From Heptranchias perlo (lineage: Eukaryota), in contig NW_027139442.1 in NCBI RefSeq assembly GCF_035084215.1, positions 2,294,001 through 2,358,000 on the forward strand: 64,000 nucleotides of DNA, in the 5' to 3' direction. The notes under the pieces were generated by a model, which did not search any database, was not told where the DNA came from, and saw nothing but the letters and a program-made list of their open reading frames with translations. The position numbers and the translations under genes are program-made. This document shows, piece by piece, positions 1 through 64,000 of the stretch (position 1 is its first letter; each line of letters begins with the position of its first letter).

Positions 1-110
1 TGAGGATCAATGATAAACTAACAGAGAATTACTGTATCTTCTGATTGTGAGGATCAGTGACAGAGTAATACAGAATCCCTGTATCATCTGGTTGTGAGGA
101 TCAATGATAA
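1..110. repeat. ~47-bp tandem repeat, end of an array running off the window edge
   Basis: TGAGGATCA(A/G)TGA recurs at 1, 48 and 95 with similar intervening sequence. Confidence 0.75.
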
Positions 111-429
111 GGGGTCATCAATTTCAGCTCATCATGAAAGAGTTTACGTGTAAATTGTTCACGCTGAGATTTTTTTGGAGAATGGAACGTTTTACCACAG
201 GGAATGGAAAAAACAGAAAAGTGGCAATTGCAACTTTTACCATTGTATCATTTATGAGAAAATTGAATACATGTTTCAAATTGATGAAGAGACAGGGCAT
301 TTGGAGGAATATTAACCATGATATACGTTTTGAATTGCTTTAACCATGAACTGGCACTGATACGATCGGTCAAATGGCCTCCCCTTCTTCTCCAAACCAC
401 TATACTTCATGTTTCTCCTAGATTGATAT

Positions 430-1310
430 TTATGATGTGCTTGGATGATCCTGCTTGAATGTGTTGCCCAATATCTAACAAAATGATTGTGTAACGTACG
501 GCTGTAACAATAATTCCCCATATAATCTGAACTGGATATTCATGTTTCTGCACTGCCCAATATCTAACACTTTGATAATGTAACCCAGGGATGTTGCAAT
601 AGTTCCCCTTATAATCTGAACTGGATATTCGCTTCTGCGTTGTCACATCTCTAATAACACGACAGTGAAAACAATGGATGTAACGATAGTTCCCCGTTAT
701 TTTCTGAACTGGATATTCATGTGCCTGAAACCCCCAATATCTATCAATATGATAGTGTAGCCCATTGATGTAACAAAAGTTGCCGTAATAATCTGAACGT
801 GATATTCCTGTTGCTGTACTTCCCCATGTCTAACAATACGAGAGAGTAACTCGGGGGTATAACAATAGTTCCCCCTGTAATATGAGCTGGATATTCCTGT
901 TTCTGCATTGCCCAATATCTAACAATATGACAGTGTAACCCAGGGGTATAACAATAGTTCCCCTTATCATTTGAACGGGATATTCGTGTTTCTGCATTGC
1001 TCAATATCTAACAATGCTACAGTGTCACCCAGGGATGTAACAACAGTTCCTCCTTATAATCTGAACAGGATAATCGTGTTTTTGCACCGTCCAATTTCTA
1101 ACATTACGACGTTGTAACGCAAGGATGTATCACCTGATTCCGTTTTAAATTTAACTGAACATTTGTGTTTCTGAACTGCCACGTAATTAATAATAACACA
1201 GTATAACCCAGGGATGTGACAATAATTCCCCATATAATCTGAACTGGATATTCGTGTTCTGCACTGCCCAATATCTAACTATACGATCGTGTAACCCATG
1301 AATCTAACAG
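430..1310. repeat. 89-bp diverged tandem repeat, ~10 copies
   Basis: CCCAATATCTAACA-like anchor at 467, 556, ~733, 822, 911, 1000, 1267, each with ATAATCTGAACTGGATATTC-like sequence. Confidence 0.9.
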
Positions 1311-1544
1311 TCGTCACCCATGGGATTAAAGGGACAGTGGCAGCGTGTTTTAAAAACTTCCCATTTATATTCGACATCGGTTTCATCACCACCCATAGTT
1401 TTAAACAATTAACCTGTTCCAAATCTTTTGTTATTTTAGTGAAGTTTGCCATAATGAAATCTGGAATGAGTTGTGAATTTTCAGTACTTTGGCTCTATCA
1501 TCCAATTGGAACCATTTAATATTGAGGTCACTGTTTCTCAGGTT

Positions 1545-1800
1545 TCTTTTTATTCGTTCGTGGGATGTGGGCGTCACTGGCAAGGCCAGTATTTATTGCC
1601 CATTCCTAATTGATCTTGAGAAGGTGGTGGTGAACCATCTTCTGGAACCGCTGCAGTCCATGTGGTGAAAGTTCTCCCACAGTGATATTAGTTGGGGAAT
1701 TCCAGGATTTTGACACAGCAACGATGAAGGAACGGCGATGTATTTCCAAGTCGGGATGGTGTGTGACTTGTAGGGGAACGTGCAGGTGGTGTTATCCTTC
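1545..1800 (-). mobile_element. 3' fragment of LINE family A (CR1/L2/jockey-group non-LTR retrotransposon)
   Basis: Same 3' terminus as 2905-3170 (GGGATGTGGGCGTC...ATTTATTGCCCAT...GAGAAGGTGGTGGTGA). Confidence 0.85.
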
Positions 1801-1924
1801 TGGGTGGGAGAGATCGCGGGCCAACCGCTCTGGTAGAATTTGAACTTACGATTCACGAATTGTTAGTCCAGGCCTTTGGATTACCAGTTCAGTAACATAA
1901 CCACTATGCTAACGTACACACGTA

Positions 1925-2900
1925 TATCTGTGTTGGAACTGTCTGGATCAATATGTGAGCTGTCCGAACCTGCGTAGTTGCTGTCTATGTCTAGGTAGGA
2001 CCAGTCTGGGTCTATGTAGGTGCACCCTGGACCTGTGTTGGTCTCGTTAGGAGCTCTCTGTGTCTGTGTGGGCGATCCATAGTTCTGTGCAGGAACTGTC
2101 TGGGCCTGTGTAGGAGCTGTCTGTGTCTGCGTAGGAGCTCAATCTGTGTGTGTGTACGACCTGTCTCGGTTTGTGTCGGAGTTCCCACGGTCTGTGTAAG
2201 GGCTGTTCGGACCTGGATAGGAGTTGTCTCCCTGGGTTGGTTCTATCTGCGTCTGTGCAGGAACTCTTTTCATCTGTATGTGTCTGGGTAGGTGCTTTCT
2301 GGGTCTTGGTTGGTGCCACGTAGACCTGTGTAGGATCTGTGTTGGTCGAGTTCGGAGCTTTCTAGATCTGTGTGGGAGCTCCATCGTTCTGTGCAGGAGC
2401 TGTCTGGGACTGTGTGGGTGTTCCTTAGATCTGTGCAGGAGCAGTCCAGGTCGGTGTAGGTGCTGAATGGGTCTTTGTGGGATTTGACGAGGTCTGGCGA
2501 GGAGCAGCCTGGGTCTGTATAGCCGCTCAATGGCCTATGTACGAACTGTCCTGGTTAGTGTCGGAGCTATCTGGGTCTAATTAGGATCTGTCTGGTTCTG
2601 TGCAAGAACTGCCTGCGTCCGTGTAGCAGCTCTCTGGTTCATGTCAGGAGTTGTCTGGGTTTGTGTAGCTGCTGTCTGGGTCTGTGCAGGAGAGGTAATG
2701 GTCCATGTAGGAGCTGTCTGGTTCTTTTCAGGAGATGTCTGGGTCTTAGCAGGAGCTGCCTGGGTCTGTGTAGGATCCGTCTGGTTCTGCGTATGGACCG
2801 TCTGAATCTGTGTAGGAGCTGTCCGTTTCTTTGTAGGAGCTTTCTCGGTCTGCATTGGAACTGTATGGGAATGTGTGGGAGCTCGATAGTTCTGTGTATA
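1925..2900. repeat. Degenerate 21-bp minisatellite (GGAGCTGTCTGGGTCTGTGTA-like)
   Basis: Unit visible throughout; minus-strand ORFs show 7-aa periodicity (TQTAPTQ). Confidence 0.85.
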
Positions 2901-2904
2901 GGCA

Positions 2905-4945
2905 TTTTTTGGACACGTTCATGGGATGTGGGCGTCGCTGGCGAGGCCAGAATTTATTGCCCATCCCTAATTGCCCTTGAGAAGGTGGTGGTGAGCCGCC
3001 TTCTTGAATCGCCGCAGTCCGTGTGGTGAAGGTTATCCCACAGTGCTGTTAGGAAGGGAGTTTCAGGACTTTGACCCAGAGACGATGATGGAACGGCGAT
3101 ATAATTCCAAGTCGGGATGGTGTGTGACTTGGAGGGGAACGTGCAGGTGTTGTTGTTCTCATATGCCTGCTGCCCTTGTCCTTCTAGGTGGTAGAGGTCG
3201 AGGGTTTGGGAGGTGCTGTCGAAGAAGCCTTGGCGAGTTGCTGCAGTGCATCCTGTGGATGGTGCACACTGCAGCCACAGTGCGCCGGTGGTGAAGGGAG
3301 TGAATGTTTAGGGTGGTGGATGGGGTGCCAATCAAGCGGGCTGCTTTGTCCTGTATGGTGTCGAGCTTCTTGAGTGTTGTTGGACCTGCACTCATCCAGG
3401 CAAGTGGAGAGTATTCCATCACACTCCTGACTTGTGCCTTGTAGATGGTGGAAAGGCTTTGGGGAGTCAGGAGGTGAGTCACTCGTCGCAGAATACCCAG
3501 CCTCTGACCTGCTCTTGTCACCACAGTATTTATGTGGCTGGTTCAGTTAAGTTTCTGGTCAATGGTGACCCCCAGGATGTTGATGGTGGGGGATTCGGCG
3601 ATGGTAATGCCGTTGACTGTCAAGGGGAGGTGGTTAGACTCTCTCTTGTTGGAGATGGTAATTGCCTGGCACTTGTCTGGCGCGAATGTTACTTGCCACT
3701 TATCAGCCCAAGCCTGGATGTTGTCCAGGCCGTGCTGCATCCGGGCACGGAGTGCTTCATTATGTGAGGGGTTGTGAATGGAACTGAACACTGTGCAGTC
3801 ATCAGCGAACATCCCCATTTCTGACCTTACGGTGGAGAGAAAGCCGTTGATGAACTAGCTGACGATGGTTGGGCCTAGGACACTGCCCTGAGCAACTCCT
3901 GCAACAATATCCTGGGGCTGAGATGATTGGCCTCCAAAAACAACTACCATCTTCCGTTATGCTAGGTATGACACCAGCCACTGGAGAGTTTTCCCCCTGA
4001 TTCCCATTGACTTCAATTTTACTAGGGCTCCTTGGTGCCACACTCGGTCAAATGCTGCCTTGATGTCAAGGGCAGTCACTCTCACCTCACCTCTGGAATT
4101 CAGCTCTTTTGTCCATGTTTGGAACAAGGCTGTAATGAGTCTGGAGCCGAGTGGTCCTGGCGGAACCCAAACTTAGCTTTGGTGAGCAGGTTATTGGTGA
4201 GTAAGTGCCGCTTGATAGCACTGTCGATGAAACCTTCCTTCACTTTGCTGATGATTCAGAGTAGACTGATGGGGCGGTAATTGGCCGGATTGGATTTGCC
4301 CTGCTTTTTGTGTACACGACATATCTGGGCAATTTTCCACATTGTCGGGTAGATGCCAGTGTTTTAACTGTGCTGGAGCAGTTTGGCGAGAGGCGCGGCT
4401 AGTTCAGGAGCACAAATCTTCAGCACTGCAGCCGAGATGTTGTCGGGGCCATTAGCCTTTGTTGTATCCAGTGCACCCAGCCGTTTCTTGATATCGCGTG
4501 GAGTGAATCGAATTGGCTGAAGACTGGCTTCTGTGATGGTGGGGATATCGGGAGGAGGCCGAAATGGATCATCCACTTGGCACTTCTGGCTGAAGATGGA
4601 TGCAAATGCTTCAGCCTTGTCTTTTGCACTCACGCACTGGATTCTGCCATCATTGAGGATGGGGTCGTTTACTGAGCCTCCTCCTCCCTTTAGTTGTTTA
4701 ATTGTCCACCATCGTTCGCGACTGGATGTGGCAGGACTGCAGAGTTTTGATTTGATCCGTTGTTTGTGGAATCGCTTAGCTCTACCTGTAGCAAGTTGCT
4801 TCCGCTGTTTAATCATGCATGTAGTCCTGAGTTGTCGCTTCACCAGTTTGCAATTCATATTTAGGATCGTCTGGTGCTGCTCCTGGCATGCTCTTCGACA
4901 CTCCTCATTGAACCAGGGTTGATCCCCGGCTTGTTGGTAATGGTA
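2905..4945 (-). mobile_element. 5'-truncated LINE family A, decayed ORF2 reverse transcriptase
   Basis: Frameshifted RT pieces: KANGPDNISAAVLKICAPELAAPL (4364-4858), MFADDCTVF...WADKWQVTF (3543-3818), IYKAQVRSVMEY (3159-3524); T-rich tail at 2905. Confidence 0.92.
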
Positions 4946-4961
4946 GTGAGGAATTCCTTAC

Positions 4962-5465
4962 CTGACCTGAGTCGTGCTTTTTGCATCGGCTGGAGTTGGG
5001 GTCTCGGCCCCTCGGCCCCGGTTCGCGGTCCTTACATCCAAGGGTCGCGGTCTCTCCGTCCCGGGTCGCGGTCCCTCCGTCCAGGGGTCGAGGTTTCTCT
5101 GTCTCGTCTCGCGGTCCCTCCGTCCCGGAGTCGCGGGCTCTCCTTCCCGGGCGTCGCGGTCCTTCGTCCTGGGGTTGCAGCCCCATTCATGCCGCTCGGG
5201 CCTGGAGTCGGAGGAGCTGCAGCTCGGGCAGCTCTCACCGCGCCATTCCAAGGCCCTAGGCCCAGGCCACTCTTGGGTGCGGGCCCTCCCTCTGTCACCC
5301 TCTCGCCCGCCCATCGGAGCGTCCTCCCGGCGCCGGCGTGTTACTGAGGGAAGGCGGCACAGCGATTGTGCGGCAAATGCGCGGCGTCCCTCGGGCCAGG
5401 GATGCACGTACGCGTCATGACTTCAGCGCGCAAAAGGGAACGACGCTGCCGCGTGTCACTTGATG
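4962..5465 (-). pseudogene. CpG island: decayed promoter and putative first exon; inverted paralog of 12835-13070
   Basis: Very GC/CpG-rich; minus-strand donor CAG/GTAAG at 4962/4961; short internal GACCGCGACCC-type repeats; 5268-5465 is reverse-complement similar to 12835-13068. Confidence 0.55.
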
Positions 5466-6129
5466 GGAGGAGTCAGCCCAGGAGGGTGGGGTGGGGGGGG
5501 GGGCGTTGGGATGTGAGAGCTGTCAATCAAAGGGCTCTGAGTCAGCACTCACTGCGCTCAGGGTTTGGAGAATTTGTTCAAAAATTCAAAATCTGCAAGA
5601 ATGAAATAAAAGTAGAAATTTACAGAAAAAGGGAAAAATTGTAAATACAATAATCTGAATTAAAACTGGAAATTTCCAAACTCACATATGGCTGATGGTC
5701 TGTGTCCTCCTGCCACTATAGTCTTCTCTACCTGGGGCACAGGATGAGCTGAGTGCTTGAATGTAACTATTTTAATGCAGAGGGCGCTGGATGTATGGAA
5801 TGGACCAGCGAGGGAGGCAGTGGGGCCTGATTGTATCAGCAAATTCCAGAGAGTCGGCGAAGTACCTGATCGTGGTAACTTGGGATATGGCAGACCAGAA
5901 ATTGGGATCAATAAAATTATTTTTGGACATGTGCATTAGCTTTTCGTGGTCAGTGTACCTAGACACCAAACCCCTTTGCTCATCTACAGTCCCTACTTTC
6001 TCACCATTTGGAAAATACTGCTATTTCTCACCTTGTGCCTGCAATAGATGCTCTTTGTTCCACCCACATCTTTACTGTCCGGCTCTGTGTCCACTCTTCA
6101 CTGTCCAATAAAAATAAACACGGTGAGAC

Positions 6130-6600
6130 TGGATTTTTTTTTTATATTTCAAAATATAGTTTATTTCAAAGAATTTATGCATTCACACAGTTCAATGTAC
6201 ATTTCACAGTTACAGATCAAATTAATACAATACAGATCGTACACACTACGACTCCATTATTACAATTCAAAACAGAGTAAATATCTTCTAATACCTGCTG
6301 GACAATACAAGGTGAAATGGCCTTACACGGTGGCCTTTCCCCATAGATCCTTTCCGTAGACCGCACCTCCCTTCAGTGTGCCCGTCAGTCCGTGCTCCTG
6401 GACCTTGGAGTGTGCCAGTTGGCAACACTCAGTCATGGACAGCTACTTCAGCTGGAAGACCAGCAGGTATCGGGTGGACCAAAGGGCTTCCTTCACCCAG
6501 TTGATGGTCTTCCAGCAGCAGTTGATAACCGTCTCGGTGTGCATCCCGGGGAACTGCATGTGGAGCACAGCGTCCTGTGTTGCCGAGCTGTTGGGAGTGA
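6130..6600 (-). mobile_element. 3' end of a Tx1/L1-like non-LTR element
   Basis: Minus-strand relic CWKTINWVKEALWSTRYLLVFQ...ECCQLAHSKVQE...LWGKATV then an AT-rich 3' UTR and A-tail at ~6134; family assigned from recall. Confidence 0.55.
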
Positions 6601-7643
6601 AAAACTCTTTGCCTCCACGGTATAGGGGTCCTGTAATATTGAAGGTAGGTTATCACCTTTTAACTAAATACGCGGATGCATTCGCACACATCCATGTAAG
6701 TGTTTGGCAAACACTGTCTGATGTCTTTCACACACAAGTAGAATCTTGGGGTCAGAGACAGAGGGATAAATTCACCTTCACTGCTTCCGCGGTACACGGA
6801 CGGAGCAGAAATTAAAATCGGTCCGGTTCTATAAGGGGCGGGTGATCCGCTCGACCAGTTCAGCCCTCAGCGATGGTGAAAATTTCCCTCCAAGTGTTGT
6901 GAACAGATGAATTTTGAGACAATGGACCAGCTTGTGGGCTTCGATGACTGATACTAGGGCGTAGCTCATGAAAGGTGTGGCCGATTTTAAGTATCCCCTC
7001 CTGTCGGAAATGGGGTGGTTGAGGCGATTAAATGGTGTCAGGTCACTTACCGCTCCTTTAACGCTGACGTTCCTCCCTCCGCAATGGTGTGGGGTGTCCT
7101 GAGAAGATTAGCGGAGCAACACCTATCTGTTTCCGGTCAGGCCACGTGTAATATATAAATCAGAGCATAATGACGTAAGTGGAACACAATTTAATGTTGG
7201 GCACAAATGGATGGAGGAGCGGCAGTTTCGATGGGCATCGAATGATCCAGAACACTGAGAAGTTTCCTTTTCAACTTATATTTTGTGGGCAAGGAGGGGC
7301 AGAAGATCTTTCCCTTGGCCTGCTGCGGCCGTGAGAAATCTCCCGGCCCCTGATCGTCTCTGAAATGTATCAGGGGGTTTCCTCATCGATCTGTGTAACC
7401 AGGACCAGCTTCATGTCCCATTAAACACCCTGCAGTGAGCAAACATTGCTGCACAGCAGCTCAGAGATGAAACAAGCTCCAGAACTCCCCACTGGAGATG
7501 GAAATTACATTAATATTATACCAGTTAGTAACGGTCCGGGTGTTGGTCAATCACTATTCTGTTCTGGTCAAAACAAATGTCCCAATGAACAGGACGCTGT
7601 TTGACCCTGACAGCTCACCCTCAGTCCAACCCACCGCGCAGTG

Positions 7644-8262
7644 CTCGTTTTCTTTATTCGTTTATGGGATGTCGGCGTCGCTGGCAACTTCAGCCTTTAT
7701 TGCCCATCATCAATTGCCCTTGAGAAGGTGGTGGTGATCCGCCTTCTTGAACCGCTGCAGTCCGTGTGGTGACGGTTCTCCCACAGTGCTGTTAGGAAGG
7801 GAGTTCCAGGATTTTGACCCAGCGACGATGAAGGAAAGGCGATGTATTTCCAAGTCGGGAAGGTGTGAGACTTGGAGGGGAACGTGCAGGTGGTGTTGTT
7901 CTCATGTGACCGGCTGCCCTTGTCCTTCTAGGTGGTAGAGATCGCGGGTTTGGGAGGTGCTGTCGAAGAAGCCTTGGCGAGTTGCTGCAGTGCATCCTGT
8001 GGATGGTACACTCTGCAGCCACTGTGCACCAGTGGTGAAGGGAGTGAATGTTTAGGATGCGGAATGGGTTGCCAATCAAGCGGGAGGCTTTGTCCTGGAT
8101 GGTGTTCAGGTTCTTGGGTGCACTCATCTCGGCAAGTGGAGAGCATGCAAAAACTTCAGCCTTGCCTCTTGCATTCACGTCCTGGTCTCTGCCATCATTG
8201 AGGATGGGGTTTTTTACAAAGCCTTCCACTCCCATTAGTTGTTTAATTGTCCACCACCATTT
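7644..8262 (-). mobile_element. Internally deleted LINE family A copy, present only in the left arm of the inverted duplication
   Basis: 7650-8143 matches 2905-3412 and joins directly to sequence matching ~4600-4712; the right arm is uninterrupted at ~10670-10682. Confidence 0.88.
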
Positions 8263-8645
8263 CGTGTGATGGGAAATAATCATCAATCGAAAAAGAGGAT
8301 TTGAGTTTATTCATTTCAGAATTAAACATTTAATATTGAAATCATATTATTTCCAGACTAATAACAGCAAACAATTTCATGTTAGAATCACATCTTGTAT
8401 CATTTCACAACGCCGCATTTATTGTCTAAAATATAATTCCTTTCTGGAATTTCGAAATTTATTTAAATTATTGGATTGATATCAGTTACTTTCGTGAACT
8501 CATTGATGTCAATGGATGGTAAAATCAGGCGCGGTGAATAACGGGCGACGGATCCGCTGCCGCCCGTCTCACACCACCACCAAACCTGAAAATCTACTCT
8601 CATTGACATTTTATTTAATTTAGGATGAAAACTCTTCAGTTGTTT

Positions 8646-9535
8646 CTAAAATTTAATTAATGTAACAATTAGATTCATTGGGTATTTCACCGCGTTCTTC
8701 AGCTCGTCTCTGAATTTAGTCTGGGTCACAGCATAAATACACGTGTTGGTGCAGGAACTGAGAAGTTGAAGCATGAATCCGGCTGACTCGATATCACTGA
8801 CCGTATAGAACTGGACATTTGTAATACGCAGATATATAAAATAAAAAAGGAATGTGCTTCATAACAATATAAAACTGCCTGATATACTGAAGAGTAAAAT
8901 GATGGATTTCCTTCGGTTCTCCATCTCTGGATCCTTGTGATTCTCTCCATTGCTGCGGCACCGGAGTCCCCTGCGGACTCCACTGGCCGCTAAAATGTTC
9001 CTGGCGGTGAGAACTTTGAACAGCAAAATCAGAATGAATGGGAGACAAGGTATGAACACAAGATTAAACGAGTCAAACGCTGCCCATGAGGGTGAAGTGA
9101 TGAAGGTCGGTTTCAAGACACAACCCCGGGGTACATTGTCCATTATATATTCCGGGTCAAATGCAAAGTACCAGGGAATGTTTAGTAAACAGCTCAGCGC
9201 ACTCACCACCCCGATAACAGCAGCCGCCGTTTTCTCGGTGCAATATTTTGTTTTCAGCTTCTGACAACCAATGGCCACAAATCGATCAAAGGTGAAAATC
9301 ACCGTGAACCAGACAGAGGCCGATGTGGCTGCTAATCTCAGGATGTCAATGAGACGGCACACGGGGGTAATGGTCAAGAAAGAAACTGGGAAATATATAA
9401 CAACAATGCGCCACATTATGACATCGGTGATAACGACCAGGAGATCGGCCGCCGCCATTCCCACCAGGGAGCGACTGATACATTTGGAGAGTCCGCACTT
9501 TCCTCGGGACAGGATCACAATCGCCACCAAGTTAA
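8646..9535 (-). pseudogene. GPR139/GPR142-like class A GPCR main coding exon with a nonsense codon in TM6
   Basis: Acceptor TTACAG before 9535; NLVAIVILSRGKCGLS, MAAADLL, FTFDRFVAI motifs; TGA at 8859-8861; the same frame continues to MLQLLSSCTNTCIYAVTQTKFRDEL...F* (TAG 8646-8648). Confidence 0.9.
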
Positions 9536-10280
9536 CTGTAAGAGAGAGAAACGGAAGCAGAGAAATTACTGATCAGACCTGGGCAAAGGAGCAGTTTGAC
9601 AGGATGTGAGGTGTATTTATCAGCTTTATTGCTGCATCAAACATGGAAGCTGATTCACTGACCTGGGCAGCGCTTTCGAACAGAGACGTGTTTTAGAACA
9701 CAGTTATCAATAATGAATTGAGAAATTGATACAGAGAGTTTGTACTGTATCCAATGGAAGGGCCGAGTGAGGGCGCATTGCCGGTGGGGAAGTGAGAAGT
9801 GTTTTACTGAGCTGGAAGCCAACGGGTTAAATCCACATTTGGGCACCAGATGGACGGGAAAGTGAGCGAGGTCCGGGAGGGTGAGGAGACAGACGGAGGT
9901 GACCCTGGTTTGTTGATCGAAGTTAAGAGAGCCGACAGGGACTGACATAAGACGGGAAAGACCGAGATCCGCGGCGGTGAGTTTGAGGTTTCGGATCTGA
10001 TTGGAAGAGGCAGCTGGCGGCTGAGCCAGTGAGTGAGATTGGGAGCGAGACAAACAAAAGGACATGTCGGAGTTGGATGGGAGTGAGGAACGAATGGTTT
10101 TGGAAAGCGGATAAAATGAAGCAATCAATTATTGAAAAGTGGATTCGATGCAGTGGGAGGAGAGGCTGGGATTCAAAGGGAGAGACGACAGCAAAGTGTG
10201 AGATGAAATCTAATCTATAGGTCCCAGTAACATAACGCAATTAATGAATTCAACCTTTAATTTCTGTGGTTATTAGTGTC

Positions 10281-10421
10281 AGTATATCAGGCAGTTTTAT
10301 ATTGTTATGGAGCACAGACGTTTTTTATGTTATCTCTCTGCATACAACAAACGCACAGTATTATACGGTCAGTGACATTGAGTCAGCCGGATTCATGCTT
10401 CAACTTCTCAGTTCCTGCACC
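10281..10421 (+). pseudogene. GPCR TM6-TM7 fragment (duplicated piece of 8748-8888)
   Basis: Translates SISGSFILLWSTDVFYVISLHTTNAQYYTVSDIESAGFMLQLLSSCT; truncated at both ends. Confidence 0.85.
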
Positions 10422-12834
10422 GCCCCTGATTTTACGATCCATTGACATCAATGTGTTCACTAAAGTAACTGATATCAATCCAATAATTCAAATAAATTTG
10501 TAAACACCAGACAGGAATAATATTTTACCCGACAAATGCGGTGTTGTGAAATGATAAAGAAGTGATGTTTTGCTGTTTTAGTTTGGAAATAATATGATTT
10601 CAATTTTAAATGTTTAATCCTGAAATGAATAAAATCAAATCCTCCTTTTCGGTTGATGATTATTTCCCATCACACACACTGCCCGGTGGGATGGACTGAG
10701 GGTGAGCTGTCAGAGTCAGACAGCGTCCTCTTCACTGGGACATTTGTTTTGACCAGAACAGAAGAATAATGGAACAACACCCGGACCGTTGCTAACTGGC
10801 AAAATATTAATGTAATTTCAAACTCCAGTGGGCAGTTCCGGAGATCGTTTCCTCTCTGAGCTCTGTGCAGCAATGTTTACTCACTGCAGGGAGTTTAATG
10901 GGACATGATGCTGGGACTGGTTGCACAGATCTATAAGGAAACCTCCTGATACATTTCTGGGACGATCAGGGGCCGGGAGATTTCTCACAGCCACGGGAAA
11001 GCTCTCCTTCTCCTCCTTGCCCCACAAAACATACTTTAAAAATAAACTTCTCAGTGTTCTGGACCACTCAATACCCATCGAAAGGGCGGCTCCCCCACCC
11101 ATTTTTGCCCAACATTAAATGATTTCCAGTGCACGTCATAAAGCTCTGATTTACATATTACACGTGGTCTGACCGGAAACAGGTGCGTGTTGCTCCGGCC
11201 GCTCTTCTCAGGACCCTCCCCACGATGGTGGAGGCAGGAACCAGAGTGTTAAAGGGGCATTAATTGACCTGACACCATTTACTAGCCTCATCCACCCCAT
11301 TTCCGCCAGGCGATGATGCTTCAAATTGGCCACATCTTCGACGCCCACAAGCTGGTCCGTTGTGCAAACTGCATCAGTTCACAACACGTGGGTGGAAAAT
11401 TTCACCATCGCCGGGGGCTGAACTGGTAGAGCGGATCATCTGCCCCTTATCGAACCGGCCCGATTTTAATTTCTGCTCGTTCAGTTTACTGCCCAAGCAG
11501 AGAAGATGAAATTACCTTCCACGTCTCTGACCCTAAAGTTCGACAGGTGTGTGAACGACATCAGACGGTGTTTGCCAAACACTAACATGAATGTAGGCGA
11601 ATGGACCCGTGTATTCAGGTAAAAGCTGATAACCCCCCTCCATAGAGACAGGACTCCCTATACCATGGAGTCGGAGAGGGGATCAGCCCCCAGCAGCTGT
11701 GGGACACACTGAAGCGAGGTGCGGCTCACACAAAGGCTCTATGGGGAAATGTCACTGTGTAAGGCCATTTCACCTTCTATTGTACATCATGTCTTCTAAA
11801 ATATGTACTGTGTTTTGAATTGTAAAAATGGAATCCGTAGTGCGTACGATTCTTATTGTATTGTTTTGAATTGTAACTGTGATATTTACATTGAACTGTG
11901 TGTGTCCAAAAATTTTATGAAATAAACTATATTTTGAAATACAAAAGAAATTCCAGTCTCGCCGTCTCTGTTGTTATTGGACAGTGAACAGAGTAAATAC
12001 GACCAGACTAAAGATGTGGGGAGTAATACAAGGAGCATCTATAGGGACTGTAGAGGAGCAAAGGGGCTTTGGTGTGTCGGTACACAAATCAGTAAAAGTC
12101 AGTTATTATTGGATGGTGAAGAGTGGAAAGCGAGTGCACATGTACCAAAAATAACATTGAACACCCCAATTTCGAGGCTGTCATATTCCAAGGAACAGAA
12201 ATATATGCTGATAGGGTTAGATGAAGAAGGGTGACAGGAGGTTCATGTAGAGCATAAACACCGGCCTTCCGTACATTCTCTGTAATTCTATTGTTGGTAC
12301 CAAGTGAGAAATAGGAGAATTTTCTTAATGGTGAGAAACTAGGGACTGTAGAGAAGCAAAGGGGCTTAGGTGTCTCGGTACAGCAATCACTAAAAACTAG
12401 TGCACATGTACCAAAAATAATGTTAAATTTCGAGGCTGTCGTATCCCAAGGTATCGCTATTAGGTACTTCGCCATCTTTTTGGAATTTGCTGATACAATC
12501 AGGCCCCACTGCCTCCCTTGCTGCTCCATTCCATCCATTCAGCACCCTCTGCATTAAAAAAGTTACATTCAATCATTCTGCTCATCCGAATCCCCAGGTA
12601 GAGAAGACTTAATATTGGCAGGAGGACCCAGACCATCAGCCTTATGTGAGTTTAGACATTTCCGTTTTGAATTCAGATTATTGTATTTGCAGTTTATTCC
12701 TTTTTTTGTCGATTTCTATATTTATTTCATTCTTGCACATTATGCATTCCAAAGAAATTCTCCAAACCCTGTGCGCAGTAAGTGCGATATGCTGGCCCTT
12801 TGATGAAGAGCTCTCACCTTCTCCGCCCCTCTTC

Positions 12835-12965
12835 CCATCACGTGACAGGCGACAGCGTTTCTCCCCTTTGCGCGCTGACGTCACGGCGCGTACGTGACGC
12901 TACGGTCCGAGGGACGCCGCGCATGCGCCGCGCTTTTTCTGTGCCGCGTTCCCTTAGCAACAGGA
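12835..12965 (+). promoter_or_regulatory. CpG-island promoter with E-box, CRE, NRF1 and RFX X-box motifs
   Basis: TCACGTGAC 12838-12846, TGACGTCA 12876-12883, GCGCATGCGC 12919-12928, GTTCCCTTAGCAAC 12948-12961, inside a CpG island extending to ~13260 (possible donor GTGAGC at 13261). Confidence 0.7.
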
Positions 12966-13274
12966 CGGCGCCGGGCGGATGATGATGGCGGTCTCCGGCC
13001 GGCCGGCGGGCGGGGACTGCTTTGGGCGGGGCGAGGCCGACAGAGGGAGGGCCCGCACCCGGGGAGTGTGCTGAGAGGCGAGAGCGGGGGGGGGGGGGTG
13101 GGGGGGTGGTGGGGTGGTAATGGGGAGACGGGCGGAGTTACTCGCGCCTTCCTGCGGGCCCCGTGAATCTCCACTCTGGCAGCGCCCGGTGTCCAGCTGG
13201 GCTCGGGGGGCAGTCACTCTGCCGCCTCCAAGTCAAACGGGCCGTGGGTCGGAGACAAAAGTGAGCGAGATTCA

Positions 13275-13830
13275 AACAGCACATAGAGAGGCCGCTCGGC
13301 CTATCGCGCCTGTGCCGGCTCTGTGAAAGATGCCGCTCGGCCCATTGCGCCTGTGCCGGCTCTGTGTAAGTGGCCGCTCGGCCCAGCGCGACCGTGCCGG
13401 CTCAGTGAAAGAGCGATCCCATTAGTCCCACTCCCCTGCTCTTTCCCCACAGTCCCGCAAATTTCCCCCCTTCAAGGATTGATCCGATTCCCTTTTGAAA
13501 GTTATTATTGAAACTGTTCCCACCGCCCTTTTACGCAATGAATTCCAGATCAGAACAACTCGCTGGCTAAAAACATTCTCCTCACCTCCCTCTGGCTCTT
13601 TTCCCAATTCCCTTCAATCTGTGTCCTCTGGTTACCGACCCTCTCGCCAGTGGCAACAGTTTCTCCCCATCTAATACATCGAAACCCCTCCTCATTTTGA
13701 ACCCCTCTATTTAATCTCCCCTTTACTGTCTCTGTCCAAGGAGAACAATTCCAGCTTCTCCAGTCTCTCCACGTAACTGAAGTCCCTCATCCACGGTACC
13801 ACACTGGTCAATCCCCCCTTAACCTTCTCT
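13275..13830 (-). mobile_element. CR1 LINE 3' fragment with a local 41-bp triplication (13291-13410)
   Basis: Minus ORF FSQRVVLIWNSL (CR1 ORF2 C-terminus); GCCGCTCGGCC unit at 13291, 13332, 13373. Confidence 0.8.
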
Positions 13831-14075
13831 GGTCTAAAGAGAGTAATCTCAGCTTCTCTATTCTCTACACATAATTATTATTTTTTATTAAGTGGGTTGT
13901 GCTGGGTATCTGGAAGCTGTAATTCGGTGAGTAGAAAGCAGTGGGAGGATAAGTCTGCAGATTGATTTTGGGAGATGGAGAAGACGGCGATCGTGGATTC
14001 AGACAAGGGAGGGAGGTGGTCTTTGAGACTGCCCGTGCTTTGTTGTACGATCTCTGTGTGTGTCTTCTTTCGCAG

Positions 14076-14193
14076 TTCCCATTTGTACTTGTGACCTGGC
14101 TGTCGGAGTCAGTGAACTCGACTGCTGCTGTGACCCTGACTGTTCCTTCGCGCACATCAATGTCTTCTCCACCTGTCTGCGGGGCAGTGAACC
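14076..14193 (+). pseudogene. TCTN3: Tectonic-family (TCTN3-like) cysteine-rich exon, degenerate and apparently orphan
   Basis: TTCTTTCGCAG acceptor and GTAAGT donor; phase 1 reads PICTCDLAVGVSELDCCCDPDCSFAHINVFSTCLRGSE, matching the Tectonic CxCDLx4CDxNCCCDxDC motif with one Cys>Ser; VFSxCLxGS favours TCTN3 (recall). Confidence 0.75.
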
Positions 14194-14423
14194 GTAAGTT
14201 TCTGTTCGTGTGTTACTACATTGGCTCCCGTTCTGGCAATGCCTCGATTTTATAATCCGCATCCTTGTGTTCAAAACCCTCCATGGTCGTCGCCCCCTCC
14301 CTATCTCTGTAACCTCCTCCAACTGTTTTTCATCACTTCTGACAACCCCATGTCACTCCACCCTATCATCGAATCGACCCCACCCATTTATCTCCTCCAC
14401 ACCCCATGTGCATTCTCAGAACC

Positions 14424-15680
14424 GTCAGTGCTGGGACATTCATTCCTGTTATACACACTGTTAGCGCTGGGACACTCAGCCCTGTTACTCACACAGTCAA
14501 TGCTGGGACATTCATTCCTGTTATACACACTGTCAGTGGTGGGAAACTCAGTCCTGTTACTCACACAGTCAATGCTGGGACACTCAGTCCTGTTATACAC
14601 ACTGTTAGCGCTGGGACACTCAGCCCTGTTACTCACACAATCAATGCTGGGACACTCAGTCCTGTTACTCACACAGTCAATGCTGGGACACTCAGTCCTG
14701 TTACTCACACAGTCAATGCTGGGACCCTCAGCCCTGTTACTCACACAGTCAATGCTGGGACACTCAGTCCTGTTATGCACACTGTCAGCGCTGGGGCACT
14801 AGCCCTGTTACTCACACAGTCAATGCTGGGACACTCAGTCCTGTTATACACACTGTCAGTGCTGGGACACTCAGTCCTGTTACTCACACAGTCAATGCTG
14901 GGACACTCAGTCCTGTTATACACACTGTCAGTGCTGGGACACTCAGTCCTGTTGTGCACACTGTCAGTGCTGGGACACTCAGTCCTGTTGTGCACACTGT
15001 CAGTGCTGGGACACTCATTCCTGTTGTGCACACTGTCAGTGCTGGGGCACTCAGCCCTGTTACTCACACAGTCAATGCTGGGACACTCAGTCCTGTTATA
15101 CACACTGTCAGTGCTGGGACACTCAGTCCTGTTACTCACACAGTCAATGCTGGTGCACTCAGCCCTGTTACTCACACAGTCAATGCTGGGACATTCAGTC
15201 CTGTTATACACACTGTCAGTGCTGGGACACTCAGTCCTGTTACTCACACAGTCAATGCTGGGACACTCAGTCCTGTTATACACACAGTCAATGCTGGGAC
15301 ACTCAGTCCTGTTATACACACTGTCAGTGCTGGGACACTCTGTCCTGTTGTGCATACTGTCAGTGCTGGGACACTCAATCCTGTTGTGCACACTGTCAGT
15401 GCTGGGACACTCAGTCCTGTTATACACACTGTCAGTGCTGGGACACTCAGTCCTGTTGTGCACACAGTCAATGCTGGGACACTCAGTCCTGTTATACACA
15501 CTGTCAGTGCTGGGACACTCAGTCCTGTTATACACACTGTCAGTGCTGGGACACTCAGTCCTGTTATACACACAGTCAATGCTGGGACACCCAGTTCTGT
15601 TTTCACACTGTCAGCGCTAAGGCACATCAGTCTTGTTATACACACAGTCAGTGCTGGGACGGTCAGTCCTATTGTGCACA
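14424..15680. repeat. 36-bp minisatellite, ~35 copies
   Basis: GTCA(A/G)TGCTGGGACACTCAGTCCTGTTA(C/T)(T/A)CACAC(A/T) unit; 12-aa periodic ORFs in several frames on both strands. Confidence 0.97.
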
Positions 15681-15782
15681 AATAATAAAATCTCCAAGAC
15701 CTGATTGTTTCCACTCTAGGGTATTAAAGAAAACGGGTGGGGAAATTGCAGATGCATTAGTCATAATTTCCCAAAGCTCTCT

Positions 15783-17365
15783 GGAGCCGATAGGATTCCG
15801 CCTGTTTCATGTCCCCGCCTAATTTTACCCCCAGAATGCCTTCGCCATAACTGGAATGAAATTGGTTCATTGATATAACAAAATGGGTTAATAGGAAGTC
15901 GCAGCCCGTTTTACACCGCGCCGGATTTCCTTTCCATTCCTGCCCTGTTCAGTGCATTTAACAGTGAGTTATAAATAGTAAAAAAAAACGGTGAAACCTC
16001 ATGATCTTAAATCGTGCATTAGCAGAAAAAGCTTGTGCGCTTTATCTCTCTTTCCTCTTCCTTCTATGAAAAAGGCGACTCACCCTGGAACACGGTTCTA
16101 ACGGCGGCGCCTTTTCCCCTTCGGCAGAGTGGACACCTTCCATCTCTGAGCTCAGACGTTGTTTGTCCGCGAACAGTTTAACAACAGAAGGTGTGAGCAC
16201 GGAACTTGATAGTGTCCTCAGCCAACATCCACTACTCAGCACTTTACAATCGGAGCCACGGGGTAGCGATAAGCACCGGCGACTCTCTCTGCTTCTCTCT
16301 CCCCGCTAATCGCTCACCTTTTACATAAACATGCACGAGTTGCACTCCCTCACCGTTACCACTGAGAATTCATCACACATAAGTAACCGCTCTGATAGCT
16401 TTCCAATTCAGAGGGCTCCACATCAAACCACGAGTTGATTTTATCCACTTCTCTCCCAGATATCGGATACCGCCAGATTCAGTCCCACTCTCCCGCTTAA
16501 CAGTTGTCCATTCAGCTGCACCACAGTCCGGGAATCCTATACTTTTCATGTAAAACTGTTTCACGATTCAGCAAACAACAGTAAAAAAGCGATTTATCAA
16601 TTTTCTGAAAGGAATACTTTGACACCCTAGAACTGTGAGGAACGGCAAATGAGTCACATGCTCCGCCACTCAAGAGGAACCCGGAATCATTCAAAGACTG
16701 AGAACGGAAAAAGAGGCTGGGAGCAAATCAGTCGGTCTCCACAATGAAGGCAACAACACTGAGTTTTATACAACCTGGAATAACATATGGATTGGAATGT
16801 TGCAAGGGTCCCACATGGCAACGTTTGAATCTTACATAGTGAATTCAGAATTAAGGGGCTAGAATGGAATACATACCCAGAACAACACCGTAAATCATTT
16901 GCTTGGAATAGAATTTTGGCTCACATCATGGTCAGGGACTCCAATGCTGGGAATGAGCCTTTTCCCACTTCAGGTCCTCCGTGCCAGCATCAAACACTCA
17001 AATATCAGGCGCAGCAGAGACAAATGCAATAACCAAGTGCCTCAACCCAAACCTCTGAAGAGCGCCCCCTACTGCGTCGATCAGTTTTTTTTTGTTTCCC
17101 AGAACAACCAAACTTTCGGCTCTTTCAGGGAGACATTGAGAGTGCCGGGTCCTCTGTCAGATTTATGGTCTAATCCATTAAAAAGAAACCGGAATATCCA
17201 GAAACTGGCAGCAATTTAGTCACAGGGAAGTCTGGTATAATGAATGTAAACAGGTATGTTTAATCTGACAGGGATATTCAGTTGGCTTACATTTGGGAAT
17301 GATAAGTTGAAACCTACCCTCTTTAATAAGGACATAGTTGTGTGAGTTAATCAACTAATTATTAG
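15783..17365. repeat. Left arm of inverted duplication 2 (partner 19580-21140)
   Basis: Reverse-complement matches, e.g. 16877-16905 vs 20003-20030, 16490-16560 vs 20355-20430, 15900-15925 vs 20997-21022. Confidence 0.9.
16572..16602 (-). pseudogene. Dead copy of the Ig-receptor leader exon 1
   Basis: Minus strand AGAAAATTGATAAATCGC...TTTTACTGTTGTTTG/CTGAATCG versus AGAAAATGGATACTGTC...TTTTACTGCTGTTTG/GTGAGTCG at 20302-20345: ATG and GT donor both lost. Confidence 0.75.
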
Positions 17366-17549
17366 TGATTTCCTCCAATTATCTCATAGGGTCTTTCAGT
17401 TTTCGCAAATTCCGGATCATTCCACAAGAGTTAAAATAGGCACGGTGAGAGATAAGTCACACTGAATTCAAACACTGCATCGTATTTCCACTAAAGTCGT
17501 GTTATGTTCATTGTACAGAACATTTAGGTTGTAAAATAATGACAATGCA

Positions 17550-17830
17550 CGCCAATACATCCAAAACTCTGCTGCCCGTGTCCTAACCCATATCAACTCC
17601 CGTTCACACATCATCCATGTACTCACTATAGTTACCACCAACTCCTCCAATTTAGAATTCTCATCATCCGGTTCAAATCCCGCCATGGCCTCGTCCCTCC
17701 CAATCCCTGCAGTCTCCTTCAGCCCTATACACCTTCATGGTTCTGTGTAATTGTTGTCTAAATACTACTCCTGTGAAGTGTCGTGGGACATTTTCTTAAA
17801 TTCAAGGCGCTACATCAATGCAAGTTATTG
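17550..17830 (+). mobile_element. L2-like LINE 3' fragment
   Basis: ATCCAAAACTCTGCTGCCCG...TAGAATTCTCATC; similar to 33380-33850 and to inverted 19070-19350. Confidence 0.6.
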
Positions 17831-18329
17831 TTCTTGCCTGTCCCACAATAAAGAACAGTAGCAGAATCTTGTATTTCAGACACGAGATAAGATCTGGAAC
17901 AAAAGATTGTGACGGGCAGATCCAAGGCCATTCCTCTGTGATGCTGAATGTTCTGTCGATGTTGCAGTTTTCGTCGGCCGTCATGATTCGGTAAATTTTA
18001 CCACTTCCCTTCAGCGAACTGGGTTCAACTGTCAAAATACCTTTCACTAACCACCACCCCTCTAAACATGCTGCAATCTCTTTAAATAAGCGTCTTTACA
18101 ATCTGGGGAACATTGTATTCAGCCATCAGATGAAATACGTCAATGGAGACTAAAGAACAGAAAATTTCAGCTGGTGATTGCGAGTGTGATCGGTCAGTTA
18201 CTTTCAAGGTTGAGGCTTTCGTTGTGGTTTGATTCAGCGATACCTCCAATCGCAACAACTATTGATACTTTTTCACTGCAGATGAATAGAGCTTATCTTC
18301 ACATCATTAACAAACAACACGCCTTTCAT

Positions 18330-18855
18330 TCATAGTATCCTAGTAGGTACAGCATAGAAGGAGGCCATTCGGCCCATTTTGCTTCTGCCGGCTCTTTGAA
18401 AGAGACATCCAATTAGCCCCATTCCCCTGCACTGTCCCCATAGTCCTGTATTTTTACCCTTCAAGCATTTATCGAATTCCCTTCTCAAAGTTACCATTGA
18501 ATCTGCTTCCACCGCCCTTTCAGGTAGTGCATTCCAGATCATTACAACTCCCTGCATAAAAACATTTTTCCTCATGTCGCCTCTAGCTCTTTTTTCGACC
18601 ACCTTAAATCTCTGTCCTTTGGTTACCGACCCTTCTGCCACTGGAAATCGTTTCTCCTTATTTACTCTATCAGAACCGTTCATGATCTTGAACACCTCTA
18701 ACAAATCTCCCCTTTACCTTTTCTGTTCCACGGAGAACAACGCCAGCTTCTCCAGTCTCTCCACATAACTGAAGTCCCTCATCCCTCCTACCATTCTGGT
18801 AAATCTCTTCTAAACCCTATCTAAGGCCTTGACATCCTTTCTAAAGTGTGGTTTA
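18330..18855 (-). mobile_element. CR1 LINE 3' fragment
   Basis: LEVFKIMNGSDRVNKEKRFP...GVVMIWNALPERAVEA. Confidence 0.88.
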
Positions 18856-19069
18856 CTTTCAGTTAGTACAGTGTTACAGTTGGTACATAGAGTGAGCTGT
18901 TTGAAATATGTCTAGAAAACTGTATGTGTTTATGTCTAAAAAGAACCCTTAGTTAACAGTTGTGCCAGAAAAGACTATGAAAATCTTTTCGTGACCAACG
19001 TAAAGTAACGTGTATATTAGTGTTAAAATATAGCATAAGTGCAACAGTAGTGCAATAATGGAGGCAGAG

Positions 19070-19350
19070 GTAATGAAATGTTTGGGGAGCGAAGTCAAGA
19101 GCTGAGGGCCTAGACTGCAGAAGACATCGTCGCCAATGTTGGGGCGAAGGGAGATGGAGTTGCTTAAGCGCGGAGAGATTACAGGGATAGGGAGAGGCGA
19201 GGCCTTGGGGGGATTTCAACACGTCGATTAAAATTTTAAAATCGAGGCGTTGGTGGACAAAGAGCCACTGCAGGTCAGCGAGCACGGGTGTGTTGGCTGA
19301 GCAGGTGGAGGTTTGGGTCAGGATACGGGCAACAGAGTTTTGGATGCATT
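19070..19350 (-). mobile_element. L2-like LINE 3' fragment
   Basis: LADLQWLFVHQRLDFKIL (L2 LHWLPV.RI.FK motif). Confidence 0.75.
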
Positions 19351-19579
19351 GGTGTGCATTGTCATTACCCCACAGCCTGCATTACCCTGCATTCCTCCAC
19401 TATCTCGACTCAGCTACAACCTAGCTTCCATTTTCTTAAACAAAGGACATCTGTTCACCTACCTTTCGTTGTTGCTCGAGAAGCTAATGTTTTCGCACAA
19501 AGGTAAACCTGTTTCTCATTCAAATAATCTTTACCGACACAACCCATTTATGGACACTGGCGCTACACAATCAAAACGT

Positions 19580-21140
19580 CTCCTTAATTAAGTGATTTCC
19601 TCACACAATCACGACCGAATTGAAAAGGGTCGAATTCAAATAAGTATGACCAACTGTAAACCAACTCAATTATCGGAGTCAGGTTAACCATACCCGCGTA
19701 AATTCATTATACTAGACTTCCACGTAACTAAATAGCTATCAGTTTTAGATGATCTAATTTATTTTATTCGGCTGGGTCACAACCCTGACTATGACCCTGC
19801 TCCAACAGCATCTCACAGAAAGAGCCCACAGGATCGCTGTTTTGGGAAATAGGGATTGTGTTGAGGCACTTTGTTGTTGCATTTTACTGCACTGCACCTG
19901 GCGTTTAGTTGTTTGTTGCTATTACTGAGTGCCTGAAGTGGGAAAAGATCCCTTCCCAGCACTGGAGTTCTTGACCATGAGGAGTAAACATTCTAATCGA
20001 TCACAAGTGATTTACGGTGTTGTTCTGGGTTCACAGTCCATTCTAATCTCTCCACCCTGTGATCGTTGTATAATATTGAAAGGTTGCCATGTTGGACCCT
20101 TCTATAGTTCCAATCCAGATTTTGTTCCAGGTTGTACAAAATTCTGTACTGTTGCTTTAATTATGGGGACAACCTTACTTTCTCCAGCCTCTGTTTCCGG
20201 TCTCATGATATAAACACTTCCGGATTCCTCCTGCTGCGAGGTCGAACAAGTGACCGAGTCGCCGTTCCTCACACTTCTCACGTCTCAACGTAGCGCCTCT
20301 TAGAAAATGGATACTGTCTCTGTTTTACTGCTGTTTGGTGAGTCGTGAAACTATTTTATACCAAAAGTACAGGATTCCTTGACTGTGGTGCAGCGGAGTG
20401 GACAGATGTAAGCGGGAGACTGGGACTGAGCCCAACGCTGTCCGATCTCCGGCAGCTCAATGGAGAGAAGCAACTCGTAGTTTGGTGTGCAGCCCTTTAG
20501 ACTGGAAAGCTACAGGAGCGGTTATTTGCTTGTGCTCAATTCTCGGTGGGTAACGGTGAGGGAGTGCAACTGGTATTAGTTTCCGGGAAAAGTGAACGGT
20601 ATAAGGCGGAGACAGAAACAGAGAGAGTGCCCTTTGTTGATCGTTAACTCGTGGCCCCGTTATAAAGTGTTGATTCGTGGATGTCCGCTGAGGACACGAT
20701 CAGGGTCCGTGCTCACACCCTCCCGAGTCAAATTGTTCGCGGACAAATAGTGTCTGAGCTCAGACATGAATAGTGTCCGCTCTGCCGAAGGGTAAAACAG
20801 ATCGGTGCCGCCCTTAACATCGTGTTCCAGGAAGTGTGCCCTCCTTCGTAAAATAAAAGTCGCAGTTTTTTTCTGATAATGCCTGATTTAAACTCATGAG
20901 GATTGAAGTTTAACATATTTTCCACTACCGCTTCTATGAAGCAAATGTTAAATTTGCAGCACAGGGCAGGAATGTACCCGATGTGGAAAAGCGCATTCGG
21001 CGCGGTGTAAAACGGGCTGCGATTCGCTATGAGCGAGTGTTACTGGAGAAGGCCAAATTCATCTGGGTTATATCGAAGTCATTCTGGGGTTTAAATTGGA
21101 CATGGACGGGGACTGAAAACAAGTCGGATCGCATCGGCTG
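19580..21140. repeat. Right arm of inverted duplication 2, containing the intact receptor promoter region and exon 1
   Basis: Reverse complement of 15783-17365. Confidence 0.9.
20307..20337 (+). CDS. Receptor exon 1, signal peptide part 1 (MDTVSVLLLF)
   Basis: AAAATGG Kozak context, hydrophobic run, phase-1 donor G/GTGAGT. Confidence 0.75.
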
Positions 21141-24100
21141 CCTGTTAGTCGCCGGCCCGATCCAGGTCCAGGAAAACTGGACGCTTCTTCAGAAGTGGCG
21201 CAGAGCTGAAGTGCATCACGGAGCGGACTCAAATAACTGATTCATTGTGTCTCCTTTTAGTGTTTTTTGGAACTGAGCGGAGCGTTTCTCAAGGTTAGTG
21301 TCGACATTTCTCTTTAAAATAATGACATCGAACAGGTGATGTTCTACACTGCTACATTATTGATTTTGATTTGATGTAAATGAAGTTGATTGCTGCAGCC
21401 GATCGTGTTGTCCTATTGGTAGCGCTAATGCAAGTCTGCATCTCAGCAGTTGTCATTGCGAAGGCAGCAGGGGAGAAGTCGGGGTTACTGACGGTTCACC
21501 CAGATCCTTTCTCTTGTGTGAATTAAACAACTGCACACATCAATCCAGGTGGGCCCGGACCAATGCGCCATTTAATAAGAACATAAGAACATAAGAAATA
21601 GGACCAGGAGTCGGCCAATCGGCCCCTCGAGCCTGCTCCGTCATTAAATAAGATCATGATTGATCTGATCCTAATCTCAAATCTAAATTCTTGTCCAATT
21701 TCCTGCCCGCTCCCTGTAACCCCTAATTCCCTTTACTTCTAGGAAACTGCCTACTTATGTTTTAAGTTTATTTAATGATGAAGCTTCCACAGCTTCCTGG
21801 GGCAGCAAATTCCACAGACCTACTACCCTCTGAGTGAAGAAGTTTCTCCTCATCTCAGTTTTGAAAGAGCAGCCCCTTATTCTAAGATTATGCCCCCTAG
21901 CTCTAGTTTCACCCATCCTTGGGAACATCCATACCGCATCCACCCGATCAAGCCCCTTCACAATCTTATATGTTTCAATAAGATCGCCTCTCATTCTTCT
22001 CAACTCCAGTGAGTAGAGTCCCAATCTACTCAACCTCTCCTCATATGTCCGCCCCCTCATCCCCGGGATTAACCAAGTGAACCTTCTTTGTACTGCCTCG
22101 AGAGCAAGTTTATCTTTTCTTAAGTATGGACACCAAAACTGTATGCAGTATTCCAGGTGCGGTCTCACCAATACCTTATACAACTGCAGCAATACCTCCC
22201 TGTTTTTATATTCTATCCCCCTAGCAATAAAAGCCAACATTCCGTTGGCCTTCTTGAACACCTGCTGCACCTGCATACTAACTTTTTGATTTTCTTGCAC
22301 TGGGATCCCCAGATCCCGTTGTACTGCAGTACTTTCCAGTTTCTCGACATTAAGATGATAACTTGCTCTCTGATTTTTCCTGCCAAAGCGCATAACCTCA
22401 CATTTTCCAATATTGTATTGCATCTGCCAAATCTCCGCCCACTCACCCAGCCTGTCTATATCCCCCTGTAGGTTTCTTGTGTCCTCCTCACTCTTCACTT
22501 TCCCTCCCATCATTGTATCATCTGCAAACTTTGATATGTTACACTCGGTCCCCTCCTCCAAATCGTTAATGTAGGTTGTAAAGAGTTGGGGACCCAGCAC
22601 CGACCCCTGCGGAACACCACTGGCTACTGGTTGCCAGTCCGAGAATGAATCATTCATCCAAACTCTCTACTTCCTGTTAGATAACCAATCCTCCACCCAT
22701 GCCAGAATATTACCCTCAACCCAGTGATTCTTTATCTTGAGCAATTATATTTGATGTGGCACCCTATCGAATGCCTTCTCGAAGTCTAAATAAACTACGT
22801 CCACTGGTTACCCTTTATCCACCCTGTACGTTATGTCCTCAAAGAACTCAAGCAAATTTGTCAGACATGACTTCCCCTTCGTAAAGCCATGCTGACTTTG
22901 ACCTATTAAATTATGTTTATCCAAATGTTCTGCTACTGTCTCCTTAATAATAGACTCCAAAATTTTACCCACCACAGATGTTAGTCTAACTGGTCTATAC
23001 TTTCCAGCCTTCTGCCTACTACCCTTTTTAAATAAGGGTGTTACATTAGCAGTTTTCCAATCTGCCGGGACCTTTGCCGAGTCCAGAGAATTTTGGAAAA
23101 TTATTACCAAAGCATCCACAATCCCGACTGCCACTTCCCTCAAGACCCTAGGATGCAAGCCATCAGGCCCAGGGGATTTATCCGCCTTGAGTCCCATTAA
23201 TTTACTGAATACCAATTCCCGAGTGATTTTAATCGTATTTAGCTCCTCCCCCCGCCAAGAGCCCCCTGTTTGTCCAGTGTTGGGATATTCTTCGTGCCCT
23301 CTACCGTAAAGACTGAAACAAAATATTTGTTTAGCATTCTTGCCATCTCCATGTTTCCCACCATTCATTTCCCTGTCTCATCCTCTGAGGGACCGAAGTT
23401 TGCCTTAGCCACCCTTTTTCTTTTTATCTAACTGTAGAAACTCTTGCTATCTGTTTTTATATTTTTTGCGAATTTATTTTCATAATCTATCTTCCCTTTC
23501 TTAACCAATCCTTTCGTTACTTTTTGCTGTCTTTTGAAGACTTACTAATCTTCTCTCCTCCCACTAAGTTTGGCTACCTTATATGTCATTGTTTTTATTC
23601 GGGTACTATCCTTATTTTTTTTACTTTGCCACGGATGGCTGTCATTTCTTTTACACCCTTTTGTTAACGTTACTTCTTTAGATCAAACCTGTATTCCGCT
23701 TTGTTAGCAAATCCCAGCATTTGGCATCAGTCATACATTGGCTGCATGAATTGAAGGATCAATCTGTCCCCACCCCAGATCGCTCTCCTGCTTCTCTGTG
23801 TTCTTTATTTTCCCCTTTTCCTCTTTGGTGCCTCCCGCTCCCACTCCAATAACCCAAAGCATCACCACTCCTCCGCCTTCCTTCTTACTTTCTATGCTCC
23901 CAGTTTGAATAACTTGAACAAGCCGCAGCCGGCCTTTGTGCCTTTCTTGGTGTTCTCTGCACTGCCTAACGAAGGCCCTGCCTCTCGCTTCATAGGAGCA
24001 GCAACCCGAATGGCCAGCGTGTCTGCTGAGGCCTCATCTCACCAGCCAACTTCCCGTCCGACTCATGGTACCATATAGCATCATAACGTTGTACTGCACA

Positions 24101-27100
24101 GAAGGAGGCCATTCGGCTCGTCGTGCCTGTGCCGACGACCTTGCGCTTTCCCCATAGCCCTGTAAATGTTTCCCTTCAAATATTGAATCGGTTACCATCA
24201 CTCTGTCAAGCAACGCATTCCAAATCATAACAACTGGCTGCATAAGAAATCTTTCCTCATGTCGCCTCTGGTTGTTTTGCCAATCACCTTAAATCTATGT
24301 CGTCTGGTGACTTTGATGAAATGACGGAGAGGGTTGATGAGGGCAATGCGGTCGATGTTGTGCATATGGACTTTCAAAAGGCATTTGATGAAGCACCAAA
24401 TAATAGACTTGCAAGAAAAATTGAAGCCCATGGGATTCAATGGAGAGTGGAAGCGTGGTTGTAAAATTGGCTAAGGGACAGAAAGCAAAGAGTAGTGGTT
24501 TTCAAACTGGAGGGAAGTCGACAGTACTGTTCCCTAGTGATCGGCATTAGAACCACGGCTCTTTTTGATATATATTACTGGCCTCGACTTGGGCATACGG
24601 AGTATAATTTCAAAGTTTTCAGATGATACGAAACTCGGACATGTGGCAAACAATGTTCAGAATAATATCAGACTTCAGGAGGACATAGACACTCTGGTGA
24701 AATGGGTAGACACATGGCAGATGAAATTTAACTCTGAGCAGTGTGAAGTGATATATTTTGGGAGTCAGAATTAGAAGAGGCAATTACCGAATTGGACCGA
24801 ATTGACTCCTTCTGCGTTGTACTCTACTGTGATATTATGATACTGACCCTTTTGTCACAGGAAACAGTTTCTCACTATTTACGCTTTCAAAACCGTTCAT
24901 GATTTTGAACAACTCTATTAAATCACCCCTTAACCTTCTCTACTCGAAGGAGAACAATCCCAGCTTCTCCAATCTATCCGTGTAACTGAAGTACTCACCC
25001 CTGGATCCATTCTAATAATTCTCTTTTGTACCCTCTCTAAGGCCGTGTCATCCTTGCTAAAGTGTGGTGCCCTGAATTGAACAGAATACTTTAGCTGAGA
25101 CCTAACCAGTGTTTTAGCATATCGTCCTTACTTTTGTATCTAAGCCTCTATTAATAAAGCCAAGTTTCCCATACTCTTTTTGAACGGTATTCTCAAATGA
25201 TCCTTCCACATTCAAAGATTTGTGTACATACCCCCCAGGTCACTCTGTTCCTGCACTCCATTTAGAATTGTACCATTTAGTTTGTATTGCCTCTCCTCGT
25301 TTTTCCGACCAAAATGTATTACTTTACACTTCGCTGCATTAAATTAAATCAACCATGTGTCTGTCCATTTCACCACGATGTCTATGTCCTCCTCTAATCT
25401 GTTACTTTCCTCGACATGATTTACTACATTTCCGAGTTTCGTGTCATCTGTAAACTTTGAAATTATACGCTGCATACCCAAGTCTAGGTCATTAATATAA
25501 TCAAAAGGAGCAGTGGACCTAATGTCAACCCCTGGGGAACATTACTCTGTGCATCCTTCCAGTCTGACAATGATCCGTTCACCATTGCTCTCACAATTGT
25601 CCCCGGGCCAATTTTATATCCACGCTGCGACCGAACCTATAATGCTAATATTGCTAACAAATCTACAATGTGGTACTTTAGCAACTGCCTTTTGAAGGTC
25701 CATATACACAGCATCAACCGCACTCCCCTCATCAACCCTCTCCGCTACTTCATCAACAGAATCAATGAAATTAGTCAAACATGATTTTGCTTTAACCAAT
25801 CCGTGCTGACTTTCATTCGAGTTTGATGAAGTAGGGAAGGAGAAGGCTCGTGTGGAGCATAATCGCCGGTATGGACCTGTTGGGCCGAATGGCCTGTTTC
25901 TCTGCTGTACATTCTATGTAATTCGATGTAATGTAATTTATTAGCCCATAATTTTCCAAGTGACAATTATTTTTGTCTCAGACTATTGTCTTTAAATGTT
26001 TTCCCACCAGCGACGTTAGGCTGACTGGCCGATGATTGCCGGATTGATCCCTCTTCACTTTTTTGAAGAATTGTTTAACATTTGCAATCCTCCAGTCCTC
26101 TTGCACCACTCCCATAACTAAGGAGGATTGAAAGATTTTGGCGAGATCCTCTGCAATTTCCATCCTTACTTTCCTCAGTAACCAAGACACATCCCATCTG
26201 GACCGGGTGACTGTTCTACTTTGGGTCATTCCAAACTTTTACGCACCTCCTCTTTATCTATATTTATCCTATCTCATATCGCTGCTATCTCCTCCTTTAT
26301 TGCTACATTGACAATATCCTCTTCACTAGTGACAATCAATGCGAAGTATTCATTTATTACCTCAGCAATCGCCCCTGCCTCGACAAGAAGGTCGCCCTTT
26401 ATGTGCCAATCAGTCCTACCCTAACATTGATTATGCTTCTACCATGTAAATATCAATAAAATGCTTTTGGATTCCCTTCTATGCTCACGGCTCTATTCGC
26501 ATACTCTCTCTTTGCCCCTCTTATTTCCTTTCATGAATCTCCTCCGCAATTTTTTGTTTTCAGCTTGGTTCTCTGCTATATTATGACTCTTACATTTACC
26601 ATAAACGTCCCTTTTCTGTTTCATTTTAATTGATGTATCTTTCGTCATCCAGGAAGTTCCAGATTTGGATGCCTTTCATTTCCCCTGGTGGGAATATATC
26701 TACTCTGTATCCGATCCATCTCCTCCTTGAAGGCCTCCCATTGTGCAATTACTGTTTTGCCGAACAATTTCTGATTCCAATCTAACTTGGCCAGATCCCT
26801 TTTTAACTCAATGAAGTTAGCCGTCCTCCGGTTAAGTATCTCAATGCTCATCGTTCCTTTTATTTTTCCAAAACTATTTTCCAAACCTGATTATATTATG
26901 ATCACTGTTCCCCGCTGCTCCCCACTGACACATTCTCCACTTGCCCCACTTCATTCCCCAGAATTAGATCCAGCACTGTTTCCTTCCTCGTTGGTCCGAA
27001 AACATACTGATCAATAAAGTTCTCTTGCACACATTTCAATAATTCCTGCCGCTCTTTGCCCTTTGTTACTGTACCTATCCCAGACTATATTGGGATAATT

Positions 27101-30100
27101 GATGTCCCCTGCTCAAACTACTCTCTAGTTCTTGCATCTTTCTGTAATTTGCCTGAAAATTTGCTCCTCTATCTTCTTCCCACATTTTGTTAGCTTATAG
27201 TATACTCCCAGTAGCGTAATAGCTCCCGTATTGTTCCTTAATTCCAACCAAATAGATTATGTCTTTTACCCATCAACTACATCATCCCCTTCCAGTACCA
27301 TAATAGTTTATCTGATCAATACTGTCACAACCCCGCCCCCCACCCCTTCTTTCCATCCGTATCGTTCCTGATTACTTTATAGCCAAGAATATTAAGTTGT
27401 CAATCCTTCCTTCTTTGAGCCAGATCTCAGTTATGGCCACCATATCATAGTCCCATATGCGACTTGTGCGTGAAAATCACAAACTTTATTTACCATGCAA
27501 TGTGCTGTCCAAACTCACCTGAGACTGATTCGCATTTGCCCCCTGTCTGATCACTCCTATGTGGGACCAAATCTGGAGTAATGTGTGCAGTTTTGGTCTC
27601 CATAATTGAGGAACTATGCCCTTGCCATGGAGTGAGTGCAACGAAGGTTTACCAGATTGGTTCCTGGGATGGCAGGACTAACGTATGAGGAGAGATTGGG
27701 TCGACTAGGCCTATATTCACTCGCGTTTAGAAGAATGATAGGTGATCTAATCGAAAGATAAAATTCCAACAGGACTGGACAGACTAGATGCAGGGAGGAT
27801 GTTCCCGGTGGCTGGAGAGTCCTGAACCAAGGGCCACATTCTCAGGATACAGAGTATGCCATTTAGAACCGAGATGAGGAGAAATTTCTTCACTCAGAGG
27901 GTGGTGAACATGTGGAATTCTGTACCACAGAATGCAGTGGAGGTCAATTCATTCGATGTATTCAAGAAGGAGATGGATATATTTCTTAATGCTAAAGGGA
28001 TCAAGTAATATTGGGGAACAGACGGAACAGGGTACTGAGTTGGACGATCAGCCATGATCATTTTGAAAGTCAGAGCAGGCCTGAAGGGCCGAATGGCCTA
28101 CTCTTCCTCCTATTTTCTTTGTTTCTATTCTCCTATGTTTCTCCGTCTGAACTATTCTTTACTCTAGTGCTATTTGCCTCTCCCATTCCTCTGTGCATCT
28201 TGTTTCTGCTCTCCGATGTTTCATCCTTGTGCCATCCCTCGACCAAATTAAATTAAACGCTCACCCACAGCACTAGTTAAGCTCCCCGCAAGGGGATTGG
28301 TCCGAGGTCTTTTGAGGTGCAACCCCTCCATCTTGAGCAGATCCCTCCTATGCCATTATTGCTCCCAACGCCCCAGGAATCTGATGGCCTCACTCCACCA
28401 CCATTGTTCCAGACACGCATTAACCTGTCTCATCCAATTGCTCCTCTACTCGCTAATGGCTGGCACTGGGCGTAATCCAGAGATTACTACCATTGAGGTT
28501 CTGCTTTTTAACTTCCTCCGTACCTCCTAAAATTCTGACTGCAGGCCCTCAACTCTTTTCCTTTCTATGTCACTGGTTCCCACTAGGACCGCGAATTATG
28601 GCTGTTCCTCTTCCCCCTTCAAAATGTTCTGCCCTCTCTCACTCACCTCACCCTCGGCTACACCACTTGACTCTTCAGTTGATCAATCACCGTCCAACTC
28701 ATTCCATCCAGAATGAAGGTTCACTCACTAATAAAGCCCTTGTCATCCATGTGGATGATTGTGGGGTTGCCTTGACCTTAATTATTTTTGAATGAGAATG
28801 GCAATACCTTGAACCTGACTGACGCCTCCTCACCAGGTTTTACATTCCACCATCTGACCCATTAAAACCGTCGTGGATGCATTGTAGCCCTGATCACCAA
28901 ATCACACATTTTATCTTCTTGAACCGTCTGCTTTTGCCAGCAGCTTACCTTGACCCACATGTCTGGGCTTTCCATTAAATCATAGTTGTGTACCGCCCCC
29001 CGCCTCCCTTATATCTATCTCTTTGATCATCGATATTAACTGCAGTGGAGACAGAAATTACCTTGGTGGCGATCATACATTTTACAGTTTAAGCTATTAA
29101 TACCAGGTTCTACTCCCAGCACCGTGTCTAACAATGCAACAACTGGCAGAAATGATCAAAGAGATTACTAGTGCAGGGATGAAAATTAGTGCAATGGGGA
29201 ATGGATATGGTCCTCCCGCAGTGACTCAATGCAAGTAACGGTAACAGATGAGTCAGATGAGGCAGTGGTTTTGCAACATTACAAGGAGTGGAAAGTTAAA
29301 TGGACAGAAACAAAGCAGAACGGAACATCCAATTCGCTGAAGATGCCCGGCCGAACATTACACTTTCATTGGTCTCGTTTTAGTCGGTAAAATCTGCACA
29401 ACTGAAAGTAAATAATTATATAGTTTATTGCATAGTGAAAGGAACAACTGATTGTTTTACAAACACATATCTGGGAATGATGCGTGAAACACAGTTAACT
29501 ACAGTACCAACAGAATGGAATAATCAAGAGGCAATCTCGACTCAGAAATTGTCCCATAGGATTGGCAAACTGCCAATGTCACTGCATTATTTAGGAAAGG
29601 TAGGAGAGATAAACGAGGAAATTCCATAGCTATTAGTCTAGCGTCAGTTGTCGGGAAGTTACTAGACCCTGTTATTAGGGACAGAGTGACTGAGCATTGT
29701 ACAAATTTGAGCTGATCAGAGAGACCCAGCAAGGATATGTAATGGGTAAGTCATGTCAAACTAACCCAGTTGAGTTTTTGAGGAGGTAACTAACGTGGTA
29801 GATAAGGGAATGTCTCTGGATGTTATTTTTCTATTCGACAAGTTTCTACATAAGAGACTGTTAACAAAAATGGGAATGCAGGGAATTGGAGACATATTAT
29901 TGGCTTGGATATGGAATTGGGTAGGAGGTAGGAGACAGAATGTCGGGATACTCAAACTGGCGGGATATGACTCGTGGTTCCTCCAGGGGATCTATGCTGT
30001 GACCTCAGCTTTTCACGATATTTATAAAGAACTTGCATCAAGGAATAGAGAGCTGTATTTCTAAGTTTGATCATGACACTAATTTAGGGGGCACAGTAAA

Positions 30101-33100
30101 TGCTGCAGACTGGAGCAGAAATTTGCAAAGAGACATTAATAGATTAAGTGAGTGGGCAAAAACAGTGGCAGATGGAGTTCAATGTGGAAAACTGTGAGGT
30201 CATCCACTTTTGCCAACAGACTATTTTCAAAATGGCGAGAAGCTAGAAAGCAGAGAGATTTCGGGTTCAAAGTACAGAAATCAATAAAAGCTTGGTACAG
30301 AAATTAATTGAAAGGCTAATGTAATGTTGGCCTGTATCTCAAGTGGACTAGAATACAAAGCGGTGGAAGTTATGTTACAGATGTGCAGAGCTCCAGTCAG
30401 ACCACATTTAGAGTATTGTTTTTAGCTCTGGGCACTGCACCTCTGGAAGAATATATTGGCCTTGGAAGGGGTGCAACGCAGATTCACCAGAATGATACCG
30501 GGGTGAAAAGGGTAAATTATGAGGACAGATTGCATAGACTCGGCTTATAGTCCCTTGAATATAAAAGATTAAGTGGTAAATCTAATTGAGATGTTTTGAA
30601 AGATCAAATGAGTTGACCGGGTAGATGGAGAGAAGCTGGATCAATTGAAAAATTCAAAACAGAGATTGGTAGGTTTTTATCAGGTAAGCGATATGGAGCC
30701 AAGACAGGTCAATGGAGTTGAGATACAGAGCAGCTATTATCTAATTCAGTGGCGGAACAGGGTCGAGGTGGTGAATGGCCTACTTCTGTTCTAATGGGAA
30801 GACTGTATGAAATAATTGACAAGATTCGGTTTCCACCACTCACATAGATCATTAAAATAAAATCAAAAAGACAACTGCAATGCTGCTTGTCTGACTCCAG
30901 TCGGATTTTCTGTTGTAATACAAGGATGTCAGATAGATAGAATTACAGAGAAATTACAACACGGAGAAACGCTGTTAGGCCCAATAAGTTCGTGTTGGCC
31001 CACAAGAGAAGTAGACCTAATCCCATTCCTCACCTTGTTTCCACAACCCTTTTATCCTCCTTTCCTTCAACCATTTATCTAAACTATTGTTCAATGTTAA
31101 CATGGTCTCTGTGTCAATCACCAGCCTCACAACTCTCGGTTTAAAATTGTTTCTCCTGTTCACTGCACTAAATCGCTTACATTTGATCTCTATCTATATC
31201 CATTTGTTTTACATTCCCCAATCAACTCCTCCGAATTTTTAAATACAAGTAGCGCAGATGGGAGCAGTAACTTACAGACGGACAAAGAGAGATTAAATGA
31301 GTGGGCAAAGAGAGATTAAATGAGTGTTCAATGTGGACAAGTGAGGGATCATCCTCTTAGAACCCAAGAAAGATGAATTGCAGTATTTTCTAACTGGTGA
31401 GAAACTAGGAACGGTGGAAAATGGGTGTCCATTTACATAAATCAATAAAAGCTCGTAGACACATAAAAAAACAATCAAAGTGGCGAATGGAACTCTGGCC
31501 TTTATCTCAAAGGGACTGGAATACAATGGGGAGAAAGATATGCTTCATTTGTGCACAGCCTTGGCTGGACCATCTCTGGAGTACTGCATTCAGTTTTGGG
31601 CACCGAAACTCAGGAAGGATATATTGGCCTTGGAGGGGGTTCATCATAGATTCATCAGAATGATACCGAGGCTTACAGGATTAAATAATATATTGAAAGG
31701 TAGCCTTAAATTAGCTTATATTTCCTTGAGTATTGAAATTTCAGGGGTTATCCAATCGATAAAGATATTCGATACGGTAGAAAGGCAGAAACTATTTCCT
31801 CTCGTCAGGGAATCCAGAAGAATATTAAAATTAGAACTGAGACATTTAGGAGTGAACGTAGGTCGCACTTTTTCACACGAAGTCCAGTAATAACCGAGAA
31901 CTCCCTCCCCAAAAAGGCTGTGCATGCTGGGACAAATACAATTTTCAATACTGAGATGGATAGATTTTAATACTGGCTGGATTAAAGGTGAGCAAATGCG
32001 GTTGAGGTGCAGATCAGCCATGATCCAATTGCATGGCGGAGCAGGGTCGAAATGCTGAATTGCCGACTCCTGTTCCTATTTACAATGATCCAAACCCTGG
32101 ATTTTCCTCTGCTACAATGAATGCAGCTGGATTTTTGATTGGAGAGAAAGATGAGGCTCATCTAACTGATGGTTAGTTTCACTGCGCACCGACTCTTTTC
32201 AACTCAACTCTGAGTTGTGGGCTTACATTTATTATAAATACTGGTGGCAGCAAAGCATTAATAAGTATTAATATTCACCTACATAATGCGTGCAAGTCTG
32301 GCAAAGTGTAGCTTAGGTAAAATTAATCTTTAACTTTTGTTTCAGATTCTCTTGTGATTCCAAGAATTGCTCTGGACCAACATTCGGGTGTGTACCTAAA
32401 AGGAGATGCGGCCACTCTAACATGTACCAGTCTCGGGCTCCACAGCGGTAGCCCTTTCACTTTCTACAGAAACAGTGAGTTACTGACCCGCACCGATGTA
32501 GATCGACGTTGGGCCAGGCTCCGCATTGACCAGATCTCTGATGGGGACAAAGGATCGTATACTTGCCGGGACACGAAAACTGTTTCAGGAAGAGAGGTGC
32601 AATCACAGTACAGCAACTCTGTTGAAATAACTGTTACAGGTAAATGAAAAGAAAGAAAGACTTGCATTAATATATAGCGCCTTTCACGACCTCAGGATGT
32701 CCTAAAGAGCTTAGCAACCAATGACGTAATTTTAAAGTGTAGTCACTGCTGTAATGTAGGAAACGCGCCAGCTAATTTGCTCATAGGAAGATCCCACAAA
32801 AACCAATGAGATAACGGACAGATAATATGCTTTTTTCCCCCTCCTGTTGGTTGAGGGATAAATAGTGGACAGAACTCCAGGGAGAACACCACTGCTCTTC
32901 TTTGAAATCATGCCATCTTTTACGTCCACCTGAGAGTGCAGACGACGGTACCTCCGACAATGCAGCACTCACTCAGTTCAACCGGCCGTATACGTTGCAA
33001 AACTCAAGGAACTGGTTAACTTGATAATAGTTATTACATGTGCACGTTATGGTGGTGACGCCGATATTAGTAACCGCTGGCAGACACCGCCAGGCCCACC

Positions 33101-36100
33101 GCCATCTACAAATCTTACTGTGGATTAATTGCAAACTGTCAAATTAGAAAAAATGTAAATTGACGTCCGATGTGACGCGAAGATGAGCTTCTGACCACAT
33201 ATCCGCTCCATCACCAAGAGTGCCTACTTCCACCTAACATTGCCCATCTCCACCCTTGGTTTATATGCTGCTGAAACCCTCATCCTTGCCTTTTTTACCT
33301 CTAGACTCGACTTTTCCAGTGCTCTCCGAGCCGGTCTCCCATCTTCTACCCTCCACGAAATTGAGCAAATGAAAAAAACTCTGCTGCACTTCTCTTAACT
33401 CTCACCAATTCCCGAAAACCCATCTCCTCTTGTGCTCACTGACCTGCATTGGCTTACGGTCCTGCAACGCTTCGATTTTAAAATTCTCATCCTTGTTTTC
33501 AAAACCCTCCATGGCCTCACCACTCCCTATTTCCGTAATCTCCTCCAGCCCCACAATCCTCCTGAGATCTCTGCGCTCATCCAATTCTGGCCTCTTCCGC
33601 ATCCATGATTTTCATTGCTCCACAATTGGCGCCCAAGCGTTCAGCTGCCTGGGCTCCAACCGCTGTATTCCCTCGCGAAACCTCTCGGCCTCTCTTCCCC
33701 TCTCTCCTTCTAAAAACCTATCTGTCCAAGCTTTTGGTCACCGACCTCAATATCTCCTCATATTGTTCGGTATCAAATTTTGTTTGGTATCGCACCTGTG
33801 AAGCACCGTCGGACGTTTTACTACGATAAAGGCGCTATGCAAGTATTTGTTGTATAATCCAGTCTGCTCCTCTGATAAATGATCAGAAATAAGAATTGCA
33901 GATTAATGCATTCCCCTGACTCCACTCGCTTTCCACGGTGCAATTTCTGAGCTAAAACTCAACTTTGGAAATACCACACGCAGTTGATTAATTTCTTGTT
34001 ATTTCGCACTTTTCTATCATTCTCCTGATGAGACCACGAATTCCCCTTTTTGACATCTCAGTCCCCGATCGAACAGCAGAATCTATATTGAGTTTCTAAA
34101 CTTCCACAGCACAAGTAAACCCAAAGATCGATTTCTAATTGGTCTTTCCATTTATTTACCACAGATTCGCTAACACCGCCAGAGGTATCACTTGATCAAT
34201 CGACTGGTGTGTATTTGGAAGGAGAGGCAGTCACCATTACCTGCACCGTGACGAGGGACTATCTCGGCGAAGTATTCTACTTTTACGGAAATAGCGAAAT
34301 TCTGTACTCTAGTCAAATCGTCACAAAGAACAACATTGGAACATTCACGGTAACAGGTACAAACCAGGGAGGGCGGTACCAATGCCGATATGGAAGATCC
34401 GTCAACAGAAGGTGGCTGTGGTCCCAGCTCAGCGAGGCTGTGTCGGTAACGATAGCAGGTGAGTGATATTGAACAGAGATTTTTAATATGCCTGTTCAAG
34501 CTCTTAACATATATTTTTCAAAACACGCTCTATTCACTGCAACAAAATTGAACGTTTAATATTACGAGAGAGGAATATAACCGAATGGCTTTTGATCTCA
34601 TTGCTCAATTGCGCATCGACTGCCCACCAGATCATTACTGGAGTTAACGGTTTGACTTTTCTCGCTTACGTGAAGATATCAAATTCTAATATTCAAACTA
34701 TTCCTCTTTAAGTGCTTGTTTCAGATACTTTGGTATCTCCAATATTGGACCTGCAGTCCGGAATGTAGGAAGGAAACGTTTTAGATTCTAATATTGGACT
34801 TGCAGTCCGGAATGCAGGAAGGAGAGGAAATACATTCCAATATTGGTCCTGCAGTACGGAATGTGGGAAGGAAATGAATTACATTGTAAGATTGGACCTG
34901 CAGTCCGGAATGTAGAAAGGAAAGGAATTACATTCTAATATTGGAACTGCAGTCCGGAATGTAGGAAGGAAAGGAATTACATTGTGAGATTGGACCTGCA
35001 GTCCGGAAAGTAGGAAGGAAAGGAATTACATTCTAGTATTGGACCTGCAGTCCGGAATGTAGAAAGGAAAGGGATTACATTCTAATATTGGAACTGCCGT
35101 CCGAAGTGTAGGAAGGAAAGGCATTACATTCTAATATTGGAGCTGCAGATCAGAATGTAGGAAGGAAAGGAATTACATTCTAATATTGGGCCTGCAGTCC
35201 GGAATGTAGGAAGGAAAGGAATTACATTCTAATATTGGACCTGCAGATCAGAATGTAGGAAGGAAAGGAATTACATTCTAATATTGGACCTGCAGTCCGG
35301 AATGTCGGTAGGAAAGGCATTACATTCTAATATTGGAGCTGCAGCTCAGAATGTAGGAAGGAAAGGAAATACATTCTAATATTGGGCCTGCATTCCGGAA
35401 TGTAGGAAGGAAAGGAATTACATTCTAATATTGGACCTGCAGATCAGAATGTAGGAAGGAAAGGAATTACATTCTAATATTGGACCTGCAGTCCGGAATG
35501 TAGGAAGGAAAGGAATTACATTGTAATATTGGACCTGCAGTCCGGAATGTAGGAAGGAAAGGAATTACATTCTAATATTGGACCTGCAGTCCGGAATGTA
35601 GGAAGGAAAGGAATTACATTCTAGTATTGGACCTGCAGTCCGGAATGTAGGAAGGAAAGGAATTACATTCTAATATTGGACCTGCAGATCAGAATGTAGG
35701 AAGGAAAGGAATTACATTCTAATATTGGACCTGCAGTCCGGAACGTAGGAAGGAAAGTAATTACATTCTAATATTGGACCTGCAGTCCGGAATGTAGGAA
35801 GGAAAGGAATTACATTCTAATATTGGACCTGCAGTCCGGAATGTAGGAAGGAAAGGAATTATATTCTAATATTGGACCTGCAGTCCGGATGTAGGAATGA
35901 GTACAGTTGCTGTCTCGTAACGCTGTTTTGCCCTTTCCAGCCAGGCCGAAAGCTAACAGGATCGGGTGGATCGATCGTTTTACACCCGACCGATTCTAAT
36001 CTGTGCTAACAGATGGTGCGAACTGTAAAACGGGTGCCCGGCCCGAACTAACCCATTTCAAGGCGGCGGGATAGGTTATAATTAGTCCCGTATGTTTTCC

Positions 36101-39100
36101 TGTAATTAACATTAATGTGTTACCTTTTTGTGTTTACAGCTTACCCTCTCAAACCGTCACTATCTCTTAACCGTCGGGATAAAGTATTTGTGACAGGAGA
36201 AGTGGCCACGGTTACTTGTGAATCACGGTCTCCATATTTAGGCAGCAGTTTCTATTTGTACAGAAGAGGCCAAAATACACCAGTCGAAACGGACACAGCC
36301 CAGTCATCGCAATCCGCTGTCACCTTTGACATCACGAACCATTTGGGGGCCGGTTCAGAAGATTACTTCTGTGTATATAAAAATACAGTGTCAGAGCGGG
36401 AGATGATGTCAGAGCGAAGTGATACAGTGAAGGTCACGGTAGTGGGTAAGTTTCAATTCCTATCACTCTAAGATAATCGGATGTTACTTGATGGCCGCTC
36501 ACGCCTTGAAAATATACGTGAAATTCATCCTCGCTGGTAGCGGAAAAACGGCCATAGCAAATCGGCCTCACGTTTTAGGCAGGGCCAATTTTCCTTATCA
36601 TATAAGTAGGAGTGTGGAACAGGCTGCCGTTACATTGCCGTCCATTTTACGCTACCATCAAAGACCGATTTTATCCCCTACATGTCTGAACTATCAGGGC
36701 GAAATATTTAATGCGGCAATGACAGCACGTGGACAGGTTTTTAACTTCAATCACTTTATCCTCACCTTATGAGAGAAATATCTGGGACGAAAACTGATTT
36801 TGGAAATAGAACCCCAGCTAATTTATTTTCTTTCCCATTTCTATTTGTTTTCGCTCATGACGTTGCGAATTCCCCATTTGTAGAATCTCCGTCCCCGATG
36901 CAACCAATTTCCTTGAACACAGTAAAATCGATATTGTGTAACAGACCTTTCACTACACATGAAAATCCACAGATCCATTTCTAATTGTTCGATCCATTTA
37001 TTTTACCACAGACCCGCTTACAAAGCCAGCGATAACTTTTGATCAATCGACTGGAGTGTATTTAGAAGGAGAGACGGTCACTATGACCTGCACCGTGAAA
37101 AGAGAGTATCGCGGTCAAGTCTACTTTTACAAAGAAAATCAACCACTGTCCTCTCGTCAACTCTTCACAAAGGACAATATTGGTACATTGCTGCTTACCA
37201 GTACAAAACAAGGAGGGCTGTACCAATGCCAATATGGAACCTCTGTCACAACAAGACGATTCCTGTCCCAGCCCAGTGAGGCTGTTTGGTTAACTGTAGC
37301 AGGTAAGTGAATAGGAACATAGATGTTAATATATCAGCAGCACGTGTTACATTCCACCCTATTGCTTTTTCCACTGGGCTGCTGAAACGCTACCGCCCGA
37401 ATAGCCCAACACCAAAGACGGGTTTCTACCCCATTGTCACAATTTTTTGCTCCAACCCCAAACAAACCTTGAGGTCAGACCCCAAGGTAACAATTGGTTT
37501 GATTACTTAGGCCCCCCCGGTGGTAAAAGGACCGCTTCGGTCAGCCATCTAATTTACAGTTCGCCCAATTTTAAACTCCATTTTCTTTAATGGAGCTGAG
37601 ATTTATGCGGAGTTTAATACCAGCCGTCGACTGAAATCGTGCCGTTCCTTCCGGAAAGGTCAGGTTAAAATTGCCCATTTTAGCTCATTACTGAGGGAAT
37701 TCTACATTCCAGAGATGAGTCCTCCTTTCAGCCGTTGGCCCGAGATACCCGATCAGGAGCGATGTGAACACAAGAACTTCAAAAGATAACTGCAGGCTGT
37801 GTGATATTGATGCTCATCCATCTTCCTGATTTCCAGTGTTATCTCTCATGTATCTGAACTATCAGACTGAACAGTTTAATGCCAAAATGATAGCAAATCG
37901 TCAGTATTTTAAATCCACTGACTGTCGCGTCACCCTCTCAGATTGACTGGCCTTGTCGCTTTACATTTTTCTATTAGATCTGCATGCGGAGATTTTCAAA
38001 ATAGTCCTTAATGCGGAATATTTAAACTTAATTCTATTGCGACTTTCCATGTCTCTGACTGGATTGCTGTCCGGCAGCTCCTCCCAAACCCGCGACCTGC
38101 ACTAACAAGATGGACAAGTGCAGCATGTGCGTGGGAACACCATCACCCTCGAGTCCCGCTCCAAGTCTCACACCATCCTGACTTGGACATATATCATCAT
38201 CCCTTCATGGTCGCTGGGTCAAAATCCTGGAACTCCCTACGTGACATCATTGTGGGAGCACCTTCACTTTTCAGAAGCCTGCATATAAAGAATAAGACCC
38301 ACCACCACTTTGTCAAGAGCATCCGATGATGGACAAAATTGCGGCCTTTCCAGCAACGCCCACATCCCATTGAATGATTTTTTAAAAGTAATTTCAATTG
38401 CACCAACATTTAACATTTATTTTTAAAGCGAGTCTCCACGGTTTAACGGAGATATTGGGGTCGATCTAGACTTTGTGCGACAAAGTAAAACGGGTGAAAG
38501 CCAATCAGCAATCCCGTTTGACAGAACTCTCTATTTCTATTTCCATTGAAGTCAAATGGGGAGAGATGTAAAATGGGCTTCCGCCTCGCCATCACCCGCT
38601 TTACACTGTACACATGGGGAACGAAGTAAAATGGGCTTCCGACTCGCCATCACCCGCTTTACACTGTACAAATGGGGAAAGATGGAAAATGGGCTTCCGA
38701 CTCGCCATCACTCGTTTTACACTGTACAAATGGGAGAGATGGAAAATGGGCTTCCGACTCGCCATCACCCGCTTTACACTGTACAAATGGGGAGAGATGT
38801 AAAATGGGCTTCCGACTCGCAATTACCCGCTTTACACTGTACAAATGGGGAGAGATGTAAAATGGGCTTCCGACTCGCAATTACCCGCTTTACACTGCAC
38901 AAATGGGGAGAGATGTAAAATGGGCTTTCGACTCGCCATCACCCGCTTTACACCATACAAATGGGGAGAGATATAAAATGGGCTTCTGACTCGCCATCTC
39001 CCGCTTTACACTGCACAAATGGGGATAGATGTAAAATGTGCTTCTGACTCGCCATCTCCCGCTGTGCACTGCACAAATGGGGATAGATGTAAAATCGGCT

Positions 39101-42100
39101 TCCGACTCGTAATTACCCGCTTTACACTGTACAAATGGGAGAGATGTAAAATGGGCTTCCGACTCGCCATCACCGCTTTACACTATAGAAATGGGGAGAG
39201 GTGTAAAATGGGCTTCCGACTCGCCATCACCAACTTTGCACTGTTCAAATGGGGAGAGATGTAAAATGGGTTTCTGACTCGCCATCTCCCGCTTTACAGC
39301 ACCGCACAAAATCAAAATCTACCCCATTCGTTCTTTTTAATTGGGTTTGCAGCTCGGCTAAATCAGCAGAAATTGCAATTTGAATTCAACACATTTTCCT
39401 TGTTTTGCTCGTATCCCAGAGTGCAATTTCAGGCCTAAACCCAGATGTTGGAAATAGATATCCCGCCGATTTTTTTTTTTACTTTCGCAATTTCGCTGAT
39501 TGCGCGAATGAAATCGTGAATTCCCCCTTGGTAGAATTTTATTCTCGATGCAAACAAATTCCTTCGACACAACGCAACCGTTATTGAGTTATCAACCTTT
39601 CACTGTACATGAAAATCCTCAGATCCATTCCTAACTGTTCTTTCCATTGATTTTACCACAGATCCGCTGATACCACCAGAGATATCTCTTGATCAATCGA
39701 CTGGGGTATATTTAGAAGGAGAGACGGTCGCTATTACCTGCACCGTGAACAAAGAATATGGCGATAAAATCTACTTTTACAGAAATAATGAACTGCTGTC
39801 CTCTCGCCAATTCTTCGCAAAGGACAACGTTGGAATATTGACGGTTACCAGTAAAAAACAAGGAGGACGGTACCAATGCAAATATGGAACCTCTGTCAAA
39901 ACAAGGTGGTTGGAATCCCAGTTCAGCAAGGCTGTGACGGTCACTATAGCACGTAAGTGAAGGGGACAGAGATTGTTAATATATCTGTTCAATACACTTG
40001 TTATTTTCAAAATTTCATATTGTTTTGATATAATAGTGTTTAATACTCACAGAGAAGGTCCTTGAGCTCAGCTCCTGACAGGATCCCTGTAACAATGGGT
40101 CCTGAACACACATCCTGACCGTTTACTGCCTCCGAAAACATTAATAGAAACAAGCATTCTCATTGACTCCTTTCTTACTATATCCAAGTGTAGGGTGATA
40201 TTTGGCTTCGGCTGTAGTGCAAACCGTGTGGTTGCGGATTGCAGCCCATATTACACTCTGCCTGATTTAACTTTCTAATTAACTCACGCTACCAGTCAAG
40301 ACCAATTTATACCCGACTAAGGCAGAATTATGTGAATTCCATCCCAGCCAAGTCTTGGGCTCAGATCACAAGGAGACAAATATTGTTATTTTGGATAACT
40401 GGTAAAGGCAAAAAAGGGGCAGCTTACAACTTAGATAGAATGATATTGAACGACATAGAATTACATAGAAAGTAAAGCATAGAGAAAGGACATTCGGCCG
40501 AAATGGGCGATGGCCTTCATTGCAAGAGGATTGTGTGCAGGAGCAGGTATGTCTTACTGCAGTTATACAGGGCCTTGGTGAGACCACATCTGGAGTATTG
40601 TGTGCAGTTTTGTTCTCCTCATCCGAGGAAGGATGTCCTTGCCATGGAGGGAGTGCAACGAAGGTTTATCAGATTGATTCCTGGAATGGCAGGACTGACG
40701 TATGAGGAGAGATTGGATCGACTAGACCGGTATTCACTCGAGTTTGGAAGAATGAGAGGTGATCTCATTGAAACATACCAAATTCTGACAGGACTAGACA
40801 GACTAGACGCAGGGAGGATGTTCCCGATGGCTGTGGATTCCAGAACCAGGGGTCACAGTCTCAGGATACGGGGTATTCCATTTAGAACAGCGATAAGGAG
40901 AAATTTCTTCACTCAGTGCGTCGCGAACCTGTGGAATTCTCTATCACAGTAGGCATTGGAGACCAATTCATTAGATGTATTCAAGAAGGAGATAAATATA
41001 CGCCTTAATGCTAAAGGGATCAAGGGATCTGGGGAAAAATTGGGAACAGGATACTGAGTTAGACAATCAGCAATGATCATTTTGAAAGGCGGAATAGGTC
41101 ATAAGGGCCGAACGGCCTGATCTTGCTCCTATTTTCTATGTTTCTATGTGTCCTATTTTCTATGTTTATGCTCCTCACGAGCCTCCCCCCAGTCTATTCA
41201 CCTAACTCTATCTGGTCCATCTTGCCTGACCCACATTCATTATGGCTGGAACATTACGATCCCGCCCTTGCAGCTGTGTCATCTCCGGGGAGAGACAAAA
41301 ACAGATGAATATTCAGGGCCGATAAGGGAAAAATACTCTAAAAAATTCCCCTTTGATCCAGTGAGGCGGTCGAAACCAGACAGGAGATCACATGGAACAA
41401 ATGGTATCTATAAAGTCACTTACCTTATATAGGTGCGATTTCTGCCCGAGTCAAGAAGCGGTCCAGCTTGCTTTATGTCGTGCAAAGAGTCAACAACCAC
41501 CTCACCAGGGGCTCACTAAACTATGGAAAAAGAACTGCCTGACATCCTATCTATTTCTACACTTGCGTAGTTTCATTTCATATCCCCAATCTGTTAAGCT
41601 GGAATAATCTATCAATAGGCACGCTATTCAGCCCTTGATTTATTTTGGAGAGGTTTATCCACAAATATGGAGTTGTGTGGTATTAACAGAACCCAATACC
41701 ATTTTAGCTTTAGCTACAGATTCTCTACATTGGTCATCAACCTTCAGTGATCTGTGTACAATGACACCTAGATACTTTTCTCTCTCAACCTATTTCAGTA
41801 TTGTTCCCTGCAAATGATGCGCTTATTCTGTGTTGGACGTACGAACGTGCAGGACATCACATTGATCTCCGTTCATAGTATCATAGTAGGTAGAGCACCG
41901 TGCATTTTATCATAGTAGGTACATCGTCCCTCTCCCGGCTCTTAGAAAGAGCTGTCCATTAATCACATTCCCTGCTCTTTCACCATCGCATATTTTTTTC
42001 TCTTCAAGTATTTAACTAATTCCATTTTGAATGTTACAATTGAATGTGCTTCCACCGCCCTTTCAGGCAGTGCATTGTAGATTTTTATAACTCGCTGTGT

Positions 42101-45100
42101 AAAACAATATTCCTCATCTCGCTCTGGCTCTTTGCCGATCACCTTAAATCTGTGTGCTCTGGTTACCGACCATCCTGCCAATAGAAGCATTTCCTCTTTA
42201 TTTACTCTAGCAAAGCCATTCATGAATTTGAAAACCTCTTTCAAATCTCCTCTTAACCTTCTCTGATCTAAGGAGAAGAACCACAGCTATTCCAATCTCT
42301 CCACATAACTGAAGTCCCTCATCCCTGGTAGCATTCTAGTAAAACTCTTCTTTACCCTCTCTTAGGCTTTGACATCCTTCCTAATGTGTGGTGCCCAGAA
42401 TTGAACATAGTACTCAAACTGAGGCCTAGCCAGTATTTTAGAAAGGTTTAGCATAATTTCCTTGTTCTTGAACTCTATGTCTCTATTAATAAAGCCCAGT
42501 ATAAACATATGCTTTTTTAGCAGCCATCTCAACTTGTCCTACCACTCTGAAAGATTTGTTAATGTGCATCCCCAGGTCTCTCCTTTCCTGCATCCCCTTT
42601 AAAATTGTACCATCTAGTTTATGTTGCCTTTCCTCATTCTTCCTCCCAAAATGTATCACTTCACACTTCTCTGCGTTAAATTTCATCTGCCATGGGTCTG
42701 CTCATTTCACCAGTCTGCCTATGACCTCCTGAAGTCTGTTACAACCCTCCAAATTGTTTACTACATTTCCTATCTTTCGTGTCTCCTGAAAATCTTAAAT
42801 TATACCCTGTTTACCCAAGTCCAGGTCATTGATATATATATCAAAAAGAGCTGTGGTCCTATTAATAAATATCATTTGTCATTGTGTGACCGAGTCCACA
42901 AGCGCATCTAAATCTCTTTTCAGTTGATTGCATTCCTGTACTGCCTTAACCATTTTACAGATTTTGTATTATTTGCAAACTTACTGACCATAATCGCAAC
43001 ACCGCTGCCCAGGTCATTAAGGAAGACCGTGAACAGTAGCGGGCATAGTAGCGATCCCTTGGAAACCAAACTTGTAACTTGCCTCCAGGAGCCAATTGCT
43101 GATCCACCGTATCAAATTCCAACTGATATGACAAGATCCTATCTTGTGAAGTAACTTCATATCAGGAGTGCTGAACAAAGGCTTTCTGAAAATCCAGATA
43201 GATAATGCGTACTGGATTTCCCTCATCCAATACCCTGGTAACATCCTCAAAAAACTCAATCAAATTTGTAAGGCACGACTTACTTTCCAGGAAGCCGTGT
43301 TGTAGATGTCTAATGGCCCCTTCTCTTTCCCAGTGATCACGAAGGACACCTCTTACGATTCCTTCTAGTATTTTCCTGATAATGGATGTCAGGCCGATGG
43401 GCCTGTTGTTCGCTGGCTCTCATTTGACCCATTTTTTGTAAACATGAACTACATGGGCTAACTTCCAATCTAAGGCAACTTTCCCTAACTTTATTGAACT
43501 ACTGAAGACAGGTTCACGGAGCTCACAGAGCGCCTGCCCCATCTCTTTAATTATCCTTCGGTGGTTATTATCCGAACCTGGAGCCCTTTTCAGGTTGGTC
43601 ACCAGTTTTACGCTCCGCTCGATTTTACCCTCCAACCATTCTAGTGGTGCATAAAATCGGGCCAAGTGCAAAATCGTCGGCCGACTGAACCCACTCTGTT
43701 TCCGCCGGGTGGTTTAAGTTAAAATTGCCCCATTTTGGTGAGTACTGATGAAATGCTGCATTCCAGAGATGAATCTTCCTGACAGCCATTGGCAGGAGAC
43801 ACCTGATGAAGTGCAACGTAAGACCTTGTTGAAGGATAAAAGCAGATTGTGTGATATTATTACACATCTATGTTCCTAATTTCCAATTTTACTCCTTACA
43901 TGCCCGAACTAGCAGACAGAACAGTTCAATGCCACAATGATGGCACATCGCCAAGATCTCAACTGCGCTGAACGTAGCGTCACAACAATAACAAAAACTT
44001 GCATTTATACACCGCCTTTAACGGAGTAATAATGTCCCGAATCGCTTCACAGGAACGTTATCAAGCAACATCCCGACTTGGACTTATATAACCGTTCCAT
44101 TATTATTGCTGGATCAATATCCTGAGACTCTCTCCCAAACAGCATTGTGGGAGTCTCCTCACTACACAGGCTGCAGCGACTCATTAAGAAGACCCACCAC
44201 TATCTTCACAAAGGCAACTCGGGATGGGCAGCGGAAACGCCCACATCGGAAACAATTATATAAAATTAATTTCGAGTCCACCAACACTTAACTCCTTTAT
44301 TTTAAGAGCGAATCACGACGGCTTAGCGGATACATTGGGGGAGATTTTGATTTTGCGCGATATTGTAAAACGGGTGAAAGCGAATCATCAATCCTGTTTT
44401 ACATCACTCCCGATTTTCATTCCCATTGCAGTCAAATCGGCCGAGATGTAAAATTGAATGCCGTCCCGTTAGCATTCATCTTACACTAACGCACAAAATC
44501 TAAATCTACTCCATTCACTGTCTCTAATCGAGTTTGCAGCTCGGCTAAATTAACAGAACAGGGGAATTCAAATCAATGCATTTTCCGTGTTCTGCTCGTA
44601 TCGCAAAGAGCAATTTCTGGGCCAAGCGCTGATTTTCGAAATAGAACCACCAGCTGATTTCTTTACTTTCGCACTTCCACTGATTGAGGAAAGGAAATCG
44701 CGAATTCCCTTTTTTTGTGGAATCTCAGAAATTATGCAAACACTTCCCTTCAACAAACCGCCATCCTTACTGAGTCACCAATGTTGAACTGTACATGAAA
44801 ATACACAGTTCCATTTCGAATTGTTATTTCCATTGATTTTACCACAGATCCGCTAACACCGCCAGAGATATCACTTGATCAACCGACTGGGGTGTATTTA
44901 GAAGGAGAAACGGTCACCATAACCTGCACTGTGGCCGGAGAATGTCGTGGTCAAATCTACATTTACAGAGATAATCAAGTGCTGTGGTCTCGTCAGCTCT
45001 TCGCAAAGGACAATACTGTAACCTTCACCGTTACCGGTCCAACCCGAGGAGGGATGTACCAATGCAAGTATGGAATCTATGCCAAAACAAGATGGTTAGA

Positions 45101-48100
45101 ATCCCAGCTTAGCGAGTCTGTGACGGTAACTATAACAGGTGAGTGAATGGGAACAAAGATTTTAGGGCAGTCTATTCAACATTCTTGGTATTTCCAGAAT
45201 TATATACTTCTTTCAATGTAACAGTGTTTATTATTGGCAGAGAGTGTTTCTGAGTTCATCCCTTGACAGGGTCTCTGTAACAATGGGTCCAGAACACACA
45301 GGCTAGCCGCCTGTGAAAGCATCAACAGAGGGAAGCAGTCACTTTGACCCCCATGTTATTGTATCCAAGTGTGGGATGAAATCCATCTTAAGTGGTAGCG
45401 CAAAACTGGTGCCAGGGTATGCAGAAGCATGTTACACTTCGCCGAATGTTCTTTTTCATTGACGCAATGTCACCGCCTAAGGCAGAATTTTGTGTCTTCA
45501 ATCTCAACCAAGTCTTGAGCTCAGTTCCCAAGAAGGGAAGGAGGGTTATTTTTAACTAACTCTCAAAGACGGCAAAGGGGGCAGGTTCGGGTCGGCCACC
45601 CGTTTTACACTTCGCCCGATTTTACCCTCCGTTAACTTTAATGGGCAGAGTGTAAAATGGCCGGCCGTTCGATCCCGTCCCATTCCCACTGGGCGGTTCC
45701 GGTTAACATGTCCCCTTTAGTTCAGTACTGAGGAAAAACTGCATCCCAGAAATGAGTCTTCCTTTCAGCCGTTGGTCCAAAATCCCTGATAAGGCACAAT
45801 GTCAACATACGCCCTCCTTAATGTGTAAATGGAGGTGATGTGATGTTATTACACATCTATGGTCATGATTTCCAATTTTATGCCTTACATATCTGAACTA
45901 GCAGGGCGAAATGTTTAATGCCACAATGACAGCACGTCGCCAGTCTTTTAGCTCCACCGACTGTAGCGTCACCTCACGAGGTACCGCCAGACTGGCTGGT
46001 CTTGACATATTACCAATTTCGCTGACAGTTAACCGAAACTGCCTGCTGAGACTTTCACCGTGATACTGCTTTGCAGAATACTTCAAATCAGTTATGCTGT
46101 AGTTTTCCATATCTCTCACTTGATTGCATTTCGGCAGCACCTCTTAAATCCGTGACTTCCACCACCGAGAAGGGCAGCAGGGGCATGGGAACACCATCAC
46201 TGCCGTTGCCTTCCAAGTCACTCACCATCCTGACTTAGACAAATATCGCCATTCCTTCATTGTTGCTGGTTCAAAATCGTGGAACACACTATCGAACAAC
46301 AGTGAGGGAGTACCTTTGCCACTCGGGCTAAAGCGGTGCAAGAAGAGGGTCGACGATCACCTTCTCAAGGGCACCTAAGGATGGGCAGTAAATGCCGACT
46401 TTTGCAGCATAACAAACACACCGAAACATGAGAATTAAAATTCTAGCCCACCAACATTTCCAAGCTTTATTTGAAATGTGACTTCCCACAGTTTAGCGTT
46501 GGCGTGTACTCTTGTTAATTGCGTTTGAGATGCTGCTATATCAGCATCAATGGGAATTGAAATCAACGCTTGTTCCGCTTGTATCACAGAGAGCAATTTC
46601 TGGGATAAAATGTGATTTTACAAATAGAAACCCCAGCTGATTTCTTTTTAGTCACGCATCCATTTCATTCCACTGATGAAGTCGCGAATTACTCTTTTGT
46701 GGAACCCCAGGCCCCGATGTAACATTTCCCTTGATCATAGCGGAATCGTTACTGTGATACCAACATTCCCGCGCACGAAAATATCAACAGGTCAATTTCT
46801 CATTGCTGGTTCTATCTATTTTACCACAGATCCAATCACACGGCCGCGGATGTCTCTTGATCAATCGATTGGGGTGTATTTGAAAGGAGGGACGGTTACC
46901 ATTACCTGCAACGTCAACAGAGAATATCGCGGTAAAATCTACTTTTACAGAAATAATCAACTGCTGACATCTCGCCAATTCTTCACCAAGGGCAACATTG
47001 GAACATTCACGGTTACCAGTTCAAACCAAGGAGGGCGGTACCAATGCAAATATAGAACCGTCGTCAAAAGAAGGCGATTCTGGTCCCCGCTGAGTGAGGC
47101 TGTGACAGTCACTATAGCAGGTGAGGGAAGGAGAGGAGAGATTGTTAATATATCTGTTCAACGCTCTTTATATTTTCAAAAAATAATCTTTGTATAAATA
47201 TCTCAGTGTTGCATGTTCAACGTCTCGGCGCTCAGCTCATGGTCTCTGTAACAAACGGACCTGAACACATAGGCTGACCGTTTACTGCCGGTGAAAGCAT
47301 TTATAGCAGTCACTGTAACACCGATGTTACGATATATCCAAGTGTAGGGTGAGAATAGTATCGTTAATAGAGACCCGCACTCACTGTAACCCCTATGCTA
47401 ATATATATCCAAGTGTAGGGTGAGATTAGTCCCATTAATAGAGACCAGCATTCACTGTCACCCCAATGTTAATCTAGATCCAAGTGTAGGGTGAGAATAG
47501 TATCGTTACTGGAGACCAGCACTCACTGTAACCTCTATGCTAATATATATCCAAGTGTAGGGTGGGATTAGTCTCATTTATAGAGATCAGCATTCACTGT
47601 AACTCCGATGTTAATTTATATCTATGTGTGCGGTGAACTTAGCCTTATACGGGAGTCGAAATTGTCCCCTATTATCCAGCATTGAAGTGACTTGAAATGA
47701 AAATTGGGCGGAGTGCAAAATTGGGCGGAGTGTAAAATTGGCTGCCGATAGTTATCGCCCATCTTACGATACCAACCAGGGCAAATTTCAGACGAAATTT
47801 GACGGCCGAAGCATTTCATGCAGATATTTAGGTAACCCCAAGTATTTTCTAACCAGAAATCAGCAGTGTAAATAGAAAGATAATCAGATAGCGGCTTTTG
47901 CTTCTTCAAAATGTGCCAAAGCATGTCACAGCCGGTGAAGTGTGGTCACTGTTGTAAACGCGGTACCCAGTTAACACGAACAGCAATGAGAGAATAATCG
48001 GTTCATTCATTTTGACCGTATTGGTTGAGGGCTAAATGTTGCCCACCGGTTCTTTCCTGTTCTGCTAAACGGGCAGGTAGTGCCTCGATTTAACGTTTAC

Positions 48101-51100
48101 TTTCACACTGCAGCCTGGCCTTCCACTACAATCAATATTCAACGTGGCTTAGGTACTAACGTCTTGGAGTTGACCTTATACCCACCGCCTTCGAACTCAG
48201 TAGCGAGAGAGATGCCAGGGGAACAGATAATATATAACTTGCTAATGCAGAGCCCATTAGATAAACCGAGTCTGTGGTAAAATTAATGGAAAGAAAAATA
48301 AGGCCAAGAGCTGTGAATTGCCACATGTCGTGGAAGGTTGGTAACTCAATACCGATTGTGTTGAAGGGAAGTGTTTGCATTGGGAACTGAGATTCTACAA
48401 AAGGGGAATTCACAATTTCATGAGCTGACTGAAACGGAAATAAGAAACAAAAGAAATCAGGGATTCCAGTCCCAAAGAAAGGATACAGCCCAAAAAATTC
48501 ACACCAGGATATGAATGGAACAAGGAAAATGCGTTTGTCCCACATTCACAATTCCGCTAATTTATCTGAGTTGCAAACGTGATTTAAAAGAGTGAAAATC
48601 TCTGCTAATCCATGGGGATTCACATTTCAGATGAATGAGTTACAGGCTTGTGGACTTGAATTTTTGATCATTCTTCAGGATGTGTGTATCGCTTGAAACG
48701 CCGGCGTTTATTGCCCATTTATAGTAGCCATTGAGAAGGTGGTGGTGAGCCTTCTTCTTGAACCATGCAGTCCATGTTGACAAGGTATTCCCGCAGTGCT
48801 GTTAGGGAGGGAGTTCGGAAGGGTGTTTGACTTGGAGGGGAACTTGGAGGTGATGGTGTTCCCATAGCGATTCGACACTTGTCTTGACTGATGGTGGAGG
48901 TCGCGAGTTAGGAAGGTGCTGCAGTCTATCCTGTCGATAGTACATACTGCAGCCACGGTGCACCAGTGATGCAGGGAGTGGATGGTTGAGGTAGTGAATG
49001 GACTGCCGATCAAGCGGTCCGCGTTGTGCTGTCGAGCTTCTTGCGTCTATTTGCAGCTGTACCCGCCCAGGCAAGTGAAGAGAATTCCATCACACTCCTG
49101 CCACCTTGTTGGTGGCAGTGTAGTCAATTTGACTCTCTGCTCAATTCTTCGAGACTGACACCATAATGGTTAATAGCCATGTGACTTTACTGAGTACAAG
49201 CAAGAATCAATACATCACAGTGTTTCAGCAGTCGTTTACAAAACACAATTGAGAATTGTATTACCCCGTTGTCCTTTGGGTAGAAGCTGCGACCTCGTTC
49301 CCTGTTCGTTCCTTCACGTACTCTCGTTCTCGTTTACCGCCTTGTACTTTCTATACTATTCCCTGCACTTAACAAAAGCCCAGACTAACAATTATACTCC
49401 AATAAACGGAACTGCGGGAACATACACCCAATCAGGTCTTTTCCAAAATACTCCCTTTAATTTACCAAATCGTCTCGACAACACGTAATTTCCAAGAAAG
49501 GATTGCGTCTTGTGCACCCTCCAGCCCCTTATCTTTAACACAATGTTCCTCAATCCCTGCAGTTGATAAATCCCTCTCTAGGCCTTTAAGGTAACTCGTT
49601 AACTTCAGCATTCCAGTAAGCCTGAAGGAGTTGGGGTGCCGTTAAGTCCCTCCCTTAGTTTGAAATGACATGGTTTTGATAATTTTTAGTGCCTGCAGCT
49701 GCAGTACGTTAATTTAAAAGCAATCTATGTTATGGTGCAGTAGTTTCAGTTAAAGCCTTGACTAATTAACCCTTTCGCGCCTGGTTCCCCATAATACCTT
49801 AACCAATATTTCCTTACAGCAGATAGGCTTTGGGGAATCAAGAGGTGAGCCACTTACTGCAGAATACCCAGCGTCGAATCTACTCTGATAATCACACCAT
49901 TTATGTGGTTGGTCCAGTTGAGTTTCCGATCAATGGCGACCTCTCAGATGTTGATGGTCGGGGATTCGGCGATGGTAATGTCATTGAATGTCAAAGGGGT
50001 GGTTAGACTTTCGCTTGTTGGAGATGGTCTTTGATTGGCACTTGTGTGGTGCGAATGTTACTTTCCACTTATCAGCCGAAGTCTGATGTTGGCCGGGTCT
50101 TGCAGCATGCGGATATGGACTTCTTCATTATCTGATGATTTGCGAATGGAGCTGAACACTGTGCAATCATTAGCGAACAGCCACACTTCTGAACTTATAA
50201 TGAAGAGAAATGTCGAGTAAACGCTGTTCCATGAACTAAAGTAGATACATAACAGGAAGTTATGATAAGAAATCGCACTTTCTGATAAATGTTTCACAGG
50301 GTACAAAATATTTAATTACGAATAGCAATGTTCAATAGGCCTTTTAAATTGTGTCTGTGATAATTCCAGTGTGAGTGGTACAATTACATATCACAAAGTG
50401 TAAGCCAGTGAAGGGAAGGATTTCAAAATACCCTCGAGATTTTAGGCCATCTTTTTCTTTCTATAATTTTCACACACACAAATCTCCAGTGAATACAAGT
50501 TGTCTGTTTTCCAATCGTGCATTTCCCTCGCCCACTGCTCTCCCTTTTCGTCTACTGTATCGTGCCTGAGATGACTGCACGGGCGCTCGGATGCTGAATA
50601 TAAAGTAAACCAAAATGCTATAAAGTTGGTTGAACCATTAATTGTTCAGCTGCACGATTGGCAGCAATGTGCGGAATCCGGTGAAATTATTCAGGACTGC
50701 TGTACCTGGTGCATTACAGTTTGGCTCACAAAAATACGTTTGCTCATTGCATTTCAATCGATTGTCACTACTTGTTCCATTCGAATTACAGACCTACCCA
50801 AACCAAATATATCAGTGGATTCTAGTATTGCTGTGAAAGGTGGAAAAGTCATCTTTAACTGCACAAATCGCCAGAAGCTTCCTTGCTCCACATTTTACTT
50901 ATACAGACATGGGGAAGCGAATTACTCGGATATCCAGTTTGCTGCTGCACGGCGAAATTATGTCACCTTCACGCTCACGAATATAGATCATGACGATGGA
51001 GGAAACTACATATGTTTGTATGAAGCAAATGGGGAGAGAAAGCTGCAAACGTCAGCTCTGAGTGACCCTGTACACATAACTGTAAGAGGTGAGTGAGATT

Positions 51101-52944
51101 GGCACGGTGACTGTATCACTTCGAATTCTATCGAATTTTACTAACATGGAATTAAGCCATCCATTCCCTCAAGCATATTCCGCCATTCAAATGGATCATG
51201 GGTGTTTTTACAGCTCACAAAATGGACATTCAGCCCATCGGATCGATGGCGGTCTTTATGCTCCACACGAGCCTCTTTCCACGTTACTTCATCTCACGCT
51301 ATAAACATGTCCTTCTTTTCCTTTCTCCTTCGTGTACTCATCTAGCTTGCCCTTAAATGCAGTTATGCTATTTGCCTCACTCACTCCATGTGGCAGCGAG
51401 ATGCGCATTCTAACCACGATCAGGGTAAAGATGTCTCTCCTGAATTCCTTATTGGGTTTATTTGTGGCTATATTGTATTTACGTCCCCGAGCTTTGGACT
51501 CCGCACAAGTACAAACTTCTTATCGACCTTATCGAACCCCTTCATAATTTTAAAACCTCCATCAGATCAGCTCTTTTCTCGAGAAAAGAGACCCGGCCTG
51601 TTCAGTCTTTCCTGATAGTTGTACCCTCTCAGTTTTGGTGACATCCTCCTAAATCTTCTTCCCACTTTCGACAGTGCTTCTATACTTTTATGTATTCTGG
51701 AGGCCAGAACTGTACACAGTATTCTAAATGTGGTCGAACCAAGGTTCTATACCAGTTTAACAAAAAAATCTGCTTTCCGATTCTATTCCGCTGGAAATAA
51801 ACCCCAGTGCTTTGTTAACTTGTGTTCATCCGACACCAGTAAAATGTGTTTATTTTCCATTTTAGGCCTGATCCAGTGTGGCGTAAAAGTGGCGTGGAAA
51901 TTATATCAAAAAGCATTGTAACGCTTATTTCATTAAATGTTCGCCATTTATCGTGTTACTGAGGAAAAAACTACAGCATAAAACGTTGAATGATTTAATT
52001 TTTCAAATTCTGATGAGAAGTTAAATTCGCTCGGTTTGTCCTGTCGTTCCTTACCAATCCGCGAACAGTCCAGGGTTGCCCCCCGGTGAAGCTGAGAAAA
52101 TAACATCCACGCTACGGTCTTTAACAAGAACTAATTTAACCTAGTCAGCAAAACACGATAAAAACAATCAAATGCTGTAATAATCGGTCAGCCTCTGTGC
52201 AGAGAACAGGTGAGTTCTGACCAAGATCCACTCCTGAAACGTCACCGCATCAATCCTCTCCGCACATGCGCAGTTTAGACCCAATGCTGATTCTCGAGTT
52301 AACAGAATTAAATTGATTAATTTCCACACTGCCGGTGTGATATTTTTACCGTGAGCTGGGAAGAATTAAAAATTCACCTGGTCCCAGGTCCACTATTATT
52401 ATCCAACGAAGGAATCAATGAATATATGAGGCTTTTAATTAATGGGCTAATGACAATTGAGCTTTGATCCGTGTCCCCGTTTCTCACCCGGATGTCGAAC
52501 CATTGCCGAGCTCATTACCGATTCCCTGATTTTGGAGCCTTGCATTAATGTGGGACATTTATAGGGGTAAAAGTGACGAGAGGAGCCACTTCCACTCAAC
52601 TGGATATTTGGCGTGCGGTATAACTGGCGGCAAAAGGGACTGCACCAGTTTCGCTTCCCCCGCCAAGTCCAATTACGCCTCCGGCGAGTGTTGGAAACAC
52701 ACCTTCATCTCAACCATTTTTTCCCCTTCAGAAATTCACTCCGCATTATGAAACATCCGCTGCCTATTATGTTCTTTGTTAAATAGCAAATTATTTATTT
52801 CGTGAATAATCTTTGGGCTAACTTGGTTCTACTTTGCCCCTTTATATCATTTAGATGAATCCGTTGCGCTGGAGGCTCGTGTTGGCTCTGCTGTGGTTCT
52901 GATGCTCATCCTTGCTCTGTTGGTTGTGTGCTTCTGGAAGAGAG
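20307..52944 (+). CDS. Spliced gene for an 8-Ig-domain type I membrane receptor, LRC-like (LILR/OSCAR/GPVI/A1BG-type domains); ~836 aa to the end of the TM exon, cytoplasmic exon unresolved
   Basis: Eleven exons with canonical AG/GT sites, all phase 1, lengths 31, 33, 294, 294, 306, 291, 291, 291, 291, 297, 90 nt; no stop in the joined frame. Confidence 0.85.
21261..21293 (+). CDS. Receptor exon 2, 33-nt signal-peptide mini-exon (VFFGTERSVSQ)
   Basis: TGTGTCTCCTTTTAG acceptor, AAG/GTTAGT donor, phase 1-1; completes a plausible signal peptide ending S-V-S. Confidence 0.7.
21576..23660 (-). mobile_element. CR1 LINE, relatively young 5'-truncated copy
   Basis: SGVPQGSVLGP, KFADDT, LVRPHLEYC, QHGFTKGKSCLTNL in ORFs 21755-22657 and 22808-23368; (CATAAGAA)n tail at 21576-21600. 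Confidence 0.96.
24070..28640 (-). mobile_element. Old CR1 LINE interrupted by + strand CR1 pieces (24310-24840, ~25820-25925, 27560-28140)
   Basis: Minus-strand RT/endonuclease relics (KSCLTNFID, NHRPVSLTSLVGK, ANFIELKRDLAKLDW) interleaved with + strand relics (SKFSDDTKLG; CR1 3' end at ~28100). Confidence 0.85.
29470..30795 (+). mobile_element. Decayed CR1 LINE
   Basis: VDKGMSLDVI...KFLHKRLLTK relic; CR1 3' end GAATGGCCTACTTCTGTTC at ~30775. Confidence 0.85.
31240..32080 (+). mobile_element. Decayed CR1 LINE 3' part
   Basis: ANGTLAFISKGLEY...LEYCIQFWAPKLRKDILALEGV. Confidence 0.88.
32346..32639 (+). CDS. Receptor Ig domain 1
   Basis: TTTCAG acceptor, GTAAAT donor; GDAATLTC...FTFYR...DKGSYTC...SNSVEITVT. 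Confidence 0.92.
32652..32975 (-). mobile_element. Deu-domain SINE (AmnSINE/SacSINE-like)
   Basis: Minus strand GAGTGCTGCATTGTCGGAGGTACCGTC...GGTGGACGTAAAAGATGGCA...TATTTATCCCTCAACCAACA, ending AGGCGCTATATA...TGCAAGTCTTTC; family from recall. Second degenerate copy ~47890-48200. Confidence 0.7.
33175..33850 (+). mobile_element. L2-like LINE 3' fragment
   Basis: TCTAGACTCGAC (SRLD), LTDLHWL..Q.FDFKIL relic, and GGCGCTAT..AAGT 3' end. Confidence 0.8.
34165..34458 (+). CDS. Receptor Ig domain 2 (duplicated type)
   Basis: TTTACCACAG acceptor, GTGAGT donor; GEAVTITC...FYFY...QGGRYQCRY...SEAVSVTIA. Confidence 0.93.
34735..35900. repeat. 49-bp intronic minisatellite, ~24 copies
   Basis: AATATTGGACCTGCAGTCCGGAATGTAGGAAGGAAAGGAATTACATTCT unit (e.g. 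35182, 35231). Confidence 0.97.
36140..36445 (+). CDS. Receptor Ig domain 3
   Basis: TTTACAG acceptor, GTAAGT donor; KPSLSL...GEVATVTC...FYLYR...EDYFCVY...SERSDTVKVTVV. Confidence 0.93.
37012..37302 (+). CDS. Receptor Ig domain 4 (duplicated type)
   Basis: TTTTACCACAG acceptor, GTAAGT donor; GETVTMTC...QGGLYQCQY...SQPSEAVWLTVA. Confidence 0.93.
38457..39326. mobile_element. Palindromic MITE-like element whose right arm is expanded into a 58-bp minisatellite (38555-39300, ~13 copies)
   Basis: Imperfect TIRs GGGGTCGATCTAGACTTTGTGCG ... CGCACAAAATCAAAATCTACCCC; 58-bp unit AAATGGGGAGAGATGTAAAATGGGCTTCCGACTCGCCATCACCCGCTTTACACTGTAC. Confidence 0.85.
39662..39952 (+). CDS. Receptor Ig domain 5 (duplicated type)
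   Basis: TTTTACCACAG acceptor, GTAAGT donor; GETVAITC...YFYR...QGGRYQCKY. Confidence 0.93.
40500..41165 (+). mobile_element. CR1 LINE 3' fragment
   Basis: LYRALVRPHLEYCVQF...RRNFFTQCVANLWNSL; (TTCTATGT)n tail. Confidence 0.93.
41875..43430 (-). mobile_element. CR1 LINE fragments
   Basis: MKFNAEKCEVIHFGRKN; EVFKFMNGF...FTQRVIKIYNALP; older RT relic 42900-43430. Confidence 0.85.
44848..45138 (+). CDS. Receptor Ig domain 6 (duplicated type)
   Basis: TTTTACCACAG acceptor, GTGAGT donor; GETVTITC...RGGMYQCKY...SESVTVTIT. Confidence 0.93.
46830..47120 (+). CDS. Receptor Ig domain 7 (duplicated type)
   Basis: TTTTACCACAG acceptor, GTGAGG donor; GGTVTITC...QGGRYQCKY...WSPLSEAVTVTIA. Confidence 0.93.
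47305..47635. repeat. 71-bp tandem repeat, ~4.5 copies, alternating A/B units
   Basis: TCCAAGTGTAGGGTG at 47337, 47408, 47479, 47550; units 1 and 3 share GAATAGTATCGTTA, units 2 and 4 share GATTAGTC. Confidence 0.9.
48670..50205 (-). mobile_element. LINE family A fragment split by a solo LTR
   Basis: IHSLHHWCTVAAVCTI (48708-49013) and LFANDCTVFSSI (50058-50306) relics; collinear with 2920-3840 on either side of the insert. Confidence 0.85.
49119..49818. mobile_element. Solo LTR, 700 bp
   Basis: Starts TGTA, ends TACA, flanked by 4-bp direct repeat GCAG (49115-49118, 49819-49822), interrupting a LINE. Confidence 0.8.
50792..51088 (+). CDS. Receptor Ig domain 8 (membrane-proximal)
   Basis: ATTACAG acceptor, GTGAGT donor; LPKPNIS...GGKVIFNC...FYLYR...DGGNYICLY...SALSDPVHITV. 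Confidence 0.93.
51200..51820 (-). mobile_element. Decayed CR1 3' fragment
   Basis: GGACATTCAGCCCATCG 3' hairpin relic; CCAGAACTGTACACAGTATTCTAAATGTGGTC (PHLEYCVQFW on the minus strand). Confidence 0.7.
52855..52944 (+). CDS. Receptor transmembrane exon (DESVALEARVGSAVVLMLILALLVVCFWKR)
   Basis: CATTTAG acceptor, GTAGGT donor, 90 nt, phase 1-1; hydrophobic helix preceded by Arg and followed by KR. Confidence 0.88.
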
Positions 52945-53129
52945 GTAGGTTAAACAATATATAATATCAGTTCATTACAAATACACGGACTGAGCTAATT
53001 ATCCTCTCTCTTCCCCACTACTAACCATCTCCTCCAACCATCTATCATTGGACTCCTAACCTCGGGCTGTAAATGTAAGGAGATCATGGACTGAAAGATG
53101 AAATGTCTAAGGACGAAGTTAACACTCGT

Positions 53130-54270
53130 ATGAGGGGCCATTGTCGCAGGATAAGGGATCGGCCATTTAAGACTGAGATGAGGATGAATTTCTTCAGTCA
53201 GAGGGTTGTGAATCTTTGGCATTCTCTATCTCAGAGGGTTGAGGATGCTGCGTCGTTGTTATATTCAAGGCTGCGATAGATAGATTTTTGAACAGTAGGG
53301 TCATCAAGGGATATGGGGATGGGGCGGGAAAGTGGAGTTGAGGTCGAAAGTCAGCCACGATCTGATTGAATGGCGGAGCAGGCTCGAGAGGCCCTATGGC
53401 CTACTCCTGCTCCTCTCTTTTATTTTCTTATCTTCTTAAATGGACTTAAATTCTTAGCAGACCCGGCGCTCAACCTGTCTAACCAGTGCAGAGCAGCGAT
53501 CAATAAATCCAACAGAATCTTGAACTACACATCCCAAAACAATGGAATACAAGTCAGAAAAGGTCCTAATTAAACTGTACTGGGCTCTGACCGGACCATC
53601 CATGGCCTCATTAAAAGGATTGCATCGAAATCATGGCTTTAACGATAACGTGGTTGATGAGCGATGACACCTTCCTCCTTACTAAAGCCCCCCTTGTGGT
53701 TGTAATTTTCACCACCTGCCCCGCCCAAACCGCTGTGGTGGCGGTGTTGCCCTTCACCGAATCACACCTTGTTCTCTCCACATTGTCGTCCGGCACCTTC
53801 TCCTCCTTTAAGCACCTCACTTTGTTCCACCCCTCTCACATCTCCTATAAAATCCTTGTTCTCTACCTCCCACACATGCCCCACGCCAAGTTTCTCACCC
53901 AGAATAAATTACTGGTTTTGCCCCTCTGTCTCTGCACTGAACAACTTGTCATCCTGGCTGACGTCAAACCCTATCTTAACTCACCTTGCTCTCTCTTCTC
54001 TGAGTTCAGTGCTCTCCTGTCCTCACATAAGGAAATAAGAATGTATGAAATAGAAGCAGCAGTGGGCCGTACCGCCCCTCGAGCCTACTCCGCCCTTCAA
54101 TAAGACCATGGCTAATCTTGGACCTCAACTCCACTTTCCCGCCCGATCCTAATAGCCCTTGATTGCTTTAGTCTCTAAAAATCTATCGATCTCAGTCTTG
54201 AATATAATCAACGACTGAGCATCCACAGCCCTCTGGGGGGTAAAGAATTCCAAAGATTCCCAACCCTTTA
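53130..54270. mobile_element. Cluster of CR1 3' ends (53130-53435 +, 54025-54270 -) around an L2-like relic
   Basis: GAATTTCTTCAGTCAGAGGGTTGTGAATCTTTGG and GGAGCAGGCTCGAG 3' motifs, with the reverse orientation at 54025-54270. Confidence 0.75.
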
Positions 54271-54597
54271 AGTGGCCTTGTAAAATCGAGATCTGGTGGC
54301 TGGGGTGAAATCTGATCTCTGATACAGAAAGTGAAAGGAAGAATGAACGGTCGTCAAACAGAAACCAAAGCAGACTGCTCGCCCAACATTGCACCGGGAC
54401 CCATTCCGGCAGTAGACGTTATTGTCCCAAGCTGCGTAAGCCGAACTGTTCAGGGGAGAGTGAGATTAAGTCCTGCTCCGGTCATATTAAATTATTATAC
54501 AGCGGTGAAGCTGCAGGAGAGCGGCTCAAGGAAGGAATCCGCAGCTCTCAGAAAGCATCGCTCGTCTTTCTTTGGTTAATTCTTGTGTAGAAGTGCT

Positions 54598-54669
54598 TGA
54601 AGATTCAAGGGATTGAACGTGGGATCTGATACACGGGAATCATGTGATTTCCCACTGACCTACATTCTC
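54598..54669 (-). pseudogene. tRNA-Ala-derived pseudogene
   Basis: Minus strand GAGAATGTAGGTCAGTGG...GTTCAATCCCTTGAATCTTCA is gap-free collinear over 72 nt with vertebrate tRNA-Ala (GGGGATGTAGCTCAGTGG...) but heavily substituted. Confidence 0.65.
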
Positions 54670-55332
54670 TCATGTCATAATGCCTCAACCAAGCCGATAA
54701 ATGTTCGCCAAATTTTCGTTAGGTTCCCCAATGCTTTCTAGCTGTTATATCTGCGTTCCAGGCTTACAACATCCTCTGAAAAGACGCGGGGCCCGATACA
54801 ACTCTGCATGGTCGGAGGAAACAAAGTCTCCTTACACAGAGTAATGATAATGGGGCATTGAGAATAAGTCTGGGAATGGGGGAGAGTGTCCTCGGGCTGA
54901 GACTTTCTCCATCCTTCCTGTTACAAGTCGCCGTTCTTCGAACGCTCCCATTATCACTCACGTGGCTTACGGTTGGATGTGGACGACATCTGCTTATGCA
55001 CATTGTAAGAGAGGCCTGCAAGAATGTTTCAAGTCCTTGAGGTGCAGAGGAGGGCAACGTGTGACGCAGAGAGCATTGTGTCTCATGTCACTGAAGAGGA
55101 ACTCGGGACATGTCCCAGGTTTGATCTTGCGTTTAAGGATCGCTTCACTATAACACCTTGACACGCTGGTATTAGGAGCCATTGAATTGGCTCTTCCACT
55201 CCTCCATTTAGTTAATTTTTCTGACAAACGTTTTTGCTGTGTTGAAGTGTTGGCGATCCTTCTTTGTAAGAATGCGACGAGTTCAAGAGGATCATTTCAT
55301 GATTGCATCCAAGATTTAAAATATAGATTGTT

Positions 55333-55396
55333 TAGAAATGCCGGGAACCGAACTCGCGACCTCAACACATGCGCTGTACTACTGAGCTACATGCCC
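55333..55396 (-). pseudogene. tRNA-Ala-derived pseudogene with anticodon loop deleted
   Basis: Minus strand GGGCATGTAGCTCAGTAGTACAGCGCATGTGTTGAGGTCGCGAGTTCGGTTCCCGGCATTTC. Confidence 0.75.
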
Positions 55397-55619
55397 ATTG
55401 ACAAAATGTTGCTCTTTTGGAAGAAAACAATTGTATTTTCCGCTTTGTATATCCCACAAAACCAGCTGTCCAGCGGTTCGGTGCGCTCAAAATTTCAACT
55501 TCGGTTTGACTTCGCAGAGTTTCAGTTGCTCTTTGCTTTGAACTTAGCAAAAAAAGTCTGAGTCAAGTCGAATGCTGAGGCTTAGTGACGGTTCTGTAAT
55601 CCGTTCCCTGAATCAGAAA

Positions 55620-55842
55620 ATTGTAAACAATTTTACAACACGAAGTTATAGTCCAGCAATTTTATTTTAACTTCACAAGCTTTCGGAGGCTTCCTCCTTC
55701 CTCAGGTAAATGCAACATTTACCTGAGGAAGGAGGAAGCCTCCGAAAGCTTGTGAAGTTAAAATAAAATTGCTGGACTATAACTTGGTGTTGTAAAATTG
55801 TTTACAATTGTCAACCCCAGTCCATCACCGGCATCTCCACAT
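55620..55842. mobile_element. Penelope-like element remnant: near-perfect hairpin plus tail, with 13-bp target-site duplication
   Basis: Arms 55619-55712 and 55716-55809 (one mismatch), loop CAA, tail GTCAACCCCAGTCCATCACCGGCATCTCCACAT; CCTGAATCAGAAA at 55607-55619 and 55843-55855. Confidence 0.85.
55718..55756 (+). ncRNA. Minimal type I hammerhead ribozyme motif (mirror copy on the minus strand ~55672-55710)
   Basis: TTTAC-CTGAGGA-A-GGAGG-AAG-CCTCC-GAAA-GCTT-GTGAA: core CUGANGA and GAAA, 5-bp stem II, 5-bp stem I, palindromic AAGCTT stem III. Confidence 0.7.
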
Positions 55843-56126
55843 CCTGAATCAGAAAGTGTGATGGACGAATTTCAGAGCGTCAATCAGAAACAAAAGCTGT
55901 GACTGTTCGCTTGACATTGCCACGTCACACATTCCCGTCAGTCAGCGGCTGCTCTGAGTTGCTGAGGGGATCGTGAGATGAAGTCCTGCTCCGGGACAAT
56001 TGAATGTTTGTGGAGACTTAGAATTTGAACCTCGCTGCCTTCAGAAAGCAGCATTCGACTTCCTGTGAACAATTCTTGTGCAAAAAGGTTCTTGTGGAGG
56101 TGCTGGTAAATGAATACAGTACATCA

Positions 56127-56195
56127 TGCAAGTGAAGCACACACAGAATTGAACCCGCGTCACTGGTGAGAATTCTACCACTGAACCACCAATGC
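56127..56195 (-). pseudogene. tRNA-Gly-derived pseudogene
   Basis: Minus strand GCATTGGTGGTTCAGTGGTAGAATTCTC matches the tRNA-Gly 5' half; GGGTTCAATTC B-box; anticodon arm and 3' end disrupted. Confidence 0.8.
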
Positions 56196-56391
56196 ACCAT
56201 ACTTAATGGCAGCTGTTCCTGGCTCTCCAACATGAAGCGGTGACAATTTCTACTGGAGCAGCAATTTATCATCTGACTGGAAAAGGATCGATTCAATTTT
56301 TGCACCAAATGTAGCAGCAGACCTCGAGAAAAACAAATAGTGAAAAGGGTATATTAGAAACACCAGTCACTCTACGAAGTCGCTAAAATCG

Positions 56392-56461
56392 ATCCAAATT
56401 GGTTTGAACCCAGGATCTCTTCACTATGGACAGGAGCTTTGACCAGCTAAGCGACGGCGCC
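56392..56461 (-). pseudogene. tRNA-Thr-derived pseudogene
   Basis: Minus strand GGCGCCGTCGCTTAGCTGGTCAAAGCTCCTGTC...GAGATCCTGGGTTCAAACC resembles tRNA-Thr(AGT); acceptor 3' strand lost. Confidence 0.75.
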
Positions 56462-56639
56462 AGGTCAGCCATCGTAAACTAAAATGCAATCACCAAGCTG
56501 TAATCATTCATTAAGACTCCCAATGAGTCTCTAAACCTTTTGTTTGAACTCAACCCCCGACATACCCGGTCATATGTACTTGTGTGTTGCCCTCTATCTC
56601 AGTTAGAGTGCGGCATTCAATCTGTCAAAAAGTTTATTC

Positions 56640-57050
56640 AGGCTCATCGCTTCATCGGCTCCCCGTCCACCAGGTTAAACATCCACTCACTCCACCATCG
56701 GCGCACCGTAGCTACAATGTGTGCTATCTGCACGATTCACTAAGGCTTCCTCGACAGCACGAACCAAACAAGCGAACACCTCCATTATTTAGAAGGACAA
56801 GGGCAGCATCACTGCCGAGTTCCCCTCCAGGTCACAGGCCACACTGACTTGCTGAGATATCGCGCTTCCTTTGACGACGCTCGGTTAATATCTTGGAACT
56901 CGCTACCAAACAGCTCTGTGGAAGCATCTTCACCACACGGACTGCAGCGGTTCAAGAAGAAAGCCCACCACCACCTTCTCATGAGCAACTCGTGATGGAC
57001 AATACATTCCTGCCTTCCCAGCGACACCAACATCCCAAGAATGAATTTAA
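56640..57050 (+). mobile_element. LINE family A 3' fragment
   Basis: RLNIHSLHHRRTVATMCAI relic and CCACCACCTTCTC...CATCCCAAGAATGAAT 3' end. Similar + copies at 38080-38385, 44070-44260, 46130-46420. Confidence 0.85.
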
Positions 57051-60000
57051 AAACACTCAGTAGACAGCTGTGACTATTTCTACTGAATCCGCAAAAAGGC
57101 AATTAGAATATTGACAAACGCACGCTGAGCAGGTTAATCCGTTCCGGCGCACTCCAGAATAGCCACAATGGATTTTCTCTATGTTATTGCAGATTTTCGG
57201 GACTTCCTCAATGGTGGTGGCGCAGGATTACCGAGAGTATTTCTTTTACATGGAAGTAGCTCCATGGAGTTAAAGGAGCAGCCTTTTGCTGAAAACATGT
57301 TGGGGCAAGGAGCAGATCCAGCAATGTTCAGAATTTCCATTCAGATCTGTGGACATCAGAAGAATATTATCAAATGTCCCTGCGTGGTGACAAGTTGGAC
57401 TAAGACTTCGCCTGTTTCGGTTTTAACCCCTTCAATGTCCTTTCTCAGCTTCCACGACAGAATGCCTGAGGGGGTGTCATGGGAGTTACCTCCAAAAGTA
57501 GCTGCAAACACTCTTCTCTCTGCTGTAAAACCACTAAGCCTGGGCACCATTGGTTTCGAAAAACAGAATATATTGACGTGATTTGCTGTTCAAGCAGTCG
57601 AGAAGGGTAAAACTTTACCTGACCGTTTCCCTTTTCAGAACTGGGTTAATAAAATGTTATTAATAAAAAGAGCACAGTCTGGTTGGTTCTTTCACAAGAC
57701 TGTGGATAAAAGATGATTGCAACAGCGGAAGAAATGTTGTTTTCCATGTCAGTCAGCGGAAATTCAAATTGATAAGACAGACAAAAGTTGGGAATAAAAT
57801 AACCGAGAGGAGAGAGGTTAATTGGATATAATTACTGAGCACTCGAACCGTTCTGGCGTTAGGACCCAGGGACCAATTCTCAGGACTTCAACAGAGAGAC
57901 AGCTGAAATAATTGAACATTGGCAAGTCCTGTCAGTCCAACAGTAGTAGCCGAGTCTGAACCGAATCCTAGTGTTGAGTGTGTGTGTGTGGGGGGGTGGG
58001 AGGGGTGGTGGGGAGGGGGGTTGTTGGGAGCGGAGGGGTACTGTTGTGGTAACGATAACTCATATCCCATATCTTCCAGGCAGGACGGCCCTCTGGAATC
58101 GGTAAGATCATGAAGAGATAAAATGGACTCAGGTTTAATGATGAATAATGTATTGGATGGTAAATTTCCTCCATGGCTCATGAATGAGATGGCAAGATTG
58201 TATAATTGGACTTCTAAATTGGATGAGAGGAGGTAACTACGGTATAAGGTAACAAAATGAAAATTATACCACACAATGTGATCTAAGCCCTTGGTGATAA
58301 TGGATTAATGTCAGGAACTCGGACTGAAGTTGTTATGGAAAAGATGTCTGAGTACACTCACTAGTAATATGAATCACCTGGGCACAATTCACCACAATAT
58401 ATCAATATTGTATCAATGCACAATCTGGTGAATGTCAGGAAAGTGTAGTTAAGCATAGTTAGTGGATAGCTTTCTTTCGGAGAAGGTGATCTCCTTGCCT
58501 ATACGTCACAATGCGAAGATATATTTTATAGCCGAGCCACGAACATGCAGGAGGTGAGCAAAGAGCTCCAGACATCCCGGATCTTTCAAAAAGATATACT
58601 GGAAGCTCAGGATTGGTTTGTATCTGATGCCACGGGTGGCATGACCTTGGGATAATGCTGTGTGAGCACATGTGATATGGTGCGAGTGAGGCAACTAGTT
58701 TGCGGTTTGCATGAAGGAGACCTACTGAAGAATGGGTCCCAGACATGTTCATTCATGCTGACAAAACAATAGTTAATGTACCTCAGGAGAAGTAGAGGGT
58801 ATATTACTGATTAAAATATTTTACTTAAGGCTCTGACACGGACTTCACAGTGGACCCGACCTTCTATATTAAGGTTAATCAAAGAACCAGGATGGGGTTA
58901 AACGCACTGGTACCGATCAGAGGGATGGGAATGCATGTGGAGAAAGATATAAAATTGGAAATTGGAAATTCAACCTCAACCCCCAAAATTGAAATTAAAA
59001 TGATCTGCAATATGAATAACAGTAACAGAATACTTTTAGGTGCATGTCATGAATTTTCGATACATGGAAGTATCAAGGGCGAAGTTTTGAACCAAGTTCA
59101 ATGTACAATGATATTCATCATATTGTTCATATATCATGTACAACTAATGGGTAGTCATATATGACAGTAATGAAATAATGTCCAGTGTTGGTCTTAAATA
59201 CTCTAAAGCAAACACCACGGGGGTGGGGGGAGGGGTGGTGTTGGAGGGAACTGTAAGGAAAGCTTTAATCGGACTGATTAAAGCGTGCTAATGCAGTACT
59301 CCCAACGCTTGTTCTTGATATGGTGGTAATGTTAGCTTTTAGACATTGTTAAGAAGGGAAATATGATTCTTATATTGTAAAATCTTACGTGTGGAAGTAT
59401 ACAGTAATCCTAAAGTTATAACCATCTGCTTAATGAAGAAGGTGATAGGAGATCTGGGTAAGAATGAGTCACTAACTTCAGCAGCAGAGGACAGGCTGAA
59501 AAGTTCCCTTTGTACCAAAGAAAGAGAGAAGAATTTAATCATCAGAAGGAAGGCTTTGAACCCTTACTCAAGATAAGCAGCGAGCTGAGAATGAGCATAG
59601 CCTGGATCTGGAAAGTTAGTGAGTGTACGTCAAGTAAAAAGAGTTAGAAATAGCGATGTTTTGAAGGCTGTTATTTTCACCCATGTCACTAATGTAACAC
59701 GGACCTGCAGCTGCAAGGACAGAACATAATCAAACCAGTGTTTAATGATATATAATCAAAGACACCTGTTGATATAACTGTGTAATATCAATACATACGA
59801 CTTGTCAGGTAGAAAGGGTGAGAGAAAGGTATTAAAGAGGGTATTGGAACAGATACTTTCAAATTCGATTGAGGTCTGATCAGACTGTTTGCATTATTCG
59901 TATACATTGCAGTTCTCTCGCTAAAACTTGCAAAGTTTGTGTTGTATGTGCTGCTCTTAAGTGTATGTTTAATTATTATATGCTTAATAAATCGGTGACA

Positions 60001-60374
60001 TCTGGCATTCAATGTTGCGAACCATACTGATTTGAGGAGTAATTTATAAGTTAGAACAAACACATTTACTCTCCTCGAACAATATCTCTTAATCTGCTCT
60101 CTTAATCAGCCATTTGGTACCTTGTCAAAGGTTTTTCTAAAATACATCTACTCTGTATCCATTGCATTTCCGACATTTACCATGTCGGTTACCTCCTCAA
60201 AGAATTCTCCGAGGTTTGTCAAGCACGATTTTTCATTTGAAACGTATGCTGTTGCTCACACAGTGGACAACCAACAAACACATTGCCATGAATGTTAACA
60301 ACAACTTGCATTGACAGAGCTCCTTTACTGTAATAATAATTATCAAGCGGATTCATAGCGTCTCTATGTTTCTA

Positions 60375-62530
60375 TTATTAAATGTTTCACATTGATCAGA
60401 TGGCACCCTGTGTCCAGTGTACATTATTATTAAATGTTTCATATTAACCAGATGTGACCCAGTGCCCAGCCTGCATTATTATGAATGGTTTTACATTGAC
60501 CAGATGTGACCCAGTGTCCAGTGTGCATTATTATTATAAGTTTCAGATTGACCAGATTCGTCCCAGTGTCGAATGTGCATTATTACGAAATGTTATACGT
60601 TGAACTGATGTGACCCAGTGCCCAGTATTCATTATTAATTAATGCTACACATTGAGTAGATGTGACACAGTGTGCAATGTGCATTGTTATTAACTGTGGC
60701 ACATTGGCCAGATGTGACCCATTGTCCTATGTGCATTACTGGTAACTGTTTCACATTGGCCAGATGTGACCCATTGTCCTATGTGCATCACTGGTAACTG
60801 TTTCACATTGACCAGATGTGACCCAGTATCCAGTGTGCAATTTTAGTAAATGTTTCACTTTGACCAGATGTGATGCAGTGTCCAGTCTGCATTAATATTC
60901 AATGTTTCATACTGTCCAGAGATGGCCCAGTGTCCAATACGCATTATTACTAAATGCTTCACAATGACAAGCTGTGGCGCAGTGTCCAGTGCACATTATT
61001 ATTAATAAATGTTTCTAATTGACCAGATGTGATCCAGTATCCAGTTTACATTATTATTAAATATTTCACATTAACAAGAGGTGACCCAGCATCCAGTGCA
61101 CATTATTATCAGATGATCCACATTAACCAGGTGTGCCCCAGTGCCAAATATGCAATGCTACTAAATGCTTCACTTTGACCAGATTTGGTCCAGTGTCAAA
61201 GTTATCATTGCTACTAAATGCTTCACTTTGACCAGATTTGCCCAGTGTCAAAGTTATCATTACTTATAAATGCTTCACTTTGACCAGATATGGCCCAGTG
61301 TGCATGTTATCATTCAATGCTTATCATTGACAAAATGTGGCAACGTCTCCAGTGTACATTATTATTAAATGATTCACGTTGACCAGATGTGCTACAGTGT
61401 CCAGTGTGCGTTATGAAATGTTATACATTGACCAGATGTGGCCGAACGTCCAATCTGCATTATTATTAAAAGTTTCACATTGACCAGATGTGACCCACTG
61501 TCCAGTGTGCAATTTTAGTAAATGTTTCACTTTAACCAGATATGACCCAGTATCCAGTGTTAAATGTTTCACATTGACAAGAGGTGACGCAGTGTCTGGT
61601 GTGCATTATTCTTCAAAGTTTCTCATTGATCAAATGTGGTATCGTGTCCAATATACATGATTTTTAAATTTTACATGTTCACAATCTTGCCCAGTGTCCA
61701 GTATCCATTATTATTAAATATTTCTGATGGACCAGATGAGTTACAGTGTACATAGTGCATTGCTATTAAATGCTCCACATTGACCATATGCGACCCAGTG
61801 TCCAAGGCGCATTGGTACGATATATTTCACATTGACCAGATGTGACCCAGCTTCCAGTGTACATTATTATTAAAACATGATTCAAGTTCACCAGATGTGC
61901 CCCATTGTCCAGTGTGTATCCCCCCTGGATGCTTCACATTGTTCAGAGGTGACCCACGATCTAGTGTGCATTATTAAATGTTAAATGATGTGATGCAATG
62001 TCCAGTGTGGATTAATATTCAATGCTTCACATTGCATCATTATTAATAAATGTATCTCGTTGACCAGATGTGGTCCAGTGTCCAGTGTGCATTATAATTA
62101 AATGTTACACGTTGACCAGATCAGGTCCAGTATCCAGTGTGCATTATTATTAAATGTTACACGTTGACCAGATCAGGTCCAGTATCCAGTGTGCATTATT
62201 ATTAAATGTTACACGTTGACCAGATCAGATCCAGTATCCAGTGTGCATTATTATTAAATGTTACACGTTGACCAGATCAGGTCCAGTATCCAGTGTGCTT
62301 TATTATTAAATGTTCACGTTGACCAGATATGACCCAGTGACCAGCGTGCATTATTATTAGATGTTTCACAAAGGCCACATAAGCGCAAGTCTCCAATGTG
62401 AATTATTGGTAAATGTTTCAGATTGACCAAATGTGGCTCAATGTCAATTATTCATTGCTATTAAATGTTTCTCATTGACCAGATAAGGTCCAGTGGGCAT
62501 TATTATTAAATGCTTCACTCTGACCAGATG
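60375..62530. repeat. 52-bp diverged tandem repeat, ~41 copies
   Basis: ACATTGACCAGATGTGACCCAGTGTCCAGTGTGCATTATTATTAAATGTTTC-like unit; near-identical copies at 62111, 62163, 62215, 62267. Confidence 0.95.
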
Positions 62531-62901
62531 CTTTTTTATTGAACACATTTTTAAAATTTTGTTGTATTTTATTTATAATGTATTCTACTAAAAAGCAGTG
62601 CGAGCCCCAGACTCTCGCTGATATTTTAATTGCATGTACCTCAGTTGGATTAAAGTTGCATAACCCCATCAGTCAACTGGCTAACTTCCCATGTCTCGCT
62701 TTCATGCTGTGAACACATTACCAATTGCCAACTAATTCACATTAAAATCAAACTTGCCCTCTTCTGCTTATCAGTAGAATTGGCCAATTACCTCTCAAGA
62801 CGTCCAGTCGCTTTCTTCCCATCACCTACCAGCCTGGTGTTATAAAATAGAAGAGGGCTGTAAATCTACAAAGCCTGCTGCAGCTTTATGTCAGTTGTCC
62901 G

Positions 62902-63800
62902 TTATTTACATACTCTGCCATTCAGTGTAAACAGATATTTCACCCCGTTCCTCAGCTCCTCTCTGAATTTCCTCAGTGTCAGTCCATAGATACACGTGTT
63001 GTTGCAGGAGCTGAGAAGCTGCAGCATGTATCCCGTTTGCTGATTGATGTATATCGGGTTAGTGTAGTATCTGTCTGTATAATTGTAGTTCTTCACCCGC
63101 CAACTTAAGGAATGTACAACATACGTGGCCCAGAGTAGAATGAAATTGCCGGATAGAGTGAAGAGCGAAATCATGGATTTCTTTCGGTTCTCGGTCTCTG
63201 GGTCATTGTGATTATCGACGTTCCTCAGGAGTGTCCTGCGGACTATATTGGACATTATAATGTGTTTGGCGGTGAGAACATTGAAAAACAGAATGAAAAA
63301 GATGGGCAGTAAAGGGGTTAAAATGCTGTCGAAAAACTCGTACGCTGCCCACCAGGGCGAGGTATGATAGGCAGCCGTTAAAATGCAGAAATACGGGACG
63401 CCATTAATTATAAATTGGGGTTGGTACACAAAGTAAAAGGGGATGCTCCTCAAACAGCCTAGCATACACACGGTCCCTGCAACAAGGCTCGCCATCCTTT
63501 GGGTACAAAACTTTGGTTTGAGATTCTGACAGCAAATGGCTACAAAGCGATCGACGGTGAAAGCGACCGTGAACCAGACCGAACAGTCCAGGGCCGCAAT
63601 CTTCGTCACAAGTTTCAGGGCACATATTGGAGTGATGAACAAAACATTTACTGGCACGTAAATGTTGTTAATTCGCTTCATAATGACTTCAATGATCACC
63701 ACCGTTAGATCGGCGGCTGCCATTCCCACCAGGTAGCGAGTGATACATTTGGAGAGACCGCATTTGCCTCGGGACAGGATCACAATCGCTACCAAGTTAA
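62902..63800 (-). CDS. GPR139/GPR142-like class A GPCR, intact main coding exon (short first exon expected beyond the window end)
   Basis: Acceptor CTCTCTTACAG before 63800; open ~299 codons with NLVAIVILSRGKCGLS, FTVDRFVAIC, MLQLLSSCNNTCIYGLT, KFREEL; stop at 62902-62904. Confidence 0.93.
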
Positions 63801-64000
63801 CTGTAAGAGAGAGAGAGAGATAAAGGGAATTATCACCACACTCGGTACAAAATAGATCACTCGGAGAGTTAGAGAGAATCCATGACGTGGTTGCTTAGAG
63901 GGGCAGAGGTAAATCCGAGCGGAGCTGGAAAATAAAACAACGCAGAGCTGGCAGAGTGTTTTTTTTTTAATTTAAGAGAGATTGATCAAAGGGAAGGGGT

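What the first reader, a model, noticed from the sequence alone, without database searches (positions are those of the whole stretch)
20307..52944. Intact 8-Ig-domain LRC-like receptor with split leader and FcRgamma-type transmembrane arginine
Seen: 11 canonical phase-1 exons join with no stop into a signal peptide, eight C2-type Ig domains and a TM helix. The domains have F/Y (FYLYR, YFYR) in place of the C-strand Trp and end in S..S..V.VTV. Known: a signal peptide split over a short exon plus a ~36-nt mini-exon, Trp-less C2 domains and an Arg at the TM N-terminus are hallmarks of LILRA, OSCAR, GPVI, NKp46 and FCAR, which pair with FcRgamma. Inference: an activating innate immune receptor of the LRC lineage in a probable shark, with more Ig domains than human LILRs (2-4) or mouse PIR (6). 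The single-ORF track cannot show this gene.
Basis: partly seen in the sequence, partly recalled or inferred. Interest (0 to 1): 0.85.

Follow-up and report, generated by a model that had tools for sequence, protein, structure and literature searches.

The report
Tailless eight-domain shark immune receptor
This shark gene has an intact reading frame for an eight-domain cell-surface receptor resembling human LILR/KIR immune receptors, but it and 18 near-copies lack the family's signalling-tail exons, so it likely acts as a non-signalling decoy rather than the 'on-switch' first proposed.

Summary
The gene is real. Eleven phase-1 exons give 836 stop-free codons: split leader (31+33 nt), eight C2 Ig domains, TM. 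A sawshark protein has the same eight domains in order. Models of D5 and D8 match LRC domains best. The 'FcRgamma-type arginine' is not supported. It is one GGT>CGT change in the family's inhibitory-type TM exon, present in 4 of 63 such exons here and 0 of 18 database proteins. It lacks NxxR, DYT and the acidic C-end. True NxxR activating TM exons lie elsewhere in this genome. This gene's 19-copy clade shows none (131 kb searched behind this copy), yet 15 copies are intact and dN/dS is about 0.45. Best reading: a tailless, likely non-signalling member of a shark paired-receptor family. A second clade gained a TM Arg independently while losing its last Tyr motif, so a KIR-like inhibitory-to-activating switch in progress is not excluded (about 15%). 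The scan reported this family before on other DNA of this genome (e1-9186913). No RNA evidence for this copy.

The parts
20307..20337 (+). Exon 1: ATG and first part of the signal peptide (31 nt, phase-1 donor gtgagt)
   Evidence: present in 19 of 19 clade copies
21261..21293 (+). Exon 2: 33-nt leader mini-exon
   Evidence: only candidate passing the filter in intron 1; catshark P0002 has the equivalent segment
29035..29250 (+). Dead ninth Ig exon (in-frame stops), homologous to the first Ig exon of tailed paralogs; ends approximate
   Evidence: 71% DNA identity over 259 nt to L081:7547-7801; first seen
32346..32639 (+). Ig domain D1 exon
   Evidence: 77% to sawshark P0001
34165..34458 (+). 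Ig domain D2 exon
36140..36445 (+). Ig domain D3 exon
   Evidence: best PDB sequence hits OSCAR, LILRB1/2
37012..37302 (+). Ig domain D4 exon
39662..39952 (+). Ig domain D5 exon
   Evidence: model matches CHIR-AB1 and LILRB4 best
44848..45138 (+). Ig domain D6 exon
46830..47120 (+). Ig domain D7 exon
50792..51088 (+). Membrane-proximal Ig domain D8 exon; holds all three N-glycosylation sequons
52855..52944 (+). TM exon of the family's inhibitory (uncharged) type; phase-1 donor gtaggt
52878..52880 (+). Arg codon CGT (GGT or GGC, Gly, in 15 of 19 clade copies), just outside the best 19-residue hydrophobic window
52945..52964 (+). Read-through past the donor to TAA; would give an 8-residue tail without Tyr and an 842-residue protein
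   Evidence: use of this end is inferred
53430..53700 (+). Junction where similarity to tail-bearing paralogs stops (about 53585); shared by all 19 clade copies; AATAAA at 53502

Best explanation
This is an intact eight-Ig-domain receptor gene of a shark LILR/KIR-like paired family that keeps the inhibitory-type membrane anchor but lacks the family's cytoplasmic exons, so it likely sits on the cell surface as a non-signalling binder or decoy. Shown: exon structure, LRC-like fold of the D5 and D8 models, TM type, absence of tail exons behind this copy, one junction shared by 19 copies, purifying selection. Inferred: the transcript likely reads through the orphaned donor to an 8-residue tail; the protein would bind ligand (self or microbial, unknown) without recruiting phosphatases, tuning or competing with ITIM-bearing relatives or serving in adhesion; the Arg is likely a tolerated change at the outer membrane edge in a young four-copy subclade.
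For: Tail-bearing paralogs have four cytoplasmic exons within about 7-10 kb of the TM, and 10 of 18 database proteins with this TM type carry ITIM-like Tyr motifs. None of 8 DNA probes hit the 131,056 bases behind this gene at E<=0.05, and 7 tail proteins gave E>=0.33, while 3 of 3 control regions were found. None of 33 first-tail-exon matches lies within 200 kb behind any of the 19 TM exons (compared by hand). All 19 share the post-TM junction at 91-100%. 15 of 19 copies are intact; among them 86 replacement and 74 silent changes give dN/dS 0.40-0.47, p<=4.4e-6. The Arg is in 4 of 63 TM exons and 0 of 18 proteins, and the four copies form one shallow clade (support 0.91). The best 19-residue hydrophobic window starts after the Arg. 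D8 groups (95/92) with sawshark, skate, catshark and basking shark proteins; the three with this TM have no Tyr motif in their modelled tails.
Against: No RNA shows that this copy is expressed or how it ends, and the TM donor is intact, so a new tail exon is possible. 4 of 19 copies are already broken despite under 3% coding divergence among the intact ones. The dN/dS count left out those 4 and ignores recombination, which is visible (the two trees disagree), so part of the signal may predate tail loss. The pattern search missed known divergent tail exons; long downstream stretches were read for only 2 of 19 copies (131 kb and 30 kb). Tails of other sharks come from automatic gene models. A second, independent Gly>Arg in the same exon is harder to dismiss as noise.
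Confidence: 0.6

Rival explanations
1. Nascent activating receptor: after losing the ITIM tail, a subclade gained a TM Arg that recruits an ITAM adaptor (FcRgamma or CD3zeta), the route by which activating KIR arose from inhibitory KIR.
For: The order tail loss, then Arg gain is visible (19 tailless copies, 4 nested Arg copies), and all 4 Arg copies are intact. A second clade of 4 genes has an independent GGC>CGC two residues further in, at the Arg+17 spacing of activating TMs; 3 of those 4 have a 1-nt deletion removing the last Tyr motif. Precedent: PMC2213150 section 5. A zeta-family TM exon exists in the genome.
Against: No NxxR, DYT or acidic C-end; Arg followed by 19 apolar residues and Lys, so it probably lies outside the bilayer core. 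The family already has a dedicated activating TM exon (7 found, 3 with NxxR). The only clear adaptor exon found scores better as CD3zeta than as FcRgamma (46.7 vs 38.2 bits). One substitution on one short branch cannot be tested for selection.
Confidence: 0.15
2. The orphaned donor splices to a newly recruited downstream exon and gives a different tail, with or without signalling motifs.
For: Donor gtaggt is kept in 19 of 19 copies; several phase-1 acceptors with open frames lie downstream, the strongest at 57193.
Against: The copies are too young for donor conservation to mean much; the same read-through gives similar short tails in tailed paralogs; the frame after the strongest acceptor has no Tyr in the 70 residues shown; an AATAAA lies 0.55 kb behind the TM.
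Confidence: 0.13
3. The clade is a set of decaying segmental duplicates with little or no function; the tail loss was the disabling event.
For: 4 of 19 copies carry a stop or frameshift; no protein above 78% identity to any window domain among 43 retrieved, so the clade seems unannotated; some near-identical copies could be haplotype duplicates (2 nt difference to one copy).
Against: dN/dS 0.40-0.47 among intact copies, similar to 0.45 against the tailed C2 gene; all 11 exons kept in all 19 copies; orthologous lineage present in other sharks and a skate.
Confidence: 0.12

Closest known systems
Leukocyte receptor complex paired receptors (LILRA/LILRB, PIR-A/B, chicken CHIR, LAIR1, OSCAR)
   Same: Trp-less C2 domains whose models match CHIR-AB1, LILRB4, LAIR1 and PirB best (TM-score 0.75-0.82); split leader; family has ITIM-like, activating-Arg and TM-less versions that cluster by species in the D8 tree.
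   Different: Eight domains; this member has neither ITIM exons nor the NxxR TM; 24-32% identity to tetrapod LRC domains; no linkage to LRC marker genes shown.
Activating short-tailed KIR derived from inhibitory KIR (PMC2213150)
   Same: Inhibitory-type TM kept, tail lost, positive charge gained by point change.
   Different: KIR gained a Lys that pairs with DAP12 and lost the ITIM by a stop codon; here whole exons are missing, the charge is an Arg at the outer edge in only 4 of 19 copies, and no adaptor binding is shown.
FCRL / Xenopus XFL / FCRL5
   Same: Long C2 chain and two-exon leader; FCRL5 is the top whole-chain sequence hit for the D2/D4-7 class; several shark relatives are auto-named FCRL5.
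   Different: The FCRL5 score is summed over many domains; no FCRL among the 19 and 5 hits for single D8 and D3; the D5 model fits LRC domains (TM 0.78-0.79) better than FcepsilonRI-alpha (0.59-0.61).
Shark 'IGSF1-like / FCRL5-like / LILRA3-like' automatic gene models (P0001, P0003, P0004, P0011, P0027)
   Same: Same family; P0001 has the same 8-domain order and TM with Gly.
   Different: None corresponds to this 19-copy tailless clade; PMC6557307 (Discussion) holds such names misleading and IGSF1 eutherian-specific.

Membership tests
FcRgamma-pairing activating receptors (LILRA, OSCAR, GPVI, NCR1, FCAR) | NxxR motif at the TM N-terminus (PMC6557307, PMC2413239) | tested here: not met
   Window reads L-E-A-R; N-L-I-R occurs in 3 other exons of this genome. 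The paper's text also says 'Asp at -2'; the window has Glu at -2, but the two tetrapod NxxR proteins fetched have Asn at -3 and no acid at -2.
FcRgamma-pairing activating receptors (LILRA, OSCAR, GPVI, NCR1, FCAR) | DYT consensus before, and acidic residue at the C-end of, the TM | tested here: not met
   No DYT; TM ends in Lys-Arg. Nine activating-type proteins have Arg + 16-17 apolar + Glu; window has Arg + 19 + Lys.
FcRgamma-pairing activating receptors (LILRA, OSCAR, GPVI, NCR1, FCAR) | Short tail without ITIM | tested here: met
   No tail exon in 131 kb; read-through tail of 8 residues (inferred).
FcRgamma-pairing activating receptors (LILRA, OSCAR, GPVI, NCR1, FCAR) | Arg-dependent association with FcRgamma | not testable with these tools
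   Needs co-expression. One zeta-like TM exon and one weak partial match found in the genome.
Inhibitory LRC receptors (LILRB, PirB) | Cytoplasmic ITIMs | tested here: not met
   Present in paralogs (20 of 23 terminal exons keep the Tyr motif), absent behind this gene.
LRC lineage | LRC-type C2 domain by sequence and fold | tested here: met
   D8 and D3 classes hit LRC members first; D5 and D8 models hit CHIR-AB1, LILRB4, LAIR1 first. D1 is uninformative; the D2/4-7 class scores FCRL5 first by sequence.
LRC lineage | Domains group with LRC rather than FCRL in a tree | tested here: inconclusive
   The D8 tree held 3 tetrapod LRC rows, all on long branches, and no FCRL row.
LRC lineage | Linkage to LRC flanking genes (CNOT3, TTYH1, PRPF31) | tested here: inconclusive
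   CNOT3-like on C43 and C1364, Tweety on C25, C26, C686, C817, PRPF31 not found; the receptors lie on other contigs (C1275, C1499, C1456, C1562, C511, C2, C34).
LRC lineage | Signal peptide split over two exons | tested here: met
   31+33 nt; not diagnostic, as FCRL-type genes share it.

The most novel reading that the evidence does not exclude
Birth of activating receptors caught in progress, twice: within a shark LILR/KIR-like cluster the inhibitory-type TM gained an Arg independently in two clades, once after loss of all tail exons (this gene) and once alongside loss of the last Tyr motif. This would give a shark parallel to the KIR/Ly49 switch in which the order of steps, unresolved for KIR, can be read, and natural Gly/Arg pairs with near-identical ectodomains make it directly testable.
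Probability: 0.15. Interest if true: 0.75.

Novelty: new variant of a known kind. Interest (0 to 1): 0.42.

Why it matters
A 2014 survey found no C2-only LRC-like genes and no FcRgamma in sharks (PMC4016189, passages). This genome holds at least 70 such genes by TM-exon count (63 inhibitory-type, 7 activating-type; haplotype duplicates may inflate this), including NxxR versions. That points to LRC-style paired receptors before the shark-bony fish split, if the LRC link holds. This gene adds a third state, an amplified tailless clade under purifying selection, and supplies natural Gly/Arg variants for testing how little it takes to turn a brake into an accelerator. It also shows that a TM Arg read from a single copy can mislead.

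Tried and rejected
RNA: no RNA holder of the D8-TM stretch was listed. Three runs of uncertain kind, kept as contigs, were laid on 44000-56100 at 80% likeness: no exon-exon joint of this gene among the 15 joints shown (99 more not shown). One 292-nt contig spans the D8 exon (50794-51088) with 48 differences, so it is a paralog. Synteny with three LRC markers was inconclusive. The ESM Atlas gave only generic Ig clusters for D5. The sawshark protein's C-terminal tail matched nothing convincing downstream. No activating-type TM exon in the window. ITIM-like hexamers downstream occur in all frames and repeats and were rejected as chance. No tRNA genes. A complex prediction of TM with adaptor was not run, since the report claims no binding. 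Scan look-ups by sequence, by nearby place and by words returned nothing. The TM census failed on a regex slip and was redone; one search listed two spurious L086 rows, dropped there. A paper I recall on LRC-like regions in fish (Wang, Belosevic and Stafford 2021) is not held and may already describe shark members; no supplements were read.

Full report
1. Observation. A six-frame scan found eight Ig-like frames on the + strand between 32.3 and 51.1 kb. Each has an AG acceptor and GT donor in phase 1. With exon 1 (20307-20337), a 33-nt mini-exon (21261-21293) and a TM exon (52855-52944) they give 836 codons without a stop. All 8 domains match Pfam Ig families; D2, D3, D6 and D8 also pass the HIDE1-type Ig cut-off. 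None has the C-strand Trp and the C-terminal S..S..V..T pattern is invariant. A sawshark protein (P0001) has the same eight domains in order and the same TM; a catshark protein (P0002) has the same two-part leader. Exons in this genome are identical to parts of proteins named from the sevengill shark Heptranchias perlo, so the host is likely that species.

2. The family. The window lies on contig C1275. D3 has 19 matches at 92-100% on C1275 and C1499 among 150 scored of 594 candidates. The same 19 loci carry the TM exon at 94-100% (40 scored of 68). I fetched all 19: each has the same 11 exons, 15 are intact and 4 carry a stop or frameshift. More distant clades with 4-7 Ig exons lie on C1275, C1499, C1456, C1562 and C2, with further matches on C511 and C34 not examined. 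Relatives occur in other sharks and rays with up to 10 domains.

3. The arginine. In the first 30 loci the Arg was present in 4 and Gly in 26. In the fuller census, 63 of 64 loci gave this TM exon: Arg in 4, Gly in 37, Ala in 22. It is a single GGT>CGT change, and the four copies form one shallow clade in a tree of the D8-TM segment (support 0.91). Of 43 retrieved proteins 18 have this TM type and none has Arg there (14 Gly, 3 Cys, 1 Ala). PMC6557307 (passages and Discussion) defines the FcRgamma-pairing TM by NxxR, a DYT consensus and an acidic C-end; the window has none. Nine of the 43 proteins have a different TM with Arg, 16-17 apolar residues and Glu; the window has Arg, 19 apolar residues and Lys. 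The best 19-residue hydrophobic window begins after the Arg, though 21- and 23-residue windows include it. The genome has 7 exons of the activating type, 3 with N-L-I-R. The window's TM is therefore the inhibitory-type exon with a recent substitution.

4. The missing tail. The TM exon ends in a good donor. Comparing sequence behind paralog TMs revealed a 28-nt exon and a terminal exon ending in an S/T-x-Y-x-x-V motif; database models add two middle exons and a first L/I-T-Y-A-V-L motif. Twenty-three terminal exons were found, 20 with the Tyr, and 33 first-tail exons against 0 for the reversed pattern. None lies within 200 kb behind a window-clade TM (my comparison of coordinates; the pattern missed some divergent copies). 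In 131,056 bases behind this gene, 8 DNA probes gave no hit at E<=0.05 and 7 tail proteins none better than E 0.33, whereas 3 of 3 control regions were hit. Similarity to tailed paralogs stops near 53585 and all 19 copies share the junction, so the loss likely happened once, before amplification. Read-through would give an 8-residue tail.

5. Is it alive? Among the 15 intact copies there are 86 replacement and 74 silent changes, dN/dS 0.40-0.47 (p<=4.4e-6), like 0.45 against the tailed C2 gene. The 4 broken copies were left out, and recombination is evident because the D1-D4 and D8-TM trees differ, so this is suggestive only. In a 28-row D8 tree the window groups (95/92) with sawshark, skate, catshark and basking shark proteins; the three with this TM have no Tyr motif in their modelled tails, and the nearest tailed gene read on C1275 has Asp in place of the last Tyr. 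A Tyr-poor branch may thus be old. Activating and inhibitory members cluster by species in the same tree, as paired receptors do.

6. Lineage. Single D8 and D3 and their class profiles hit LRC members first. The D2/D4-7 profile hits FCRL5 first (119 bits summed over a long chain), then PirB. D1 is uninformative. AlphaFold models of D5 (pLDDT 84) and D8 (88) match CHIR-AB1, LILRB4, PirB and LAIR1 best. Synteny was inconclusive and no tree with FCRL rows could be built. 'LRC-like' is supported; orthology to the LRC is not shown. The split leader is shared with FCRL-type genes (PMC2413239, passages).

7. Mechanism. Most likely (0.6) a surface receptor that binds ligand without signalling, acting as decoy, tuner or adhesion molecule beside its ITIM-bearing relatives; expression, read-through and ligand are all inferred. 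The main rival (0.15) is a nascent activator. Activating KIR arose from inhibitory KIR by a TM charge plus ITIM loss, order unresolved (PMC2213150, abstract and section 5). Here tail loss precedes the Arg. A second clade of four genes gained GGC>CGC independently at the Arg+17 spacing, three of them with a 1-nt deletion removing the last Tyr motif; its model keeps the first Tyr motif (P0006). The one clear adaptor exon found looks like CD3zeta. Other rivals: a newly spliced tail (0.13) and decaying duplicates (0.12).

8. Novelty. Eight full-text searches listed no paper describing this shark family; I saw listings only, except for the five papers named here. PMC4016189 (passages) reports no C2-only LRC homologs and no FcRgamma in sharks. 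PMC10679719 (passages) gave the LILRA definition. A 2021 Immunogenetics paper that I recall on LRC-like regions in fish was not held and may cover sharks. Databases hold automatic models of relatives, none above 78% to any window domain. Earlier unchecked notes of this scan describe inhibitory and secreted members in this genome. Verdict: real gene, LRC-like, not a classical FcRgamma-type activator; a new tailless variant of a known kind; interest 0.42.

Noticed in passing
window 29035-29250 (+): Dead ninth Ig exon with stops, 71% identical to the first Ig exon of tailed paralogs.
   Followed up: partly
L190-L193 and L058-L061 (G000:C1275, about 5.10, 6.85, 8.79, 9.41 Mb): Four genes with an independent Gly>Arg deeper in the TM (Arg+17) and a gtgcgt donor; three have a 1-nt deletion removing the last Tyr motif. 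Better candidates for a nascent activating receptor than the window's gene.
   Followed up: partly
L100-L102 (G000:C1275:1306519, 8277549, 5314663) and L096-L099: Activating-type TM exons, three with N-L-I-R and a C-terminal Glu, the tetrapod FcRgamma-pairing signature, in a shark.
   Followed up: partly
window 62905-63894 (-): Intronless 330-residue rhodopsin-family 7TM frame (Pfam 7tm_1, E 6e-20); a similar segment follows another clade copy. The label GPR139-like is recalled, from no call.
   Followed up: no
L074:1450-1653 (G000:C11) and L075:1489-1584 (G000:C1, -): One clear CD3zeta-like TM exon and one weak partial match; no clear separate FcRgamma exon in this search.
   Followed up: partly
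L089-L090 (G000:C1562:2379444-2392050): Six divergent Ig exons of the family with no TM found by my pattern in the 40 kb fetched; probably a secreted member (compare P0033).
   Followed up: no
L093-L095 (G000:C1275:1658375-1674000): Another subfamily with a different TM and two Tyr motifs in the tail (P0007).
   Followed up: no
window 34741-35897, 38553-39298, 14424-15670, 60373-62530: Minisatellites of 49, 58, 36 and 52 bp; the first two lie in introns of the gene.
   Followed up: no
window 44848-45138 and 50792-51088: D6 and D8 each carry a third Cys, and all three N-glycosylation sequons are in D8, leaving D1-D7 without sequons.
   Followed up: no
L194 (G000:C2:2132500-2135100) and G000:C34:33458110: Dispersed family copies on large contigs; the second C2 copy has a stop at the end of its TM exon.
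   Followed up: no
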